Assembly: GCA_963768425.1 (NCBI GenBank) | Contig: CAVYHV010000009.1 | Location: 192,001-256,000, forward strand | Direction: 5' to 3' | Origin: Candidatus Bathyarchaeota archaeon | GTDB lineage: Archaea > Thermoproteota > Bathyarchaeia > Bathyarchaeales > Bathycorpusculaceae | DNA: 64,000 nt | Shown here: piece by piece, positions 1 to 64,000 of the stretch | Position numbering within the stretch: the first letter of the stretch is position 1 | Layout: the number at the start of each line of letters is the position of its first letter | Position numbers and translations under genes: made by a program | The notes under the pieces: model-generated | Databases searched by the model: none | Seen by the model: the letters and a program-made list of their open reading frames with translations, nothing else | What the model was told of the DNA's origin: nothing

Positions 1-820
1 AATAATGGTTAGCAGAGGTTGCCCTTACCGATGCATTTTCTGTTCCAAATCGGTTTTCGGAAACAAATATCGAAACAATAGTCCAGTTTACGTTGTAAAC
101 CAAATTCGGCTTTTGATTGAGAAGTTCGGTGTAAAAGAAATCAAGTTCTATGATGACGTATTTACCTTGATAGAAAGTGGGTTATGTCCATTTGTGCTGA
201 ACTAAAGAAACAGGGAATAGATGTTCCTTGGACATGTGAGACCCGAGTGAATTTGGTGGATATTGAATTGCTTAAAACAATGAAAGCCGCTGGGTGTTAC
301 ATGATTGCATATGGCGTCGAATCAGGGGATCAGAAGATTCTGAATTCGAGATCGGGAAGAATGTGACATTGGAGCAGATAACTAATGCCTTTGAGTTCAA
401 CTCATGAAGCTGGGATCGGCACAGTTGGCTTATTTCATGCTTGGTGCTCCAAATGAAACAGCCTGAAACAATTAAGAAAACCATCGAATTCGCTAAAAGG
501 ATTAATCCTGATTTCGTTCAATTTTCTATAGCCACTCCCTATCCTGGTACTGAACTTAATCGATTATACCGCTGAAAATGGATGCTTGCCTAAATCATGG
601 GACGGTTATGTGTATGCAGATTTAAGGTCTGTTGACAGTTCTTTCTTTGAACTCACAACCATGAGTCGACAAGAATTGCGTGAAATGGAACAGAAAAGCT
701 TACACTTCCTTTTACTTGAGATGGGGCTATGTTTGGAAAAGATTGAAGAAAATGAACTCATTTGCTGAACTAAAAACTAACGCTGTAGGCCTTCGAATGC
801 TTTTAGACTTAGTTAAGTGA
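1..820 (+). CDS. Radical SAM protein (B12-binding-associated type), 5' truncated, frameshifted
   Basis: SRGCPYRCIFC (CxxxCxxC), FYDDVFT, WTCETRVN and YGVESG motifs spread over successive ORF fragments. Confidence 0.85.
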
Positions 821-826
821 GTTAAT

Positions 827-2037
827 TTGAATATACTCTTTGTTCACGAAGTTGACTGGTCCACCAAAGTAGTTTTTGACCTGCACAGTCTATCAGAGTT
901 ATTGTCTATCTTTGGCCACAAAGTTTTCGTGATCGATTTTCCAGGTTTACGTAATAGGAAGAGTCTTTTGGACTTTGGCTCCTTCAAAACCGAGGAATTT
1001 AAGAATGTCGCTGGCAGAGCTCATAGTAATAGCTCGATTACATTAATTCGGCCTGGTTTCATAAAAGCTCCATTTCTTGACAGAGCCTCTGCATTCTTCA
1101 CGCATTATGTTGCTATAGAGAAGGCAATTAAGAACAATAAGATTGACGTAATTGTTCTTTACTCAGTTCCCACTAATGGGTATCAAGTAGTACGCCTTGC
1201 AAAGAAATATGGGATTCCTGTAGTTTTCAGGTCGATTGACATTCTCCATGAGCTAGTGCCATCAAAAGTTTTTTAGTCCGCTCACATTTTCGCTCGAGAC
1301 ATGGGTTTACAAGCATGCGGATAAAATTTTAACGTTATCCCCGAAGCTTTCTGATTATGTAGTACGGATGGACGCCAACAAGAATGATGTAGAATTGCTC
1401 CTTTTTGGAGTAGATTTGAACAAATTTAACCCTTACGTGACATCTGCAGAACTCAAAAATAGTTTAGGGCTTATCTGAAGATGACTTGGTAGTACTTTAT
1501 ATTGGGACACTATTTGATTTTTCAGGTTTAGACATTTATTTAGAACAGTTTTCACAGAGTTGTTAAGAAAATACCAAATGCTAAACTGGTTATCGTGGGC
1601 GGTGGTGCATTATTTGGTAAACTGAAGAAACATGTTTCGAATTAAGGCTTACAGGAAATGTAATCTTAACTGGTTTCAAGCCTTTTGATATGATGCCTCA
1701 ATTTATCAACATGGCGAATATTTGCATAAACCCTTTCAAAGTTACTGGAGCAACAAGGGAAATTATTCCTGGAAAAATATTGCAGTATTTAGCATGCGGA
1801 AAACCTGTTTTGTCCACACCATTACCTGGAATGACTTCTTTTCTGAAAGGTCCGAAAGAAGGAGTGGTATATTCTTCATTAGATGAGTTTGCAGAAAGCA
1901 CCATCAAGCTACTAAGTGATGCTAATACGGCGAGTGCTATAGGGAAAAATGGTTACCTTTGGGTAAAAAACAATCATGATGAAATTCAAGTAGCTCGAAA
2001 GCTGGAAAAGATATTGAATCAAATGGCAGTCAATTAA
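827..2037 (+). CDS. Glycosyltransferase family 4 (GT-B), frameshifted
   Basis: MNILFV start; GVD..KF; C-terminal P.KILQYLACGKPVLST. Confidence 0.85.
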
Positions 2038-2088
2038 CGGTGGTCTGTCAGGTACAAGATTTTTTAATAGTTTAAGAGTTCTTTTACT

Positions 2089-2819
2089 TTGAAAAAAAGC
2101 TCAGAATTACAATATGAGGCGAGTTTCAAATACTCTGAGGGTATACTTAACGGGACTCCAAATTCATGGAAAGAGTTTGCGTGGACCCGTGTAAGGCGTA
2201 GGACGATTGGCTATGTGCATGATTCAGTCCAAAGGGCGAGTAGGGTTTTGATAATTGGTGTAGGCGACGGAGGAATCCTGCCCCATTTAAGGTTAGATGA
2301 TAGCGTCCAGAAGATTGGAGTTGATGTAAACAAGAATTTTCTCATACAATCAAAGAAATATTGCGATGTTGTACTGGCATCTGCATCAAGCCTACCATTG
2401 AGAGACGAAAGGATAGATTTCGTGTTCTTCGAATTAATTCTTCATCATTTGAAGGGTCAAAAAACTTGAGTGCTACGATGGGCGAAGTACATAGAGTCCT
2501 TTTGGATAGCGGTAAGGTTATTGCGGTCGAACCTTCTTCAATGAATCCTTCAGGTTTTTTGCTGAATGCCATAAATAAGTTCCATTTTTACTCCAGATTG
2601 TTCGGAGGTTCAAATTACGAATATGCTTTGTCACCTAAGGATATTCGAAATGCTTTTTCTGATTTTTCTGAGGTAACAATTAAAGCGCTAACATTTCTTA
2701 ATCCACGTCTTCCCGTACCTGTCCAACGCATAATCTTGAATCATGAAAAATTTCTGTCTCGAATTGTGGCACAGTTTGCTTGGATAATTTTAATTAATGC
2801 CTGCAAGTCAGATAGGTGA
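2089..2819 (+). CDS. Class I SAM-dependent methyltransferase, frameshifted near 2465
   Basis: VLIIGVGDG, IGVDVN, ASASSLPL, ILHHL, then EVHRVL..GKVIAVEP in the next frame. Confidence 0.8.
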
Positions 2820-2829
2820 TTTAATTTTG

Positions 2830-3844
2830 ATGCCACCATATTTAGCATTTATAGCCAAAGTTAACGAAAAACTAGAAAGAAGTGTCTTGAAGGTCTTAAG
2901 TTTATCAATTGGAAAGAGCACATAATACGGACTCCGTTGTATTTGTAAAACCAAATTTTACTTTCCCACATTACAAAGAAGGGATAACCACAAGTCCAGC
3001 ATTACTAGAAACATGCTCGAAAAACTAAAGGATCGCAGCAGCAACGTAATCTTAGGAGAATCCGACGGAGGAAATTATTCTTTCACTACTGAAGACTCTT
3101 TTAAAGGACATGACATGTATAAAATATGCCGAAGATGTAGGAGTGGAGTTAGTAAATCTTTCCAAGTTACCATCAAGATTTATTGAATCCAAAATACAAG
3201 GCAAGATAGTCAAGGTGCAACTACCCAAGTTGCTATTAAACGATGTTGATTGTTTTATTTCAGTTCCAACTCTGAAAGTCCACGTCATGACTCAAGTGAG
3301 TTTAGGCATGAAAAATCTGTGGGGTTGTTACCCAGATACTATGAGAGGCTTGCGTCATCAAAATCTTGCCTACAAGCTTGTATTATTGGCAAAACTTCTG
3401 AATCCAAGAATAACGATTATCGATGGCCTTTATAGTTTGGATGGGCATGGTCCAATGTTTGGCGAGCCTGTGAAAACTGACATTATTATCGCAGCAAATA
3501 ACGTTGTAGTAGCCGACACGCTCGGGACTCAAATCATGAAAATGCCTCTAAAGAAAGTTAAGCACATTCACATAGCGGAAAAAGAAGGCATTGGCACAAC
3601 AAAATTGGAAACCGTAAACATCAATGTAGGGTGGGAAAGATACTGCCGGCAATTTCAGGTAAGGAAGACAATATTAGATAACGCATCAATGCTGCTTTTC
3701 CAAAGTGACATTGCCGCAAGACTAGTCATGGACTCTCCTTTTACTCCGATAATATACCGCTTGGCCGGAAGTTTAAGGTCTGCAGATGAGAAAACAATCG
3801 TAAGCCAATTAGGCAACACCCAAGGTTTTATTAACAACCAATGA
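2830..3844 (+). CDS. DUF362 domain protein, N-terminus frameshifted
   Basis: VKPN, ISVPTLKVH, SLGMKNLWG, IIDG, GHGP..G motifs. Confidence 0.8.
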
Positions 3845-5013
3845 AAATCCTACAAGTGATACCCTTTTTCTCCATGTCTTGTGGAGGCTCAGCTCGTCAA
3901 TCTTACGAGATTTCTAATTGGTTATCTAAAAATGGACATGAAGTCACAGTTTTTACAAGTGATTTCAAACTAAGCCCAGAATGGATAAAAGTTTGCCACA
4001 AGTAAAAGTTTACCCTTTTAAGGCAATGTTCTGCTTGGCAAGTTTTTTCGTGACTCCTGACTTAATAAGACAGGGCGAAAAGATGATAGAGAGTTTGGCG
4101 TAATTCATATGCATAATTACAGAAGCTTTCAAAATATAGCTGTAGCCCACTATGCAAAAAAATCTGGGGTTCCTTACGTTTTGCAGGCTCACGGTTCGCT
4201 TCCTAAGATAATGGGCAAACAAAGATTGAAATGGCTTTATGATGTTTTATTTGGCTATAGACTGCTGAAGAATGCTTCAAAAGTCATCGCGCTTACCCCA
4301 TTTGAAGCTCAGCAGTACATAGATTTTGGCGTGCCTGAGGAGAAAATCGAGATTATACCTAACGGGATTGATTTGTCAAGATATCATAACTTCTGCCCAA
4401 AGGCTTTTCAGGAAAAAGTTTAACATAAGTGAAGAGATGAAAATAGTGTTATATTTGGGTAGGATTCACAAAATTAAAGGACTTGACATTCTTGTCAGAG
4501 CTTTCGCGAATATTGTTAAAGAGTTGGATGATGTTAAACTTGTAATAGTATCGGTCCGACGATGGTTACCTTCGGGAACTTGAAACGTTAATTAGACTTT
4601 TGGAAATCCCGAATAATGTGCAAATCGTTGGTTATTTGTCTGGTAAAGATAAACTCACGGCCTATGTTGACGCAGATGTATATGTTTTGCCTTCGAGATA
4701 CGAGATATTCGGAATAACTGTTCTTGAGAGTGTCGCATGTGGAACTCCAATAATAATTACCGATGTCTGTGGATTAGCTGATTATTTTGGGGATAAAGTA
4801 GGTATGGTTGTTAAGGCAGATTCTATATCTCAGTTGCAAGAAGCGTTACTTGAAATGCTTGTAAACAAAAAAAGACGAGAAATATATGAGGAAAACTGTA
4901 AAAACGCGTTGGAGAAATTCAGCATTTATGCAATTGTTTTACAGATCGAAAAAATATATGAAAGCTTAGCAAGTAATCGTTCTAAAATGAACTTTTCCGT
5001 TGGATCAAATTGA
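3841..5013 (+). CDS. Glycosyltransferase family 4, frameshifted
   Basis: MKILQV at 3841; IIPNGID; YLGRIHKIKG; LPSRYEIFG..LES.ACG. Confidence 0.9.
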
Positions 5014-6259
5014 AGATATTATTTCTATCTTCAGAACCCCCTTACCCGCCTATAAATGGCGTCAGAATCAAGACCTTCAATCTAATTAAAGGACTGCACG
5101 AAAGAGGCCACAAAATACACCTAATTTCTTTCAATCGCTCTTTGCCAATTCTGAAACAATTACTAGCGAACTGAAGAAATATTGTTCAAGCATGCAGTTT
5201 TTTGAGCTAAGTGATTGCCCGAGTGATCTTATAAAAAACGCGATATATAGTATTAACAGTAGTGATGTTATTAATTTTAGGTTTAAATCAAATGGCTTTA
5301 GAAACGCAATTATTAATGCCGTCAAAAATACTGAAGTTGATTTAGTTCATTTTGATTTAATTTCTTTAACGCACTTTGTTAAGTCAATTTCAAAACTTGC
5401 TCCTTCTGTTGCCTCCATTAACGATAGTTACTCGTTATGGTTAAAGAATAAGTTATTGCGGTTGCCTTGTTACAGCTTAGAATCTTTAGTTGATAAGGCG
5501 TATTATAGCACGACTTTCCCATTGGCAACTCTTTACGAGAAAGGCATTCTTGAGAGTTTCCAGAAGGTTCACGTGGTTTCTAATGTGGATGCGGTTTATC
5601 TCCGCAGTCTTAACCCAGCGTTGGACGTAGAGATGATTCCAAATGGTGTTGATACCGAATATTTCAAGCCGTCGGGTTTAACAACGGATGAGCCTACCTT
5701 GGTTTACGTAGCTTCTATGCATAGCGAGAACGCTAGCACTGCTTTATGGTTTATTAGAAAGGTTTTCGTAAAAGTGAGAAAGCGAATTTCGGGAATAAAG
5801 TTGTATTTGGTTGGAAAAGATCCTGATTCTGTGTTGCTTTCTGAAGCTATGCGGAATAAAAATGTGATTGTTACTGGCTATGTAAATGATATTAGACCTT
5901 TTATTGATAGTGCCACAGTTGTAGTTGATCCAGCCACGAAGTGTTGTGGAATTTTTAACCATGTTTTGCAGTCTATGGCTATGGGCAAGGTTGTGGTCGG
6001 AACCCGTTCGAGCTTCTTGGCGATTAAAGGTGCTGTGTCTTGGAAAAATGTAGTTGTGGCAAAGAATGAAACGGATTTTGCCTCAAGTATAGTGTGTTTG
6101 GTGGAGAATGCGTCTGAAAGAAAGACTATAGGGGCGAATGCTCGGCGTCTTATTGAGCAGGGCTATAAGTGGTCTGCTATGATACCTCGTTATGAAAAGA
6201 TGTATGCTGCGGCAATTGAGAAGTTTGGAGACAGTGTTCCTTGTCGGGTAGCCCAGTGA
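5010..6259 (+). CDS. Glycosyltransferase family 4, N-terminus frameshifted
   Basis: TTG-KILFLSSEPPYPP at 5010; IPNGVDT; VTGYV.DI; QSMAMGK. Confidence 0.85.
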
Positions 6260-7098
6260 ATGTGATGGAAACTCCTTTGGTGTCAGTTGTTTTGCCAACG
6301 TTTAATCGTGCTTCGATGATTGGCGCCAGTATCAAGTCTGTGCAGGAGCAGAGCTACCGCAATTTAGAACTTATCATAATCAATGATTGTTCTTCTGATG
6401 GTACTTATGAGTTGTTGCGGGATCTTGCTAGTTTTGGTGATCGGATACGAGTGTTTCATAATCAGCAGCGGTTGGGGCTGCCTGCTTCGCGTAACAAGGG
6501 TGTTTTGCATTCAAGGGGGTCATTGGTGTTTTTTTCGGAAGACGATCTTATCTTGGGTCCTGATTGTATTTCGGTATTGGTTGATTCTTTTAGATGCTTG
6601 CGTCGTAAAGGGCACAAAGTCGGTGCAGTGGGTCCTCGTCTGATAACAGTTTTAACAGGTCCCGCAAGAACTAAAGGAAAGGAACAAGGAAAACGCCTAG
6701 TCCAAATAAGTCCAATAACAGGTTTTGTCAAAATAAATTTTGGGTTGAACATCGTGGGCCCTGTCATAGTGGAAACCCTTCATGCTTGCTCTTTAATTCC
6801 CAGAGCCGCAATTCTCGAAGTCGGTGGTTATGAACCCAAACTATATAAAGGAAATTACAGCGGTGAAGAAACAGATTTCTATCTCCGTCTTCAAAAGAAA
6901 GGTTACTCCTTGTTCTTCGAGCCTAAATCAGTAGTGAAACACTATTTCGGTAAAGTTGGCGGTACCATTCTTCCCTCAAAATTCTCGCAAGAATATTATA
7001 ACATGCGAAACCATTTGATGTATCTGGTTCGGTTCTATGGAGTATCAACCATCTTCATGTTTCCGTGTTTCCTTTTCAAAAAACTTGTTCTAAGGTGA
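6256..7098 (+). CDS. Glycosyltransferase family 2
   Basis: PLVSVVLPTFNR, IIINDCSSDGT, SRNKG, EDD, EETDFYLR. Confidence 0.9.
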   Translation: MNVMETPLVSVVLPTFNRASMIGASIKSVQEQSYRNLELIIINDCSSDGTYELLRDLASFGDRIRVFHNQQRLGLPASRNKGVLHSRGSLVFFSEDDLILGPDCISVLVDSFRCLRRKGHKVGAVGPRLITVLTGPARTKGKEQGKRLVQISPITGFVKINFGLNIVGPVIVETLHACSLIPRAAILEVGGYEPKLYKGNYSGEETDFYLRLQKKGYSLFFEPKSVVKHYFGKVGGTILPSKFSQEYYNMRNHLMYLVRFYGVSTIFMFPCFLFKKLVLR

Positions 7099-7107
7099 AC
7101 AATAAAA

Positions 7108-8167
7108 GTGAAAATGCTGATTACTCCATATGAATATTCCGAGTTCGCGGGTGGTGTGGAAGTTTTTTCTGAAAATCTCAAAAAAATCTTCCCTGATCTC
7201 ATAACAATAACAAACTCAAAAGTTTATTTGAGCAATACTGATTTATATCTAAAATTCTTCAGAAATAATGATGTTGTTTCTTCATTAATATCTAATAGAA
7301 TGGCTATTAAAACTATGAAACGGGTACATGTTGATGTTTTATTTGTAAATGGATTATACGGCTGGTACTTGACGCTTAAAAAGCCTGAGGTACCAATTAA
7401 TAAATATATTTCATGGATGCTACGGTGGAGTGGCAAATTATATACTAAAGCAAGGTCGGAAGCTTTTATTTCATTACTAAAAGACTACCTCGGATTCATT
7501 GAACATTTAAGTGCCTCTGGAAAAGTTGTAGTGTCGGTATCTGAATTTGTACGTGATTTGTTAAAGCAGTATTATGATATTGATAGTATCGTAATTCCGA
7601 ATGGGGTGGATTTAGAGGTTTTTGAACCAATAGGAAAACTCAAGGCACGAAAGATGCTGTTCTTGCCTGCTGACAGAAGAATAGGCATATTTGTTGGTCC
7701 TCTTTCTTACAGTAAAGGATTTGATATAATCGTCAAACTTGCAAAGGAAAACCCGACCACACTTTTCATAGTCGTTTCGCGGGAAGTGCCAAGTTCTTGG
7801 ATTTTTCCTAACATACTTTCGTTTTCCAATGTTTCACACCTTGATATGCCGAAGTTCTACTCCGCAGCCGATTTCTTTATTTTTCCTTCAAGATTCGAAG
7901 GATGCAGTTTATCTATTCTAGAGGCGATGGCATGTAACGTACCTGTAATTACTTCTGCCACCGGTTCGTTTTATGCTCTAAACGGTTTGCAGACTTTCGG
8001 ATATGTGATGCCTTTAACGGGAAATATAGATGATTACAACATGGCCATCTCACATGTGCTCGAAGAGAACGACTGATTTTTTCCCAAGAGAGCATATTCA
8101 CAAAAACTATTCGCTTGATTTATTTAGGGATCGTTATCAAAACCTTATTAAAAAAACCATTGCATAG
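7108..8167 (+). CDS. Glycosyltransferase family 4 (end approximate)
   Basis: GGVE; VIPNGVD; FPSRFEG..LEAMAC. Confidence 0.85.
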
Positions 8168-8204
8168 CTTAACGATCTCGTCAAGTTTTTAGTTACTGTA
8201 CCTG

Positions 8205-10679
8205 ATGCGATTGAGGCGACGTAGTTTGCCGCGAGTTCGAGTAATAATACAACCTCTTGTTAGGCAAATAGTTTATGCTATGACGGCGGTTCTTTTGATT
8301 TTTATTCTTCTGTCTACTTTGAAGGTATACCAAGGTTTTGACGTCTTATTATCTCGTTACCTAACTGTTCCGCAACAATCTTTGGCGCCTTATTTAGTGC
8401 AAACAGGTGAATTGAGCTCGCCTATGGGAAGTCTGATGAGCGGCTTTATATCGTTAACAACGATTACTGGAAGTGTTACGAATTTTTATGACGTTTTTTC
8501 GTTCTTTTTGGTGTGGATGATTGTCGCACTTATATATTTACTTGCGACAAAAAAGATCGCACTAAGTCTACTATTATCCCTCGCTACGTTTGTCATTACT
8601 TTTTTAATCGCCGGTCGATACTATTTGTTGAACAACACTAATGTTTTGAATAACTTAAATCTGTTTTTCATTGAAATACTACTAGTTTTTGTTTCTTATT
8701 TTGCATCTCTCTATCTCTCAGGTATTTTTTGGAAAAAATCCAAGTTTATAGCCTTTTTGTTACTTGGAAGTATTGCCTTAGGTTACTGTATAATATTAGC
8801 TTTTTCGGTTCCTCCCCTATCAATTTTATATTTAATTTGGTTTTTTGTCTTGGTCTTACCAGTTGGTATACTTGCATGGTTATCTGTTTCTATAGGAATA
8901 GGGAGTATGTCGCCATGGTCAGTTCGCGATATTTTAATGAGTATGGTTTTTGGAACCATATTTTTATGTCTCGTTAGTTGGTTTCTGCTTCAAATAGGAG
9001 CTATGACCCTACCAAATTTGGTTCTTTTAGAAGTAGCCTCAATAGTAGCTCTTCTATTATTTGTGAAGAAACGAGCGCTTCTAAAGCTTAGATCTATTCG
9101 AATTTATTCTTTACCCACCTTTGAGTCTTCACTAATTCTTGCCATTACCCTATCTCTAGTTTTTGTTCTGGAAATTGGTTGGTTTAATGTTTCTTTTAAT
9201 CAAATTCCTTGGTTGGATGCATGGATGTGGTGGGGACAAGGTCTATCTTCAGCATTTGTAGGAAAAGTGTGGGACGTAGGGTATCTTAGCATAGGTAATA
9301 GCCCACCAGTTCAATCGTTACTTGGATCTGTTTTTTCTTTACACCCTGATGTAATATCGTCAATTTATTTTATGAAGATATTTTCGCTATTCTTAATCTT
9401 TTTTACATCGCTCTTAGTTTTCTTTCTTTCCGGTTTACTGCTATCTAAAATTCCGAAGCTAAATAAAGATCTCTTTTTTGTTCGTGGCTTCTCAGTTTTA
9501 TGCTTTATGACTACTTCGTGGGTTCTTTTTTATGCAGTAACATTTGTGCGAGAACTCCTTGGAATTCCCATATTAGTAATGATTTTATGTTTAATGAATT
9601 TGAATGCTCGGAACACAAGGCTTCAATTCTTTCTCTGCATATGTTTATCAATTTTCGTTTTCTTTGTGAGCCCTTTAACTGCGTTCTATTCCAGTTTCTT
9701 AGCCGGTATATTGTTCTTGGTTCTTATTGTCAAATTGAAAGATAAATCTTCAAGTAGACTTTATTTTCTACTTTCATTATTATTGGCTGTAATACTTGCT
9801 TTTTTTTTGGTAATGGCGCTGATATTTCCTCTTGCGCCTGGTGTTCCGAGCCTTTTCACAAGTATACATTTTAATTTGATCTCTCCATCACAATTGGTTT
9901 ATTTTTTGATCAATGGTGGTGGACTGTTAAGCTTTGTGTTTGCCGCTTTAGGTCTTTGGTTCATACTTTTTAGGGCAAAGTCTAACATCAGTATGTTCAT
10001 TTCAGTTTTATTTTTTGCGTTTATTCTACTAATTACATTCGTTTTTCCAATTACTGATGTATTATATCAACATGCTGAATTTTTCGGAATAGCTGTTTCT
10101 ATCCTAAGCCCCATAGGTATAATTGCAGTTCTTGATTTATTTGAAAGGAATAATTTTTTTGGCAAGAAGATTACTGCAACAAATAGGCGAGCTATTGTGT
10201 TAGTGCTTCTTTTTACAATTTTGATCGCTCAGTTTTCTTACGGCTTTGCTCACGCCTCAAATATTGATCGCACCAATGAAAGCGAAGTAGTCAATCTCCT
10301 AATGAATCTCAATAATGAAATACCGAGCAATGCTATAGTTTTGGTAGATGGTCCGCTTGTTTACAAAAGTTTGGGATTCCTTGCTCCAAGGGATGTTCAG
10401 ACTTGGGGTCTGATCAAGGCATATCAAGATGCAATAAGTAATACGACAACTCTACTTAACCTAATTGATTTTTCAATTAGAAATAACGTTTATTTCGTTT
10501 CAGTTTCAGGAGGCGATTATTTTTTAGACAACTTGCGGTCTTCTGTTTTAGTCAATATTGACGTTGTTCTAAAAAACTATAGCGTTTCTATGGATTATCT
10601 TGGAACGCCATTTATGTTAACCTATGGTTATCGCGATGTCTATTTGTTTAACTTTTCTTACGTAGTTCAAATACCGTGA
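8205..10679 (+). CDS. Large polytopic membrane protein, possibly a GT-C-like glycan transferase or polymerase
   Basis: 824 aa, many hydrophobic segments, luminal PWLDAW motif, soluble C-terminal tail, located in glycan cluster. Confidence 0.55.
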   Translation: MRLRRRSLPRVRVIIQPLVRQIVYAMTAVLLIFILLSTLKVYQGFDVLLSRYLTVPQQSLAPYLVQTGELSSPMGSLMSGFISLTTITGSVTNFYDVFSFFLVWMIVALIYLLATKKIALSLLLSLATFVITFLIAGRYYLLNNTNVLNNLNLFFIEILLVFVSYFASLYLSGIFWKKSKFIAFLLLGSIALGYCIILAFSVPPLSILYLIWFFVLVLPVGILAWLSVSIGIGSMSPWSVRDILMSMVFGTIFLCLVSWFLLQIGAMTLPNLVLLEVASIVALLLFVKKRALLKLRSIRIYSLPTFESSLILAITLSLVFVLEIGWFNVSFNQIPWLDAWMWWGQGLSSAFVGKVWDVGYLSIGNSPPVQSLLGSVFSLHPDVISSIYFMKIFSLFLIFFTSLLVFFLSGLLLSKIPKLNKDLFFVRGFSVLCFMTTSWVLFYAVTFVRELLGIPILVMILCLMNLNARNTRLQFFLCICLSIFVFFVSPLTAFYSSFLAGILFLVLIVKLKDKSSSRLYFLLSLLLAVILAFFLVMALIFPLAPGVPSLFTSIHFNLISPSQLVYFLINGGGLLSFVFAALGLWFILFRAKSNISMFISVLFFAFILLITFVFPITDVLYQHAEFFGIAVSILSPIGIIAVLDLFERNNFFGKKITATNRRAIVLVLLFTILIAQFSYGFAHASNIDRTNESEVVNLLMNLNNEIPSNAIVLVDGPLVYKSLGFLAPRDVQTWGLIKAYQDAISNTTTLLNLIDFSIRNNVYFVSVSGGDYFLDNLRSSVLVNIDVVLKNYSVSMDYLGTPFMLTYGYRDVYLFNFSYVVQIP

Positions 10680-11125
10680 ACAACGCAATTACAATTCCAC
10701 TTGATCAATTTGAGGTCCAACCTGAAATGAGTAACAATGTGAAAGATTATACCATCGGATACACCTACCCTGTGTTAAATCTTTCAATAAATTCTTATAA
10801 TACTTCTTCAGCGTACACTTGGCTACGCTTAGAACTTTCAAAAAATGTCTCATTTGCAGATTATCCTTCAGTGTTCTTAGATTTGAATGGAAGTCAAAAT
10901 TCATTTTTCAATTTAGGCTTTGGAAATTCTTCACAGCCGCTGTGCTTTGTCGGGGAAACTTCCACTGGACAAAAGAATTATGTTTTCAGCTTAACCAACC
11001 TTAAGCAAACTGGATCTAACGTTTCTTATAATGACACAAGATTTGTTTGGCTTGCTATATCTGGGAACGGAGAATCCTCTTATTCCTTTAATGTGAGTGC
11101 AATAATTTTCTTTAATCTTCGATAG
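10676..11125 (+). CDS. Hypothetical beta-sandwich (carbohydrate-binding-like) protein
   Basis: Overlaps upstream stop; Asn/Ser-rich beta pattern. Confidence 0.5.
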   Translation: MNNAITIPLDQFEVQPEMSNNVKDYTIGYTYPVLNLSINSYNTSSAYTWLRLELSKNVSFADYPSVFLDLNGSQNSFFNLGFGNSSQPLCFVGETSTGQKNYVFSLTNLKQTGSNVSYNDTRFVWLAISGNGESSYSFNVSAIIFFNLR

Positions 11126-11317
11126 ATAAAGAATTACTAAGTGAGAATGGAATATAAATCAGCTTTTTTAGGGATTTGTTATTTTTAAAGGACGGATTTA
11201 TAACGGGCTGCTCTAATATTCTTTTAATTATTCAAGTTTGAACGGCGATCTTTGGTGTTTTTCTCAAATACTCTAAAGACCGCAGGCAATTTGAGGTTCC
11301 TCTTATTTTTGTTATAA

Positions 11318-11719
11318 ATGCAAGTTTATCAGATTTTTGCCAACAAAATTGTCGTTTTACTAACCTCAAAGCAAGGAAATCGTTTACGGGCGGCTCAGCG
11401 CCGAGTTCTCATCTATGCTGATGATCATTCAAGTGTTTCGCCTTCAAACGTGCCGGTTCCTTACGGGGGAATCCAACAATTTAACATGACGGCGGACTCT
11501 GGCTACTACATCAGTGGCGTCTACATAGATGGAGTTGACCACGGCAACTTAATGACGTACAACTTCACTAACATCCAAGATAACCATACAATCTCAGTGA
11601 CCTCAGCAACGTTTGCACCAACAAACACGCTCACACCAACTCAAACCAACCCGTGCCCTACAGAAACAATACTAATAACCGCCACAGCCATAGTTGCATT
11701 GATTGCCGCGTTCGCTTAA
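11318..11719 (+). pseudogene. C-terminal fragment of a surface protein with divergent InlB B-repeat-like domain and TM anchor
   Basis: V.YGG.Q.F..TADSGYYISGVYIDG...YNFTNI..NHTI, same domain type as in the sedolisin at about 33.4 kb; no signal peptide. Confidence 0.55.
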
Positions 11720-11949
11720 CCTCTTACGAAATGATTCGCACTTTACCAACAAATTGGGCACAATAGAAAACAAACGCTCAGACCCGGTCGCGTATGTTCT
11801 CAAGACTTAGTCTATCATTTGAACACCCCAAAAAGACGACTTTTAACCGCGCGAGTCTGATGACCTTCGAGACTCTTTTTGAAAGTTGTTATTACGCGCA
11901 CTTGTGCCAAATGAAACATAAATAGTATTATTTGTTACATAAAAGTCCC

Positions 11950-11961
11950 AATATTTAAAAG
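11950..11961 (+). promoter_or_regulatory. TATA box for candidate ncRNA
   Basis: TTTAAAA at 11954-11960, about 24 nt before the terminal stem at 11984. Confidence 0.5.
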
Positions 11962-11983
11962 TCCACGTCTATAATACCATCGT

Positions 11984-12213
11984 TGCAGGTTGAGGAGCAC
12001 GCTTTAATCGCGATGCATTAAGGCAAGGAGCGTGTCGATTAAAACAGCGAAAAATCGATGCGCGACAAAGACTTTGCCTCGATGGGCTGGACATTGCATT
12101 GTTGCATTGAGGCTATGAGCAGCGTGGTTAAAACGGTGAAAGACCATGCTGCGACCAAGACATCGCCTCAATGGACCGCGAACATCAAATTTAAGGCTCA
12201 GACTCAACCTGCA
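11984..12213 (+). ncRNA. Structured ncRNA with two tandem pseudoknotted arms (family not recognised)
   Basis: Perfect 11-bp terminal stem; two 69-nt arms with covarying stems at 89-nt period; G-U pairs favour + strand; TATA upstream and pyrimidine run downstream. Confidence 0.75.
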
Positions 12214-12396
12214 CTTCTTCTCAAAAAACGAGCATCATAATTCTTTTTTAGTTCAGAAAAATCTTGTTTCCCTTTCTAGACGTTAAGCAAACTAATTTTT
12301 AAAGCGTTATTGCTGGCATGTGTTTAAGTGTTAATTAGCCGCGGTTCAGCGCCTATCCTGCTTAGGGATAAAATAAAGAAAAATAGCTAAAGCAAC

Positions 12397-12567
12397 TTAC
12401 TGTATCTTTACTTTCTTTACCCTGTATAGGTTGGATTTGCCGCAATTTGATGCTTTTTTATAAATAGTTTTTGCTTTTTCCAAATTGTCTAACACTATTA
12501 CGCTTCTGGTTGATCTGGCTCCTTTAAATTTAGGGTCCTTTAGTTTTTGGTAAAACTGTTTTCTCAT
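12397..12567 (-). CDS. Small basic protein (56 aa)
   Basis: MRKQFYQKLKDPKFKGARSTRSVIVLD..., preceded by GAGGAG; below ORF-track cutoff. Confidence 0.4.
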   Translation of the reverse strand: MRKQFYQKLKDPKFKGARSTRSVIVLDNLEKAKTIYKKASNCGKSNLYRVKKVKIQ

Positions 12568-12715
12568 CTCCTCTTATAACTAGTTATTCTCCTCACAGCT
12601 TCAATGAAGGGTACGCACCTATTCGATCACTAAGAGGGTCACTATGGCGACGCATCCAAGCTCCCTTCAATCATGCTGACGTCCACTGTTAACGATAATT
12701 CGCTAGGCAGATTAC

Positions 12716-13237
12716 TTATTTTTCTTCTTTTTCCTCCTGTTTACCCAAATCTTTTGAATTAATCAAATCGCTAACCTCCTTGTCGCTGTAGCCTCTTGGA
12801 AGCCGGAAAAAAAGACGTGCCATTCTGCTTTAAATCCGAAAGAAACTCTTCCCTATCTTTCTCAGACCAGGTTTGCGGACATGCGCCAAACACTCCGATA
12901 GGTCATCTTGAAAATTGTAGAAATGCAACCTAAAGAAGTACTCAACAATGTCGTGGGTTCCGTCGCATCCCAACACCATGGGAACAACAAAACAGTAGAG
13001 CTCAGTTATCCGCCGGAGCATAACTTCCAAATTCTTAAAAATCAGATCAGCGTTTTCAACCAGAAGCTCTTCCGAACCAGTCTGCCGATATTTTTCTTCT
13101 ATTTCATCAACTTTAGCAAAAAGCAGCTTCTCTGCTTCAGAGAAAGAATTAAAATCAATCTTTATCCCAGGGTTAATTGGATCAGCTAATTGTTTAGTCA
13201 AGTTGTTCACTCTATTGTCTAGTTGCCAGGGTTTCAT
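12716..13237 (-). CDS. Hypothetical helical protein, frameshifted
   Basis: ORF 12830-13237 continues in another frame to a stop at 12716; coupled to the upstream gene. Confidence 0.6.
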
Positions 13238-13634
13238 CGTACAAATACTCCCTTAGCAGCCTTTTGCTCCAAAGCTCTGAGCCGATTCACAAGATCAGGT
13301 AAAACTAATGTTTCAAACATCAAAGAATTCACCTTTATCATCATGTTCAACGCACCTAACTGAGCCAACGGGTTAGATGAAGAGAGCACACGCAGACTGG
13401 CCTGCCGATAGATCTGCTCGTAGCGATTCACTATTTTCAGCACCACATCTTCAGGTTTGATGACGCTCTGAAGAATCAGCTGCCAGCTTGCGCGAGTCTC
13501 AAAATCATTATAGATCGTACGTTCTGCACACCGTATTTTTGACTTAGCTGCTTAACTATTTCAGCTTGAGTTAAGCCTAAGCCTTCAAGCTTTAGCAGCT
13601 CCAAACGCCTACTCACAACATCCGACTCACTCAT
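13234..13634 (-). CDS. HTH protein, frameshifted; mobile-element-like
   Basis: RRLELLKL..LGLTQAEIVKQLSQKYG...RTIYND helix-turn-helix joined to ORF 13234-13446. Confidence 0.65.
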
Positions 13635-13789
13635 ACCCAAAACCACACTCCAACGCAGATGCACCCAGACATCGCCAGACACCTTTGATGAGCGAACTTC
13701 ACTTTTTTCGTCGTCAGTTTGTTCATTTTCCTGTGTCAAGTCCTTAAATACCACATGCAGTTACGTTAAGAAAATATTCAAGCTCTACC

Positions 13790-13835
13790 TGTCAAAGTTG
13801 ACAAACCAACATACAATTTACTGCCAACTTTGACA
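13790..13835. promoter_or_regulatory. Inverted pair of palindromic operators between divergent HTH genes
   Basis: TGTCAAAGTTGACA (13790-13803) and TGCCAACTTTGACA (13822-13835) are reverse complements at 13/14. Confidence 0.5.
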
Positions 13836-14276
13836 CATGGGCGGTGGCATAATGGAAAAAACACCCGGAAGACCCATAGAATCAAGCCCTTTAGAAAAAC
13901 ACAACTAAGCTCGGACGCAAAAATCATAGCAGCCCTCATAAAACTGCAGCCTCAAACCAGAGAAGAAATCTGCGAAAAAACAGAAATCAGCGAACGAACC
14001 TTCTACAGAAACATCGCGGTACTGGAAAAACAGCAAATAATCAAATGCCAAGATCGCCTGTACTCTCTTTGGGATTTTGATTTCTTAGAAAAGAAAATAG
14101 AGGATGCATTATCTAAACTGATAAGGGAGTGCGCAATGATCTATCCTGATTATGTAGTTAACGAAGTTGGGAAACCTTGGCCTGAAATTCAAGCCGCAAC
14201 CTACAAAATCGTCAAGAAACTCGGATTAACCATAACCAAGGCGGGAAACCAAACAGTTTTTCTCAAAATCAACTAA
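13830..14276 (+). CDS. Winged-HTH DNA-binding protein
   Basis: TREEICEKTEISERTFYRNIAVLEKQQII; true start possibly ATG 13852 with a frameshift. Confidence 0.7.
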   Translation: MTHGRWHNGKNTRKTHRIKPFRKTQLSSDAKIIAALIKLQPQTREEICEKTEISERTFYRNIAVLEKQQIIKCQDRLYSLWDFDFLEKKIEDALSKLIRECAMIYPDYVVNEVGKPWPEIQAATYKIVKKLGLTITKAGNQTVFLKIN

Positions 14277-14525
14277 GAAATCAAGTCAACAAGTTGCGCA
14301 TTGCAACTCTCTAACATGCTCTTGCACAATCTCTAACTAAAAAAACCCCAAATCCCAAAGCCTTCACCAAAATAAGCCTAAATTGACCACTTCCAACTCA
14401 GTCCGCTCCCCCTAAATTGCAACTTTCTTGCAAATCCACTTAACCTCCAATTTCAATTCAGTCCGCTAAACAAACAGGGTGCTGCTGCAAAAACGTTAAG
14501 CTATTATTCGTGAGACAATTTAATT

Positions 14526-15629
14526 ATGCCGAGGAGCAATGTGATGGTGAAGATTTGCATTATTCTGGGAACTAGACCCGAAATAGTAAAGTTTTCACCC
14601 ATCATACGCGAATGCGAGCGGCTGCATTTAGACTATTTTATTTTGCATACTGGGCAGCATTACAGCTATAATATGGATAGGGTCTTTTTTGAGCAGCTTG
14701 AATTGCCCGACGCAAAATACAACCTTGACGTAGGCTCAGGCACGCATGGAAAACAAACGGGCAAAATGCTCGCGGGCATAGAAGAGATTTTGCTGCGGGA
14801 ATCTCCCGACGTGGTATTGGTTGAGGGTGACACAAACACGGTGCTAGCAGGCGCATTAGCCGCTGTGAAACTCGGCATCAAAGTTGGGCATGTGGAGGCT
14901 GGGCTACGCAGTTATGATCGGCGAATGCCTGAGGAAACCAACCGTGTTTTGGCTGACCACTGCGCGGACTACTTGTTTGCGCCCACACCCAAATCAAAAG
15001 AAATCCTGCTTCATGAGGGCATAGCAGAAAACCAAATTTTCATGGTGGGCAACACAATCGTGGATGCGGTGCACCAGAACTTGAAGATAGCGAAGTCTAA
15101 AACTCAAATTCTCAGACCAGTTGTGTCTTGATGAGGGCAAGTTTATGTTGGCTACGTCGCACAGGCAAGAGAACGTGGACGACAAAAACCGATTCGCAGG
15201 CATCATCAAGGGATTGCAGCTGGTTCAAAGCGAGTTTGGGGTTCCGTTGGTTTATCCTATTCATCCCCGTGCACAGAAAACAGCTTGATCTGTTTGGTAT
15301 AGATACGGGTGGGTTAACGTTGGTTGAGCCTCTGGATTATTTGGCGTTTCTTGATGCTTGAAAGCAAAGCAAAACTCGTCTTAACCGACTCAGGCGGGGT
15401 GCAAGAAGAAACCTGCATCCTCGGTGTGCCCTGCGTTACCTTGAGAGATAATACGGAGAGACCTGAAACCCTAGACGTTGGCTCAAACATCCTAGCTGGA
15501 ACTGACCCCGACAAAATCCTTGAAGCAGCAAAAGTTAGCTGTGCCCAAAAGAAAACGTGGACCAATCCGTTCGGTGACGGCAAAACCGGCTCAAAAATAA
15601 TAAATATTCTAAGGGACCAACTCAAATAG
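14526..15629 (+). CDS. wecB: UDP-N-acetylglucosamine 2-epimerase (non-hydrolysing), frameshifted
   Basis: GTRPEIVK, HTGQHY, EGDTNT, HVEAGLRS, PEETNR, TDSGGVQEE, TERPE, NPFGDG. Confidence 0.95.
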
Positions 15630-15760
15630 CTTCAAAGCTTTCGAAAACAAGATGTTATGCGGTAAATCTTAATTTACCTTTCTGAAGCTTTTTCTGGGAA
15701 ACTGTAATATATCAATTTGCATCACTGTATTATCAGTAAAGAACCTGATAGTTGATTTGC

Positions 15761-15988
15761 ATGGAAGAGATCGCGGATAGAATAGTTATCGATCCCGACG
15801 TCATGGTGGGAAAACCAGTCATAAAGGGGACTCGAATTCCAGTTTACCTTATTGTTGAGTTTGTGGCAAACGGTATGACTGAAAAAGAGATCATAAAGGA
15901 GTACCCGCAATTAAGAAAGGCAGACATCAAAGCTGCGCTTCTTTATGCTTCAAAATGCTTAGAACGTGAAGTCACTGTTACGCTTTAA
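15761..15988 (+). CDS. DUF433 family antitoxin
   Basis: RIVIDPDVMVGKPVIKGTRIPV...EYPQL..ADIKAALLYA. Confidence 0.9.
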   Translation: MEEIADRIVIDPDVMVGKPVIKGTRIPVYLIVEFVANGMTEKEIIKEYPQLRKADIKAALLYASKCLEREVTVTL

Positions 15989-16040
15989 GGGCAAAGCTTT
16001 TGACAGGTATATTAATAGACGAAAACGTGCCAAATAACGT

Positions 16041-16160
16041 GAGGGAATACTGTTAAGGCGTAAAAAGTCATTTTGGGATACGTTAGGTTCAGGATCACAA
16101 TTTGCTACTGTTGAAGAAATGAACAAGCTTCTTGACAAGCTCAGGCACGAAGATGAATAA
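16041..16160 (+). pseudogene. C-terminal remnant of an AbrB/VapB-type antitoxin
   Basis: EGILLRRKKSFWDTLGSG...LDKLRHEDE*, overlapping the PIN start; N-terminus absent. Confidence 0.5.
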
Positions 16161-16536
16161 AGCAACTTTCGACAGCAGATTTTTCGTAGAATTCTACTAC
16201 TCCAAAGACCAAGCTTTAAGGCAAAAGATGTTGGAGAGAAAAAGGTTCAAAGACAAGTATGTCTCTGCAATAGTGATCCATGAAGTGTACAATCTGTCTC
16301 TTTCTCGAGACGGCCTGTGAAGTTGCCCAGCTAAGAGCCATATCAATGGGGGAGGAATTCCAAGTAATACCTGTTGACGGTCAAATAGCGCAACTCTCCG
16401 CTGAACTTAGGCACAAATACCGGCTTTCAATGGGAGACAGTATGATTGCGGCAACTGCCTCTTCCTCAAGGCAGTCTGCATCTCAGACGACCCCCATTTC
16501 AAACAAATTAAAGAAATTGAAACCGAGTGGATCTAA
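16153..16536 (+). CDS. vapC: PIN-domain (VapC) toxin, frameshifted
   Basis: FDSRFF, VSAIVIHEV, LSMGDSMIAATA, SDDPHF. Confidence 0.8.
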
Positions 16537-16633
16537 AGCAACTTACAATAAACTAGGCAAGAAAGCCATGATCACTGAGTATGGGATGACTTGAGCCAAC
16601 CTTTATTTAATCTTCTGAATTCAAATATATGTC

Positions 16634-16846
16634 GTGGAGGAGAGTCTTTTGGAAAATCAAAAAAAGATCGAAGAGACTCAAAAGATGAAGTCCTTTACTT
16701 GCCCAACCTGCGGATGGACCGTAATAACGCCTTTCGGTGACGATGATATAATTGACCACGCTATACTTCACTCGAAGCAACATCATTCCGGTGGTTTAAC
16801 TAGAAGCAATGCTGAGGCTGTAAAGAAAAGGATTAAGGACATATAA
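16634..16846 (+). CDS. Small metal-binding protein (DUF1059-like)
   Basis: FTCPTCGW...HAILHSKQHH. Confidence 0.6.
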   Translation: MEESLLENQKKIEETQKMKSFTCPTCGWTVITPFGDDDIIDHAILHSKQHHSGGLTRSNAEAVKKRIKDI

Positions 16847-16888
16847 ATTTCAAGAAACCCTATTCCACAGAATTTCGGGACAAATGCA

Positions 16889-16913
16889 GCTCGCTGGTTT
16901 GTCCTGAAATTGG
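16889..16913 (+). repeat. 25-bp boundary site, copy 1 (overlaps an inverted degenerate copy, forming hairpin 16871-16911)
   Basis: GCTCGCTGGTTTGTCCTGAAATTGG. Confidence 0.75.
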
Positions 16914-17021
16914 TGTAAGCTGCTTTCCAGCAATTGAAATATACGCAATGAGCAAGCTCTACGGTTCAGAATTGTGTAAAACTTAAATTCGATTAGCAAA
17001 CTAAATAGGTTCATGAGCTAA

Positions 17022-17630
17022 ATGCATTGGCTAAAGAGACGGCTTATCCATGAAAATGTCTTAATTCGGACCGCTACGTTATGGATTCTGTGTTTTGTTT
17101 TATTGACTGTCGCATGGTTTGTTAGTTTCTATTTTCTTCCCTACGGCATTCTTAGAGGCGTATTCCCCTCAGCGTACTTGCCTTTAGGGAACAGTTTTCT
17201 CAGCGTTTTCTTTGCCATATTCCTGTTTAATTTGCTCGTCGGATGTGGGCTTTCTGTTGCCTTGAATCTATTGAGCGCGAAGTCCATTCCGCTAGGTTAC
17301 CTCTATCCTTTGATCCAAGTCAGCCTTTTCGGAATCTTCTTAGGAACAGATTCATTTGCAATTACACACGGAAGCAAGCTTTTTCCGAGTATTATCACGC
17401 TCGTTGGTGGAGCTGGCTTCTATGAACTTACGTCATATGTCCTTGTTGCCACAGCCACAGCTGGGTTTACATTATGGAATCAAACGGGATGGCTAGGAGG
17501 CAGTTTAGTTAAAATTAGGGAAAGAAAAGAGTTGAAACTTTCTAGGTCAGAGCTATTCACTATTACCATTGGAGTTTTACTTCTTCTCGTGGCAGGTGCC
17601 ATAGAAGCTATTGGTATTATGGGAGCTTAA
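17022..17630 (+). CDS. Integral membrane protein (SpoIIM-like)
   Basis: About 5 TM helices; IFLFN, G.YEL..Y, LLLVAGAIEA. Confidence 0.6.
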   Translation: MHWLKRRLIHENVLIRTATLWILCFVLLTVAWFVSFYFLPYGILRGVFPSAYLPLGNSFLSVFFAIFLFNLLVGCGLSVALNLLSAKSIPLGYLYPLIQVSLFGIFLGTDSFAITHGSKLFPSIITLVGGAGFYELTSYVLVATATAGFTLWNQTGWLGGSLVKIRERKELKLSRSELFTITIGVLLLLVAGAIEAIGIMGA

Positions 17631-17654
17631 TGGGCGAGAAACCGAACAACTAAG

Positions 17655-19248
17655 CTACGTTGAGCGTTTAGAAGATTTGTCTCTTAATGAATAAACTAAT
17701 AGGAAGCCGAAGACTCCAAGTAAAATGAGGGTACCTGCCAGGATCAAGATTTCCGTTTCATTCATGGTGAGGGCTCCGTTGTCGTTCGCCTGCGTTGCAG
17801 ATTTGATTGTTACTTGGTGGGTGCTATGATGGTAAGTGAATGTTACTATCCAGTAGGATCCGTTTGAGTCTACGGAGGAGTTAACCAGGTTTCCATCGAT
17901 GTAGACTTGCAGGTTGCCCGCCGGAATCAACGTTTTAGCTATCGTTACCTTGGCGAACCCTGTTGTCCCTGTTGGTCCGCTGACTGTGAAGCTTAGCTCT
18001 GAGTCGGTAGAGTTGAAGAACAGGCTGGAGACGGTGCTATTTGATTCTATAGAGAAGTATGTTGCGGATGTGATTTGAGGTGGTTGAGTCGAGTTGCCGC
18101 TATAGGGGTAGGTGATGACTCCGCTGGTTTTAGGGTATGCTTGCGGGTTAGGCGCCGTTAAGCAGGGACTGATGCTTACCGTACCAAGAGTGGGATCGAA
18201 TGCGTGGTCGTGTACAGTTTGAGAGATTGCTTGTAAGTTGGTTGTTCCCCACCAGTTGTAGGTTGCGGTGAGGTTTATGTCGGATTCGTAGTAGATGTTG
18301 TATTGGCTGCTGTTGAGGATGTTGTTGCCTATAACCGTTGGCATTGTCGGGCTAGGAAAGGAGGGGCCAGACCAAAAGTTGAAGATAAATATACCTATAT
18401 TGTTGTTGATTAGAGTGTTGTTTTCAATAGTTGCTGAGGAGGAAACTGCCATGGCGTCTCTTGTACAGTTTTCCACCAAGTTGTTTTGGATAAGGGCAGT
18501 TGTTGAACCGCCTTCACCAGCGTCGATTCCATCAAGCCCACATGTGACGGTGTTGCCAATTATAACTGCATTAAGTTGGCCACTGTGCTTCAGCTGGTCC
18601 AGCAGCGATTGCAATACACAGAGATGGAGTATAAGCGGAGCCGTTAAAAGTTTGGTAGCGAGGAGAAATGCCCGCGATGACGTTGTTTTCAATCGTGGGC
18701 GACCCTTCTTCAACACCGATTTGACCAACAACATTGTTGTTTGAAATGACAGGCGCTTGCGAGCTTTCATTCCCGCTTATCTCACCGACAATGTTGCTGT
18801 CGATGATTCGTGGAGAACCGCCGAAAAGATAGATGTTGCCATCAATTGTGTCGTTATCTATCTTGGCAGAGTTGCAAAGTTCGAGGTAAGATACGTTTAC
18901 CACGGCGTCTTGGATAGCGGTTCCGCTTGAACCGCTTTGTGTTATCACGATGTCTCCGCTGCCGTAGAGCTGAATATTGTCAGCGTTTGTGCCGACCGCA
19001 ATTAACGTTCCCTCAACCTGCAGGATGGCACTCTGATTGAGGTCGACGGTGACGCCTGGCTGAATAGTTAACGTGGCTCCGCTTGCGACGATGACCGAAG
19101 ACGCAAGGGTGTATGGACTGTTGGAGGCAGTCCAAGTTGTGTCTGAACTGATGATGTCGGCGGAGTTCTCCCCGTTAACAGTTAAGGTGATAAAGAAAAA
19201 ACCGCAGATCAACACGGCAATCATGAGGGCGGTGGCAAGTTTCCTCAT
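17655..19248 (-). CDS. Surface protein with right-handed beta-helix repeats, frameshifted
   Basis: Signal peptide; DTTWT..NSPY; TLTIQPG; I.NN.I repeats; ATYNWWGT; C-terminal TM plus basic tail. Confidence 0.8.
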
Positions 19249-19382
19249 TCTATTCCCAAACTGGAAGTGACTTTACGATTCTTATACATCTTTCTAATAA
19301 GTCGGCAGGGGGATTAGCGCTTGCAAAAAAGGAGAAAAAGAACATGTGAAGCAGACGTATATTTTAAGCCGTCACGCAGTAA

Positions 19383-19407
19383 GCGCGCCAGTTCGTTGCT
19401 AAATTGA
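19383..19407 (+). repeat. 25-bp boundary site, copy 2 (degenerate)
   Basis: GCGCGCCAGTTCGTTGCTAAATTGA. Confidence 0.6.
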
Positions 19408-19434
19408 TTTCTTTATGTTAGTTTCTGCTTATCT

Positions 19435-19630
19435 TGCAAGCATAGTGATGCATCTGGTTTTTCAGGTCTGTTCAGCCTCTATTCAGCCTTAAACTGTCGT
19501 CACCGTTAAAACATGACGATCACGCAGAGCAGCGATACGAAATTAAGGATTTACAGTCAGGAAGATCGGAGTGCGATTACCGCAAGAGAACGCACAAAGA
19601 AGCGGTGCACGCGATGGGCTGGCGCTTGCA
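19435..19630 (+). ncRNA. Candidate structured RNA
   Basis: Closing stem TGCAAGC/GCTTGCA, internal stems and an H-type pseudoknot; no credible ORF. Confidence 0.35.
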
Positions 19631-20027
19631 TTCTAAAGACAAAAAATAAAAACAATCAAAATAATCATTAACAACCAAAAGCTCATCAGCGGATTCTGAA
19701 CTTTCGATAGATACTTCGCAATTATATGTTACGGTTTGTGACTGTTAGTTATCAATCACATAGATTCATATTCCTTTTTCAAGCTCTATGTTCTAACACC
19801 GTTCCTGATGCGCCTACTTTCATTTGATGAGTGCAAATTTTAGTTAACAAGAAACATGAAAGGATGAAAAACATGAATAAAACTAAAGTTTTTATGGTTA
19901 GATTTCCTATATCGTTTTCGTTGTTAATTTCTGAATTAGCGAGTATGCAATCTAAAGCTCTTACGTGCACCTACACTGCGAGCATGCCGCTAACATCCGC
20001 AAAGGGTTTATCCTGTGAGGTGAAACA

Positions 20028-21341
20028 ATGAAGCATGTGACAGCAAAGACTTTGAGAGTTGGCTGCATCCTTCTCGCTATCTTCTTTTTGTTATGTGCTT
20101 TCGCATTATTGCCTCAGCCAGTTCACGCTGCTACGAATACGGTGACGGCGACGGTAACCGTTGGAAGCGAGCCTGGCGGTGTGGCCGTAACGTCCAACGG
20201 TTCATACGTCTACGTTGCAAATTACGAGATCAACACAGCCTCGGTGATTAACACGGCGACGAACACGGTGACGGCGACGGCAACCGTTGGAAGCAAGCCT
20301 ACCGGTAGTCTCTGCACAGTTTTGTCGTCGGACTTGGCTTTAACGCCCAACGGCGAATACGCCTATGTAACAAATAGCGGCGGCACTACGGTTTCGGTGA
20401 TAAACACAGCGACGAATACGGTGACGGCAACGGTAACCGTTGGAACCGAGCCTGTTGGTGTGGCTGTAACGCCCAACGGTGCATACGCCTATGTAACAAA
20501 TTACGGTAGCAAGTCGGTTTCGGTGATAAACACGGCGACGAATACGGTGACGGCGACGGTAACCGTTGAAGACGAGCCTGGCGGTGTGGCTGTAACGCCC
20601 AACGGTGCATACGCCTATGTTGCAAATCTTGGCAGTAATTCGGTTTCGGTGATAAGCACGGCGACGAATACGGTGACGGCGACGGTACCTGTTGGAGGCT
20701 ATCCTGCCGGTGTGGCTGTAACGCCCAACGGTGCATACGCCTATGTTACAAATAGCGGTAACAATTCGGTTTCGGTGATAAGCACAGCGACGAATACGGT
20801 GACGGCGACGGTAACCGTTGGAATCATTCCTGTAGGTGTGGCTGTAACGCCCAACGGCGAATACGCCTACGTTGCAAATTACGTGAGCAACACAACCTCG
20901 GTGATTAACACGGCTACGAACACGGTGACGGCGACGGTAACCGTTGAAAGCGAACCTACCGGCGTGGCTGTAACGCCAAACGGTGCATACGCCTACGTTA
21001 CAAATTTTGGCAGTAATTCGGTTTCGGTGATAAGCACGGCGACAACTGCTTCCCCATCTCCTACAATTCCAGAATTTCCAGCCCAATTGCTAATAATTAC
21101 GTTAGTTGTCTTTATGATCACAGGCTTGTCTGCAGTTATTATTGCAAGGAAACGGATAACGCACAGGCGTGCTGGCTTGTCCTCAAATTCGTATATGCGA
21201 GACAAAAAAGAAGAGGGAAATTTTCAGTTTTTCTATTCTGGCTGTTTCGCCTATGTTATTTTCGGATGGTTTTTCTTGTTCTATCTTTGTATGCAACTGC
21301 GGAAGCGGTCAGTGCACTCATGGCTACAACAACTGAAATGA
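20028..21341 (+). CDS. YVTN-family 7-bladed beta-propeller surface protein with PEF-CTERM
   Basis: Seven 42-aa repeats (GVAVTPNG.YAYVTN..SVSVI.TATNTVTATV.VG); PTIPEFP, TM, RKR. Confidence 0.9.
   Translation: MKHVTAKTLRVGCILLAIFFLLCAFALLPQPVHAATNTVTATVTVGSEPGGVAVTSNGSYVYVANYEINTASVINTATNTVTATATVGSKPTGSLCTVLSSDLALTPNGEYAYVTNSGGTTVSVINTATNTVTATVTVGTEPVGVAVTPNGAYAYVTNYGSKSVSVINTATNTVTATVTVEDEPGGVAVTPNGAYAYVANLGSNSVSVISTATNTVTATVPVGGYPAGVAVTPNGAYAYVTNSGNNSVSVISTATNTVTATVTVGIIPVGVAVTPNGEYAYVANYVSNTTSVINTATNTVTATVTVESEPTGVAVTPNGAYAYVTNFGSNSVSVISTATTASPSPTIPEFPAQLLIITLVVFMITGLSAVIIARKRITHRRAGLSSNSYMRDKKEEGNFQFFYSGCFAYVIFGWFFLFYLCMQLRKRSVHSWLQQLK
21167..21191 (+). repeat. 25-bp boundary site, copy 3
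   Basis: GCGTGCTGGCTTGTCCTCAAATTCG directly after the YVTN anchor codons. Confidence 0.8.
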
Positions 21342-22404
21342 GCGCTGCATTGCTGAATTCCGGAACTTTCGGCGTGGGAGTTGATGTAGATGAGGTGGAA
21401 CTTGTTGGGGTTGCGGTTGTAGGTGTGCCTGAGGAAACTTGCGTAACGGTTACTGTGCCGGGGTCGTTTCCGTTAGTTACAAAGACTTGGCCAGTGCCTG
21501 AATCGTAAGCTATACCAGCTGCATTAGTTCCAACATTAAGGGTCGATGTAACGGTGTTGCTGGTGTCGGAAATGACTGTGCCGAGGCTGCCGATTATTTC
21601 GCCGTCGCTTGAATCATAGACTAAGGTACCTGCAGTTCCACCTAAAGGTCCCACGTTGTTGATCACCTTAGAGATCGCGTTGTTGCTGTCTGAGATGACG
21701 GTGATGTCGGTGCTGTTTGTCGCGTATATTCTGCCTTTGGCGGAATCGTAGACTAAGTTGCCTGGCGGCGAGTACGGATCTGTAGCCACCTTAATGGTTT
21801 TTATGACAGTGTTTGATTTGTCGGATATAACGGAAACGTCGACGCCGACTGTTACGGAAGCGAAGATTTCGCTTTTAGCTGAATCATACGCGAGCGAACC
21901 TGGGTAAGAGTTGATAGTGATGTTTGCGACAATGGTGTTGGTTGTGTCTGAAATAACTGAGACCGTGTCTGTGTAGGCATCGCAAACGAATATCTCGCCT
22001 TTGCCTGCGTCATAGGCTATTCCTGTGGCACCTCCCGAGAGATGTATGGTGGCAACAATTGTGTTCGAACTGTCCGATATTACGTCCACTCCGCCGCCGC
22101 TGCCTTGTTGAAGTTCGGAAACGAACATTTCGCCTTTGCCTGAATCATAAGCTAAAGCAAAAGGAGTGTATGACAATCCGCTTATAGTTTGAACGACGGT
22201 GTCAGAGCTATCTGAAATAACCGAAAGGGCACCTCCGTCAGGATCCGCAACGAATATCTCATGCATATTTGAATCGTATGCTACTGCGCCGGGGTAGACT
22301 CCTACCCCCGTAATCGATGTTTGGGCGTGAACTGAATTGGCTGCTGACAAGACAAAGATCACAATAGACAATAAACCCATAATCTTCCAAACTTTTGCTT
22401 TCAT
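21256..22404 (-). CDS. YncE-like beta-propeller surface protein with PEF-CTERM (paralog A)
   Basis: Repeats AYDS.KGEIFV..VISD.SNT.V; KVPEFS, TM, basic tail. Confidence 0.85.
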   Translation of the reverse strand: MKAKVWKIMGLLSIVIFVLSAANSVHAQTSITGVGVYPGAVAYDSNMHEIFVADPDGGALSVISDSSDTVVQTISGLSYTPFALAYDSGKGEMFVSELQQGSGGGVDVISDSSNTIVATIHLSGGATGIAYDAGKGEIFVCDAYTDTVSVISDTTNTIVANITINSYPGSLAYDSAKSEIFASVTVGVDVSVISDKSNTVIKTIKVATDPYSPPGNLVYDSAKGRIYATNSTDITVISDSNNAISKVINNVGPLGGTAGTLVYDSSDGEIIGSLGTVISDTSNTVTSTLNVGTNAAGIAYDSGTGQVFVTNGNDPGTVTVTQVSSGTPTTATPTSSTSSTSTPTPKVPEFSNAALISVVVAMSALTASAVAYKDRTRKTIRK

Positions 22405-22645
22405 ATGTATTCCTTTCCTTTCGTTTTATGGCTTGCACTTGATAAGTGAAAGCTAGCGCTAAGCCTTTGTTACCCCATAATCTATAAAAGACTTTACCAA
22501 AAATTTCTAAAACTTTTTCGGGACAAACATTCAGTTAATGAACAATTGTTTATAGGAATTGCGCGCTGCCGTATTGGATGTAGATTCTGAAAGCTCTTGA
22601 AACAAAGGTCCAAAAATAACGAGAAGATGGATAAAATAAAAAGGT

Positions 22646-22945
22646 TTAGCTTGGTGTTTCTTCAAAAGCGTCTTCAGGCGCGGGTTCTTTTTCTGCTTCT
22701 TTGGTTTCTTCTTTTTGAATTTCTGTTTCTTTTTCGGTTGCTGATGTTTCTTCATGTGAGCTGAAGGTGAACACTACAAATGAAATGACGGCTCCCAGCA
22801 AGTACGGCAAAATTGAAGTGAAGATGTTATATACAAACAAGCTCGCAGGAGCGGCTGACGTATACATTACCCTATTTAATTCGTAATTTGTTAAGGCAGC
22901 CAATCCTGCAAACACTATGAACGCTATACCGACCCGAAGAGACAA
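22646..22945 (-). CDS. Small 2-TM membrane protein with acidic tail
   Basis: Two hydrophobic segments, Glu-rich C-terminus. Confidence 0.6.
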   Translation of the reverse strand: MSLRVGIAFIVFAGLAALTNYELNRVMYTSAAPASLFVYNIFTSILPYLLGAVISFVVFTFSSHEETSATEKETEIQKEETKEAEKEPAPEDAFEETPS

Positions 22946-23229
22946 CTTCTTAATGACTTCCCAGTTTTGTATTTGTTCTCACCTTGTCTCCTGCTAACAT
23001 CCGCATTCCTTTTAAATCGTTGCTTTATGAAACTCTGCTAAGCTGCAAGGCTCAGAACATGGGTTTTTCACATCACATACGGGTAAACCAGCACGTTGGG
23101 CTTATCCCGAAAAAAAAGATTATTTTTAAAGTGAGGGTCCATCTTTTGAGTAACTCCGTGCTTACCAGGTTCGCGCTGATTAAGGGTTCTCTTCTTTCTT
23201 GCTTTCTTTCAGTTTCTCAATCTCCATGT

Positions 23230-23547
23230 TTATGTGCCCAGAACAGCCTCAAGTTTCTCTTTTCTGCGTTGCAGCATTTCAAGAACTTGCTCATTGCTTG
23301 GTTTAAGCATGGGTTCGCCACACGCTGGACACTGCATTCCGGGTCCAGAGCTCCAAGGCATCCCCCCGTGCATTTGTCCTCCCATCATGGCGTGACCTCT
23401 CCAGGAACCCATTCCACCCCAAGGACCCATCCAACCCATCCTAGGTTTCCACTCCTTTGCAGCCGCCATCAAAGCTTCGTTTACCTCCACTTCAACTGTT
23501 ATTTTCGCTTTTCCACTTTTGTCTTCACTCATCAAAATCACCTCCAC
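23230..23547 (-). CDS. Gly/Met-rich protein with CxxC and coiled coil (DUF5320-like), end frameshifted
   Basis: MGWMGPWGGMG..., CPACG, EMLQRRKEKLEA; GGAGGTG RBS. Confidence 0.55.
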   Translation of the reverse strand: MEVILMSEDKSGKAKITVEVEVNEALMAAAKEWKPRMGWMGPWGGMGSWRGHAMMGGQMHGGMPWSSGPGMQCPACGEPMLKPSNEQVLEMLQRRKEKLEAVLGT

Positions 23548-23654
23548 TTACGGGCGCTTTTTTGGCTATCACCTATTTTTTCAATCAAACCAAGCTTATA
23601 ATCAAATGTGATTGTAACTTGCCAGCAACATCATCAAAGGAAGATACCATTCTA

Positions 23655-23679
23655 TCGCGCTGGTTTATCCCTAAATTGA
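23655..23679 (+). repeat. 25-bp boundary site, copy 4
   Basis: TCGCGCTGGTTTATCCCTAAATTGA. Confidence 0.75.
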
Positions 23680-23698
23680 AACACTTATAACTAGAAAT

Positions 23699-23932
23699 GG
23701 AGTCTCGTATCTTGAGAACCAATCAACACAAGGAAGGTGAATCCCTGCGATACAGGATGAACACGAGACCCTTGAAACCTTCTTCAAAAACGTTGACTTA
23801 AGCTTTGCTCACAAAATCCTAACCAGATGCTTCCACCTTTCTGGTCCCGGAAGGCCACCCAGAAGCCCACTTTGCCTCTTTCAAATGTTCTTAGTCATGC
23901 GTATGAAAGCAGTGCGTAACGGAGAGAAATAG
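23699..23932 (+). mobile_element. Truncated IS remnant (IS5/IS1182-like transposase N-terminus)
   Basis: LETFFKNVDLS...GPGRPPRSP..LF..FLVM.MK.VR resembles the DUF772 region; frame ends at 23932. Confidence 0.6.
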
Positions 23933-24041
23933 TTTTGTATCCAAACTCAAGGTGCCTATGTAAACTCTTTCATTCATATCGTCACTATTTACCGATAGGC
24001 AAAACTGACATAGAAGCTATTCGGATGGCAATTCTGCTAAT

Positions 24042-24581
24042 TTAGGCCATAGGCACTTCTAATGTAACAGCTCCATCTATAATTTCCCTTTTTACTTTTC
24101 GGCTGCAGCAAGCTTCCAAAAGAGTTGAGACAACATCACTGACATAAAAACTCCAATTTCCACCCAAATTATGGCGTAAATGAAGAACCTCAATATTCTT
24201 AACTATATAATGCTCACATTTGAACCAATTTGCATACTCACTCAATATCGTCGTAATAAAAAAAATGGCGTCTTCGTTGTTAAACCTGAGTCCCATTGAC
24301 CGAAAAAGGTCCAAAGCAATGTTTGAGCCAGCATTTTCGGCAATGTCATTCAATTTATCTTTTGGACACGCCTCTGCAAAGCGTGATACGGTCCTCTGCG
24401 TCAAGACTATTACATCGAGCCGTTTCAAGAATCTTTGGAATAAACAATAATCTCTAAGAATCCCATTAATGAGGGCGTTTGGAGTTGTGTGTTGCCGTTC
24501 AGCCTCCTGGTTCAAAGTGTTGAGCCATCGTTCATTAATTCTGAAAGAACGCCCCACTGTTCGATTCTTACGTTCAACCAT
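24042..24581 (-). CDS. Ribbon-helix-helix regulator with V4R-like C-terminal domain
   Basis: RSFRI.E..L..L..EA....TPN.LIN.IL; HNLG..WS. Confidence 0.65.
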   Translation of the reverse strand: MVERKNRTVGRSFRINERWLNTLNQEAERQHTTPNALINGILRDYCLFQRFLKRLDVIVLTQRTVSRFAEACPKDKLNDIAENAGSNIALDLFRSMGLRFNNEDAIFFITTILSEYANWFKCEHYIVKNIEVLHLRHNLGGNWSFYVSDVVSTLLEACCSRKVKREIIDGAVTLEVPMA

Positions 24582-24703
24582 TTCTAAAAAGCACTCCTAA
24601 AAATCCTAGGATGTATCGCGCTATAATACTTTGCGATTTATTGCATTTCAATGTTTACATAGCTTCCTTATAGGTGAAAATCGTGTTGAGGAGAGGGATT
24701 TAT

Positions 24704-25115
24704 TTGAAATTCAACGAAACAGAAAGAAGATACATAGTTCTCTTGGTAGATGGTGACCACGCTTAGCTAGGTGCAAGAAAATGTTTAGAGGCTCAAGGTG
24801 GTCTGGATGTTGAAACTGTCTTCTCAAGTCGTGAAGCATTCAAAAAGATGGAAAAGATAAAACCTGACGTTATAGTCTGCAGTTTTCGATTGCAAGGGGA
24901 AAATCCTTGCGATTTCCTAAAGGAGCTCCGCGACAAGGGTATTGCAATCCCCTTTTATTGGTTTGACGGATGACGAAAATCACTTAGGACTTAAAGCTTA
25001 TCATTTGGGTGCGAGCGGTTTAGTTAATAAATTTGTGGATCCCTCGATTCTTTATCCACAGCTGAAGAAACTCGTGCTGTCTCTCGTAGAGCCTTTTGAT
25101 GGCGAGGAATCCTAA
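24704..25115 (+). pseudogene. Stand-alone response-regulator receiver, disrupted and atypical
   Basis: VLLVDGD, KPDVIVCS, LKELR, IPF, LGASGLVNK; in-frame TAG near 24764 and a frameshift. Confidence 0.65.
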
Positions 25116-25225
25116 ATGACCAAACAATTCACCTGTTGGTGCGACCTTACAGTCACACACGCTTAACCCACCAGTGATCAGTTATAAAGTAGTTCTTGTT
25201 GTCGTGAAAGGAGGGATAGATAAGA

Positions 25226-25515
25226 ATGAAAAGTAAAGATTTTATGGATAAAGATGTGTTTGCATTAAATAAAAAATCGGCAAGATCAAAGAAATAGAGT
25301 TAGATCCATAAGAATGGAAAGTTACTCATCTTGAAGTCGAATTGGATAAAAACGTTTCCGAATCAGTGCTTGGCGCAAAGAAAGGCGGAGTACGAAACAT
25401 GCTAAACGTTTCAGCTTTAGAGAAAGGAACCGGCATGTGGACAGACGATGGGTTGCACTTAAAAGTTGCAAAAGACCAATTGCACATGTACTTAAAACCA
25501 GTAGTTAAAACTTAA
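25226..25515 (+). CDS. PRC-barrel domain protein, frameshifted
   Basis: MKSKDFMDKDV...IGKIKEIELDP..WKVTHLEV; GGAGG RBS. Confidence 0.7.
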
Positions 25516-25558
25516 GCCTGCGCAATTTTTTAGCGTATTTTGGTAGGTGTAACAAATT

Positions 25559-25752
25559 ATGTCAGAACATCATGTAGATGTCAAGGAACAGATAGAGAAA
25601 ATGGGCGAGAAATGGAGCGAATTCCAGAAATCGTTGGGTTTATCACTTCGAAGACTTGGATGTTGAAGTATTAGACTGGAACTTCGTGTTGGAAAAACCG
25701 ACAACGACACATCTTGATATAAAAGCCAAAGTGGCTAAGACAAAAGAGGTAA
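25559..25752 (+). CDS. Small hypothetical protein, frameshifted (end approximate)
   Basis: MSEHHVDVKEQIEKMGEKWSEFQK; AGGTG RBS. Confidence 0.4.
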
Positions 25753-26016
25753 TAATCCTTAACACCTTGGGCTCAATGAAACACCATTTTTTTTTCTAAG
25801 AACACTAATATCCTAATGCATTATTTTCAAATAAGCGGCTTAGTCTTTCTTGTCCTTTTAAACATTTTTTGTGGAAGATAGTCAAAGCAAGATAGATTCT
25901 GAGAAATACTCAAACTTATCACAAATTTAGCAGAGCTAAACAAAGATGATTTCTTTTCTTTGCAAAAAAAGTTTGAAAGCAGAATATAGCGCTTGCTTAG
26001 GTGTCTTTGGTTGATG

Positions 26017-26175
26017 TTATATTCTGCGTCCTGTAACTAGTCGGTAAACTATTATGATGAGGGCGATGACAAGCAGTAGCCATATAATGTCGCCAAGGTT
26101 GAAGATGAAAAAGCCAAGCAACCATAGCAAGATTAGAATCGCAGCAACTACGATAAGAAAGTCAAGTGTTCGCAT
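26017..26175 (-). CDS. lmo0937-family small membrane protein (52 aa)
   Basis: ILILLWLLGFFIFNLGDIIWLLLVIALIIIVYRLVTGRR; GGAG RBS. Confidence 0.8.
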   Translation of the reverse strand: MRTLDFLIVVAAILILLWLLGFFIFNLGDIIWLLLVIALIIIVYRLVTGRRI

Positions 26176-26385
26176 TTTCAAAAACTCCACTTACCCTTGA
26201 CTCGCCAGTCTATTTTAAGCTGTGTGACTGCAAATGGACAGTAACAGCTTTATTATCTTGTCCATTTAGTCTCTTGATGTATATGTATTGGGTTTTTGAA
26301 TTTCTTTTAGGTTCAGTTTTCTTTAAAACGGCAGTACCAATTTATTTATTAGCCGCTGTGAGAGTAGATTTTTTGAGGATTTTTA

Positions 26386-26557
26386 ATGAGTGACGAAGAA
26401 GCAAAAGGTAAGATTGAGAAAACAAAAGGCAAGATTCGTGAAGACTTAGGCAAAAATTACAGGCGACAAAAACAAGCAGGTTAAGGGCAAAGTAGAACAA
26501 GTCAAAGGCAAAGTCCAAGAAGAAGTAGGAAAAGCAAAAAGAAAAGCCAAAGAGTAA
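26386..26557 (+). CDS. csbD: CsbD family stress protein (one extra A in a homopolymer)
   Basis: EEAKGKIEKTKGKIREDLGKITGD...KGKVEQVKGKVQEEVGKAK. Confidence 0.85.
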
Positions 26558-27353
26558 ACATTAACAACTCAACGTTTTAGACAGAATAAGCAAAGATGCG
26601 ATTAGCCAAAGAGCTACTGGAAACGTTTTCGACTACTTTTGTTGTTAAATTAACAAGCACTCTGTCTATTTTATTCAAGGCTCTGAATCACACGCCAAAG
26701 GATGGCCTTTGCCTTCAGTTTGTCAATAGCGTTCTATTAAGTACGTTGGAAGGGCCATCTTGCATTGTCTTGTGCATAATTGTTCATCCGATGAAAGCTG
26801 TATGTTCATGGTAGAGGCTAAAAGCTTTATGATAAGTTAGGATTTACGCGTGCGCTCAACTTAGCTGCTATACACTGATCTGTGGAAAAATAGGAAGCGC
26901 AAAATTGTCGTATAAGTGCTTTCCTTATGCACGTCTAACACGCAAACTAAGGCGCTCATAACATGGCGTGCCGCCTCTTGGTTAAAACACTTCGCATACC
27001 ATCGCGCTAAACACCTGTGTCTTCCTGTAAAATAACAATTACTAGTTCCCTCATCTATCTTCTGAAATTAATTTTAGCATGTTTTACTAAAACTCTTTAT
27101 TCTTAAACATCTAGTTCTACGCCGCACCTCTTTTTTTCTTAATTTTTTTCTTAGCTTGCCTCGCATCCACTGCGGCAAGCATACGGAAAAAATCCTATCA
27201 TGCAAAGTGTGCGCTCCTCCCTCCTTGTGCGCGTCTCCCTCCTCCATGTGTGTGATTATGATTGTGACTGGTTGTGGTTGGTTGTAGTTAGTTTAGAGAG
27301 AGAGAGGATTAAATTTTAGGGCCCAACCAATTAACTCAAAAATAAATGTCAAC

Positions 27354-27378
27354 TCAATTTAGGGACAAAGCGGCGCGC
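27354..27378 (-). repeat. 25-bp boundary site, copy 5
   Basis: Reverse strand GCGCGCCGCTTTGTCCCTAAATTGA. Confidence 0.75.
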
Positions 27379-27446
27379 GTGTCACCAACTTGCTTTAATT
27401 AAATCAGGGACATGCCACCAGCGATCTAAGAAAAACACTGAAAAAC

Positions 27447-27674
27447 TCATGCATCCTGCCTGCAGATGGAATGAAAGCGGGCTATTTCTAAGTGTAGTGT
27501 TTCATTTTGCTTGCTTTGATTAGAATCTGCTTTGTCAAGTACGTTGTTGATCCCTCTGAGTGGTTGCCTGTTTTTTTTGGGTTCAACTATGTGATTGTTT
27601 ACGGCACGGTTCATGGCTTTCAAATCAGGAACCACCAAAATCTTAACACCGCACATGCATCTGACAATGGGCAT
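27447..27674 (-). CDS. Small zinc-binding protein
   Basis: MPIVRCMCGVKILVVPDLKAM..A..NH; C-terminus probably frameshifted. Confidence 0.55.
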   Translation of the reverse strand: MPIVRCMCGVKILVVPDLKAMNRAVNNHIVEPKKNRQPLRGINNVLDKADSNQSKQNETLHLEIARFHSICRQDA

Positions 27675-27971
27675 TTGTCTTTTTTGTAGGTCGACTTTCC
27701 TTGGATGAACTTGGCGAACACATGTTCATTTTCTGACTAATTTTTCTTGCCATGGTAACTCATACATGACTCAATTAAAGCCAACTCAAATAGTATGTCT
27801 TGCATCAAATATAAGAAGAAGTGATAGGCAGAGATAACAATCACAAATCAAAGATGCGCAAAAGCTCGCCTGAAAAGCTCAAAAAAATAGCACAAGTCAA
27901 GTTTGAAAAGCCGTTAAGCATTTCCTTTTAAGAAAAAAAAGAAAACGAAGGGTTGTTGTTATTTTGTTTTT

Positions 27972-28634
27972 TTAAGTTAGCTTTGTGCCGCATTCGCCGC
28001 AGAAACTGGTGCCCGCTTGGTTTTTAGCTCCGCATTTGGGACATACTTTCAATCCTAAGGGTGCTCCGCAGTTATTGCAGAATTTGCCTGAACCGGCTGG
28101 TTTTCCACATACGGGACAAATTGTTTGTCTCTGCGTTACTTCTCCTGTGTAGACTTGGGTGGTTTCAGCTTTTTGTTTGATGTCAGCGACCATTTTTCCA
28201 GCTCTGGCAGCAGCTACTTCGGTGCTTTCCCGTGGGGCGTCTTCAGTACATAGTCCTTCTTGTTCGTTCCAGTCGTTTTCGCAAACGTACTTGTGGCATC
28301 TTGGGCACCTGTTGAAGTGTCCTTTGGCTTCATTTTGTGCAAGGTCAAATGCCTGTTCATGTTCTTTGTGCCATTCCGGCGTCATGCCTTGAAATTGGCC
28401 GCTCATCACGTCGGCGCCTTGTCCAATGCTGTATCCACTACTATGGCCGGTTAATTGTCCACCGATTTGGGCTGCTCTGCCGAGTCCTTTCCATAAACCT
28501 GCTTTTTTGTAGGTCTTTGATTGGATAAAAGTTGTTTTGTAGCCGTCGCTGCAGATGTCGCATAGAAAAGTAAATTGAAACCCAGCGTCCGTACTGTTGT
28601 CTTGATAATTTCGGGTAAAAGGTTGAAGTGGCAT
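27972..28634 (-). CDS. Zinc-ribbon protein with C-terminal double zinc ribbon
   Basis: CDIC, CPRC..VC..D, CPVC..FCNNCG..CPKCG..FCGECG. Confidence 0.85.
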   Translation of the reverse strand: MPLQPFTRNYQDNSTDAGFQFTFLCDICSDGYKTTFIQSKTYKKAGLWKGLGRAAQIGGQLTGHSSGYSIGQGADVMSGQFQGMTPEWHKEHEQAFDLAQNEAKGHFNRCPRCHKYVCENDWNEQEGLCTEDAPRESTEVAAARAGKMVADIKQKAETTQVYTGEVTQRQTICPVCGKPAGSGKFCNNCGAPLGLKVCPKCGAKNQAGTSFCGECGTKLT

Positions 28635-28640
28635 TTATTT

Positions 28641-28976
28641 TCATCTCCCTGTTATGTTTAGTGGTTTACCGCATTTTATGCATTTCTCTCCAAGCGGCGG
28701 CTGCTCGGTTCTGCATTTTGGGCAAATCACTGTGAGTCTTTTGTCGCAGTTTTGGCAGTAGTCACCGAAGAACGTGGGTTTTCCGCAGTATGGGCAGTTT
28801 ATTTGAAGTACTAAGCCACAGCTGCTGCATCTGACTTGTCCAGTTTCAATCGGGTTTCGACATTTTGGGCATCTTTGAGGCCCCACTGGGTTAACTTTTC
28901 CACAGAAGGGACAGACGTTATCATCTGCCGAGACCAGTTTTCCGCAGAATTTACAAGGGTGTTTGTAACCTGGCAT
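28641..28976 (-). CDS. Multi-zinc-ribbon (DZR) protein
   Basis: Eight CxxC pairs in 111 aa. Confidence 0.85.
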   Translation of the reverse strand: MPGYKHPCKFCGKLVSADDNVCPFCGKVNPVGPQRCPKCRNPIETGQVRCSSCGLVLQINCPYCGKPTFFGDYCQNCDKRLTVICPKCRTEQPPLGEKCIKCGKPLNITGR

Positions 28977-30383
28977 TTATTGGTCTTCTCCTTTAATCCA
29001 TTTTTCACTGTCATCAATACTTTTAGTATTGAAGGCTAATAAGTTAGTCACATCCGCCCTCCATTGCTCTTGCGAAGAATGAATTACTCTGCCGACAAAT
29101 CGGTCTCTCAGGGTTTTGAGGGATGGAATTTTTGCTATGGCGAATCTATATTGAGTGTACTGGGTGCTTTCAAGCTGGTTTTCCGTGAGGTAGATGGGTT
29201 CTCTTCTGAAGTTAATTTCAATCATGGACCGGTTGATGTCTTTGATGAAACCCTCCAGATCTTCAGCTAAATCCTCGTCTTTTGCCAATGAATATTCCTT
29301 TCTTCCGGTTACTCTGAAGAAATAGGTTGCCCCCGTTGTCGCAGGTTTTTGTTCATCGGCGGGCTTTTGGTTTGTGCCTCCCCCTCCGTCTGTGTCTGTG
29401 TCAGTTGAAGCGTCGCCTTTGTTTCCTTCTGCATTTTCTTCAGTGTTGAATGCTTCTAGGGCGATTGTGTTGCTCAGTCTATTTGTATCGGGGTTCATGA
29501 GGGGAAATAGCATCCATATGTAAGTGCCTGTGAGGCCGCCCATGAGTCCGCGTTTTATTCCCACGCAGACTTGATCTTTTGCGGCGAGTGAATTCAAAAA
29601 TTCGTATTCTGCAGTTATGCCTGCTTCGTCTATCTTCTTGGTAAGGCGACGCCAGAAGTCCAATGATTGTTGTTCGATTTCTTTTCTTTTTGCTGCTCGT
29701 CCATCTTTCATTAAGGAAGCTAATTTGTTTATCACGATTGGGGTTGCTTCGGGGATTAGTTCTTTTATGTTTTGTTGCGTTCTAAGAATCATTTTATTTA
29801 TTGAATCAGAGAGGGCTTTTGCGAAGGGATCAAAGTTTTGTCCTAGGCTGGTGAACTCGATTTTTTCCAGGGATTCGTTTGTTACTGTCAGTTTGTAGTC
29901 TTGTTTGTTTACGTTGATTATGTAGCAGTATGGAAGGCGGATGGGTTCGCTTTTTTGCGGTAAGATTACTAGGGCGATGTCGTAAAGTCGGGCTTCGCAG
30001 TTTCCTGATTGGGTTGTTTGACCCTTTAAATCAAGTTGTGTGAACTGTGCTTCGAAGCCAGCTTGAAGAAGCGACTCTTCCATGAGCAGGTATTTTAACA
30101 TAAGCTCGTTGCGGAGCTTGTATAGTTGGAACAGAAAATCTTCGTATTGGTAGCCTAAACCCCAAAGGTTCAGTTTTTCCTTAGAAGTCAAGAAAAGATC
30201 AATTTTATAATCGTAATCGGAAATTCCAACGATATCAGTATACATGAGTAGCATTGGTTCGCCGAACATCACCGTTAGGGTGAGGTATCGTTCATCGAAA
30301 GTGGCTCTTGCTTCCCCTTCACTCTTTATGTTAGATTGGTCATCGAAGAGTTTGTAATTAACGGCAACTTCCATCTGTGTCAC
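28977..30383 (-). CDS. Hypothetical protein with two probable PH-like domains
   Basis: Intact 468 aa; two similar beta-rich repeats each ending in LG..(Y/F)(E/D).F...L helix. Confidence 0.6.
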   Translation of the reverse strand: MTQMEVAVNYKLFDDQSNIKSEGEARATFDERYLTLTVMFGEPMLLMYTDIVGISDYDYKIDLFLTSKEKLNLWGLGYQYEDFLFQLYKLRNELMLKYLLMEESLLQAGFEAQFTQLDLKGQTTQSGNCEARLYDIALVILPQKSEPIRLPYCYIINVNKQDYKLTVTNESLEKIEFTSLGQNFDPFAKALSDSINKMILRTQQNIKELIPEATPIVINKLASLMKDGRAAKRKEIEQQSLDFWRRLTKKIDEAGITAEYEFLNSLAAKDQVCVGIKRGLMGGLTGTYIWMLFPLMNPDTNRLSNTIALEAFNTEENAEGNKGDASTDTDTDGGGGTNQKPADEQKPATTGATYFFRVTGRKEYSLAKDEDLAEDLEGFIKDINRSMIEINFRREPIYLTENQLESTQYTQYRFAIAKIPSLKTLRDRFVGRVIHSSQEQWRADVTNLLAFNTKSIDDSEKWIKGEDQ

Positions 30384-30583
30384 CTATGCAACTAATTATG
30401 CGTAAGCGAAATATCTATTTTTGCAGGATAGTTGATACTAAACGCGGTCGGGTAGACCCACGAAGATCGGACATTGGCAATATTGTCCTAGCACACGTTT
30501 TGCACAACAATTCAGATACAGGGTTCCTCGCGAGATAATCTTAATAGCCTGAACAAGATAAAATCCATCAGCAGCGTGCCTCT

Positions 30584-33500
30584 TTGCTCAAACTATATGG
30601 AAACAAGGCAAGCACCTTCGCCGTTTTAATAATACTCACCTTTGCGATAAGTTTCCCTGGAATAGCATCGTCAGCAAAGGCAACAACACAAAGTATCGGC
30701 TGGACCGCACATCCCCTCTTTCTAGCCAATCCTGTTTCAACCCCAGGAGCAGATCCCCTCAGCCCAACCCAAATTATCACGGCTTACAACCTTGCGTCAA
30801 CAACAAAAGGTGCAGGAAGGACAATAGCAATCGTTGACGCCTATGACGACCCAACAATAGCCAAAGACTTATCGAACTTTGACGTCTACTTCAATTTGCC
30901 CGCTGCAAACTTCACAGAACACCCAATGTCAGCCCACATAAGCTCAAACAGCGATTGGGCAATCGAAATCTCCCTCGACGTAGAATGGGCACACGCCATA
31001 GCCCCAGACGCAACAATATTACTCGTAGAAGCCAAATCCGACAGTCTAAGCGACCTTATGAACGCCTTAAACTACGCTAAAAGCCAACCAGGAGTAGTCG
31101 CGGTCTCGATGAGCTGGGGCTCCAACGAATTTATCAGTCAAACCCAACCCGCCTATGACGGAGCATTCAACAGCACGACCGGAATAGTTTTCTTCGCATC
31201 CAGCGGCGATAACGGTTCGGGCGTCCTTTGGCCGTTCAAGCTCATCGAACGTGGTTAGCGTTGGCGGAACAACTCTCAACATAAACTCAACAACTGGAGC
31301 AGTCATTTCAGAAACCGCTTGGAGCAAAAGCGGAGGCGGAGTAAGCACTTATGAATCAACCCCAACATACCAATCAACCTACGGGTTGAACTACGGAAAA
31401 CGTGCTACTCCTGACGTTTCCTATGACGCTGACCCAAACACTGGCTTCTTCGTTTACGACTCCACACCCTACGAAAACGAAACCGGCTGGTGGGATGTCG
31501 GCGGAACCAGCGCAGGAGCTCCACAGTGGGCAGCTATCCAAGCTCTCGGACTCAGCGCAAACAACGCCAACTTCTACCAAGACGCAAACTCAACAAGCTA
31601 CTCCTCTTACTTCCAGGACATAACAGTTGGATCCAATGGGTACCCAGCGGGTCCAGGATATGACCTAGCCACAGGTCTAGGAAGCCCAATCACTACCAAC
31701 TTCGCACCTCAAACCACACCCGACTTCTCAATCTCAGCATCACCTAACCCAATCACCATTAATGCAGGATCCTCTGGAACCTCAACAATAACCATAAACT
31801 CCCTCAACGGATTCACAAGCCAAGTCACACTCACTTCAACAGCATCCGGCGGACTAACCACAAGCCTCAACCCCACATCAATAACCCCCAACGGCACATC
31901 CACATTAACCGTAACGGTCCCGACTACCACTGCAGTTGGAACGTACTCAGCTACTGTATCAGGCGTCAGCGGATCAATCAGGCACAGCACGACAATAACG
32001 GTACAAGCGCAACCGCCAAATTCCAAAGTCACGCTCTCGCCTTCCTCTGCAATTATGGATGATAGTCAGGAGCAGACCTTCACGGCCTCTGCTTCGGGCG
32101 GCACACCTCCTTACACGTACAATTGGTACTTGAACGCCAGTGAGGTCGGCACTAACAGTACAAGTTACACGTTTGATGCCTCGAACGTGGGTTCATTCTC
32201 GCTATACGTTAACGTAACTGATTCAGCTACAAATCCAGTGACTGCTGAATCTAACACTGCATCGATTAAGGTGAACTCGGCCTTGGTTCCTCCATCTGTT
32301 TCTGCTTCTCCTGGCATGGTGGATCAAGGTCAGACTTCCACGCTTTCCGTGATTGATCTTTCCGGCGGCACTAGTCCCTACATGTATCAGTGGCTTCAAA
32401 AAGCCCCTGGCTCTGGATCTTACTCTAACATTGGTGATGCGACTTCATCTAGCTATTCTTTCGTTACATCTGACTCTACAACTACTGGATCTTGGAGTTT
32501 TGAGCTTCAAATCACTGACGGCGCTAAAACCCCGGTTGCGGTTACTTCTACGGATGCTTCTATCACAGTGAATGTTGTGCCAACTGCTTCGGTCTCTTCT
32601 GGATCTCCCATCTCAGATGTTGGCGAATCTAAACTGTTTACTGCTATTCCTGGAGGCGGATCAGGCACTTACTCGTCTTACCAATGGTACGTGAATGGAT
32701 CCGCTCAGACTGGCCAGACTGGATCAACATTTAATTATTATTTTACATCGGTCGGTTCTTACTTGATTGCAGTAACTGTTACAGACAGTTCAGGTTCAAC
32801 TTCAGCCCAGTCTACCGATACGTCAGTTACGGTAAATTCTGCTTTAATTGCTCCCGCTGTGACAGCCACTCCAGACACAGTGGATCAAGGTCAAACTTCC
32901 ATGTTGAACTCTACTGCAATTTCCACAGGCACTTCTCCTTACACGTATCAATGGTTTGAGAAATCCCCTACTGGAAGTTATGTTGCGGTTGGTTCAAACT
33001 CTGGAAGTTTCAGTTTTACAACTTCAGACCCGAACGCAACTGGCAGTTGGAGCTTCTTGCTTCAGGTCACAGATAATACGGGTTCGGCAGTGAACTCAAC
33101 GGGCGTCTCTGTCATGGTGAACGCTGCTCCGACTGTGAGTATTGCGCCATTTGACGCGGTTGCTTTAGATGTGGGACAATCTCAGACTTTTACCGCCAAT
33201 CCTTCGGGCGGCACAGGAGCACTGACCTATCAATGGTATCTGAACGGTTCACTGGTTGGAAGTAACTCCCCCACTTACTCTTTCAGCGCTTCACCTGGTG
33301 CATACACGGTTGCTTGCACGATAACGGATAACGCTTCTTTGCCGGCTTCTGCCGCTTCTAACGAAGTTTCGGTCACGGTGAACCAACTTACGATTACTGT
33401 CACTCAGAGTGCCAATGGTCAGATTGATCCTGGAACAATAGATGTCAATTATGGTGATAGTCAGACTTTCACTTTAACGCCGAATACTGGTTACTACATT

Positions 33501-34169
33501 GCGAGCATAACTGTTGACGGTTCTGCAGTGGCGGTTTCTTCCTCTTCAGGTCAAATGGTCAGCTTCACCAATATTCAGACGCTAAATACGATCTCAGCTA
33601 ATTTTGCACCAAATCCAACTCCCGCCTCAACCGCATCGCCAGCACACTCACAAACTGCCACGGCAAACCCTGCACCAACACCAGCGCCTTCCCCAACAAC
33701 AACTGTGCCCGCGACCACAAGCAACGGTGTAACTGTTGACCTTGAAATCAGCGGAAACATAACCAGCTCACAAATATCCAACGTCAAAATCGCCACAAAC
33801 CAGTCTGCCCTTACGACCACGGTGTCTTTCATTCTGACTGGGGAAAGCGGCTCTACAGGCTTTGGCAATGTAACCATCCCCAAGAGCGCAGTAATCTACG
33901 GAACCATACCGACAATTTATATTGACGACCAGCAAGCTTCAAACCAAGGGTACACCCAAAACAGCAACAGCTACTACATATGGTACACAACCAACTTCAA
34001 CACAGACGAAGTAAAAATCATGTTCACCACAGCCTCTCCTTCTTCTGGTCCTGCGACGCACTCAAATTTACTTCTAGAAGCAATCTTTGGAGTAGTTGCT
34101 GTCATTGTTATCGCGGTAATGGTTGCAACTGTGATTATGCTAAGGAAAAGCAAGAAAGGCGAAACTTGA
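30584..34169 (+). CDS. Membrane-anchored S53 (sedolisin-like) peptidase with Ig/PKD repeats, frameshifted near 31250
   Basis: EISLDVE, SSGD, PDVS, GGTSAGAP, GYDLATGLGS; repeated TY.WY domains; C-terminal TM. Confidence 0.9.
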
Positions 34170-34197
34170 AACAAACACAAGCGAAGAACCCCAACCA

Positions 34198-34222
34198 TTG
34201 CGCTGTCTCGTCCTTAAATTCG
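34198..34222 (+). repeat. 25-bp boundary site, copy 6
   Basis: TTGCGCTGTCTCGTCCTTAAATTCG between the sedolisin stop and the YncE-B downstream region. Confidence 0.75.
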
Positions 34223-34280
34223 TTAATGTGAAAAAAAAGGGGAAACTGTCAGGTTTTGTATTATGGCAGTTTCATCTGTT

Positions 34281-35492
34281 TTATCTTGGGAGGGTTTTTC
34301 TTGTTCGCATTGTCAATGCAACGGTGCAAAAAGTTACAGCTACTATTGCTGCCGCAACTGAAATGAGTGCTACATTGCTGAACTCTGGAACTTTCGGCGT
34401 GGGAGTTGAGCTTGTAGAAGTAGAGGTGCCTGTGCTTGACGTGGGTGTAGAGGTTGGGTTGGAAGTCCCACTCGATGGATCTGATATCACCGCTAGGCTG
34501 CCCATGAAACCTTCTGTAGAACCTCCGTCATTGATTGCGTATATCGTGCTTGTTCCAGAGTCGTAAGCTATGCCGTTGGATCCAGTATAAGTATTGGTAC
34601 CGTTAGTATCCACTGTTCCTACAACATTTTTCGTGCTGTCAGAAATGATTGCGACTGAAGTAAGGTCATTTATGTAAATTTCTCCTTTGTTAGAATTGTA
34701 TGCCATGTCGCCTAATGTGACTGACGTTGGCAAGTCGATGGTTGCAACAACCTTGTTGGTGCTGTCTGAGATAACTTGGATATTGTAGGTATGTAAGCCT
34801 GTGTTTGAATCGAAAACTGAGCCTGCAACGAAAATTTCGCCCTTGCCGGAATCATAGGCTAAGTAATCGGGGGCGCTACTGATCGGTATAGTAGTGGTGA
34901 CGGCATTTGTGTTGGCTGATATAACGTTAACAACGGCGGAGCCTTCGCTTCCCGTTGCAGCGAATATCTCGCTTTTGGCTGAATCGTCAACCATCCCTGT
35001 TACAGATTGTGTAATGTTAGCTATGATGGTGTTAGTGCTGTCCGAGATGACTGCGATGTTCCCATTGTAAGACATGAATACTTCACCTGTTTTGGGATCG
35101 AAAGCTGCTAGCTCTAAACCGTTTGTGTCACTTACGTTTGCAACAATTGTGTTGGTGGCGTCTGAAATGGCGTATGCTCCGGTGGCGTCTGCTACCCATA
35201 TCTCGCCTTTGACGGAATCGTAGGCTAAGTTGAAGGGAGCACCTGCGTACTGCGTAAGCGCTGTTACGTCGGCAACTTGTTGGTTGGTGCTGTCTGAGAT
35301 AACTTGGATATCGCCGCCATAGTAGTTATCGACGAAAATCTCATGCATGGCAGGATCATATACTACTCCTATAGGACCGACTCCCGTTGTTATAGTGGTT
35401 GTCAATGACGCGGCGTGGACTGAGCCAGCAATAGACAACATAAAGATAACTATTGAAAGCAAACCTAAGAGTTTCCAAATTTTGACTTTCAT
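34281..35492 (-). CDS. YncE-like beta-propeller surface protein with PEF-CTERM (paralog B)
   Basis: Near-identical signal peptide and PTPKVPEFSN anchor to 21256-22404. Confidence 0.85.
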   Translation of the reverse strand: MKVKIWKLLGLLSIVIFMLSIAGSVHAASLTTTITTGVGPIGVVYDPAMHEIFVDNYYGGDIQVISDSTNQQVADVTALTQYAGAPFNLAYDSVKGEIWVADATGAYAISDATNTIVANVSDTNGLELAAFDPKTGEVFMSYNGNIAVISDSTNTIIANITQSVTGMVDDSAKSEIFAATGSEGSAVVNVISANTNAVTTTIPISSAPDYLAYDSGKGEIFVAGSVFDSNTGLHTYNIQVISDSTNKVVATIDLPTSVTLGDMAYNSNKGEIYINDLTSVAIISDSTKNVVGTVDTNGTNTYTGSNGIAYDSGTSTIYAINDGGSTEGFMGSLAVISDPSSGTSNPTSTPTSSTGTSTSTSSTPTPKVPEFSNVALISVAAAIVAVTFCTVALTMRTRKTLPR

Positions 35493-35959
35493 ATGTATTC
35501 CTTAACCTTTCATTTTATAGCTTGCACTTGATGTGAAAGCAATATCTCAGTGTGTTAATTCCGAATTGATATAAAAAACTTTACGGAAAATTCCTTAATA
35601 CTTTCTAGGTCAACAACTGCGACTTTGTGCGCCAGAGAACTCACGATTTTGATTAATGCCTAATTCGATGAGTGATCCGCCGAGGGTTCTTACTGTATAG
35701 AGTGGAATGAAAATAGAGGGTGGGTCGAACGCTATTTTATGGGAAAGGAAACCCGGGACGCCACTTAGCCGAGAAAGGATTAGGGAGAAGAATTGAAATA
35801 TTTATTCCATGCGTCAAAACCTGTTTCCGCAAATGGCCAGCATCTTTTTTGGTTTCCTTTTTGGATTTATGGGTTCTTTTAGAAGGAATGTTTCGAGATT
35901 GGAAATATCAAAGATATAGCTGAAAACAGTTGAGAACTAGAAAAGGAGACACAGAACTA

Positions 35960-36163
35960 ATGAAGTGTGGTAGGCGTTCTGAGGAATGTTGCAAAGAAGC
36001 CAAATTCGAAGTTGACGTTTACGCGGTGAAGCGGGTGGATAAAGGCAGATTCTTTCGATATGAACGGAGCAGTAAGCTTAGCAAGCTATTTTTCTGTGAA
36101 GACCATGCGGCTCCTTTTTATCAGGATAAATTGAACTATGAAATAACTGAACTGAAAAAGTGA
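35960..36163 (+). CDS. Small zinc-finger protein
   Basis: MKCG...CC...FFCEDHA; AGGAG RBS. Confidence 0.55.
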   Translation: MKCGRRSEECCKEAKFEVDVYAVKRVDKGRFFRYERSSKLSKLFFCEDHAAPFYQDKLNYEITELKK

Positions 36164-36304
36164 CGCAAAAAATACGCGTGATAGGTTGAAGGTGGCCGCT
36201 GAAATATTGCTGTGTTATGTACACTGAGAGCTAACAGCCTAAAGCTTAAACTCTCAAAAAAACTGAGGTGGAATTTGTTTAATAGCTTGTTTGTAAAGGT
36301 TGCA

Positions 36305-36436
36305 TTAGTTTTTGCAGTCGACTAGATGGGCTGTGCCGTCTGGACAAAAGACTTTCTCGCCTACGCAAACCCGTTTGAAACGGCGTTTGCACTCAGAAAG
36401 TTGTCTTTCGCATCCGTCACAATCACGAGATAGCAT
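36305..36436 (-). CDS. Cys-rich microprotein (43 aa)
   Basis: MLSRDCDGCERQLSECKRRFKRVCVGEKVFCPDGTAHLVDCKN; GAGGTGA RBS. Confidence 0.65.
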   Translation of the reverse strand: MLSRDCDGCERQLSECKRRFKRVCVGEKVFCPDGTAHLVDCKN

Positions 36437-36697
36437 CTTGTCACCTCATCATTTTAATATTAAATCGTAAGTAATGTAATATCATATAATTAAAGATTAT
36501 CGTTTTACAATCATTTATGGATAATTTGTCCTACCAGATCGTTACCCATTGATTAATTGCTTCGTTGCATTTCATTTCTTTTAGTTCTTCACAATTTGCC
36601 TTGGGTTCGTTTGGCGTGTATCCATGCTGAATAACCTTTATTAAGACTTACTACACAAGTTATACTTGCAGCAGACCCACTGATGTAAGAGGGTAAC

Positions 36698-37771
36698 ATG
36701 CAAAAACGGATACTTTCAATAAAAACAGCAGTAGTGGCGTTAGTGCGGGAAGTTCCAATCCGGATAAAAGGATTAGTTGCAGGTTTAAAGTCAAAGCTTC
36801 CGGGGACGGCGTCGGTAGCGGCGTTAGTGCGGGAAGTTCCAATCCGGATAAAAGGATTAGTTGCAGGTTTAAAGTCAAAGCTTCCGGGGACGGCGTCGGT
36901 AGCGGCGTTAGTGCGGGAAGTTCCAATCCGGATAAAAGGATTAGTCGTAGGTCTAAAGTCAAAGCTTCCGGGGACGGCGTCGGTAGCGGCGTTAGTGCGG
37001 GAAGTTCCAATCCGGATAAAAGGATTAGTCGTAGGTCTAAAGTCAAAGCTTCCGGGGACGGCGTCGGTAGCGGCGTTAGTACGGGAAGTTACATTCTATG
37101 AACAGTTAAAAAAAGCCACGCAGCTTTCTAAACCACATAATGACAAGTCAAAAAAGCTTGAAGTGACAGCGTCAAAACCGAAGATTCCGAAAACAACTCA
37201 CGTGGCAGGTTCAAAACGAAAACTATCAAAAACAACCTTGGTAGTTGTTTCATTAGTTATGATAGGACTGGCTTTATCGGTTACCACTTTTGCTGTCATC
37301 ACCAACTCGCCAATTCCGTCTTCAGCTGATATATTGAAAACTTTACCAAACGTTTCCAATAGCACTGCCACACAATCACCAAACGTGGCCAGTAGCCTAT
37401 CATCAAAGTCAAACGTGCTTTCCAATGGGGCAGTGACAACATCGGCGAACTGTGGCTTGTATTCTGACAGCGCGTGCATCACACCATTGAGCTCCATAGA
37501 CTGGGGAATTTTAACCGCTGGAGGAACTGTCACTCAAACAATCTACGTCAAAAACACAGGCAGCGGCCTTCCGCTAACTTTGAACATGACGACAACTAAT
37601 TGGAGTCCAGCAAGCGCAAATGGACCAATAACTGTAACATGGGACCAAGAAGGCACAGTATTATCGCCTGGGCAATCGATAGCTGCAACCCTAACATTGG
37701 CTGTCTCCTCGAGCGAGATTGGGCTCGCAAACTTCGGTGTCCAAATATCTATAACAGGCACAAATTCCTGA
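36698..37771 (+). CDS. Membrane-anchored TasA/pilin-like protein with N-terminal 28-aa repeats
   Basis: 4.3 repeats, basic segment, TM ending TTFA, Ig-like domain paralogous to 39091-39549. Confidence 0.65.
   Translation: MQKRILSIKTAVVALVREVPIRIKGLVAGLKSKLPGTASVAALVREVPIRIKGLVAGLKSKLPGTASVAALVREVPIRIKGLVVGLKSKLPGTASVAALVREVPIRIKGLVVGLKSKLPGTASVAALVREVTFYEQLKKATQLSKPHNDKSKKLEVTASKPKIPKTTHVAGSKRKLSKTTLVVVSLVMIGLALSVTTFAVITNSPIPSSADILKTLPNVSNSTATQSPNVASSLSSKSNVLSNGAVTTSANCGLYSDSACITPLSSIDWGILTAGGTVTQTIYVKNTGSGLPLTLNMTTTNWSPASANGPITVTWDQEGTVLSPGQSIAATLTLAVSSSEIGLANFGVQISITGTNS
36731..37090 (+). repeat. 84-bp tandem repeat, 4.3 copies
   Basis: Units start at 36731, 36815, 36899, 36983, 37067; near identical. 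Confidence 0.95.
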
Positions 37772-37934
37772 CCCTTTCAACCTAAGTCAGCATAACAACC
37801 TTTAGCGTCAAAATTACGTCTCAACAGTACAAATTAGCTTCAAGAAACTTTCTCAAACTATTTTTTCTCGAAACTAGCCCATTAGCTTAAGCCTTATACA
37901 GATTGATGAATTTCTACTTCGAAATTATTCAAAA

Positions 37935-38663
37935 ATGGTATGCAAAAATTTATATGAATTAGCAGCCGATAAGACGCCAGTTGTGGCGCGGAGAAGATTG
38001 GGAATGGAAAAAACGATGCGGAAATTGTGTTTGGTCGTTTTTGTTACGGTTTTTGTGGTTATTATGTTTTCTTTTTCGCCGTTTGTTGCCCTGGCGCAGT
38101 ATGAGACTACAAAGACAGCTGATTTTACTATTCCATCTTCTGGCACAAGTTATATCGATCTAAGTACCACCCCAGGCGGAGTTTCGATTGATATATCTGG
38201 CACAATTTATGCAACTGGATTAGTATCCGCTGCCGCTTACGCTGGAAATCCACAACCACACGCCTCTTGGCCTGTTAAGGTTACATTGACCCGCTTTGTT
38301 GATGTCACAATTAGTATGGATGCGAGTTATTTTAAAACTGCAAACTTGACGATATCTTACAGCAATTCCGACGTTGTGGGAATAAATCCGCCTTATTCAC
38401 TTTACAAGTATGATTCTGAATCTAACACCTACGTTCCACTCAATAGTACTGTTGATGACTCAGCGAAAACCATAACTACCACATTAGCAAGCGTCAATGA
38501 TCCCCTTTTTGCCATAGGTGGCACAACTGCTGTAGTTGTCACCCCAACCCCTGTAGCCCACTCTAATCAACAATGGATCTGGCTGATAGTGGCAACCGTC
38601 ATCATAATTATTGCGCTCACTGCTGCCCTGCTGATATTCCGTCGCAAAGCTTCGAATGCATGA
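37935..38663 (+). CDS. Secreted membrane-anchored protein (PGF-pre-PGF-like domain)
   Basis: Signal peptide (likely start 38004-38016); LYKYD...Y..L.S.VD...TIT; C-terminal TM plus RRK. Confidence 0.65.
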   Translation: MVCKNLYELAADKTPVVARRRLGMEKTMRKLCLVVFVTVFVVIMFSFSPFVALAQYETTKTADFTIPSSGTSYIDLSTTPGGVSIDISGTIYATGLVSAAAYAGNPQPHASWPVKVTLTRFVDVTISMDASYFKTANLTISYSNSDVVGINPPYSLYKYDSESNTYVPLNSTVDDSAKTITTTLASVNDPLFAIGGTTAVVVTPTPVAHSNQQWIWLIVATVIIIIALTAALLIFRRKASNA

Positions 38664-39090
38664 GGGATGTTTCAACAAAATATCTGCATTGTTAATTTTG
38701 ACGCCACCAGAATGAGGTTCAATCTCTTTTTGATTTGGTTTTTGTTATATTACCATTTAGGAAACATGACCTATATACTCTCCTGGATATCTGTTTGCTT
38801 AAGGAGAGAAAGGCGATCGGGGAGAAGGGAAGGCTTCCATACTGCTTTTGAGATAACGATGTTACTGCAAGCCTTAACAGATAACGAGGAAACTAAAATG
38901 ACCCAAGAAACTACGGATGAAATTCGAGCACCGAGTTTGTGGAGAAATATTCTTTCGGTCATTCTGCCTCGGGCTCTATTTAACTGAGAATTCCTGGACC
39001 TGTAGTTTAGTTGTTCACTTGTACGGCAAGCTCATTCTACCTATAATGTTTATTAAGTCTCACGATACAACACACTTATCGAGGGGTACC

Positions 39091-39549
39091 GTGCCGAAAC
39101 GTAAAGTCACAATAATTGTTGCGTTAGCAGCATTAATAATGATCGGCGTATCTTTAACACTGCTCACCTTTGCAACTCTTACCACATCTACAACCTTAAC
39201 ATCAACCGGTTCCGTGTCTACAACGGCAAACTTGGGCCTATACTCCGACAGCGGATGCACAACACCCCTGAACTCCATAAACTGGGGAACAGTAACAGCA
39301 GGTGGCAACGTCACTAAAACAATCTACATCAAAAACATCAGCAGCGGCTTAGCATTAACACTAAACATGGCTACCAGCAACTGGAGCCCGTCAAACTCAA
39401 ATGAATACCTGACCATCTCTTGGAACCAAAACGGCACCAGACTCCAACCCTGCGCGTCAACATCCGCAACCTTAACTATGATAGTCTCTCCAGCGGAAGT
39501 TGGAATCACAACCTTCAACGTCCAAATATCAATCACCGGTACAAACTAG
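39091..39549 (+). CDS. TasA/pilin-like secreted protein
   Basis: GTG with GAGGGG RBS; signal ending LTFA; GLYSDS.C.TPL.SI.WG, TIY.KN, NWSP, F.VQISITG. Confidence 0.65.
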   Translation: MPKRKVTIIVALAALIMIGVSLTLLTFATLTTSTTLTSTGSVSTTANLGLYSDSGCTTPLNSINWGTVTAGGNVTKTIYIKNISSGLALTLNMATSNWSPSNSNEYLTISWNQNGTRLQPCASTSATLTMIVSPAEVGITTFNVQISITGTN

Positions 39550-39757
39550 CCAAAATTTCGGCTAATAATTTTTTGTATTTCTTCAAGTACGCTGTTATGC
39601 TCATGTAGTGCAGGTTTCTTTGGAGTGCCTAATGTATACCAAGAAATCTTATTTCCCCCGCAGATGAGTAAGAAAATACTTGACGTTAGCGGCAACAAGT
39701 TGGAGGGATTTAGCTATTTATTTAGCGATCTTGGCGGCTTTTCTTAGCGGCAGTTTT

Positions 39758-39940
39758 TTAGGTTTTTAGGCTATGCTCGGGCAAAAGAACTGTTAGGGCG
39801 ATATTTTCTTTTATTTTGGCTAAGTTCGGTTTTAGTTTTTCCTTTCTCTTTCCAATCCAGTAAAGGCTCCATCCTAAGCACCAAATAAAAACTGCCATTG
39901 GTATTGCGAGCAATAATAATGCCCGTCTACTCTTTCGCAT
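39758..39940 (-). CDS. Small membrane protein
   Basis: Single TM segment and basic tail. Confidence 0.55.
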   Translation of the reverse strand: MRKSRRALLLLAIPMAVFIWCLGWSLYWIGKRKEKLKPNLAKIKENIALTVLLPEHSLKT

Positions 39941-40292
39941 AATCTGTTATTATTCTGGTGTCTTTATAACAATTTATGATACGTAAATGTATATGTCAAT
40001 CATCTGCGCATAAAATTAAGAAGCAATTATTCAATTGAATAACCATTTTGCGTGCAACACAACTAAGACCAACCTTAACCGAAAAACATGAGACAACCAA
40101 ACCATAACTAACAATTCAACTAACAGCTTTTCTGGTGTTACTGCTGTTGTTGGCAGTGACTTAATGGCAATTTTCAGAATCTAATTGATGGAAGACCGCT
40201 CATAGACGTCTCTCATAGAACTCGATGCTCTTTATTCTAGAATAATCATTAAATAGTTCGGGATAGACAGAGGGCTTGAGGGCAAGAGCAAA

Positions 40293-40742
40293 GTGATTGC
40301 CAGCGAGACATCCGCCACTTCATCAAGCGAACCTTGTGAGAGCAAAGCGCAAGCTCAGAAAAAGCTGGTTGAGGAAATCAGGGTTCAATGGAAGCTTTTA
40401 TGGAATGAACGGTTCGACGATAAAAAGCTGGCTGAAGGAGTCTCACTTAATGATTATTCAATCTTGCATGTTGAGAGAGGCACGGTCATTCATGCAACAA
40501 GGAACTTCAAAGCCCTAAGTTTCAAAGAGATTCTCGACACAAACATGGTGCAAAACCCCGAACGCTACATTCCGCCATCAACAAGCGTAGGCGGCTGGGG
40601 CAAATTCATAAAGAAAGAAATAACTAATCAAAGTAACCAAAAACGCGGAGGACGCGCTGCTTCGTATCTTGCTGAAAAACCAAGTAAACCTACGTCGCAG
40701 CAGCCCAAAAAAGGCGGACGCGGATGGCTTCACTCCACCTGA
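40293..40742 (+). CDS. Hypothetical protein
   Basis: Intact 149-aa ORF with WKLLW.ERFDD, RGTVI.ATR, GGWGKF. Confidence 0.7.
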   Translation: MIASETSATSSSEPCESKAQAQKKLVEEIRVQWKLLWNERFDDKKLAEGVSLNDYSILHVERGTVIHATRNFKALSFKEILDTNMVQNPERYIPPSTSVGGWGKFIKKEITNQSNQKRGGRAASYLAEKPSKPTSQQPKKGGRGWLHST

Positions 40743-40811
40743 TTTTGCAACCAAAAACTTAGTTACGCAAATCGTTTTACCAATAATCTTAATTTGAATC
40801 TAGCGAGTCGT

Positions 40812-41435
40812 TTATGGCTTATTTCTTAGCCAGATGGGGTTTCCATTTATCACTTCTCTTTGCTGTGGCTCAGACCAAGGCAAGTCCAAGGCTGAAAAAA
40901 CGCTTTCCTCTGTCTCTCCTGCAACTGCGGCTTCATCTTTCATCAGTCCGGTGCTGTATTTTAGCCTGTATCCTTTGGATAAGGCGTATCCTGCTAACCA
41001 CATGTTGTGGTCTGCTGATCCTGTACGGATTAGCTCTTGAATGCCGAATGTCTGCTGGGTTGCCCGGTAGAAGTCAACTTGGAAGAAACACGCTTCGACG
41101 GGATAGTTGAGTTTTATTAGACTTGGGCCTTGGCAGATTACTTTTGTTTTTTTCAGCGTCCAAACAATTTTGGACCAGTTGCCATCTGTCGCCGTTGCAA
41201 CGAAGTCGATGTCGCCGACCTGCGGCTTGCGGCGTCTGATGCTCCCGACTATTTTGAGTTTGCTGCACAGCGGCTTGATTGTTTCTTCAACTTGGATGGC
41301 GACTGCATGTGCCTTTGCATGTTCCAGAGAACTTAGAACCGCTGGTTCCTGCTCTGAACCGAACAGTTTAGCTTGCTTCATAGCCGTCTCCTTGCTGCTT
41401 AGGGGACTTTGAGGTGCCTTAAAAAGCGAACGCAT
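40812..41435 (-). CDS. Minimal DNA polymerase X (palm and C-terminal subdomain only)
   Basis: GSIRR...GDIDFV, QVD, TGS..HN, EE.VF..L.LPW..P..RE. Confidence 0.85.
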   Translation of the reverse strand: MRSLFKAPQSPLSSKETAMKQAKLFGSEQEPAVLSSLEHAKAHAVAIQVEETIKPLCSKLKIVGSIRRRKPQVGDIDFVATATDGNWSKIVWTLKKTKVICQGPSLIKLNYPVEACFFQVDFYRATQQTFGIQELIRTGSADHNMWLAGYALSKGYRLKYSTGLMKDEAAVAGETEESVFSALDLPWSEPQQREVINGNPIWLRNKP

Positions 41436-41569
41436 AATCTGCTGAACGCGTTAGGAGAGGGGACGGTTAAAGTGAATTCTGATCTACCAACGATTGTTAT
41501 TTTGAAATAGATGTTCCAAAATGTAGATTTAATAAAACGTGTTCCAATACTTGAAATGTCTGGAGCCAA

Positions 41570-42070
41570 ATGCTGGAGACGCAAAGAATGGACAAAAAAA
41601 CACTGCTAATCTTTGTGTTGATATCGATTCTTGCTTTTTCAGTTTTCGTCAGTATTTACCTTAGTAGCCCTCTCAGTCAAGAAACACGCTTCTACATTAA
41701 ATTCGGAGTGGTTCCCATGTCCAACTTTGCTTATCCGTTTTCCCCACCGGTCTCAATGTACCGTGCGCTTCAAATCGGCTTAGAAAGTCTGGGTTATGAC
41801 AAGATATCGCTGATAGGCATGTCCGTAACTGCGGACTTTGTTTATGCCTTCACGGATTCTGGCGCTTATGCGGGTGGCACCGGAATAGTCAGAGATGTAA
41901 CGACCCTACCCGAAAACTACTCATCGACAATAGTAGTCATGGCGGGAGGCTATGAGTATGCTTGGGCAATAACCGTCAATCACGCTAGGAACCCAACGAA
42001 CCCGCCTATTGGGTTTTGCTTGGTGGATGCCCAAACAGGATCGTTACTTCCAAAACCCATCCTGCCTTGA
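41570..42070 (+). CDS. Membrane-anchored secreted protein (PepSY-like C-terminus)
   Basis: N-terminal TM; YAW.I...LVDAQTG. Confidence 0.6.
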   Translation: MLETQRMDKKTLLIFVLISILAFSVFVSIYLSSPLSQETRFYIKFGVVPMSNFAYPFSPPVSMYRALQIGLESLGYDKISLIGMSVTADFVYAFTDSGAYAGGTGIVRDVTTLPENYSSTIVVMAGGYEYAWAITVNHARNPTNPPIGFCLVDAQTGSLLPKPILP

Positions 42071-42265
42071 TGAAGAAATCAGTCGGCACAAACTAATCCG
42101 TTTCCCAAACCAATGTATTTAGATTAAATTCTCTTTATCATGCTATCTTAGTCATGGATCAGTTTTTCGGGTCCGGTCAATTCTGTCGTGGCTTGGAGAG
42201 GCGGGCACAATTGGGTAACTTGCCTGATGTCTGCTACCAGCATCGTTGGATGCGTAGCGGCTGGC

Positions 42266-43123
42266 TTATGGAATTGGATATCCTGCTAATCCGACCAAAT
42301 TTATTGTGTAGCTGTCGACATTGCGGTTAGATGTTGCCATATCAATCTCAACCACATACGTGTCTCCGCTACCCAACCCGATTTGAGGTACACCTAAGGG
42401 TGGCGCTCCGGGGTTAGTTACGTCCTCTGATTGGATTGTCGTATTCTCAACATATAATTTTGCTGTCAAGCCAAAATACGCCATCCCCGAACTGTTGCCT
42501 GGAAAGTTATCCATTGGAGGTGGTTGCTGTGCCGTATAATCGTTTCTTACAGTGGCCTCAATGATGAAACATGCTTGACCATTATATTTTCCATAATAAC
42601 AATACGATGAAATTAGAAAAAGTTTTGAGCTATCTAAATAGCCAGCATCATTCAATTTTGCAACTGGTCCATTCTGAAGCTGTTGTACTTGATTAAACTC
42701 AACTAAAGCAATTGCTGTGCTTGCAATTAAGAGAAAGGCTAACAGTACAGAAAGAACTTGGAAAAACTTTTTTGAACGATAAAGACGAGAGTGAGTTTTA
42801 ACGGAATCTTTTCTTGCAAGAGAAGCATTCTCTACGGTTTGGACGGTTAATAGTGCATCCTTTCCTTGATTGGAGAGACAATATTTCCCATGTTCGTCAG
42901 TCTTGATTAAGTCTCCTAATTTGTTAAGATGATGTTGGAGCTGCCCGCTGCTTTCAATGGAGGTTTTTTTCTTTAAATCGGCAAATCCAAGAGCTTCTTC
43001 ACTTAAAGCCTTTAGAATAACGATCCTTGTGGGATGGCCAAGGGCGTCGAATATTTCTGCTCTTTGTCTATCTCTTTCGATATCTTGTCCCTCTTCCATT
43101 ATCGTGCACCTCAAGGCACTCAC
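42266..43123 (-). CDS. ArsR-type wHTH-TM-extracellular domain regulator
   Basis: AEIFDALGHPTRI.IL..L, LQHHL.KL, YCLS..G; TM; CFII.ATVRNDY domain. Confidence 0.85.
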   Translation of the reverse strand: MSALRCTIMEEGQDIERDRQRAEIFDALGHPTRIVILKALSEEALGFADLKKKTSIESSGQLQHHLNKLGDLIKTDEHGKYCLSNQGKDALLTVQTVENASLARKDSVKTHSRLYRSKKFFQVLSVLLAFLLIASTAIALVEFNQVQQLQNGPVAKLNDAGYLDSSKLFLISSYCYYGKYNGQACFIIEATVRNDYTAQQPPPMDNFPGNSSGMAYFGLTAKLYVENTTIQSEDVTNPGAPPLGVPQIGLGSGDTYVVEIDMATSNRNVDSYTINLVGLAGYPIP

Positions 43124-43253
43124 TACACTTAGCTATTTAATTCCTCGTTTGAAGACTTCCGACTGAAACCAAGTCCTGTTTTCAGGACATTAACGATTTA
43201 GTTAACAGAGACCTTATATGCGGTCATACCCAAGTTTTACTTCGCTTTCTGAA

Positions 43254-43493
43254 GTGGCTGCACACCTCAACGCGACCGTGCGTAATGGCGGAACCGACCA
43301 TAACAGCTTAGCCACGGCGGAAACATCACTTGAAGCGGTGATGACGGAGGTTTACCGCATAATCCACCTGCAAGATCCAAACTATGTGGTTTCAAGTGAG
43401 CATTTCCATCCTGAGGCACCCGAAATAGCCATTTGCAGGTTTGATGTTGACACCTTTTACTTCCATATTTCAGCTTCGGGTTAATGAGCTGAA
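43254..43493 (+). other. Independent transcript: structured RNA or 76-aa protein
   Basis: TATA at 43214-43219; many nested stems and two pseudoknot pairings; also open frame GTG 43254-43484. Confidence 0.4.
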
Positions 43494-43502
43494 CACAAAC
43501 AT

Positions 43503-44123
43503 TTATGGTGGTGGTACGGATCCAACATATTCAAGAATTATTTCAAAGCGGTCAATGTCTTGATGGTTTGTAGCTAAGTAGATAGTTACTGTGGTGCTAT
43601 TTCCGCTTTCCAAATTAAACACGAACGCGCCAGGATAGGGAATTGGAGGATAGGGTGGAGTTACATCTGTTGCACTAATTTGGCCTCGGTTGTTAAAGAT
43701 TTGCGCTGTTAAGAAAGCGCTTGCACTAGGGTTGCTAAAATTAAAGATGTTGTGATCGGGCAGAGGGTTTTCTGGTGAATAGTCATTTCTGACTGTTACA
43801 TTAATTATGAAGCAAGATGCCCCTTTTTGGATACCGGGCGTGCCATCTCTTTGGGGAACTGCTGGTCCTGGGTAAGAGCCGTAGCTTGGCGTTGCTAAGA
43901 CCACAAAAATCCTGCTCGCGTTCCCATCATAAGGCAAGTATTGTGGGGCAAATGGCTCTATGTTTAGTATTCTCGGAGTCGAAACTTGTTTAAGAGGAAA
44001 ATAAAGAATGATAAAAGTCAACACTGCAAAAACAATAATCAGCGCTATGACTGCTAATTTTAGAATAGTCCCGCTTTTCTTTTTGCTCTGTGGTTCATCT
44101 TTAGTCGCCATATTACCGCTCAC
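43503..44123 (-). CDS. Membrane-anchored protein paralogous to the ArsR sensor domain
   Basis: TM; SRIFVV...YG, CFIINVTVRNDYS, LTA.I, DVT.P, I.LATN...D. Confidence 0.75.
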   Translation of the reverse strand: MSGNMATKDEPQSKKKSGTILKLAVIALIIVFAVLTFIILYFPLKQVSTPRILNIEPFAPQYLPYDGNASRIFVVLATPSYGSYPGPAVPQRDGTPGIQKGASCFIINVTVRNDYSPENPLPDHNIFNFSNPSASAFLTAQIFNNRGQISATDVTPPYPPIPYPGAFVFNLESGNSTTVTIYLATNHQDIDRFEIILEYVGSVPPP

Positions 44124-44266
44124 TAAACAAAAGAATCCCTCAATTTAATTCTAAACATTAGAACACCTCAAGAGAAGGTACACCAAAAGTGAATTAAAGC
44201 AAGGCATGTGTCCAGAAAACTGGACTTACAGAAAATTCTCTTATTCTTTTTTGTTTTTTGTATAAG

Positions 44267-44280
44267 CGAATTTGGGGACA
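44267..44280 (-). repeat. 25-bp boundary site, copy 7, split by IS1182 (other part 45919-45929)
   Basis: Removing the IS and one GACA gives reverse-strand GCGCGCTGGCTTGTCCCCAAATTCG, 23/25 identical to copy 3. Confidence 0.8.
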
Positions 44281-45914
44281 GAGACCGTGTGAAAATTCAT
44301 CGTTTACTCTGAGCATGGAGACGCTTCAAGCTTGCTAAAACCATGTTTCTCTTCCCTTCCACTTTTTGCTTCCTGACTTCACCAGAAAACCCGCATGAAC
44401 CCGGGTCCAAGAATGTTCAGAACCCGCCTAATATTGTAGGCCAGCACAGTGTAGCCGACTTCTCCACATACTTTCCTAAGTCCCTTGAGCAGAAGATAAC
44501 CTTGATTGAAAGCTCGCTTCATAGTCCCAAACGGATGTTCCACAAGACTCTTCCTCAAAGCCATCCTCTTAGGCTCACGAAGCATCCTTTCCCTCAACTC
44601 ATCAAGCACTTCAGCGTGTTCCCAACGCCACAACGTCCGCCCATGCTTATTCAACGTACACTTCGTCATGAAAAACTCACAGCAGAAGCACGCCTCAGTC
44701 CTGTAGACTCGAATGTTCTTTTGATGAGCATGATCCAAATAGCTGAAAACAAGCTTATTTCCCGCTGGACAAACAAACGTATCCGTTCCCAGATCGTAGA
44801 CGAATTTATCAACATGGAATTCTCGGGTCGGAACACCCTTCCTCTTGACAAAACCAGCACCGTACCGATTCTGTTCTGGCACATAAGGAACAATGCCGTT
44901 ATCAACGCAGTCTTTGATTTGAACAAAACTGAAGTATCCCTTGTCAGCAACAGCCTCTAGACTTTTTGCTCCGAGCATCTCCTTAGCGCCTATAGCCATG
45001 GAGCTGAGCTGGCAATTATCAGCCGGAGCATTGGTCACGTTGTAATCCACAATCAAATGATTCTTATCATCAACCGCAACCTGACCGTTATAACAAGGCT
45101 CAATTCTACCTCGATTCTTCATCAGCCTACAGTCAGGGTCAACCTGTGATATCTCGTTCTGCTTGGATTCTTTGAGCTTGGCCAGAATATCGGAGTATTC
45201 TTCTTTGCGTTTCATGAGTTTTTGGACTTTTTCCTGAATCACTTCAACACGTTTATGGTTGGCCTGCTCTTCTCTGCGATCTTCTTCCTCAACCTCGGCT
45301 AAGTACTTTGATACTTGTTTGTCGATCTCTTTCATTCTGTAATCGAGTTTTTTGCGGTTGAAGTTGCGGTCAAGACCGTTGACGGCCTTGAATTTGGTTC
45401 CGTCTACAGCGATGCATTTGGCTCCGTAAAGATCTAAGCGCATGCAGAGTTTAACGAATTCTCGAAAGACGCCTTTCACGCAGTCAATGTTGTCTTTTCT
45501 GAAGTCAGCGATTGTTTTGAAGTCTGGAGTTAGCTTTTTCATCAACCACATGACCTCAAGGTTTCGATGGCACTCACGTTCCAGCTTTCTGCTTGAACGA
45601 ACCTGATTCAGGTATCCGTAAACATAGAGTTTTAGAAGGTCCGCGGGGTCGTATGAGGGTCTTCCAACCTCAGCTGGTACAGAATGCTTGAAGCCGAGTT
45701 TCTTCAAGTTGAGGCTGTCAACGAAGGCGTCAATGAATCTGACTGGGTTTTCTTTATCCACATATTCTTCGAGCGTTTCTGGGAAGAGGGCTGTCTGGTT
45801 TCTGTTGTGGCCTTCTACATGTTCGCTCATGGCTCATCAGTTGCTTTAAAGCTAGTCTAGATTTAAGGTTAACGGTTAGTTGCCAACGACTAAAACAGGT
45901 TTTCACACGGTCTC
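44281..45914 (-). mobile_element. Complete IS1182-family insertion sequence
   Basis: Perfect 15-bp TIRs GAGACCGTGTGAAAA; 4-bp TSD GACA (44277-44280, 45915-45918). Confidence 0.95.
44379..45830 (-). CDS. IS1182 family DDE transposase
   Basis: GRPSYDP, SSRKLE, PDFKTIADFRK, VDGTK, ADKGY, VEHPFG. Confidence 0.95.
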   Translation of the reverse strand: MSEHVEGHNRNQTALFPETLEEYVDKENPVRFIDAFVDSLNLKKLGFKHSVPAEVGRPSYDPADLLKLYVYGYLNQVRSSRKLERECHRNLEVMWLMKKLTPDFKTIADFRKDNIDCVKGVFREFVKLCMRLDLYGAKCIAVDGTKFKAVNGLDRNFNRKKLDYRMKEIDKQVSKYLAEVEEEDRREEQANHKRVEVIQEKVQKLMKRKEEYSDILAKLKESKQNEISQVDPDCRLMKNRGRIEPCYNGQVAVDDKNHLIVDYNVTNAPADNCQLSSMAIGAKEMLGAKSLEAVADKGYFSFVQIKDCVDNGIVPYVPEQNRYGAGFVKRKGVPTREFHVDKFVYDLGTDTFVCPAGNKLVFSYLDHAHQKNIRVYRTEACFCCEFFMTKCTLNKHGRTLWRWEHAEVLDELRERMLREPKRMALRKSLVEHPFGTMKRAFNQGYLLLKGLRKVCGEVGYTVLAYNIRRVLNILGPGFMRVFW

Positions 45915-45928
45915 GACAAGCCAGCGCG

Positions 45929-46564
45929 CTAATATATGGTTCCGTCAAGCCATGTTAGAGGTCCAGTGTAGGGTTGAGTTCCAACATCAACAATGGTGCT
46001 GAGGCAAGTTGAAGGTAGGCCAAGAACGTATAACCCATCTGACCCTCCTGAAGTGACAGTGTAGTTAACAACCACTTGAAAATAGCTCACAAATGTCACA
46101 CCTGATTCAATAATACTCAATCCGGAGCCAGTTCCAAGCGTGCCATTCGACAAAACATTTAACACGCTAACTGGATTTCCAAAAACCGGATTAAATATGG
46201 GCACAGTCAAATTGTTAAAGCCGATTCCCGTATACGTAACCGTAAATTCACCCACGCTGTTCCGTAACAGAACAAATTCAATTGTTCCCGAAGTAGGATA
46301 AACGGTCGTCACGAAACCGGTCGAGTTCGAAAAAGACAATGTCGCGTATATCATAGGACCGTTGCGCGCAATTGGACCAGCAGTTTCCTGGGGAGACGTT
46401 CCAACGGTTTGCCCAACAGTTGAAGCATCAGTTTTCTGAGGTGATGGCGCCTTCTGCTTTTGAGGCGGGTAGCCAAATTGATAGTAAAGCGGAACCAACA
46501 TTACAGCGATTAGAACTGCCACTGTTACGTAAAGCCATGCGTGTTTCCTAATCCCTTTTTGCAT
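45929..46564 (-). CDS. Membrane-anchored secreted hypothetical protein
   Basis: N-terminal TM, beta-rich body. Confidence 0.65.
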   Translation of the reverse strand: MQKGIRKHAWLYVTVAVLIAVMLVPLYYQFGYPPQKQKAPSPQKTDASTVGQTVGTSPQETAGPIARNGPMIYATLSFSNSTGFVTTVYPTSGTIEFVLLRNSVGEFTVTYTGIGFNNLTVPIFNPVFGNPVSVLNVLSNGTLGTGSGLSIIESGVTFVSYFQVVVNYTVTSGGSDGLYVLGLPSTCLSTIVDVGTQPYTGPLTWLDGTIY

Positions 46565-46659
46565 CTGAAGATCACTAAACGATGATGGGTGAACGTTGTT
46601 ATTAATTCTAAGCTACAGAACAAATTGCTTTCAAGGTGTCCAACTTTTGAACGGACCTG

Positions 46660-46795
46660 TTTCGGTGTTGTTTTGTCTCCTGCTGTTGTAGCTGGTGTAG
46701 TTTTCTCAGGCTCTGATTCTGATAACGTTTATGCACTGGGCTCGGCTGCTTCTTCTCACCTATTCCAACGCCTTCGTCAAGTTCCGAAGAGATAA
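46660..46795 (+). pseudogene. Fragment of a PQQ-like beta-propeller gene
   Basis: SPAVVAGVVFSGSD.DNVYALG single blade with no start context. Confidence 0.5.
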
Positions 46796-47089
46796 AATGC
46801 TTTCAAGCATTGCAAAGGAGAAAAGCGTTGGCGGTAGAGTGAGCGACAAATTAGTTAATGCTCGCGTGCCTTGTCCCGATACTATTATTGCTAAGAAAAT
46901 GGATGGTAAATCGCAATCTATTAGACCGAGTTTTGGGGAGTTTCAACGATCAAAGGAAAACGCCAATGCGGGAAAATGTCTCTGAAAGAATTCGATCGTG
47001 TTTGGGATGTATCAAATTTGGATATATGTTTGTGATCGAAATAAGTGATTTATTAAGACATAATATTCTTGAAGTTGGGCGAAACTAGA

Positions 47090-47290
47090 ATGGAGAAAAT
47101 AACCGTTAATTTGCTTGAACTCTCTGATTCTCAAAGAAACGAAGTATTGGCGCAAGCTAAAGCCTATCTGCAACAGCAAGTGCAAGAAGAGACGTATAAC
47201 AGGTATGTTGTAACGGTCCTCCAAAAACACGGACTTGGAATAGGGGAAGAAAGGACATGTCGTCACGTAAACCCCAAGAATTTGCGGTAA
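47090..47290 (+). CDS. Small hypothetical protein
   Basis: MEKITVNLLELSDSQRNEVLAQAKAYLQ helical ORF. Confidence 0.45.
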   Translation: MEKITVNLLELSDSQRNEVLAQAKAYLQQQVQEETYNRYVVTVLQKHGLGIGEERTCRHVNPKNLR

Positions 47291-47544
47291 ATTCGCCTAT
47301 ATTGACCGATTTAAATGTGGAGAAATATTTTGAATCTGTTGGTAAAGGGAAAGCTAGTCAAAAAGCAAAGCCTCACGAATTTGAAATAAATTTACCTCTA
47401 TTAAGCGACTTAAAAGTGGAGGAATCCCTCAATGGTTGCGTCGGCTTTTTCAACTGCTCGGAGCCAGGCAAATGCGGCGACTATGAGATATGCTTAAGAA
47501 AATATATGAATGGTGAAGAGAGAAACGAAACGCTAAAGCTTTAA
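47257..47544 (+). CDS. Small protein with internal repeat and Cys cluster
   Basis: PQEFAVNSPILTDLNVE / PHEFEINLPLLSDLKVE duplication; CVG..C..CGDYEIC. Confidence 0.5.
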   Translation: MSSRKPQEFAVNSPILTDLNVEKYFESVGKGKASQKAKPHEFEINLPLLSDLKVEESLNGCVGFFNCSEPGKCGDYEICLRKYMNGEERNETLKL

Positions 47545-47648
47545 TTTTTGTTTCGAGCGCGCGCCTTAAAGTCGAGGATGACCCACTTTTTTGAAAATTT
47601 TCACTTTTCGTGTTAGCACAGTGTATTTCCTTCCTTTTCATTAAAGAT

Positions 47649-47703
47649 TGTCTGATAGTGTCTAAAAATGTCTACTAATGTCTAATTTTGTCAAAAATTG
47701 TAC
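47649..47703. repeat. 10-bp-phased TGTCT array
   Basis: TGTCT/TGTCA/TGTAC at 47649, 47659, 47669, 47679, 47689, 47699. Confidence 0.8.
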
Positions 47704-47830
47704 CAACCTGCAACTGATTTAAGCTTCTCCGACAAAAAGCAACCCAAACTACAGATAAAAAATTGCCACGGCAAAAAACCAAAATCACAATCCGCTCCCA
47801 CTTCCGCAGTTTCCTCTAACATCTTCAAGA

Positions 47831-47890
47831 GATGTTTTGGGATGTTTTGGGATGTTTTGGGATGTTTTAAGATGTTTTGAGATTTTTTGG
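47831..47890. repeat. 10-bp tandem repeat GATGTTTTGG x6
   Basis: Units at 47831-47881, degenerating rightward. Confidence 0.9.
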
Positions 47891-48101
47891 GAGACCAGTT
47901 GCAACCTATCCAAGCCCCAAACCAAAAAAGCAACCTAAAACGCAAACAAAAAAATCGTTGGCATTTCCACCAAGCCACCCCACTTCTCAAAAAATAAAAC
48001 ATGGGCGCCATTGAACCGGTTTTATGTTGCTTGCGCAGTATTTGGCGGCGTTTTATGCATTAATTTATAAATTGATAAAAACATTAGAAAGTTGACTCGA
48101 A

Positions 48102-49043
48102 ATGAAACTGAGAATAAGGAAACCGAAAGATTCTTCGGACCAGCAGGACCCCGAGAAGGCGAAAGCTAAGGGGAAGCCTAAGGGGTTGGAAGTGGGCAAA
48201 TTTGAAGTTTCTGAAGATAAACTAAAGTTTTTTGTCGCTAAGGGATTCGGCAAGAAACAGTGGGTCGTTGCACGAGAGATCTCCATTGCTGAAGTAGAAA
48301 GCATCACCGGCGAAGGCAACGAGTTAACCGTCACGTCTAAAGGGGTTGATGAAGCCTTCCACACAAAAGACAAGACAGGCTCCTTCACCACATTTGTTGA
48401 GCAAGTTAACGCTATGCTTGAAGCCCAACGCAGTGGACAGCAGAAAGTAGCGGAAACCAACCAGAAAACCACACAAAGAAAGGTCGAACTAATATCAGTT
48501 ATTGAGAAGGCAGTTCGCATAGTTGACTTATCATTTGATGTTCTCATCGGGCTGCAGGACAAACGGATAGATTGGCAGCAGATAGAAACCTCGGCAAGCG
48601 GACTGGGCGAAAGCCTCAACTTCACCGCCCAAACCCTACCGCCTCTGACCCTTGAATACGTAAAAATAGGTTCAGCCGCAAAAGCACAAACACCCAAGGA
48701 TACCTCAAACGAAGCATTCAACCTACTAAAAACAGCATACCGGTACTTCGACAACTTGAACCCTGAAGACGACGTCAAAGAGAACCAACCGAATTTTCAA
48801 ACCACCAAGAATCTGGTTTTAGCTTATTTTCTTGTAAACGATCTTTTACTCGGCAGGTTCGTCGGCGATAAAGACAACACCAGAGAAATCCACGAGCTGG
48901 ACGTGGCACTGCAAAGTTTAGCTGAAGCCAACTTCATAGTTAACCTTGAAGTGCTAAAAGGCAGCCTCAACTTGGAAGACGAGAAACAAGCAGTTATCGA
49001 AGGCACCCGCGCAGTTTTCAAGGAACAGCTAAAGTACCTTTAG
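48102..49043 (+). CDS. Hypothetical protein (PH-like N-terminus, helical C-terminus)
   Basis: Intact 313-aa ORF. Confidence 0.7.
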   Translation: MKLRIRKPKDSSDQQDPEKAKAKGKPKGLEVGKFEVSEDKLKFFVAKGFGKKQWVVAREISIAEVESITGEGNELTVTSKGVDEAFHTKDKTGSFTTFVEQVNAMLEAQRSGQQKVAETNQKTTQRKVELISVIEKAVRIVDLSFDVLIGLQDKRIDWQQIETSASGLGESLNFTAQTLPPLTLEYVKIGSAAKAQTPKDTSNEAFNLLKTAYRYFDNLNPEDDVKENQPNFQTTKNLVLAYFLVNDLLLGRFVGDKDNTREIHELDVALQSLAEANFIVNLEVLKGSLNLEDEKQAVIEGTRAVFKEQLKYL

Positions 49044-49256
49044 ACTTAAGCCATTAACTAAGACAGCGGCTGCAAACGACAGATTATTCTTCTCATATCT
49101 AAACATTATTCGAAGGTATCGTAAATATTCAGATATTAGAAAAGATAATTACCAATACTTATAGTTATACCTCCACAGGGATATTACTTAACAATTCGCT
49201 AGCTTTATCTACGTTCTCGGTCAATTACTGACTTGAGACATCTGGGGGATAAGTAG

Positions 49257-49826
49257 CTGTCAAATAATCCACAGTCAAAAGACGACTCATTGGAAGCCTT
49301 AGACTTCATCGTAAACGTCCTAAAAGAACACGAAAAAGACTTAGACAAACTCATAAACGAGTTAGCAACAGTAACCGAGCAGCTTGGAGACACCGGGGAA
49401 ATCAGCGGCAAAGTAGAAAAAGTTGAAGAAAAAATAACTGGTCTGCAAAAGGAGGTCGCAAGCTTGATGAACTACATTTCAGGAGTCCCCAGAACCGAAC
49501 TGCCGATCACAGCAAAAGAACCAAAGGAACCAATGGAAACTTCACATACATCTTCAATGGTGCCAATCCAAACTGGCGGTCCTTCAGTCATTTTTAGGTG
49601 CATGCAATGGGAAGACTTCCAGAACTTAGCATCACAAGCTCAAGCGTTATCTTTTTGCTACAAGGAAGACGACAAAACCTTTCAAGCGGACGCTCTTACG
49701 GGAAATAGGGTAGTTACCTACAGCGGCGCACTTCCAAAGTTCAACCAAATCCTAAAAGCATGGCTTTCTAAAGAACTAAATGTAGACCAAAAAAACATTC
49801 TTGAAGGCGTTTTAGCCATAGGCTAA
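49257..49826 (+). CDS. Coiled-coil hypothetical protein
   Basis: EALDFIVNVLKEHEKDLDKLINEL; possible CTG start at 49257, otherwise TTG 49290. Confidence 0.7.
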   Translation: MSNNPQSKDDSLEALDFIVNVLKEHEKDLDKLINELATVTEQLGDTGEISGKVEKVEEKITGLQKEVASLMNYISGVPRTELPITAKEPKEPMETSHTSSMVPIQTGGPSVIFRCMQWEDFQNLASQAQALSFCYKEDDKTFQADALTGNRVVTYSGALPKFNQILKAWLSKELNVDQKNILEGVLAIG

Positions 49827-49883
49827 TCTGAATCCTCAATTCTTAACGCTTATATTAGTTTTGACGCATTTTATGTTTTGTAA

Positions 49884-50015
49884 GTGATGGAGGGCTAGTT
49901 AAGGTTGAAGGCTATACCACCTAAGCCAAAAGTTTTTTCCGTTTTCGAAGCCTTCTCCTTTCTCCTCGATGACGGATGGCAAGGGTAGCCAACACACGAA
50001 ACAGCCCTCCACACC
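49884..50015 (+). ncRNA. Candidate rod-shaped small RNA
   Basis: Nested inverted repeats over 132 nt; TATA at 49849-49856. Confidence 0.5.
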
Positions 50016-50344
50016 AACACTTCTTCAAAAATTCAACCCCATAAAACCAAGAGCAAACGGGTTGATTGAAGCAAACACTAACCTTATATGCAATCGCCAG
50101 CAATCATGAATTAGGCTGATTTATTTGGCAGTTGACGTTTCAAGAACAAAGAAACAAAAGCTCCCTAAAAAGCGCTTACTGAAGAAAACAAATAGAAGAT
50201 AAAGCTCAATCAAGCGCCGCCTCCTTCCAGAACCCTTTAAGCAGGGTTGAATATGTGAAGTGCTGCTGCCTCTTTTCCACATTAAGATTTTGGTTCTCAA
50301 AAGAAGTTTAGAGAAATGGATGCCCAATGGGAATCGGCGGTTTT

Positions 50345-50878
50345 TTAGGGCTGACTGTTGGGTGTTGTGAGGTACTTTAGGTGGAAAGGTTTAATTACGA
50401 TTCCAGTTTTCAAGTCAGAGTGGAAAGTTTGGCTTTCAACAACCCAATCAGACAACTCTGAATCATGCGCCCTTATGAACTCGGCGAAATTCGAGAAGTC
50501 TTCGTGAAGTGAAATGCACACCGCATCCCAACCCATCCCTCTTCCATCTAAAACCAGTATCACGTTGGGCTGTTTGAGATACCATTCTTTCATTTTCTTC
50601 AAAGATTCAGCTTTCTCGTCGCCTGTTTTAAGCTTCAGTTTACTTTTTAGAAAGGTGAAGGCTGCTATCTCAAACCCTATTTGTCCGAACTTCGGAATAA
50701 CGGTGTACCCTTCTATGAAGTTTTCTTCCAGCATGGCTCTTCTTCGAGTAACTGTAGGTTGGGATACTCCAAGGGATTTGGCTAGTTGCCTATCGCTTCT
50801 ATGTGAATCCTTCATTAATTCGAAAAGTATTTTGTAATCTATCGGTTTTAGTTCTTTCATTGCAACCAACTTTACCAT
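50345..50878 (-). CDS. Lrp/AsnC family transcriptional regulator
   Basis: DYKILFELMKDSHRSDRQLAKSLGVSQPTVTRRR..LE...IEGYT. Confidence 0.9.
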   Translation of the reverse strand: MVKLVAMKELKPIDYKILFELMKDSHRSDRQLAKSLGVSQPTVTRRRAMLEENFIEGYTVIPKFGQIGFEIAAFTFLKSKLKLKTGDEKAESLKKMKEWYLKQPNVILVLDGRGMGWDAVCISLHEDFSNFAEFIRAHDSELSDWVVESQTFHSDLKTGIVIKPFHLKYLTTPNSQP

Positions 50879-51014
50879 TCATAGCGTTTTTGTTATCATA
50901 TATAAACATCATTATTCAAACACTGAAAAACCACTGAGACAATCTACGGGCAGCGGGAACAGATAGTTTTAAGAGAAAAAAGGGTGTAGAACACCGTGAG
51001 GAGCCTTAAACCTG

Positions 51015-52373
51015 ATGTCACCACAAATTTTAATGAATGTTGAGCGGGAAGTCACTGAACTCCTGCGCATCCTAATACGGATAAACACAACCAACCCGCC
51101 TGGTAACGAGACAGCGTCGGCAAACTATATCGCTCAGTACCTTGGAAAAGAAGGCTTCAAAACCGAAGTCATCGAATCAACTTCGGGCAGAGGCAGCATG
51201 GTCACCAAGCTTAAGGGAACAGGTGAAAAGCCCAGCTTGCTTTTGCTTTCGCATCTTGATGTTGTCGCCGCTAACGCTCAAGAATGGTCCATTGACCCGT
51301 TTGCAGGTGAAATTAAAGATGGCTGTGTTTACGGAAGAGGAGCCTACGACATGAAATCCATGACGGTCATCGAAATAATGGTTATGAAGCTTCTAAACAA
51401 AAACCATGTACTACTCAAGGGCGACGTAGTTTTAGCTGGGACCGCCGACGAAGAACAAGGAGGCGAAGAAGGAGCAGGCTACCTTCTGAGAAACTACAAA
51501 GAAAAAGTTTTGTGCCCATACGTTATCAACGAAGGCGGCGGATTAGCATTTCCATCCAAGAACGGCTACGTATTCCCAGTGCAGACCGCCGAGAAAGGAA
51601 TTCTGTGGCTCAAAATAAAGGCAAAAGGGACGCCTGGCCACGGCTCAACGCCCAATATGGCTGACAACGCGGTTCTACGCATGAACAAAGTTTTAAACAA
51701 ATTAGGAAACTACCAGCCGCCCACCATTTACGTACCTACACTGAAAGCATTCCTAGCAGAAATAGGAACGCAAGACCCAGAGCTAAAAGAGACTTTTTCA
51801 CGTTTGCTCGCAAACCCCCAAAAAAGCGAACAAATCTTAGACCAACTAGTGAAAAAAGACCACGCTTTAGCCGAAGAAATTAGGCCACGAACAAAAATGA
51901 CTATTGCACCAACGATGATTCACGGTGGAGTCAAGGAAAACATTATCCCTTCAGACTGCGAGGCAGTTTTTGACTGCAGAATCCTTCCAGGGCAAAGCAT
52001 CGACGAAACGGTTGACTTAATCAAGGGGTTGCTCAAAGATGTGGGGTTAGATAAGCTGAGTTTCGAGTTTATACAGGCACATGGCGGCTCCGAATCAACC
52101 ATAAACACTGAACTTTATAGTACCATTACGGATGTTCTAAAAGAGTTTGAACCAGGCTGCGGGGTGACTCCAACACTTACCACAGGCGGAACAGATTCGC
52201 GTTTCTTTAGGGAACTTGGAAGCGTATGCTACGGGTTTCAACCCATGATTCCTGACGAGCCCAATGACCAACTGGAAAAACGCATGCATGGCATCGACGA
52301 ACGCATTACAGTCAAAAACCTGGTGTATGGAACGAGCGTGCTTTATGAAACGGTTAAGAGATTCATGACTTAG
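51015..52373 (+). CDS. M20/M25/M40 family metallopeptidase
   Basis: SHLDVV, YGRGAYDMK, ADEE, NEGG, GHGS, GGTD, HGIDERI. Confidence 0.95.
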   Translation: MSPQILMNVEREVTELLRILIRINTTNPPGNETASANYIAQYLGKEGFKTEVIESTSGRGSMVTKLKGTGEKPSLLLLSHLDVVAANAQEWSIDPFAGEIKDGCVYGRGAYDMKSMTVIEIMVMKLLNKNHVLLKGDVVLAGTADEEQGGEEGAGYLLRNYKEKVLCPYVINEGGGLAFPSKNGYVFPVQTAEKGILWLKIKAKGTPGHGSTPNMADNAVLRMNKVLNKLGNYQPPTIYVPTLKAFLAEIGTQDPELKETFSRLLANPQKSEQILDQLVKKDHALAEEIRPRTKMTIAPTMIHGGVKENIIPSDCEAVFDCRILPGQSIDETVDLIKGLLKDVGLDKLSFEFIQAHGGSESTINTELYSTITDVLKEFEPGCGVTPTLTTGGTDSRFFRELGSVCYGFQPMIPDEPNDQLEKRMHGIDERITVKNLVYGTSVLYETVKRFMT

Positions 52374-52664
52374 AAATCAGCGTGAAAAGATTTTGAATGC
52401 CCTAATCTTATTTGACTGCAAGTGAGCAGGGGCTTAAAAAAGCTAAGTGCAGGAAATAGATAACCAGGACACAGTCACCCTATCTCTGAGTTTTTCTTTG
52501 TGGGTCCTTCAAGGGTCCCCTTCTTTTGTGGAAAATTCAACCCGGAATGTGCAAAGCAAAAAAATCTGCGCTAGGCGGCGATGACATGGCACTAAAATTT
52601 TTTATACCTATATCAACCATTCTAGCAGCAGCCAAGAGAACGCAAGTTCGGTGTAAACCTCTAA

Positions 52665-53207
52665 ATGACCAGCATCCAAACATTAACGAACCTAAACGAA
52701 AAAAACTTTGAACCGACCAAAACAGTAGGGTTAATCTCAGACACCCATGTGCCCAAAAGAGCAGCGAAGGTGCCTCAGAGAGTATTCGACATTTTCCAAA
52801 ACGTGGATTTCATCATTCACGCCGGCGATCTCGTCGAGTTATCGGTCATTGATGAGTTGGAGCAAGCTGCGCCAGTTTTAGCGGTGCACGGCAACATGGA
52901 CACACTAGAAACAAACGACGTGTTGCCCAGTATTAATTCACTAAAGCTTTTCGGTTGGAAAATCGGCGTGACGCACGACCCAGACGTCCAAAACGGGTCC
53001 GACAAAATGATTTATTTTGCTCAAGAGAATGGCTTTAACGTTTTGGTTTACGGGCATACCCATTGCCCAAGGATTAATTGGGAAGGCAAGATTCTTTTTG
53101 TTAACCCTGGAAGTCCAACTGATCCGTCGTCTTTTCTTAACAAGCCATCAATTGGGTTGCTACAGGTAACGAGGAAGGCCATAGTGCCGCAGATAGTTGA
53201 GCTCTAA
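52665..53207 (+). CDS. YfcE/Vps29-family metallophosphoesterase
   Basis: ISDTH, HAGD, GNMD, GHTH, NPGS. Confidence 0.9.
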   Translation: MTSIQTLTNLNEKNFEPTKTVGLISDTHVPKRAAKVPQRVFDIFQNVDFIIHAGDLVELSVIDELEQAAPVLAVHGNMDTLETNDVLPSINSLKLFGWKIGVTHDPDVQNGSDKMIYFAQENGFNVLVYGHTHCPRINWEGKILFVNPGSPTDPSSFLNKPSIGLLQVTRKAIVPQIVEL

Positions 53208-53665
53208 CTCATCAAAGCAGTCCAGTAAAGTATTGTGAATAGGGCAATTCCCATGGCCAAAGCGGCAACCCACACTGTTATGGTTGTTAACATTATTTTT
53301 TTTCTCTCAAAGCAGCTCTTCAAGCCGCTGTTTCTCCATGAAAGAACAAGCCACAGACCAAGAGAGACAGCTGTTATGCCAAGCGGTACATGGATCAAAG
53401 TTATTATTGATGTCAGTCCTGAGAGATGGGGAACAACGAAAACTGGGATGAGAGCTAGCACCATGGCGGGCACCATAAACGCGAAAATCACCGTTAGATG
53501 CAAGCCGAGGGCAGAAGCCATTGCCAATGCATGTTGCGGAAACTTTGCCTTGCGTTTTAGCATGTAACCGTAAAGGAGCAGAGACAAGACGGCTAATTGA
53601 ATTGTGAGGCTGAGGGTGGCGAACAACAGGTAGGGATCGGTGAGAATTGACATGCAGCTCAGCAA
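53204..53665 (-). CDS. DUF420-like four-TM membrane protein
   Basis: Four TM helices with conserved-type His (QHALAM, LIHVPLG). Confidence 0.65.
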   Translation of the reverse strand: MLSCMSILTDPYLLFATLSLTIQLAVLSLLLYGYMLKRKAKFPQHALAMASALGLHLTVIFAFMVPAMVLALIPVFVVPHLSGLTSIITLIHVPLGITAVSLGLWLVLSWRNSGLKSCFERKKIMLTTITVWVAALAMGIALFTILYWTALMS

Positions 53666-53786
53666 ACAACAGGTTCCTAAACGTATAAAGTTTCACTTTA
53701 ACTCACCCCTCCTCTGCAAAAATCAGTCGCACGAACACCTGCCTTAAAAGCAAACAACGCCAAAGACGGCGTTAGAGGTCAAAAAC

Positions 53787-53924
53787 ATGGAACATTGTAA
53801 AAACCCATGGAAAGACAATTGCAAAAGCGAAAATATCAAACTCTACATCGAGTTAAAGGGCGAAAAACTGCCAATATGTCAGCAATGCTGGAACAAAATC
53901 GCTGATCAAGAAATGGAGTGGTGA
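53787..53924 (+). CDS. Zinc-finger microprotein (45 aa)
   Basis: MEHCKNPWKDNC...LPICQQCWNKIAD; GAGGT RBS. Confidence 0.7.
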   Translation: MEHCKNPWKDNCKSENIKLYIELKGEKLPICQQCWNKIADQEMEW

Positions 53925-53928
53925 AAAA

Positions 53929-54165
53929 GTGGAAAGCTTTAGTGTTAACAGCGCCAAATCCTACATTGGGAGAAACGTAAATTTGCATCTGAAAGACGGC
54001 GCGGTGATAGTGAACGTGCAATTGACTGGAATCCATAAGGTTTCAGGAAAAAACCGCTTCCTTGAGTACGAATCATCTAAAAACCGGAAGAGCAGTCGAA
54101 TACCCATGAGATATGTCGCTTGGGCTAAACTTCTAAACAACAACCTCATGCTGAAAGCTGTCTGA
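53929..54165 (+). CDS. Sm/LSm-like small protein
   Basis: YIGRNVNLHLKDG.VI..V.L...RIP...V. Confidence 0.55.
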   Translation: MESFSVNSAKSYIGRNVNLHLKDGAVIVNVQLTGIHKVSGKNRFLEYESSKNRKSSRIPMRYVAWAKLLNNNLMLKAV

Positions 54166-54217
54166 AAAAGGCAAAAAAGGATAAAAGGAAAAATAGAAGG
54201 ACAATAATTCACAGTTT

Positions 54218-54598
54218 ATGCGTTGTTCAAACTGTGGTGTCTGCTGTACAGAAACAGAGATGCTTCTCTCCAAAAAAGACATCGAACGCCTAGAGAATCG
54301 AGGATTCAGCAAAAACTTTTTCGCAAAAGTCGATAGCGACGGCTACGCTCAACTAAGGAACCGACAAGGCTATTGTGTATTCTACGAAGCCAAAAAACGT
54401 TTATGCACTGTTTACGCCGACAGGCCTGCAGGCTGCCGTGTATACCCTGTTATCGTCGATGAGGAAGAGGGAATTATCCTCGACGAAATCTGCCATTCAG
54501 TCGACACGATAACGGAAAAAGAAAAAAAAGTAAAGGGAAAACGTGTCATTAAGCTGCTGGAAGAAATTGATTTTGAAGCAGAACAGAGGCGTTTTTGA
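54218..54598 (+). CDS. YkgJ family Cys-cluster protein
   Basis: CSNCGVCC, CVF, CTVY.DRP.GCRVYP. Confidence 0.9.
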   Translation: MRCSNCGVCCTETEMLLSKKDIERLENRGFSKNFFAKVDSDGYAQLRNRQGYCVFYEAKKRLCTVYADRPAGCRVYPVIVDEEEGIILDEICHSVDTITEKEKKVKGKRVIKLLEEIDFEAEQRRF

Positions 54599-54720
54599 AA
54601 AGCTGTTTTTCCACGATTTCAATGTTCTTGCATTTGCCGAAAAAAACGAAGCAGCGTAAGCCGCTTGGAGCCCCTACAACTTTAAATATGTTTGCGATGC
54701 CTTTTCAACCGTGAACATAC

Positions 54721-55719
54721 ATGCCTTGTACGGTTATTGTCGGTGCCTTTTGGGGAGATGAAGGCAAAGGAAAAATAATATCTTATTTAGCCCTCAAAGA
54801 TAACCTTGACTTCTGTGTCCGAACTGGCTCTGTGAATGCAGCTCACACAGTTTGGTTTGAAGGCAAAAAATACGCTCTACACATGGTTCCAGCTGCGTTT
54901 CTTAACCCGAAAACCCGTTTGCTGATTGCTGCGGGAGCGAACGTCCATGTTCCAAAGTTTCTTGAGGAAGTTGAGCAGACCAAGGTCGAAGGTAGAGTCG
55001 GTGTGGATTTGAACGCTTCAATAATTGAGGAAAAACACAGTGCTCAAGACAAGGCAAGCGCCTTCAACAAGGGCATTGGAACCACCGGTTGGGGTGTCGG
55101 TCCAGCTGTTGAAGAACGTGTCAGGCGAACAGCCAAGCTTGCCAAAGACGTCCCCGAATTGAAAGCTTACCTTGCTGACCAAGTGCAAGAAGTAAACGAC
55201 GGATTAGACGAAGGCAAAAAGGTGCTTCTTGAAGGTACCCAGGGCTTTATGCTGTCACTGTTCCTAAGCGGCGGGTACCCATATGTTACTAGGTAGAGAT
55301 ACGGGTGCGTCAGCCATCGCGTCAGAAGCAGGCGTAGGACCCACAAGAGTCGACGACGTCCTGATTGTGTACAAATCATTCATAACCCGGGTTGGCGGCG
55401 GCCTTTGCCTGGAGAAATTTCCAAGGAGGAAGCGCAGAAGAAAGGCTGGTTCGAAACCGCCGCCGGTACGGGAAGAGAACGACGGTCAGCACCTTTTGAC
55501 TTCGAATTGGCTAAGAAAACGGCGAGGATAAACGGTGCCACACAAGCGGCTTTGACTAAAATCGATAGCCTCTTCCCAACATGCAGAGGCGCCAAAAAGT
55601 ACAATGCCTTGCCAGCGGAAGCCAGGGAGTTCATAAAAGAAGTTGAAGCCCGAACTGGAGTACCTGTCGCTTTGATTGGTACTGGTCCAGGAGCCTTAGA
55701 CATCGTTGACAGAAGGTAG
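54721..55719 (+). CDS. purA: Adenylosuccinate synthetase (archaeal short form), frameshifted
   Basis: [53 protein letters not shown]. Confidence 0.95.
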
Positions 55720-56012
55720 CTGCAACTTTGCTATATCAGTGCAAATAGTTGCGGTTAAGTTTTGTATTGTTTTTGCTCTGAATCAATTTAATATTTTTTG
55801 TTTGTGTTTTGAGTAGGATTCTTGATTTAGGGGTTGAGGCGTTTGCAAGTTGCGACTTAATTCCACTCTGATCGACCCATTGCGACTCCTAACGACCCAT
55901 CCAAATCTAATTCGACTCTGATACATTCTGAATTCTTTAGTACTAGTTTCCGAACCACATTCTCGTACTCCTTAAGAAAAAAAGAAGTGCAACCAAGCTT
56001 GTGCAAAATCGG

Positions 56013-56393
56013 CTAATGTTTAAGCACTTGTGGTTTCAGTTTTCCTTTTTCGTACTCATCTGTTTTTGACGTTTTTTCTTGTTTTAAGTCGAAATGGTCT
56101 CTTTCGACCGCCATATTGATTATTTTTTGAGAATAACATTCCGAGCAGTAATGCTTTTCTTCGATTTCGTAAATAGTTACTGACACAACACCAATGTGCT
56201 TGTTGCATTCGGCGCAGTAAACAAGTTTGTTTTCTTGACTTGTTTTTTCATCCGTTCTTCTTTCCTTTCTAGAAATGTTATTTTCTGTTTTCAAAAATCC
56301 GTTGTCCCAACCCACTTTTTGTTTCCTCCAGACTGAGACAAGGTATTTAGCTTGTCTCACGGTAAAAAGCTTTCCGCCAACGCCGCTTAACAA
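56013..56393 (-). CDS. Zinc-finger hypothetical protein
   Basis: CAEC...HYCSEC; start uncertain. Confidence 0.5.
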   Translation of the reverse strand: MLSGVGGKLFTVRQAKYLVSVWRKQKVGWDNGFLKTENNISRKERRTDEKTSQENKLVYCAECNKHIGVVSVTIYEIEEKHYCSECYSQKIINMAVERDHFDLKQEKTSKTDEYEKGKLKPQVLKH

Positions 56394-56499
56394 ATTTTTA
56401 CATCATGCGATAATTATGGAAATGCTTGGTGTGCTTCTATTCGTAATTGGTATTGTTATGGAAAAGTCTTATTAGGTCTTAAATTTCATGTATGCTCAA

Positions 56500-57005
56500 A
56501 TGAGATTTAAGCAGCTGCCCATTCTGCTAATTTTCTTGCTGATTGCTCCTCTATTCATAAATTGCGCCTTAACTACCAAAGTTCAAGCAGTGCAGGCAGC
56601 CCCAATGACACGATTTTTGGGTTGTGGAATGCAAATTGGGATGGTTCGTCTTCACTGAGCTTCGTTGCTGACATCAGCATGTGTGTAGTCACATTTCTTC
56701 AGATGTTCGGCAACAACTTGGACATAATCTACCCGGTCAGTAACGCAACCATCGAAGCTTTAGGGTTCAAAAACGTCATATACTGGAACGACACCGCCGT
56801 GATCCCGAACATGCCGCATATGCCGGTGGCAAACCACGCCGTAGGCTCATTTAAGCCGCCGCCGATTGCACCTATCCACATAGATACTTCACAAACATAT
56901 GATACAAATAAAATAGAGCTGTACGCGGTCGTGACAGCAATCATAGTTGGTCTCGCTATCGGCGGAGTCACCTTAGTTATTAGGAGACGTCGGCAACCCG
57001 CTTGA
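56500..57005 (+). CDS. Secreted membrane-anchored protein, frameshifted
   Basis: Signal peptide from ATG 56500; C-terminal TM plus RRRR. Confidence 0.55.
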
Positions 57006-57026
57006 GTTTGCAGGTTCGTTTAGCCG

Positions 57027-58280
57027 CTAAGTAAAATGAGACGGCTGAACAGCTGCCTGCATAGTGGAGCAGGCGATGAATGTTTTGTTTTCATCCACAT
57101 TTAGACTTATTGATAAGTAATGTTCGTTGCTGAACCATTGATTGTTTCCTTCGCTGAGGGCTTGATTGTCTTTTGCGATATTTTGGAAAGCTCTCAAAAA
57201 CGCGTTAGCTGAGAAGCCGTCACTCCATTGGATATTCCATATGAAGAGGTAGTTGCTGTTTCCGCTGCCTTGATAATAGGTGAAGTTGTCGCCTGTCCAG
57301 CATGCTGAAATTGTTTGAGCTTCGCTTTCAGGAACCCAGCTGCCCAATAGATCTTCGATGAAGTATTCTCCATAAGTGTTGTAGTTTTGTCCGTAACTTG
57401 TCTGCTCTTGGGTCCAGTTGCTATCCGTTGGATTTGGAAGGCTTACTTGGTTAGCGGTAACGTTTTCAAAGTACAACTCTGGATTAAGTATCTGCGCTGT
57501 AGTGCTTGGAACGTATCCTTCTGAGTAAGCTCGGTTGACAGTAGGAAATCCGCCACTCTGATGCAACGCGCCAACGAAGGTTTCACCCTGGGTGTAGGGG
57601 AAGTAATCCAAATTTGAAAGCGTGTCAGGACGAACGTCGGCCAAAGTTATGATATCCGCAGGAAAATCTGGGTTAGAAGGCATCAAGTTGGCTTGCAAAT
57701 ATCCTGACTTGGTTAAATTCGTATAAGTGTCAGCCATGAATGTCGCGTCGCCCTCGATGAGTGCAGTGTGCGCTTTATCCTCGTCAAAAGTAGTTGGGGC
57801 AGGAACACTTTGCTGCCAGATATGGGTCAACTCATGTACGAAAGTGGCTTCAGAGCTGGGAAGGTCCCAAGGGTTAAAGTTTTCTTTTATCACGTAGATT
57901 TTGCCTTCCCAAGTTGCCGCCACATAATTCCCTGCCCAATCAACAGTAGCTTGGTAGAGGCTGCGGTTCTGAGGAATCAAAAAGAGTCCTTGGTAGATGT
58001 TTTGCTGTATCGCTATCGCTTGTAAATTTTGTTGTGCGTAACCTTTGCCCCAAGTGTCAATTGCCCATTGTTTGGTAACTACAATGAGTTCAACATGGGG
58101 AAGAGACCCGTTTCTGATTTGTTCCCAGGCGCCGTAAGCGTCGTTAAAGATTTTTTGAGCCTGCGCCTTGTAAGACGCCATGCTGGGGCTCTGCTGGTTA
58201 ATTACGACGAATAACGTGACTGCGACAACCGAGATAATGAGGCAAGTAGCAATAACGATGATTTTTCTTTTGAAGTTCAG
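57027..58280 (-). CDS. Membrane-anchored zinc metallopeptidase-like protein
   Basis: HELTH plus ALIEGDA, FPY..G..FV, P.TT.QILNP, GD; N-terminal TM in frame from CTG 58280. Confidence 0.75.
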   Translation of the reverse strand: MNFKRKIIVIATCLIISVVAVTLFVVINQQSPSMASYKAQAQKIFNDAYGAWEQIRNGSLPHVELIVVTKQWAIDTWGKGYAQQNLQAIAIQQNIYQGLFLIPQNRSLYQATVDWAGNYVAATWEGKIYVIKENFNPWDLPSSEATFVHELTHIWQQSVPAPTTFDEDKAHTALIEGDATFMADTYTNLTKSGYLQANLMPSNPDFPADIITLADVRPDTLSNLDYFPYTQGETFVGALHQSGGFPTVNRAYSEGYVPSTTAQILNPELYFENVTANQVSLPNPTDSNWTQEQTSYGQNYNTYGEYFIEDLLGSWVPESEAQTISACWTGDNFTYYQGSGNSNYLFIWNIQWSDGFSANAFLRAFQNIAKDNQALSEGNNQWFSNEHYLSISLNVDENKTFIACSTMQAAVQPSHFT

Positions 58281-58451
58281 ACAGATCCCTCTAGCCTCAT
58301 AATTAGGCGTTTAGAAGCTGAGCAAAAAATAAACATTTCCCCAAATGGCAAAAACCAGTTAGCGGATTTGAAAAAACAGGATTACGCTTACTGCATAAGG
58401 TAAATAAGAGCACCTCTCCAAATTTAGATGACGCAAAATAGCTGAAGATTC

Positions 58452-59113
58452 ATGAGCCGCAAGACAATCTACTTTTCTCACAGCCTGCTATTCTTCGTAG
58501 TTTTAGTGGTCTTATTGAGCGCTGTGGTTGCCTTGATTTTTTTCGGTGCCGTAAGCATCGCGTTCTCAGATGTTGGATTTGCCTCACTTACTATAATGCT
58601 TCTTTTGATCTGCACCATAGTTGGAAGTTTCATTAACACTCCGCAACTTAAATTTCGAGCCACCATACCAATGATCCGTGAAGAATACGGAACTTGGTAG
58701 GGCTTTCCTATCGAATTCCCCAGGTTGAGTATGGACTAGCCATAACGGTCGTGGCCGTCAACGTCGGAGGCGCTCTTATTCCCACCGCCGTTAGCGTTTA
58801 CCTTCTCAGCAAATCGTCATTCTCGTTGATTGCCCTAAGCCTGATAGGCATCTTAGCTGTTGCGTTGGTGACTCACGCAGTGGCAAGACCTGTTAAGGGT
58901 GTAGGGCTTGCTACTCCAGTTTTCATTCCGCCGATCGCTGCGGCAGTTGTATCCTTTATTCTTTCTCCTGTCGAACCCAGAAGCTTTGCTTATGTTGCCG
59001 GCACCATTGAAACACTCATAGGCGCAGACCTTTTGAACTTAAAGAAAATTCCCAAGCTTGAAACTCCAGTTGCAAGCATCGGGGAGCAGGAACATTCGAC
59101 GGGGTATTTTTAA
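58452..59113 (+). CDS. DUF1614 membrane protein, frameshifted
   Basis: GSFIN.P, AVNVGGALIP, ARPV.GVG, LIGADLLNL, ASIG. Confidence 0.9.
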
Positions 59114-59157
59114 AAGGTAGTGGCCGTGCTCCTAAACCGACTCTAAAAAAGAAAAAA

Positions 59158-59316
59158 TTAACTGTTTTCCTGCCCAAAACAGCGTACTACGGCGTTGCCC
59201 AGGCATTTTTGCAGTTTTGCCGACTCAAACAGTGCTTTCTTTGCTTCGGCGTCTTCAGAACGCTGAGTAGACATAGTTGCAGGAGCCTTGATGTGTCCAT
59301 CAAATTTCCTTTTCAT
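59158..59316 (-). CDS. Small hypothetical protein (52 aa)
   Basis: MKRKFDGHIKAPATMSTQRSEDAEAKKALFE... intact ORF in an intergenic gap. Confidence 0.35.
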   Translation of the reverse strand: MKRKFDGHIKAPATMSTQRSEDAEAKKALFESAKLQKCLGNAVVRCFGQENS

Positions 59317-59576
59317 TTTTTGCTTACTTCTTTACGATTAGCCTTCAGCTAAGGATCAAATGTTTTGTTTTAATTTTGCATCTTAAGCAATAGTTGACGC
59401 CATATAAAGCCAATATTACTTTGGTTTAGACTTAAGCAAAGGTGAAGATGATATTGATTTTAAGTTTAAAAAAACGGTTTTTGAGGAAGGGAGCATTAAT
59501 TTCTTGTTGGATAAAAATATGGCAAACTTTTAATAACTATAACCAAGAAGTTATTTCAACGCTTGGAGAGGCTAAC

Positions 59577-60502
59577 TTGAAAAAAACAATTGCAGTTGTG
59601 ATTCTTGCAGTTTTGATTCTGGCTGCATTTCCAATTTTGTCAGTATCGAATGTTAAAGCAAGCGCTTCAGAAGCTAGAGTTTTGTCTAAAAGTTGGTACA
59701 TTGCTTCTTCAAGTGGCACTTTAGCGTCAAGTGCCGGCGACTTGGTTGTAGTCGGCGAACTACAAAATGTCGGCTCAAGCTTCATACAAAACGTCACCGT
59801 AAGTGGGACTGCTTTAAACGCTAATGGAACGACGCTTGCTACTGCGCAAGGTTTCGCGTTCGTGTTCGAAACGCCACCTGGGGCAGAAGGCACCTTTTGT
59901 TATTGACTTTCCCGTTTCAAGCGCGTCAAATCCGAACTGGGCTGCTTCCGTTGCCAGTGTAACGGTAACGGTACTTTCTGTTACTGACACTGGTATAGTT
60001 CCTTATTCAGGTTTGAATGTTCCTGAGCAACCCTTTAGTTTTAACAACAGCGGAACCTACGAGACAGGAGGAACTATTGTGAACAACGGCACGGAGACAA
60101 TAGGATATGTTTGGGTTGTCACAACCTTTTACAACAGTGCGGGGACAGTTGTGGGATTAAATTTCACAGATTATGTAAATACACCAAATGCCCCTCTTCT
60201 CCCAGGTCATCCAACAAGATGGATTGCAACCCCCGTAGACAATACATTGCAGTTAACAAACGAAATAAGTAATTTCAGCTACGTTATTGATTCGCTGCCT
60301 CTTGGAAGCTCATCACCAGAACCAAAATACTCCGACTCCCAAAGCTTCAAGCTCTCCTTCGCAGTTTCCATTGTTACCCATAATTGTCGTAGTAGTAATC
60401 GTTGTAGTTGCTATCGTAGCTTTGATGTTGCTTAGGAAGCCAAAGGGAACGCAGTCTTCACAAACACCGCCTCCGCCGCCTCCTCCGCCACCAACCGTTT
60501 AA
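59577..60502 (+). CDS. Surface protein with two FxLYD-like domains, frameshifted
   Basis: Signal peptide; VVGELQNVG, GTIVNNG...TFYN.AG; TM plus poly-Pro tail. Confidence 0.75.
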
Positions 60503-60614
60503 AAACTATTCCTCCTTCAGTCTTCAATTGCCAATACCTTGGACAACTCGTTAGTTACTTGTCCGTTGGAATTTTATGCCATTTAAACAAATACCATTTA
60601 AACAGAATTTTTGG

Positions 60615-61430
60615 TTACGCCCCGAATCGGCGTTTTCGAAGTTGAAACGTTCTTATAGCTCTTAACAAGTCGATTAAACGAAAATCAGGCCAGTAAACGT
60701 CTAAGAAGAGCAGTTCGCTGTATGCTGCTTGCCAGAGCAGGAATCCGCTTAGTCGTTCTTCTCCCGAAGTACGTATGATCATGTCTGGATCCTGCTTGTC
60801 CACCATATGAGAAGTGTAAAGATACTTTTGAAACGTGCTCTCCGTGACATCAGCTATTTCCAACTCGCCGTTCTTAACTTTCTCAGCTATGGACTTAGCA
60901 GCATCAACAATTTCCGCTCTTCCTCCGTAGGCAAAAGCAAAATTCCAAAAATAACAATCATAATCCGCTGTAGCTTTCTCAACATCCGCGATGGCTTCTT
61001 GCAAACCTTTAGGCAGAAGATTTACCCTGCCGATAATCTTTACATGAACCTTGTCTCTGTGTATGCGCTCGTCTTTCAAGAGTTTACGGAATCTCTCCTC
61101 TGCAATCTGCATAATCTTTTCCACCTCCTCAGATTTCCGAGAAAAATTCTCAGTGGAAAATGTGTAAAGAGTGACATACTTAAGGCCAATCAAGTGGGTC
61201 CAATCCAAAAGCAGCTCAACCGTATCAGCGCCACGTCTATGACCCCACTTATCTTGCATCAGCATTGGGTCACTTTCCTGCCCGTTTGCCCACCGCCTGT
61301 TTCCGTCCAAAATTATGGCGACATGTTCAGGTTTTAATCCGCCTTTGACTTGCTGCCAAAGCCATTTCTCGTAAAGCTTGTATGCTCCTATAAAAGAAAG
61401 CATTTTCTTAAGCATCAAGCCTGACTCCAA
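60615..61430 (-). CDS. uppS: Polyprenyl diphosphate synthase (cis-prenyltransferase)
   Basis: HVAIILDGNRRWA, FSTENF.R, YGGR.EI, IRTSGEERLSGFLLWQ, RRFG. Confidence 0.95.
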   Translation of the reverse strand: MESGLMLKKMLSFIGAYKLYEKWLWQQVKGGLKPEHVAIILDGNRRWANGQESDPMLMQDKWGHRRGADTVELLLDWTHLIGLKYVTLYTFSTENFSRKSEEVEKIMQIAEERFRKLLKDERIHRDKVHVKIIGRVNLLPKGLQEAIADVEKATADYDCYFWNFAFAYGGRAEIVDAAKSIAEKVKNGELEIADVTESTFQKYLYTSHMVDKQDPDMIIRTSGEERLSGFLLWQAAYSELLFLDVYWPDFRLIDLLRAIRTFQLRKRRFGA

Positions 61431-61542
61431 GTCTTAGGCGTTTGTTCAAACGTGTTTTTTATGAGCCGCATTACGTTTATTCCCAGATTGCACGCAATTA
61501 AATCTTGCTCTAATTCAAGGGTTGAATCTTGGCGAAACCCAT

Positions 61543-62778
61543 TCATTTAGCGCTTTCGTCCTTGTCGGGTTTTTGAAAGAAGTCTTTAGACGACCTGTTG
61601 ACGATGAAGATCAAAAGCACAGACGCTATCCCAATCAGGATTCCAACAATTATCGTGTAAATGAAGACTGAGAAAATCGGGTCGTTAAGAACAGACACTG
61701 CCCCGCCGCCTGACTTGATCGGGTTATAGAGTACGTTTGCGGTTGCATCAAGGATCCATCGGAACCACGCCACTGAAACGATTAAGCCGATGTTCCTGAG
61801 CATCTTTGAGTCTCTTTCAAAGTATAAGCGTACGCTTCGTCCGAAAAGAACTATTATTGCGCCTATCACTATCAGGGTTTCTACTCCCTTGATGAAGAAG
61901 GTGGCTATTTTCGGGGTAGCAACAAGCCAGCCTTCGACCGAAGATGGAAACGGTGCCGCGTTAATGTTGACGTTTTGCACTCCCAGGTAAACGCTTACGG
62001 CTATGCATAAGATTCCCGCGAAAATGGTGTAGTTTGAGATTTGCATGGGTAACGAAGGTGGGGTATACTCCCGTATCCATGTGTAGGCGTCTTTAGCTGA
62101 CTTGTCAACGCCGAAACCTTTGATAAGCAAGAAGCCGCCAATGACAATAACTATGGCAATCCCAAAGTAGTCAATGGCGCCTGGGTAAACAAAGTTGTTG
62201 ATGCCCCATAGGATGCCGAAGATAAGAACAAGCAACCCGGGCAAACCTAGCGCTATGCGGGCATAACGTGGGTTTTCGACAAGTAGTTTAACGTATTTGG
62301 TGAAGACTGCAGCGGTTTCCTCGATAGATTCGCTATGCTTTATCACTATTCGTCTAACCGAAGATACAGGCACTCTGGATTCCACGAGAGGCAAAACAGC
62401 CTCGTCAGAGTAGCCGTCTGAAACCAGAATAACCTCATTTGCGCTGAATGAATCAAGCAAGTTGTTTAGTTCAGCGACGAGTTTTCGGTCCGCGCTGACG
62501 CCGCCCAGCTCAGAGCCTGATATAGTTGCGACTTCAAAGATTTCTTCAGGCTGTTTCTCGTTCTGTAACCTATCATGGAGACGCACTGCCTCGAACATGG
62601 CGTTTGCGTCGGGCTCTTCAGGATCTTTTAATGCTAAGGCTACGGCTCCATCCAGATTGGCTGTTCTTCCTAAAAGAGGCGTTTTCACCCCTGCTTTGAC
62701 TTCTAGGTCCCCGTCTCGGTCAACACATAAAATTAGGATTCGCTTTTGCGCCTGGTCTTGCGTTTCCTTCTTTGCCAT
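61543..62778 (-). CDS. DUF373 family membrane protein
   Basis: LILCVDRDGD, DPEE.DAN, SDG..DE, then TM helices; typical uppS neighbour. Confidence 0.9.
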   Translation of the reverse strand: MAKKETQDQAQKRILILCVDRDGDLEVKAGVKTPLLGRTANLDGAVALALKDPEEPDANAMFEAVRLHDRLQNEKQPEEIFEVATISGSELGGVSADRKLVAELNNLLDSFSANEVILVSDGYSDEAVLPLVESRVPVSSVRRIVIKHSESIEETAAVFTKYVKLLVENPRYARIALGLPGLLVLIFGILWGINNFVYPGAIDYFGIAIVIVIGGFLLIKGFGVDKSAKDAYTWIREYTPPSLPMQISNYTIFAGILCIAVSVYLGVQNVNINAAPFPSSVEGWLVATPKIATFFIKGVETLIVIGAIIVLFGRSVRLYFERDSKMLRNIGLIVSVAWFRWILDATANVLYNPIKSGGGAVSVLNDPIFSVFIYTIIVGILIGIASVLLIFIVNRSSKDFFQKPDKDESAK

Positions 62779-62813
62779 TCTGGATTCAATCCAACTATAC
62801 CTTCGTCTTAACT

Positions 62814-63776
62814 TTAATCTTGTGCTTCTGAATCCTCTTTTGAGTCATCACTCATCATGAGTTGGAATTCATCCCAGTTTACTTTTTCGCCTTTCTGAAG
62901 CTTATCTCTTGCTTCTGCACCAATCTTTTCTTTGATTGCTTGCTCTTTTTCCTTGTTAGACTGTTGCTGTTCCTGATTGGCTTTTTCACTGAGGGCTCTT
63001 TCGGCTCTTTCTCTTGCCCTAATTTCAGCGGCAGCTTTGGCTTCCATGACCATTGCAGCTTTCACGCTGTTCAGTTGACCCACCAGCTGACCGATTTTTT
63101 CATATATTTGGGGTATTGTCTCATCCTTTGTCTTAATGTAAAGTTGATGTTGTCCGTCAGCTTGCGCTCTGCTGATATTCATGGCGTTTACTTTTTCAAT
63201 CATTTTGGAATGAATTTCTTGGCTTTTAGAGGCTAACTCAGTTAACTCTTTATGAAGAACATCAGCTTGTTCTTCAAACGTCTTTCGCTGAGCGAGAAAT
63301 TTCTTGATCTTGGTGTTTTGTGCGTCGATTTTTTTGTAGCCGCTGAGAAGTATTTCAAGTTGCTTGACGTTTTCAATTAGCCCTTTTTCTTCTTGCAAGT
63401 CAAGCGAAGTTGTTGAAATCTTCCATTCGATCGCGTCATGCTCTTCTCGCAACTCTCGTTGACTCTCGCGGGGTAAAGTCTTCTTAAGCTCAGCAATTTT
63501 TGCTCTTGCAACGTTTATTTCTTCAGTGATAGGGTCAGATTGTGTCCTGACAGAGTTTCTTTCACTTTTAAGAACCTTGACTCTTTCGTTTATCAGGTCA
63601 CGTTCAGCTTTTAAATGATTAATTTCTTCCCGAGTTTTCTTAACTCCCTCGTTCAGTTCGTTTCGTCTTTCAACGCAGTTTCTAATTTGAACGTTTGCGT
63701 TGTTAGCTTCTTCTCTGAGCTTTTGGATTTGCTGAATGATTTCTTGTTTTTGGTTAAAGTTTTGTTCGTGTGTCAC
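62814..63776 (-). CDS. Archaeal coiled-coil protein (COG1340-like)
   Basis: Long heptad pattern, IEWKISTTSL, KLQKGEKVNWDE. Confidence 0.8.
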   Translation of the reverse strand: MTHEQNFNQKQEIIQQIQKLREEANNANVQIRNCVERRNELNEGVKKTREEINHLKAERDLINERVKVLKSERNSVRTQSDPITEEINVARAKIAELKKTLPRESQRELREEHDAIEWKISTTSLDLQEEKGLIENVKQLEILLSGYKKIDAQNTKIKKFLAQRKTFEEQADVLHKELTELASKSQEIHSKMIEKVNAMNISRAQADGQHQLYIKTKDETIPQIYEKIGQLVGQLNSVKAAMVMEAKAAAEIRARERAERALSEKANQEQQQSNKEKEQAIKEKIGAEARDKLQKGEKVNWDEFQLMMSDDSKEDSEAQD

Positions 63777-63930
63777 GAGGAAGCCTCTGGTGTCTCTTGT
63801 ATAATGTCGTAGTGGTGGAATTTATAACGATTATCCATAATAAACTATTCTTTTTATGGTTCATTAACGCTATTTGGCTTATAATTTTTAAATACATGGT
63901 GCACCCATTGACAGTGTGAGATGTACTGAT

Positions 63931-64000
63931 ATGTCCTTTAATTACGATGACTTGTTAAAGAAGGCTTGCTCTCAAATGCCAGAAGTCTCCCAAAAGCATG
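63931..64000 (+). CDS. Translation initiation factor 2 beta subunit, N-terminus (truncated by window)
   Basis: MSFNYDDLLKKACSQMPEVSQKH resembles the aIF-2beta start Y..LL.RA...LPE. Confidence 0.6.
   Translation, partial: MSFNYDDLLKKACSQMPEVSQKH

Follow-up and report, generated by a model that had tools for sequence, protein, structure and literature searches.

A probable Bathyarchaeia gene for a circular, pseudoknotted RNA processed at a bulge-helix-bulge site

Positions 11984–12213 of the window (the whole 64,000-nucleotide stretch of DNA that was analysed) probably form an independent Bathyarchaeia gene for a circular, structured RNA that is produced through a bulge-helix-bulge (BHB) site; we put the probability of this reading at about 0.7. 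Biogenesis of the RNA by BHB excision and end joining is well supported. The RNA biology of Bathyarchaeia, a widespread and largely uncultured group of archaea that live in sediments, peat and soils, is scarcely known. If the reading is right, archaea make stable functional circles with the tRNA-splicing machinery, beyond its use in intron removal and rRNA maturation. The locus has the following features.

11945–11961, + strand: putative archaeal-type promoter with a BRE/TATA-like box (ATATTTAAAA at 11951–60), 24–33 nt upstream of the precursor stem
11984–11994 and 12203–12213, + strand: both strands of the 11-bp BHB outer helix h, absent from the mature RNA
11995–11998, + strand: 5′ strand (GAGC) of the central 4-bp BHB helix H, partner GCTC at 12196–12199
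11999–12001, + strand: BHB bulge 1 (A-C-G), with a predicted 5′ cut between 12000 and 12001; RNA contigs start or rejoin at 12001
12001–12201, + strand: mature RNA of 201 nt, circular or circularly permuted, which includes P2 as well as arm A on P3 and arm B on P4
12001–12007, + strand: 5′ strand of P2, partner 12191–12197, capped after ligation by the tetraloop UCAG (12198–12201) that holds the junction
12010–12015, + strand: 5′ strand of P3, partner 12092–12097, closing arm A
12016–12084, + strand: arm A, 69 nt, with outer stem (13 bp) 12016–28/12072–84, lone A 12029, inner stem (11 bp) 12030–40/12053–63, loop (12 nt) 12041–52 and bulge (8 nt) 12064–71; R1 score 92.2 bits
12045–12048, + strand: loop strand (CAGC) of pseudoknot A, partner GCTG at 12086–12089, 100% paired in 24 arm-A rows
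About 12100–12103, + strand: 5′ strand of P4, partner 12181–12184 (alternative register 12099–104/12183–88), closing arm B
12105–12173, + strand: arm B, 69 nt, with outer stem (13 bp) 12105–17/12161–73, lone A 12118, inner stem (11 bp) 12119–29/12142–52, loop (12 nt) 12130–41 and bulge (8 nt) 12153–60; R1 score 87.6 bits
12134–12137, + strand: loop strand (CGGT) of pseudoknot B, partner ACCG at 12175–12178, 95.7% paired, with both-side changes in 3 of 4 pairs
12196–12199, + strand: 3′ strand (GCTC) of the central BHB helix, H′, 100% paired
12200–12202, + strand: BHB bulge 2 (A-G-A), with a predicted 3′ cut between 12201 and 12202; contigs end or rejoin after ...CAG (12201), and letters inserted at the joints finish in TAG or CAG
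12241–12249, + strand: oligo-T run (TTCTTTTTT), which from its sequence may be an archaeal terminator for the precursor

In the first step of biogenesis, which is strongly supported, the ends of the primary transcript fold into a canonical hBHBh′ motif, made of the 11-bp outer helix, the 4-bp helix GAGC/GCTC and a 3-nt bulge on either strand. The initial annotation had described the outer helix as a terminal stem that encloses the RNA. That stem is present and covaries, with changes on both sides in 8 of its 11 pairs and 91.7% of cells paired, but it is absent from the mature RNA and, with the internal loop beside it, makes up the BHB site. Helix H is fully paired in 24 of 24 homologues (its first pair is GC in 18, GU in 4 and AU in 2), bulge 1 reads A-N-G in 24 of 24 rows, and bulge 2 is AGA in 23 rows and TGA in the other one. 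The inner helix h′, in the BHB register, has a constant U-U mismatch and is 76.7% paired; roughly half of the homologues have just 3 bp there. A strict script found hBHBh′ in 91 of 111 assessable loci (five further loci lie at contig ends), with two of the 91 being unrelated motifs; relaxing the outer helix brought in 14 more loci with the same BHB core. A K-turn reading of the loop beside the terminal stem was rejected because the 4-bp helix GAGC/GCTC and the RNA junction identify it as a BHB. Cuts at BHB sites fall between the second and third bulge nucleotides. In the second step, also strongly supported, the piece between the bulges (12001–12201) is kept, its two ends joined to each other, and the outer stem is discarded; the tRNA-splicing endonuclease probably makes the cuts and RtcB the joint. 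Two EndA paralogues (PF01974, contigs C10 and C28, both over the cut-off) and an RtcB (PF01139 match, contig C8) are encoded in the host genome. PMC7714728 gives the BHB definition and a broad substrate range for the (alpha-beta)2 enzyme of TACK archaea.

Assembled RNA contigs match the piece between the bulges. Runs X18, X20 and X13, which come from three studies, yielded 583, 1769 and 6871 contigs, respectively, within 12001–12201 alone (X13 is labelled ‘RNA? probably DNA’), and none of the three yielded a contig over 11984–12000 or 12202–12213. Contigs from these runs pass from ...AAGGCTYAG (12201) straight into GCTTTAA (12001), which is the predicted junction. Confinement to 12001–12201 together with rejoining at the predicted junction implies that the product is a 201-nt circular, or circularly permuted, RNA. 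Back-joints to 12001 also occur from 12184, 12185 and 12198, where inserted letters finish ...AAGGCTTAG or ...CAG, and loose contig ends read ...TTAAGGCTTAG before 12001 and GCTTTAAT... behind 12201. Among JGI contigs with the junction pattern, two of nine have arm sequence on both sides of the junction. Genomic DNA of the order has the 15-nt junction at eight places, spread over 7 of 401 genomes; no arm match (E ≤ 0.01) lies near it at the five of these eight places that were examined, and none of 188 previously gathered loci contains the junction sequence. As contig counts, the data suggest that the RNA is present at very high levels in sediment RNA samples; these counts derive from assembled contigs of metagenomic libraries, represent relatives that are 85–99% alike and are blind to strand, true ends, covalent closure and how abundant the RNA is beside other genes. 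Because the contigs run unbroken through both arms, the self-cleaving ribozyme that had been among the early suggestions finds no support.

A ring, a permuted linear RNA and a concatemer look alike in contigs. The circle could thus be a mere processing intermediate, with the functional RNA being a circularly permuted linear molecule that is opened elsewhere. Such permuted linear forms have been described for some archaeal rRNAs and for permuted tRNAs. Circular pre-rRNA intermediates are textbook BHB products (PMC7714728). We consider this alternative quite unlikely: no pile-up of molecule starts or ends was tabulated, though contigs cannot show ends, and the junction sits in a conserved tetraloop atop a conserved helix, which fits the closed form. 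That helix, P2, keeps six of its seven pairs in 24 of 24 rows and, being nearly invariant, offers no covariation; in the circular minimum free energy (MFE) fold it remains closed by the loop UCAG.

A closed ring would have precedents among archaeal BHB circular RNAs, which include tRNA introns, circular pre-16S and pre-23S rRNA and the Haloferax volcanii HVO_1309 5′-UTR circle (PMC7714728); these share the 4-bp helix with two 3-nt bulges, cuts inside the bulges and joined ends. The Bathyarchaeia locus differs in that the BHB forms the outer edge of a small gene of its own rather than a motif around an intron or rRNA, and in that the ring is an elaborate conserved fold with no Rfam match and is the only conserved product. 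Metazoan tricRNAs (PMC4536317) are likewise non-coding circles, both stable and abundant, that the tRNA splicing machinery produces; unlike the Bathyarchaeia RNA, which has no tRNA host and whose body is under strong structural selection, they are by-products of tRNA genes. If the proposed biogenesis is correct, the locus is a compact natural BHB cassette that could serve as a design for circular-RNA expression.

The structure originally drawn from the sequence, with its terminal stem, two 69-nt arms spaced 89 nt apart, lone A opposite an 8-nt bulge and apical loops, was recovered at the same positions. The + strand folds with an MFE of −90.4 kcal/mol (z −4.9; 0 of 200 shuffles as good), and the − strand fold has a z of −3.0. 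Homologues keep the pairings: 88.4% of cells are paired in 24 full-length homologues, compared with 31.6–39.1% when the partners are slid, and both-side changes occur in 48 of 84 pairs, where shuffles average 28.8 and 0 of 500 reach 48. Over 55 single arms, 90.8% of cells are paired and 23 of 28 pairs have both-side changes; in arm alignments, the outer stem is 84.6–86.2% paired and the inner stem 93.4–96.6%. Both proposed pseudoknots between loop and 3′ flank proved to be real and compensated, with 98.6% pairing over the 55 arms, changes on both sides in three of four pairs, and two positions that alternate between AU (31) and GC (23) and between CG (37) and UA (12). Two helices that the initial annotation had not listed, P3 and P4, close the arms and are also compensated. 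P3 is 75–94% paired and has both-side changes in 3 of 4 plus 1 of 2 pairs in a MAFFT alignment, and compensated variants of it were read; P4 is 84.4% paired with both-side changes in 3 of 4 pairs and with compensated variants such as GCGTT/AACGC and TGCTGAA/TTCAGCA.

Each module of about 90 nt is a 24-bp hairpin broken by a conserved hinge of 1 nt against 8 nt (RNYNAARA), and its apical loop pairs over 4 bp with a bulge just 3′ of the hairpin. When this pseudoknot forms, the hairpin must fold back on itself. Pseudoknot sequences differ between the arms (CAGC/GCTG in A, CGGT/ACCG in B), so each arm probably folds alone. The arm core is purine-rich and invariant, and consists of the GA hinge, the AA-A bulge, the A-rich loop and GG before the pseudoknot. 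The MFE topology, which pairs the 5′ outer strand of arm A with the 3′ outer strand of arm B, was rejected because homologues with unlike outer stems in the two arms can pair only within each arm. K-turn and K-loop RNPs depend on tandem sheared G-A pairs, and H/ACA RNAs are marked by a pseudouridylation pocket with two sides and by an ACA box that follows the stem immediately. A K-turn at the arm hinge was discarded because covariation of the neighbouring pair fixes the 1-nt versus 8-nt register. An H/ACA or C/D guide sRNA, suggested by one to three hairpins and an ACA after the arm, was also discarded; the hinge sets 1 nt against 8 nt, and the ‘ACAT’ after each arm is the 3′ strand of the covarying helices P3 and P4. 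Fold-back helices that are locked distally occur in the SAM-I, lysine and c-di-GMP-II riboswitches, whose pseudoknots depend on K-turns, and in the group I intron P4-P6 hinge. There, as in the Bathyarchaeia arm, an asymmetric internal loop bends a long hairpin and the apical loop reaches a receptor near the base. In contrast to the K-turn riboswitches, a single A faces 8 nt in the arm hinge, where a second sheared G-A pair would lack one of its bases, so that the hinge is not a K-turn; the distal contact is a 4-bp Watson-Crick pseudoknot, and no Rfam model matches. If confirmed, the bent-back 24-bp hairpin with its 4-bp pseudoknot lock is a new, well-defined RNA fold with enough covariation for a structural model.

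The surroundings of the RNA are those of a free-standing gene. The TATA element proposed upstream is an A/T-rich TATA-like box at 11951–60, and homologous loci have a GTCRCAAA-TTTATA-like block at the same distance as in the window. This conserved upstream block and the covarying structure bear out the initial proposal that this is a structured non-coding RNA which stands alone behind a putative promoter of its own. Directly 3′ of the terminal stem, 12214–22 reads CTTCTTCTC, and the next ORFs downstream of the RNA in the window lie on the opposite strand. A DNA ligase gene is convergent with the RNA at 30 of 117 loci (median distance 55 nt), with the RNA running toward the 3′ end of the ligase gene. 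The RNA lacks a consistent downstream gene, and neighbouring genes differ among the three loci of the host genome and among genera. The convergence with the ligase gene and the missing flanks in RNA contigs contradict the earlier suggestion of an aptamer acting in cis. An antitoxin had been proposed as well, and it has no support because no toxin-like neighbour is conserved; type III antitoxin RNAs are tandem repeat arrays next to an endoribonuclease toxin gene, and the flanking ORFs in the window contain no Pfam or NCBIfam toxin family. Tandem pseudoknotted repeats do resemble both cis-regulatory tandem riboswitches and type III antitoxin-like repeat RNAs tied to a neighbouring gene, and a DUF523/DUF1722 gene follows co-directionally at some Methanoregulaceae loci. 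For the Bathyarchaeia loci, however, gene order largely refutes a role of either kind, with variable neighbours and no toxin-like family beside the RNA, and we regard it as extremely improbable overall.

No recognised family accounts for the RNA, as the initial annotation had supposed. Rfam 15 gave 0 matches at the gathering threshold across the 64-kb window, and at E ≤ 10 only chance-level matches appeared in the window, the best (E 0.16) lying upstream of the RNA. A variant RNase P RNA or SRP RNA was dismissed, given that canonical RNaseP_arch (191 bits, C15) and Archaea_SRP (146.5 bits, C6) are found elsewhere in the host genome. No description of the RNA was found in the portions of the literature covered, including two 2026 preprints on genome-language-model ncRNA mining and PMC12918454; supplementary files may list it.

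Of 151 genomes sampled from a single Bathyarchaeia order, 74 encode the RNA in chromosomal DNA, with a patchy distribution within the order; among 136 further genomes from the same phylum (Thermoproteota), 0 have it. Two contigs from MAGs labelled bacterial (L089 and L110) bear the full RNA and are probably mis-binned. Family members have one, two or three arms, with predicted circles of 106–109, 192–208 and 289 nt, respectively; in the third step, also strongly supported, each ring thus bears one, two or three fold-back modules. Several copies per genome (three loci in the host, up to six arm matches in other genomes), together with the patchy distribution and the occurrence of the arm in two phyla, could indicate a selfish or mobile element of viroid-like or SINE-like character, or an excised piece that is an intron-like by-product of functional ligated flanks. 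We judge both to be very unlikely. The flanks covary merely to keep their pairing, with no sequence conservation, whereas strong conservation marks the excised part, the sole part seen in RNA. The RNA keeps its synteny with the ligase gene from family to family, its surroundings showed no reverse transcriptase, transposase or ribozyme, an arm-flanked junction was not found in genomic DNA, and two pattern matches in viral contigs were not confirmed by the covariance model. A viroid-like or rolling-circle replicon, which would have self-cleaving ribozymes and no DNA template, was rejected, as the RNA is DNA-encoded in the 74 of 151 genomes, with promoter and synteny, and has no ribozyme matches.

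The arm module extends to Methanomicrobiales (Halobacteriota), in which 23 of 121 genomes carry it on a different scaffold; six Methanomicrobiales genomes have an arm match on contig 1 (C1). Pairing in 42 Methanomicrobiales arms amounts to 91.2% of cells, with the pseudoknot 100% paired, and Rfam gave 0 matches at E ≤ 0.1 in four Methanomicrobiales loci. No BHB is evident in folds or script output for the Methanomicrobiales scaffold, which suggests that circularity may not be essential to the module. Degenerate-pattern matches in Microcoleus, other bacteria and one Asgard record were also considered, and none was confirmed by the covariance model. We lean slightly towards the view that the locus is the founding member of an undescribed class of dedicated archaeal genes that yield nothing but a highly abundant ring, made through a BHB, with one to three fold-back modules, and that the module common to Bathyarchaeia and Methanomicrobiales reflects an ancient or horizontally exchanged RNA-based function. 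If so, two lineages of anoxic sediment, peat and soil share a function such as sensing or sequestering a common cellular factor. Should any arm-bearing Methanomicrobiales be cultured strains, genetics, pull-downs and probing would be possible and the function could be tested directly.

As for that function, an exonuclease-proof ring acting in trans could be a multivalent platform in which each arm core binds one copy of a partner, most likely a protein. We propose tentatively, at somewhat less than even odds, that the Bathyarchaeia ring is a nuclease-resistant multivalent binding platform that scaffolds or sequesters such a partner, with protein sponge or scaffold being our best guess for its role. 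Repeated binding modules on one RNA are familiar from the glycine and nadA/NAD+-I tandem riboswitches and from the CsrB/RsmZ, 6S and Y RNA sponges. The Bathyarchaeia RNA resembles these in its independently folding repeated modules of variable copy number, but it is archaeal, circular and outside a 5′ UTR, and its ligand or protein is putative. The arms might instead form a trans-acting array of ligand-binding aptamers, so that the ring would be a metabolite or ion sensor or buffer rather than a protein platform. The arm resembles a riboswitch aptamer in its compact pseudoknotted fold with invariant unpaired purines at the junctions, its one to three copies are reminiscent of tandem riboswitches, and its core is kept across two phyla with few lineage-specific proteins in common. 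Natural aptamers without a cis target are rare, however, and an expression platform is absent: no downstream gene exists at 30 of 117 loci, the RNA is cut free of its flanks and no Rfam riboswitch matches. We rate an aptamer array as unlikely and favour the protein platform.

A candidate protein partner of the ring can be named as a lead only. The only conserved neighbour of the RNA is a divergent PD-(D/E)xK-like protein of 216 aa, encoded in 70 of 74 RNA-positive and 19 of 77 RNA-negative genomes of the order, although not adjacent to the RNA in the genus of the window. It was not found in 5 of 5 arm-bearing Methanomicrobiales genomes, in a search run without a positive control, a result that would sit well with the aptamer array. 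Neither Pfam nor NCBIfam places the protein in a family, and its sequence has no match in the PDB. Its AF2 model has a pLDDT of 88, for which the best Foldseek match has an E of 0.011 and the best VIA match a Z of 8.5, to XisH and other PD-(D/E)xK-like proteins.

The anatomy drawn for the RNA gene by the initial annotation (a terminal stem, two arms, and pseudoknot complementarity) is present in full in the window sequence.

Features of the fold (window coordinates)
11984-94/12203-13, + strand: enclosing stem, 11 bp, around all remaining elements
12016-84 and 12105-73, + strand: arms A and B, 69 nt each

In the window sequence, each arm consists of two stems, 13 bp (outer) and 11 bp (inner), separated by a lone A facing an 8-nt bulge and capped by a 12-nt loop; loop CAGC is complementary to GCTG and loop CGGT to ACCG, in each case the four bases immediately 3′ of the respective arm. 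The minimum free energy (MFE) of the + strand is −90.4 kcal/mol (z −4.9; 0 of 200 shuffles equal it), and the − strand folds with z −3.0. The covariance that had been claimed is borne out by A1, in which 24 full-length two-arm homologues are aligned: 88.4% of cells are paired compared to 31.6–39.1% with slid partners, all helices are supported, and both sides change at 48 of 84 pairs (shuffle mean 28.8; 0 of 500 shuffles attain 48). Compensated variants also occur in two helices that the initial annotation lacked: P3 (12010-15/12092-97), closing arm A, and P4 (about 12100-03/12181-84), closing arm B. Among 55 single arms (A2), pairing is 90.8% with both-sided change at 23 of 28 pairs, and the pseudoknot, rightly described as compensated, is 98.6% paired (AU:31/GC:23 and CG:37/UA:12 at two positions). 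A cross-arm topology, which MFE prefers for the window sequence, is rejected because homologues with unlike outer stems in their two arms allow only within-arm pairing.

The terminal stem exists as annotated, but it is missing from RNA contigs and is the outer helix of a bulge-helix-bulge (BHB) of the canonical hBHBh′ form, a tRNA-intron-type processing site. Contigs of four public sequencing runs were compared with window 11700-12500; X18 and X20 are sediment metatranscriptomes and X13 is a library labelled metatranscriptomic and flagged “probably DNA”. Contigs confined to 12001-12201 number 583, 1769, and 6871 in X18, X20, and X13, respectively, with summed word depths of 10^5 to 5×10^6 over this interval, and no contig from these runs covers 11984-12000 or 12202-12213. 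A single DNA contig from the fourth run (X1) spans only the upstream flank, 11701-11918. Contigs are joined back from 12184, 12185, or 12198 to 12001, and the letters within these back-joints (e.g., CCTTAAGGCTTAG, AATTAAGGCTCAG, and TAG) are the remaining 3′ side up to ...CAG/TAG. Loose contig ends read ...TTAAGGCTTAG ahead of 12001 and GCTTTAAT... past 12201; with C at 12000 and A at 12202, no joint other than G12201-G12001 fits.

Elements of the hBHBh′ processing site, which coincides with the RNA junction (window coordinates)
11984-94/12203-13, + strand: outer helix
11995-98 (GAGC)/12196-99 (GCTC), + strand: central 4-bp helix
11999-12001 (A-C-G) and 12200-02 (A-G-A), + strand: 3-nt bulges
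12002/12195, + strand: beginning of the inner helix

Both inferred cuts lie between the second and third bulge nucleotides, which we take to be the position cut by the archaeal splicing endonuclease. A precursor fold constrained to the BHB is ≤3.2 kcal/mol from the MFE, and the circular fold places the ligation junction in a UCAG tetraloop atop helix P2. The passages of PMC7714728 that deal with this motif define hBHBh′ and locate cuts in the bulges. The window's genome encodes the ligase RtcB and two paralogues of the tRNA-splicing endonuclease EndA, which fit the heteromeric enzyme of TACK archaea that those passages describe as tolerant of relaxed BHBs (PMC7714728). The reading of the terminal stem as a processing site, and of the RNA as a ring or circularly permuted form of 12001-12201, is well supported. 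The main caveat on form is that the end product could be a permuted linear RNA, which we consider improbable. In line with the non-coding call of the initial annotation, indels of 1–2 bases and ring lengths in most cases not divisible by three argue against coding. The window's own ring, at 201 nt, is divisible by three, and on the opposite strand a 67-aa ORF occupies 12004-12207; the match looks coincidental because the rings of relatives (106, 195–208, and 289 nt) mostly are not.

The junction is not encoded in DNA beside the arms. Among 401 genomes of the order, seven contain its 15-nt motif, at 8 places in all, and the motif is found in 0 of 188 previously collected loci; none of the five places fetched has an arm match (E ≤ 0.01) nearby, and two that were inspected resemble coding sequence. 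A stricter pattern of junction plus arm matched 9 metagenome contigs. Two of these (L197 and L202), from RNA or DNA assemblies, carry the 3′ part of arm B, the junction, and arm A at the contig end, followed by unrelated sequence.

The BHB is kept in all 24 rows of A1, and its central helix is paired in 24/24, with GC/GU/AU variation at the first pair. A strict script finds hBHBh′ in 91 of 111 assessable loci, two of the 91 being unrelated motifs; five further loci at contig ends fall outside the 111. Relaxing the outer helix (up to 2 mismatches among the first 9 pairs) adds 14 loci with an identical BHB core. Predicted rings are 106–109 nt with one arm, 192–208 nt with two, and 289 nt with three. 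The weak point is the inner helix: in the BHB register it always contains a U-U mismatch, and in many homologues it has few pairs.

The window's genome (G000) has three loci, two two-armed and one three-armed, and BLASTN finds relatives in 21 of 41 related genomes. A one-arm covariance model (R1), a check that the initial annotation had suggested, was built and run on archaeal genomes and recovers homologues: it detects 7 arms in G000, and 74 of the 151 genomes sampled from the window's order have arms. Matches are uneven among families of the order (33/34, 4/4, 19/35, 13/35, 2/25, and 2/3, with none in six small families), and none of the 136 genomes sampled from the rest of the phylum has arms. 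Hosts named for pattern matches include Candidatus Bathyarchaeia/Bathyarchaeota MAGs; R1 confirms 47 of 82 pattern-match stretches tested, including five from Methanoregulaceae MAGs, none of the cyanobacterial matches, and 0 of 2 viral stretches. Two contigs of MAGs assigned to bacteria, Limnocylindrales (L089) and Pirellulales (L110), hold a complete two-arm archaeal RNA with BHB and are most likely mis-binned archaeal contigs. In another genome (G001), contigs C9 (L015) and C3 (L028) carry an identical RNA locus with flanks identical over the 313 nt inspected, which represents either a duplicated region or assembly redundancy.

Arms also occur in 23 of 121 sampled Methanomicrobiales genomes, usually at one locus with about three arms; in six of the 23 an arm match lies on contig 1. 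The 42 arms from this group retain the architecture (91.2% of cells paired, pseudoknot 100% paired, in an alignment fitted to the model), within a scaffold that differs from the Bathyarchaeia one and in which a canonical BHB is not evident. This conserved scaffold (L083:1157-1446; L123:3327-3617, − strand; L203-L217) has a long closing stem starting ...TGCCTCAG.GGGGA and small GAAC-AAAT-GTTC-type hairpins separating the arms. Several Methanoregulaceae loci (L203, about 1810-1920; also L206, L209, L211, and L214) have a second conserved, non-coding-looking block (...CCATGGATTGGAACGTTCAGTCGGTGA.TTAGTTGGACACTAATACACCTG...) 150–300 nt past the arm array on its downstream side. Rfam gives no match at E ≤ 0.1 in L083, which includes this block.

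The pseudoknot acceptor lies 1–2 bases past the base of the 24-bp hairpin, so the loop can reach it only by fold-back at the hinge. The hairpin would fold back where 1 nt faces 8 nt, laying the 11-bp inner stem beside the 13-bp outer stem. A K-turn hinge is rejected because covariation at the pair adjoining the invariant closing G-C is seen in the register that has a single A facing the bulge. Pseudoknot sequences differ between arms of one RNA (relatives also have CGGC/GCCG and CGAC/GTCG), which would prevent cross-pairing of adjacent arms. Invariant unpaired purines common to both phyla (hinge GA, bulge AA-A, A-rich loop flanks, and GG before the acceptor) are likely to form the recognition surface. 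Structure comparison of a neighbour protein and co-occurrence analysis identified no partner, so only the general kind of mechanism is proposed here: a ring that resists exonucleases may act in trans as a scaffold or decoy by presenting identical recognition modules, one to three per ring (probability roughly 0.35–0.40). The main rival on function, a ring that serves as a ligand-binding array, seems unlikely.

The novelty proposed earlier holds against Rfam 15: nothing in the window reaches the gathering threshold of any family, and matches at E ≤ 10 around the RNA gene are only chance-level. No description was found by full-text literature searches, in passages of two 2026 preprints on ncRNA mining, or in those of a circular-rRNA paper covering Bathyarchaeia (PMC12918454). 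Circles made through BHBs are already known; among them, a gene devoted to a ring that is abundant, modular, and elaborately folded is a novelty.

The RNA gene is an independent gene: consistent with the stand-alone, TATA-bearing unit proposed initially, a conserved BRE/TATA-like block stands at a fixed distance 5′ of the outer helix. Among 117 non-duplicate loci, 30 converge on an ATP-dependent DNA ligase gene at its 3′ end (median distance 55 nt), across several families and in one-arm and two-arm forms alike, and at 29 the RNA diverges from the gene of a 216-aa protein. The window's genus has other neighbours; the window itself has glycosyltransferases, an HTH protein, and small ORFs of no assigned family. 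The canonical RNase P and SRP RNAs sit elsewhere in G000. The 216-aa protein combines a PD-(D/E)xK-like core with an N-terminal helical hairpin (AF2 model pLDDT 88); XisH is its top VIA match (Z 8.5), its best Foldseek E-value is 0.011, and it matches no Pfam or NCBIfam family. Within the order it occurs in 70 of 74 genomes with the RNA versus 19 of 77 without it, an association confounded by kinship, and it was not found in the five Methanomicrobiales arm-module carriers searched. The protein is Bathyarchaeia-specific (e.g., L034:746-1396, − strand), and its gene in G000 (C17:116926-117553) is interrupted by one in-frame TGA.

In one subgroup of the genus (L017, L019, L028, L029, L030, and others), the region downstream of the RNA gene has, 10–50 nt past the outer helix, a conserved ...AAGTGGAA.AAAAA... 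block and then a small hairpin (ACGGAAAAACCGT), which may be a terminator or second element. The G+C content rises from about 0.33–0.35 to 0.40–0.47 around the RNA gene (window 11250-14000). An ORF at 14526-15131 (201 aa) covers only positions 8-174 of the 347-position UDP-GlcNAc 2-epimerase profile and may be truncated or split.

Follow-up and report, generated by a model that had tools for sequence, protein, structure and literature searches.

The 25-bp motif array of a Bathyarchaeia accessory region probably consists of worn insertion sequence ends

A 25-bp motif scattered through the accessory genes of an uncultured Bathyarchaeia archaeon is, with a probability of about 90%, the terminal inverted repeat (TIR) of an insertion sequence that we name IS-A, and its copies in the window (the whole stretch of 64,000 nucleotides that was analysed) would be the worn ends of old insertions. 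A first-pass annotation of the window had proposed that the same seven copies are recombination sites, or scars, of a tyrosine-recombinase-like system that shuffles gene cassettes. That mechanism has given way to another: the motif instead forms both ends of an insertion sequence with a DDE transposase.

The motif array

The window contains six intact copies of the motif and one split copy, all of them between 16.9 and 45.9 kb (Table 1). That the seven-copy motif is real is borne out by two scans. Allowing up to three mismatches to the annotated consensus recovers four copies (16889+, 21167+, 23655+ and 27354-) and none in 100 shuffles; the copies at 19383+ and 34198+ represent this motif too, at the higher mismatch counts listed in Table 1. 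With a weight matrix built from 17 copies in the genome, six of which are the window copies, so that their own scores are somewhat inflated, the six intact copies score 23-34 bits, the outer half of the split one scores 15 bits, and shuffled sequence yields only 2-6 matches of at least 7 bits. No score of at least 13 bits was found in the window upstream of 16.8 kb or beyond 46 kb. Of the 39 matches of at least 14 bits in the whole genome, 7 fall in this 29-kb stretch, where 0.39 would be expected (Poisson P about 2e-7). The copies fit what ISfinder/ISsaga describe as solo inverted repeats, MITEs and partial IS copies, but are unlike these in density (at least seven copies in 29 kb against 0.4 expected).

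The sites do lie at the boundaries of accessory genes, where blocks of homology with other genomes break, and the earlier view of them as recognition ends or scars of mobile DNA is supported; the statement that five copies follow the 3' end of a co-oriented gene is roughly correct (for example at 45929, 34198 and 21167). The four degenerate cores proposed alongside them fared unevenly: the one at 16871 is real and that at 27401 is weak (nhmmer E 0.011), the one at 22514 matches 13 of 14 bases and lacks conservation at the aligned place in relatives, and the one at 40255 was rejected for want of any weight-matrix match of at least 7 bits. Two degenerate copies had been overlooked, at 22559+ (GCGCGCTGCC) and at 46861+.

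Table 1. Features of the window assigned to IS-A ends or to IS-B (coordinates of the window; assignments to IS-A are probable).
Feature	Position	Strand	Evidence and context
Inner core of a second IS-A end, head to head with the 16889 copy	16871..16884	-	Exact reverse complement of the 14-nt core; outer hexamer common to both ends
Solo IS-A TIR	16889..16913	+	1 mismatch to consensus; 32 bits; nhmmer only IS positions 3-34, E 0.3
TIR of a second subtype (GCGCGCCAGTTYGTTGCTAAATT)	19383..19407	+	5 mismatches to the annotated consensus
Internal IS-A fragment, co-oriented with the 19383 end	19534..19609	+	nhmmer IS positions 845-921, E 1.1e-4
Solo IS-A left-end TIR	21167..21191	+	Within the extended 3' end of ORF 20028-21341 (YVTN/PEF-type surface protein)
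Degenerate IS-A right-end terminus, first 10 nt kept	22559..22568	+	G013 has a 124-bp remnant of an IS-A right end (E 1.3e-22), to whose terminus this stretch aligns
IS-A left-end remnant: TIR and about 250 nt of transposase leader	23655..23930	+	blastn 71%, IS positions 2-258; nhmmer 2-279, E 5.5e-53
IS-A left-end remnant: TIR and about 20 nt	27333..27378	-	blastn 85%, IS positions 1-46; nhmmer E 7.5e-4
Degenerate second terminus, 47 nt past the 27354 copy	27393..27425	-	nhmmer IS 1055-1105 at 27364-27417, E 0.011; weak
Solo IS-A left-end TIR	34198..34222	+	4 mismatches; 24.7 bits; 29 nt past the stop of a 972-aa PKD/Ig surface-protein ORF
Inner half of the IS-A TIR interrupted by IS-B	44266..44280	-	Sequence rejoins with the outer half
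IS-B, IS1182 family	44281..45914	-	483-aa transposase 44379-45830; TIR GAGACCGTGTGAAAA; 4-bp GACA target duplication
Outer half of the split IS-A TIR	45915..45929	-	Adjoins the stop codon of ORF 45929-46564
Possible degenerate IS-A right-end TIR	46861..46885	+	9 bits; nhmmer IS positions 1081-1109, E 0.29; weak

IS-A and its transposase

An intact IS-A of 1112 bp lies elsewhere in the same genome (C7:6437-7548), with the motif inverted at its two ends and an ORF of 290 amino acids. The element is 1100-1115 bp long, and its single 290-aa ORF, a DDE transposase, matches the Pfam families DDE_Tnp_1 (7.7e-15) and DUF772 (7.4e-8). Six transposases, 44-82% identical to the first, all share the residues D86, D176 and E232 as well as a Y-x2-R-x3-E-x6-K/R string. 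A Y-R-E-K string is a mark of IS4/IS5 transposases. On these features IS-A is a DDE insertion sequence of the IS5/IS1182 superfamily, whose members it resembles in having one ORF with both domains, the D-D-E triad and the Y-R-E-K-like string, and likewise in its TIRs of 23-25 bp, its size of about 1.1 kb, its many copies with unrelated flanks and its deletion derivatives. It is unlike them in that its transposase lies beneath every curated NCBIfam cut-off for an IS family (at best 81.8 bits against 270, for IS1182, and 68 against 140 for IS5_4), in its Bathyarchaeia hosts, and in showing, over about 30 copies, no target duplication outside the palindromic GCGCGC terminus, although a palindromic one of 2-4 bp could hide in GCGC.

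MITE-like deletion derivatives with both ends occur in this genome at C15:113814-114129 (316 bp) and C14:187816-188268 (453 bp), and contig C8 of the genome G016 carries a 182-bp non-coding unit with both IS ends; no complete MITE is present within the window. A search for empty sites, with 100-nt and 700-nt IS-A flanks taken from other genomes, never placed left and right flank side by side in this genome. In the best candidate, locus L038 compared with C12, the match runs to the IS boundary, beyond which the genomes diverge, and for a TIR-bearing insertion of roughly 140-155 bp on C13, G016 offers no cleanly empty site. Since neither a target duplication nor a clean empty site was found, the ends assigned to IS-A, and any view of its insertion chemistry, are provisional.

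Distribution across the genus

The motif is present in 31 of the 61 genomes of the genus and absent from the other 30, with 0-38 copies per genome and none for a reversed control pattern. Its occurrence goes with that of IS-A: both searches covered 25 genomes of the genus, and the motif is present in all 10 that contain IS-A DNA and missing from 12 of the 15 that do not. The genome G016 has seven full-length IS-A matches (IS positions 1-1112, 84-87% identity) on four contigs, and each of the nine copies examined there terminates at the motif, between unrelated flanks that differ right outside GCGCGC. Among 32 loci taken from MAG records of Bathyarchaeia, 22 have the motif at both ends, 9 at one end and 1 at neither. 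The genus through which IS-A has spread is one of soil and peat Bathyarchaeia.

Recombination site or operator

In outward look, as short boundary sites mostly sharing one orientation, the copies resemble Xer/dif, pdif and integron attC sites, and the genome does encode tyrosine recombinases (six PF00589 matches, five of them above cut-off). The resemblance stops there. The Xer-like 11-6-11 layout described in the first-pass annotation was rejected, as its arms are complementary at 3-5 of 11 positions at the claimed offset and at 5-6 of 11 at best across 17 offsets, which is the random level (mean 5.5, 95th percentile 7), and conservation stops at the start of the proposed right arm. No recombinase had been seen in the window; in fact, none of the PF00589 matches falls anywhere on the whole 279-kb contig C9. 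Unlike Xer/dif and pdif sites, the motif has neither a dyad with a central spacer nor an associated tyrosine recombinase, and the 30 genomes without it argue against a conserved chromosomal site. Unlike attC sites, which are long imperfect palindromes with an adjacent IntI, it is conserved over only about 25 nt and has no dyad beyond GCGCGC. A match to the end of an IS or MITE, named at the outset as evidence against a recombination site, is in substance what was found, because the motif ends a DDE insertion sequence. With the motif at both ends of such an element, a tyrosine-recombinase site, Xer/pdif- or integron-like, that shuffles cassettes is scarcely credible.

An operator bound by a host transcription factor near promoters would be a second way to account for a short recurring motif, and one feature of IS-A speaks for it: in the intact element a TATA-like TTTATTTTT and the transposase leader follow the TIR at a distance of about 10 nt, an arrangement that would fit self-repression of the transposase. 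The solo copies, however, stand at no constant distance from promoters or starts, with several of them past stop codons or inside 3' ends, and the motif follows the IS rather than a regulon, which makes the operator very unlikely. An outward promoter in the TIR, considered from sequence only, was dropped, as the directions of neighbouring genes are inconsistent.

Origin of the array

If the motif is the IS-A end, as we favour, the array may be envisaged as follows. The IS-A transposase, judging from its family, would bind both inverted copies of the end and move the DNA between them. The accessory region of surface-protein and small genes would have taken many IS-A insertions over time, and internal deletions and rearrangements would have stripped most of each element, leaving solo ends (16889, 21167, 34198 and the split 44266/45929), short end remnants (23655-23930, 27333-27378, and 19383 together with 19534-19609) and stubs (22559 and 46861). 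IS ends may moreover draw new insertions, in that some IS-A ends abut and IS-B lies at one fixed TIR position, and the intact IS-A on C7 could still provide transposase. Conservation would appear limited to the TIR because copies derived from left ends, right ends and different IS sublineages share the TIR only.

Clear IS interior is found at two window copies, 23655-23930 and 27333-27378, and an internal fragment follows the 19383 end. Past about 30 nt, nothing recognisably IS-like remains at 16889, 21167, 34198 and 44266/45929, and with nhmmer E values of only 0.15-0.3 these four are identified by the motif alone; tblastn with the IS-A transposase found no transposase remnants in the window region. 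Relatives retain longer IS-end remnants at positions aligned with the stubs or the bare TIR of the window, namely the 124-bp remnant in G013 and, in G063, a TIR with about 125 nt, located on the corresponding side of the gene homologous to ORF 20028-21341. Stubs similar to 22559 occur in G063 and G056. Random loss would not obviously spare exactly the TIR so often.

Individual sites add further detail. The abutted pair of ends at 16871/16889 has a parallel in G016:C8 (L024 3931-/3950+), and of the 16889 copy the TIR part alone matches in other genomes. The TIR variant at 19383 also terminates an IS on C17, the transposase of which is 43-44% identical to that of IS-A, and the variant together with about 100-150 nt of downstream sequence recurs in G004 and G016. 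Homology with G016 (89%) and G053 (90%) ends at 21161/21162. The 21167 TIR is found in contigs of all four peat metagenome runs. These contigs are short assembled pieces that cannot reveal circles, rare excisions or inversions, and the parts they leave uncovered (17.3-19.3 kb in three of the four runs) carry no weight either way. In 60 relatives, recurrence of the flanks 16800-17020 and 21150-21260 is confined to the TIR part, which places the flanks outside any wider repeat family. No Rfam family matched the stretch from 14 to 50 kb at gathering thresholds.

Gene cassettes between IS-A ends

In addition to being IS ends, some TIR pairs might bound non-autonomous gene cassettes that the IS-A transposase moves in trans. 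The window array would then partly consist of such units, with surface proteins, DinB, a methyltransferase and others as cargo. Relatives do have inverted TIR pairs, at 0.8-3.1 kb from each other, that surround non-transposase genes: an LCM-like methyltransferase (locus L074), an NHL/YVTN-like surface protein next to 288 nt of the IS-A left end (L076), an ornithine cyclodeaminase with an unknown ORF (L077), an unknown ORF (L078) and DinB (L080). A close parallel is the concept of mobile insertion cassettes of the MIC231 type, known from the Bacillus cereus group (Chen et al. 1999) and outlined in PMC6199540 and PMC3129680. The likeness lies in IS-type inverted repeats around genes without a role in transposition, with the cognate transposase elsewhere in the genome; the difference is that the TIR-bounded units of Bathyarchaeia are candidates identified from sequence and that the L074 cargo has no second TIR-bounded copy. 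Indeed, no TIR-bounded cassette was seen twice. The L074 cargo ORF occurs at six other places in five genomes, 95-97% identical, with no TIR of at least 9 bits within 1.5 kb save one 11-bit match about 1.3 kb off.

Within the window, the left end at 23655 and the weak terminus at 27393-27425 have the correct orientation to enclose 3.7 kb of non-IS DNA; that terminus and the 22514 core, weak or degenerate as they are, are the only partners available for inverted pairing. Homology between the 21167 and 34198 units begins at the TIR, and the flanks upstream of it are unrelated; here TIR and gene could have been copied together, as opposed to simple decay. Against transposition of a cassette, the far border of the 21167 unit is the direct-orientation stub 22559+ rather than an inverted end, and relatives do not conserve the inverted core at 22514. 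The two units, moreover, share one orientation and are separated by 13 kb, an arrangement that local duplication fits as well, and there are no target duplications to mark an insertion. On balance, cassettes mobilized in this manner seem rather unlikely as an addition to the IS-end explanation.

IS-B and the split end

The split copy is as it had been annotated: an IS separates the halves at 44267/45929, and the rejoined halves make up the full motif. This second element, IS-B, passes the NCBIfam IS1182 model (382.5 bits against a cut-off of 270). It occupies a single TIR position in the window, in a remnant on G000:C33, at L034 and L042, in G042 and twice in G068, not necessarily through independent insertions. 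IS231 inserts into the terminal repeats of Tn4430. IS-B is alike in sitting repeatedly at one position inside the terminal repeat of IS-A, and unlike in the IS families and hosts involved. A wider proposal, tentative and doubtful at present, is that IS-A ends serve as portable borders of cassettes of PEF-type beta-propeller surface-protein and accessory genes, moved or duplicated in trans by a single transposase, and that IS-B homes specifically to position 15 of the IS-A end.

Implications

For annotation, the value of this analysis is that the conspicuous "boundary sites" arrayed in this uncultured archaeon are most probably transposon ends, so that to report them as a new system of site-specific recombination would be mistaken. 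IS-A itself is now described with its ends, size, transposase and derivatives; a full-text literature search found no earlier description of it, and no paper on IS elements of Bathyarchaeia. The surface-protein region of these genomes appears to be remodelled around IS ends. If some of these ends do border mobile cassettes, they would offer a route by which uncultured soil archaea vary their cell-surface repertoire, and would constitute an archaeal, transposase-driven counterpart to cassette shuffling.

Insertion sequence IS-A

Scanning of the assembly (33 contigs, 2.96 Mb), in which the window is C9:192001-256000, at up to five mismatches returned about 20 occurrences of the 25-bp motif, clustered on contigs C7, C9, C10, C14, C15 and C33. 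Inward of the motif, conservation often continues in one of two forms, either a TATA-like box followed by a leader with a ribosome-binding site, or the tail of a coding region. Both occur on C7 in opposing orientation at a distance of 1112 bp, and between them is a 290-aa ORF that matches Pfam DDE_Tnp_1 and DUF772; because the two forms enclose a DDE-transposase ORF in this way, the motif is the terminal inverted repeat (TIR) of an insertion sequence, here called IS-A. Residues D86, D176 and E232 and a Y-x2-R-x3-E-x6-K/R string are kept in six aligned relatives that are 44-82% identical to the first sequence. In NCBIfam, the transposase falls between the IS1182 and IS5 models, under every curated cut-off, and is therefore filed at superfamily level only. 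A protein search yielded 1949 relatives at E ≤0.001 among 2861 candidates, named, where the source gives a name, transposase or IS5 family transposase; by analogy with this family, the protein would be an active, DNA-binding transposase. IS-A is an undescribed insertion sequence of the IS5/IS1182 superfamily, and no title or opening of an abstract retrieved in a literature search dealt with IS elements of Bathyarchaeota.

IS-A DNA is present in 11 genomes, this one included, in a search of 41 related genomes, with seven matches in the relative G016 that are 84-87% identical over IS positions 1-1112. In species-representative genomes, a protein-guided scan found 44 loci, nearly all in Bathyarchaeota/Bathyarchaeia MAG records (one is labelled Dehalococcoidia, one Patescibacteria). 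In 22 of the 32 loci examined, a unit of 1100-1115 bp has the motif at each end; nine loci show it at one end and one at neither. The motif occurs in 31/61 genomes of the genus, at 0-38 copies each, and the reversed control pattern in none; in the 25 same-genus genomes that both searches covered, the motif accompanies IS-A DNA in ten of ten cases and is missing from 12 of the 15 that have no IS-A DNA. The element ends with the GCGCGC of the motif and has unrelated flanks in 9/9 copies examined. Since the two outermost bases are the most variable, the element may really end 2 nt further inside, with a hidden GC-rich duplication; no target duplication is visible outside the palindromic terminus of the copies examined, and flank comparisons between genomes gave no clean empty site.

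Besides longer and internally deleted copies (Table), this genome holds many IS-A end remnants of 45-120 bp and, on C17, a distant relative with a transposase 43-44% identical to that of IS-A. The repeat in which this relative ends, GCGCGCCAGTTTGTTGCTAAATT, is a variant that the window has at 19383. In the related genome G042, a 2105-bp IS-A copy (C156:17828-19932) contains about 1 kb of extra DNA and is interrupted near IS position 693-696.

IS-A remnants in the window

The motif copies reported by the first-pass annotation are real: the consensus at up to three mismatches has four window matches (16889+, 21167+, 23655+ and 27354-) and none in 100 shuffles, while the copies at 19383 (five mismatches) and 34198 (four) are more diverged. 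The copy described as split by an IS has its inner half at 44266-44280 and its outer half at 45915-45929, and the intervening element (44281-45914) has inverted ends 15 nt long, with a 4-bp duplication, GACA. With a weight matrix built from 17 genome copies, the six intact window copies reach 23-34 bits, scores inflated by their own inclusion in the matrix. No match of at least 13 bits lies outside 16.8-46 kb of the window, and composition shuffles give 2-6 matches at 7 bits; the 29-kb stretch holds 7 of the genome's 39 matches of at least 14 bits, against an expected 0.39. Among the degenerate cores proposed earlier, support is solid for the one at 16871, weak for 27401 and absent for 40255, and 22514 is doubtful.

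Most window copies retain little more than an IS end (Table), and the window contains no transposase remnant. The gene unit 21202-22506 has homologues in G013, G056 and G063; its product is a 382-aa beta-propeller-repeat protein whose C-terminal anchor is read as PEF-type from the sequence, with no model match behind the label. In G013, a remnant of the IS-A right end, 124 bp long (E 1.3e-22), terminates where the window keeps only GCGCGCTGCC, at 22559, and G063 has the TIR with about 125 nt of IS leader on the side that matches the bare TIR at 21167. As these genomes hold longer IS-end remnants there, the bare repeats in the window are what can still be recognised of older IS ends. Conservation does not extend past the TIR because that is the only part common to left ends, right ends and different sublineages.

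The first-pass annotation had interpreted the sites as Xer-like recombination sites of a tyrosine recombinase that assemble gene cassettes. The proposed 11-6-11 arms are complementary at only 3-5 of 11 positions, and at 5-6 for the best of 17 offsets; the random mean is 5.5 and the 95th percentile 7. C9, the contig of the window, has no match to PF00589; the genome's six matches, of which five exceed the cut-off, are on C30, C14, C28 and C8. The annotation had itself named a match to an IS or MITE end as incompatible with cassette recombination sites, and such an end is what the repeat is. A chromosomal dif site would be distributed in the opposite way to this motif, which is patchy and multi-copy.

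IS-A copies, remnants, IS-B junctions and repeat-enclosed genes
Feature	Location	Size	Remarks
IS-A copy	G000 (this genome):C33:576-2688	2113 bp	~1 kb extra DNA with 296-aa ORF
MITE-like IS-A copy	C15	316 bp	internally deleted
MITE-like IS-A copy	C14	453 bp	internally deleted
IS-A left end	23655	~275 nt	E 5.5e-53
IS-A left end	27354	~45 nt	
Internal IS fragment	19534-19609		downstream of the 19383 end, same orientation; E 1.1e-4
IS end only	16889, 21167, 34198, split copy	~30 nt	
IS-B/IS-A repeat junction	window 44281-45914		
IS-B/IS-A repeat junction	G000:C33 ~2690-2760		remnant
IS-B/IS-A repeat junctions	L034; L042		
IS-B/IS-A repeat junction	G042:C84:4-29		
IS-B/IS-A repeat junctions	G068:C1:2425032 and 2957595		
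Repeat pair	L074		LCM-like methyltransferase
Repeat pair	L076		NHL/YVTN-like surface protein; beside 288 nt of IS left end
Repeat pair	L077		ornithine cyclodeaminase and unknown ORF
Repeat pair	L078		unknown ORF
Repeat pair	L080		DinB-family protein

Rearrangement borders and strain variation

Blocks 19383-21162 and 20015-21161 are 89% and 90% identical to blocks in G016 and G053, respectively, and both homologies stop 5-6 nt ahead of the 21167 repeat. The tail of the surface-protein gene there (20028-21341) is genome-specific directly past the charged anchor residues. Homology between the 21167 and 34198 units begins at the repeat, with unrelated DNA upstream; their proteins are 43% identical and their ends 75-76% identical in DNA. 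Because homology breaks at the repeats in these comparisons, IS ends mark rearrangement borders in the accessory region of the window.

Four of 24 listed peat metagenome runs supplied contigs, which were aligned to 16600-36500 at ≥90% likeness; being assembled contigs, they are unable to reveal circles or rare events. The 21167 repeat is present in 4/4 runs, in variants nearer the consensus. In 3/4, a contig joins 17189 to 19610, skipping 2420 bp in which lie overlapping, possibly frameshifted surface-protein ORFs, the IS fragment and the end at 19383; in 3/4, the match breaks at 16894, after the first six bases of the 16889 repeat, and restarts at 17115. As peat contigs skip or break at them, IS-bearing segments vary among related strains.

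ORF 20028-21341 encodes a YVTN-repeat surface protein (TIGR02276, 8 repeats) with a PEF-type anchor, its blades formed by 126-bp repeats at 20056-21138; it has no stop past the charged tail and runs on for ~60 codons through the IS repeat, and its homologues stop 3 (G053) and 11 (G016) codons past the divergence point. Overlapping ORFs of 371 and 225 aa at 17655-19248 (-) look like one frameshifted surface protein, and within ORF 36698-37771 lie five tandem 84-bp repeats (36647-37150), up to 98% identical. Segments of ~170-790 bp within 25123-26600 occur in multiple copies at 76-88% identity in many genus genomes, some without IS-A. The stretch 24.6-27.3 kb holds no ORF of at least 90 aa and may encode small membrane or stress proteins, such as the 57-aa ORF 26017-26190.

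IS-A ends as targets and possible cassette borders

At 16871/16889, as in G016:C8, two IS-A ends abut and have the outer hexamer in common, and full IS-A copies lie beside or within other end fragments at four loci (L031, L032, L039 and L040). The element splitting the window copy, IS-B, scores 382.5 bits against the IS1182 model (cut-off 270). In at least five genomes it sits at one same nucleotide of the IS-A repeat (...GGTCTC|TGTCC...), and since these junctions occur in the solo repeat as well as in full IS-A copies, a target preference of IS-B for the IS-A end is suggested. In this genome, the flanks of more distant IS-B relatives are different.

It is unlikely that IS-A repeat pairs additionally delimit mobile insertion cassettes (MICs). 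The architecture is that of a MIC at several loci of other genomes, where inverted repeats 0.8-3.1 kb apart surround non-transposase genes (Table); a passage of the ISsaga paper (PMC3129680) names MICs among the derivatives of ISs, beside MITEs and solo IRs, and an excerpt of PMC6199540 credits MIC231 to Chen et al. 1999. However, the L074 cargo ORF is found, 95-97% identical, at six other places without repeats, and the far border of the 21167 unit is a direct-orientation stub rather than an inverted one. The L074 methyltransferase ORF itself (284 aa; L074 682-1536, in G068) keeps 95-97% DNA identity in several species of the genus; this genome has two copies (C18:19601-20539 and C14:27070-27929), and others lie in G021, G095, G114 and G096. 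The homology stops within a few bases of the ORF, between unrelated flanks. Adjoining the left repeat of L074 is a 274-bp non-coding segment (300-573; G068:C1 ~1149905-1150178), which more than 25 genus genomes share at 83-96% identity, often multi-copy, and which may be another small repeat element.

The array in the window is not a new recombination system. Its sites are the ends and scars of IS-A in an IS-rich accessory region, and the biology that they reflect is ordinary.
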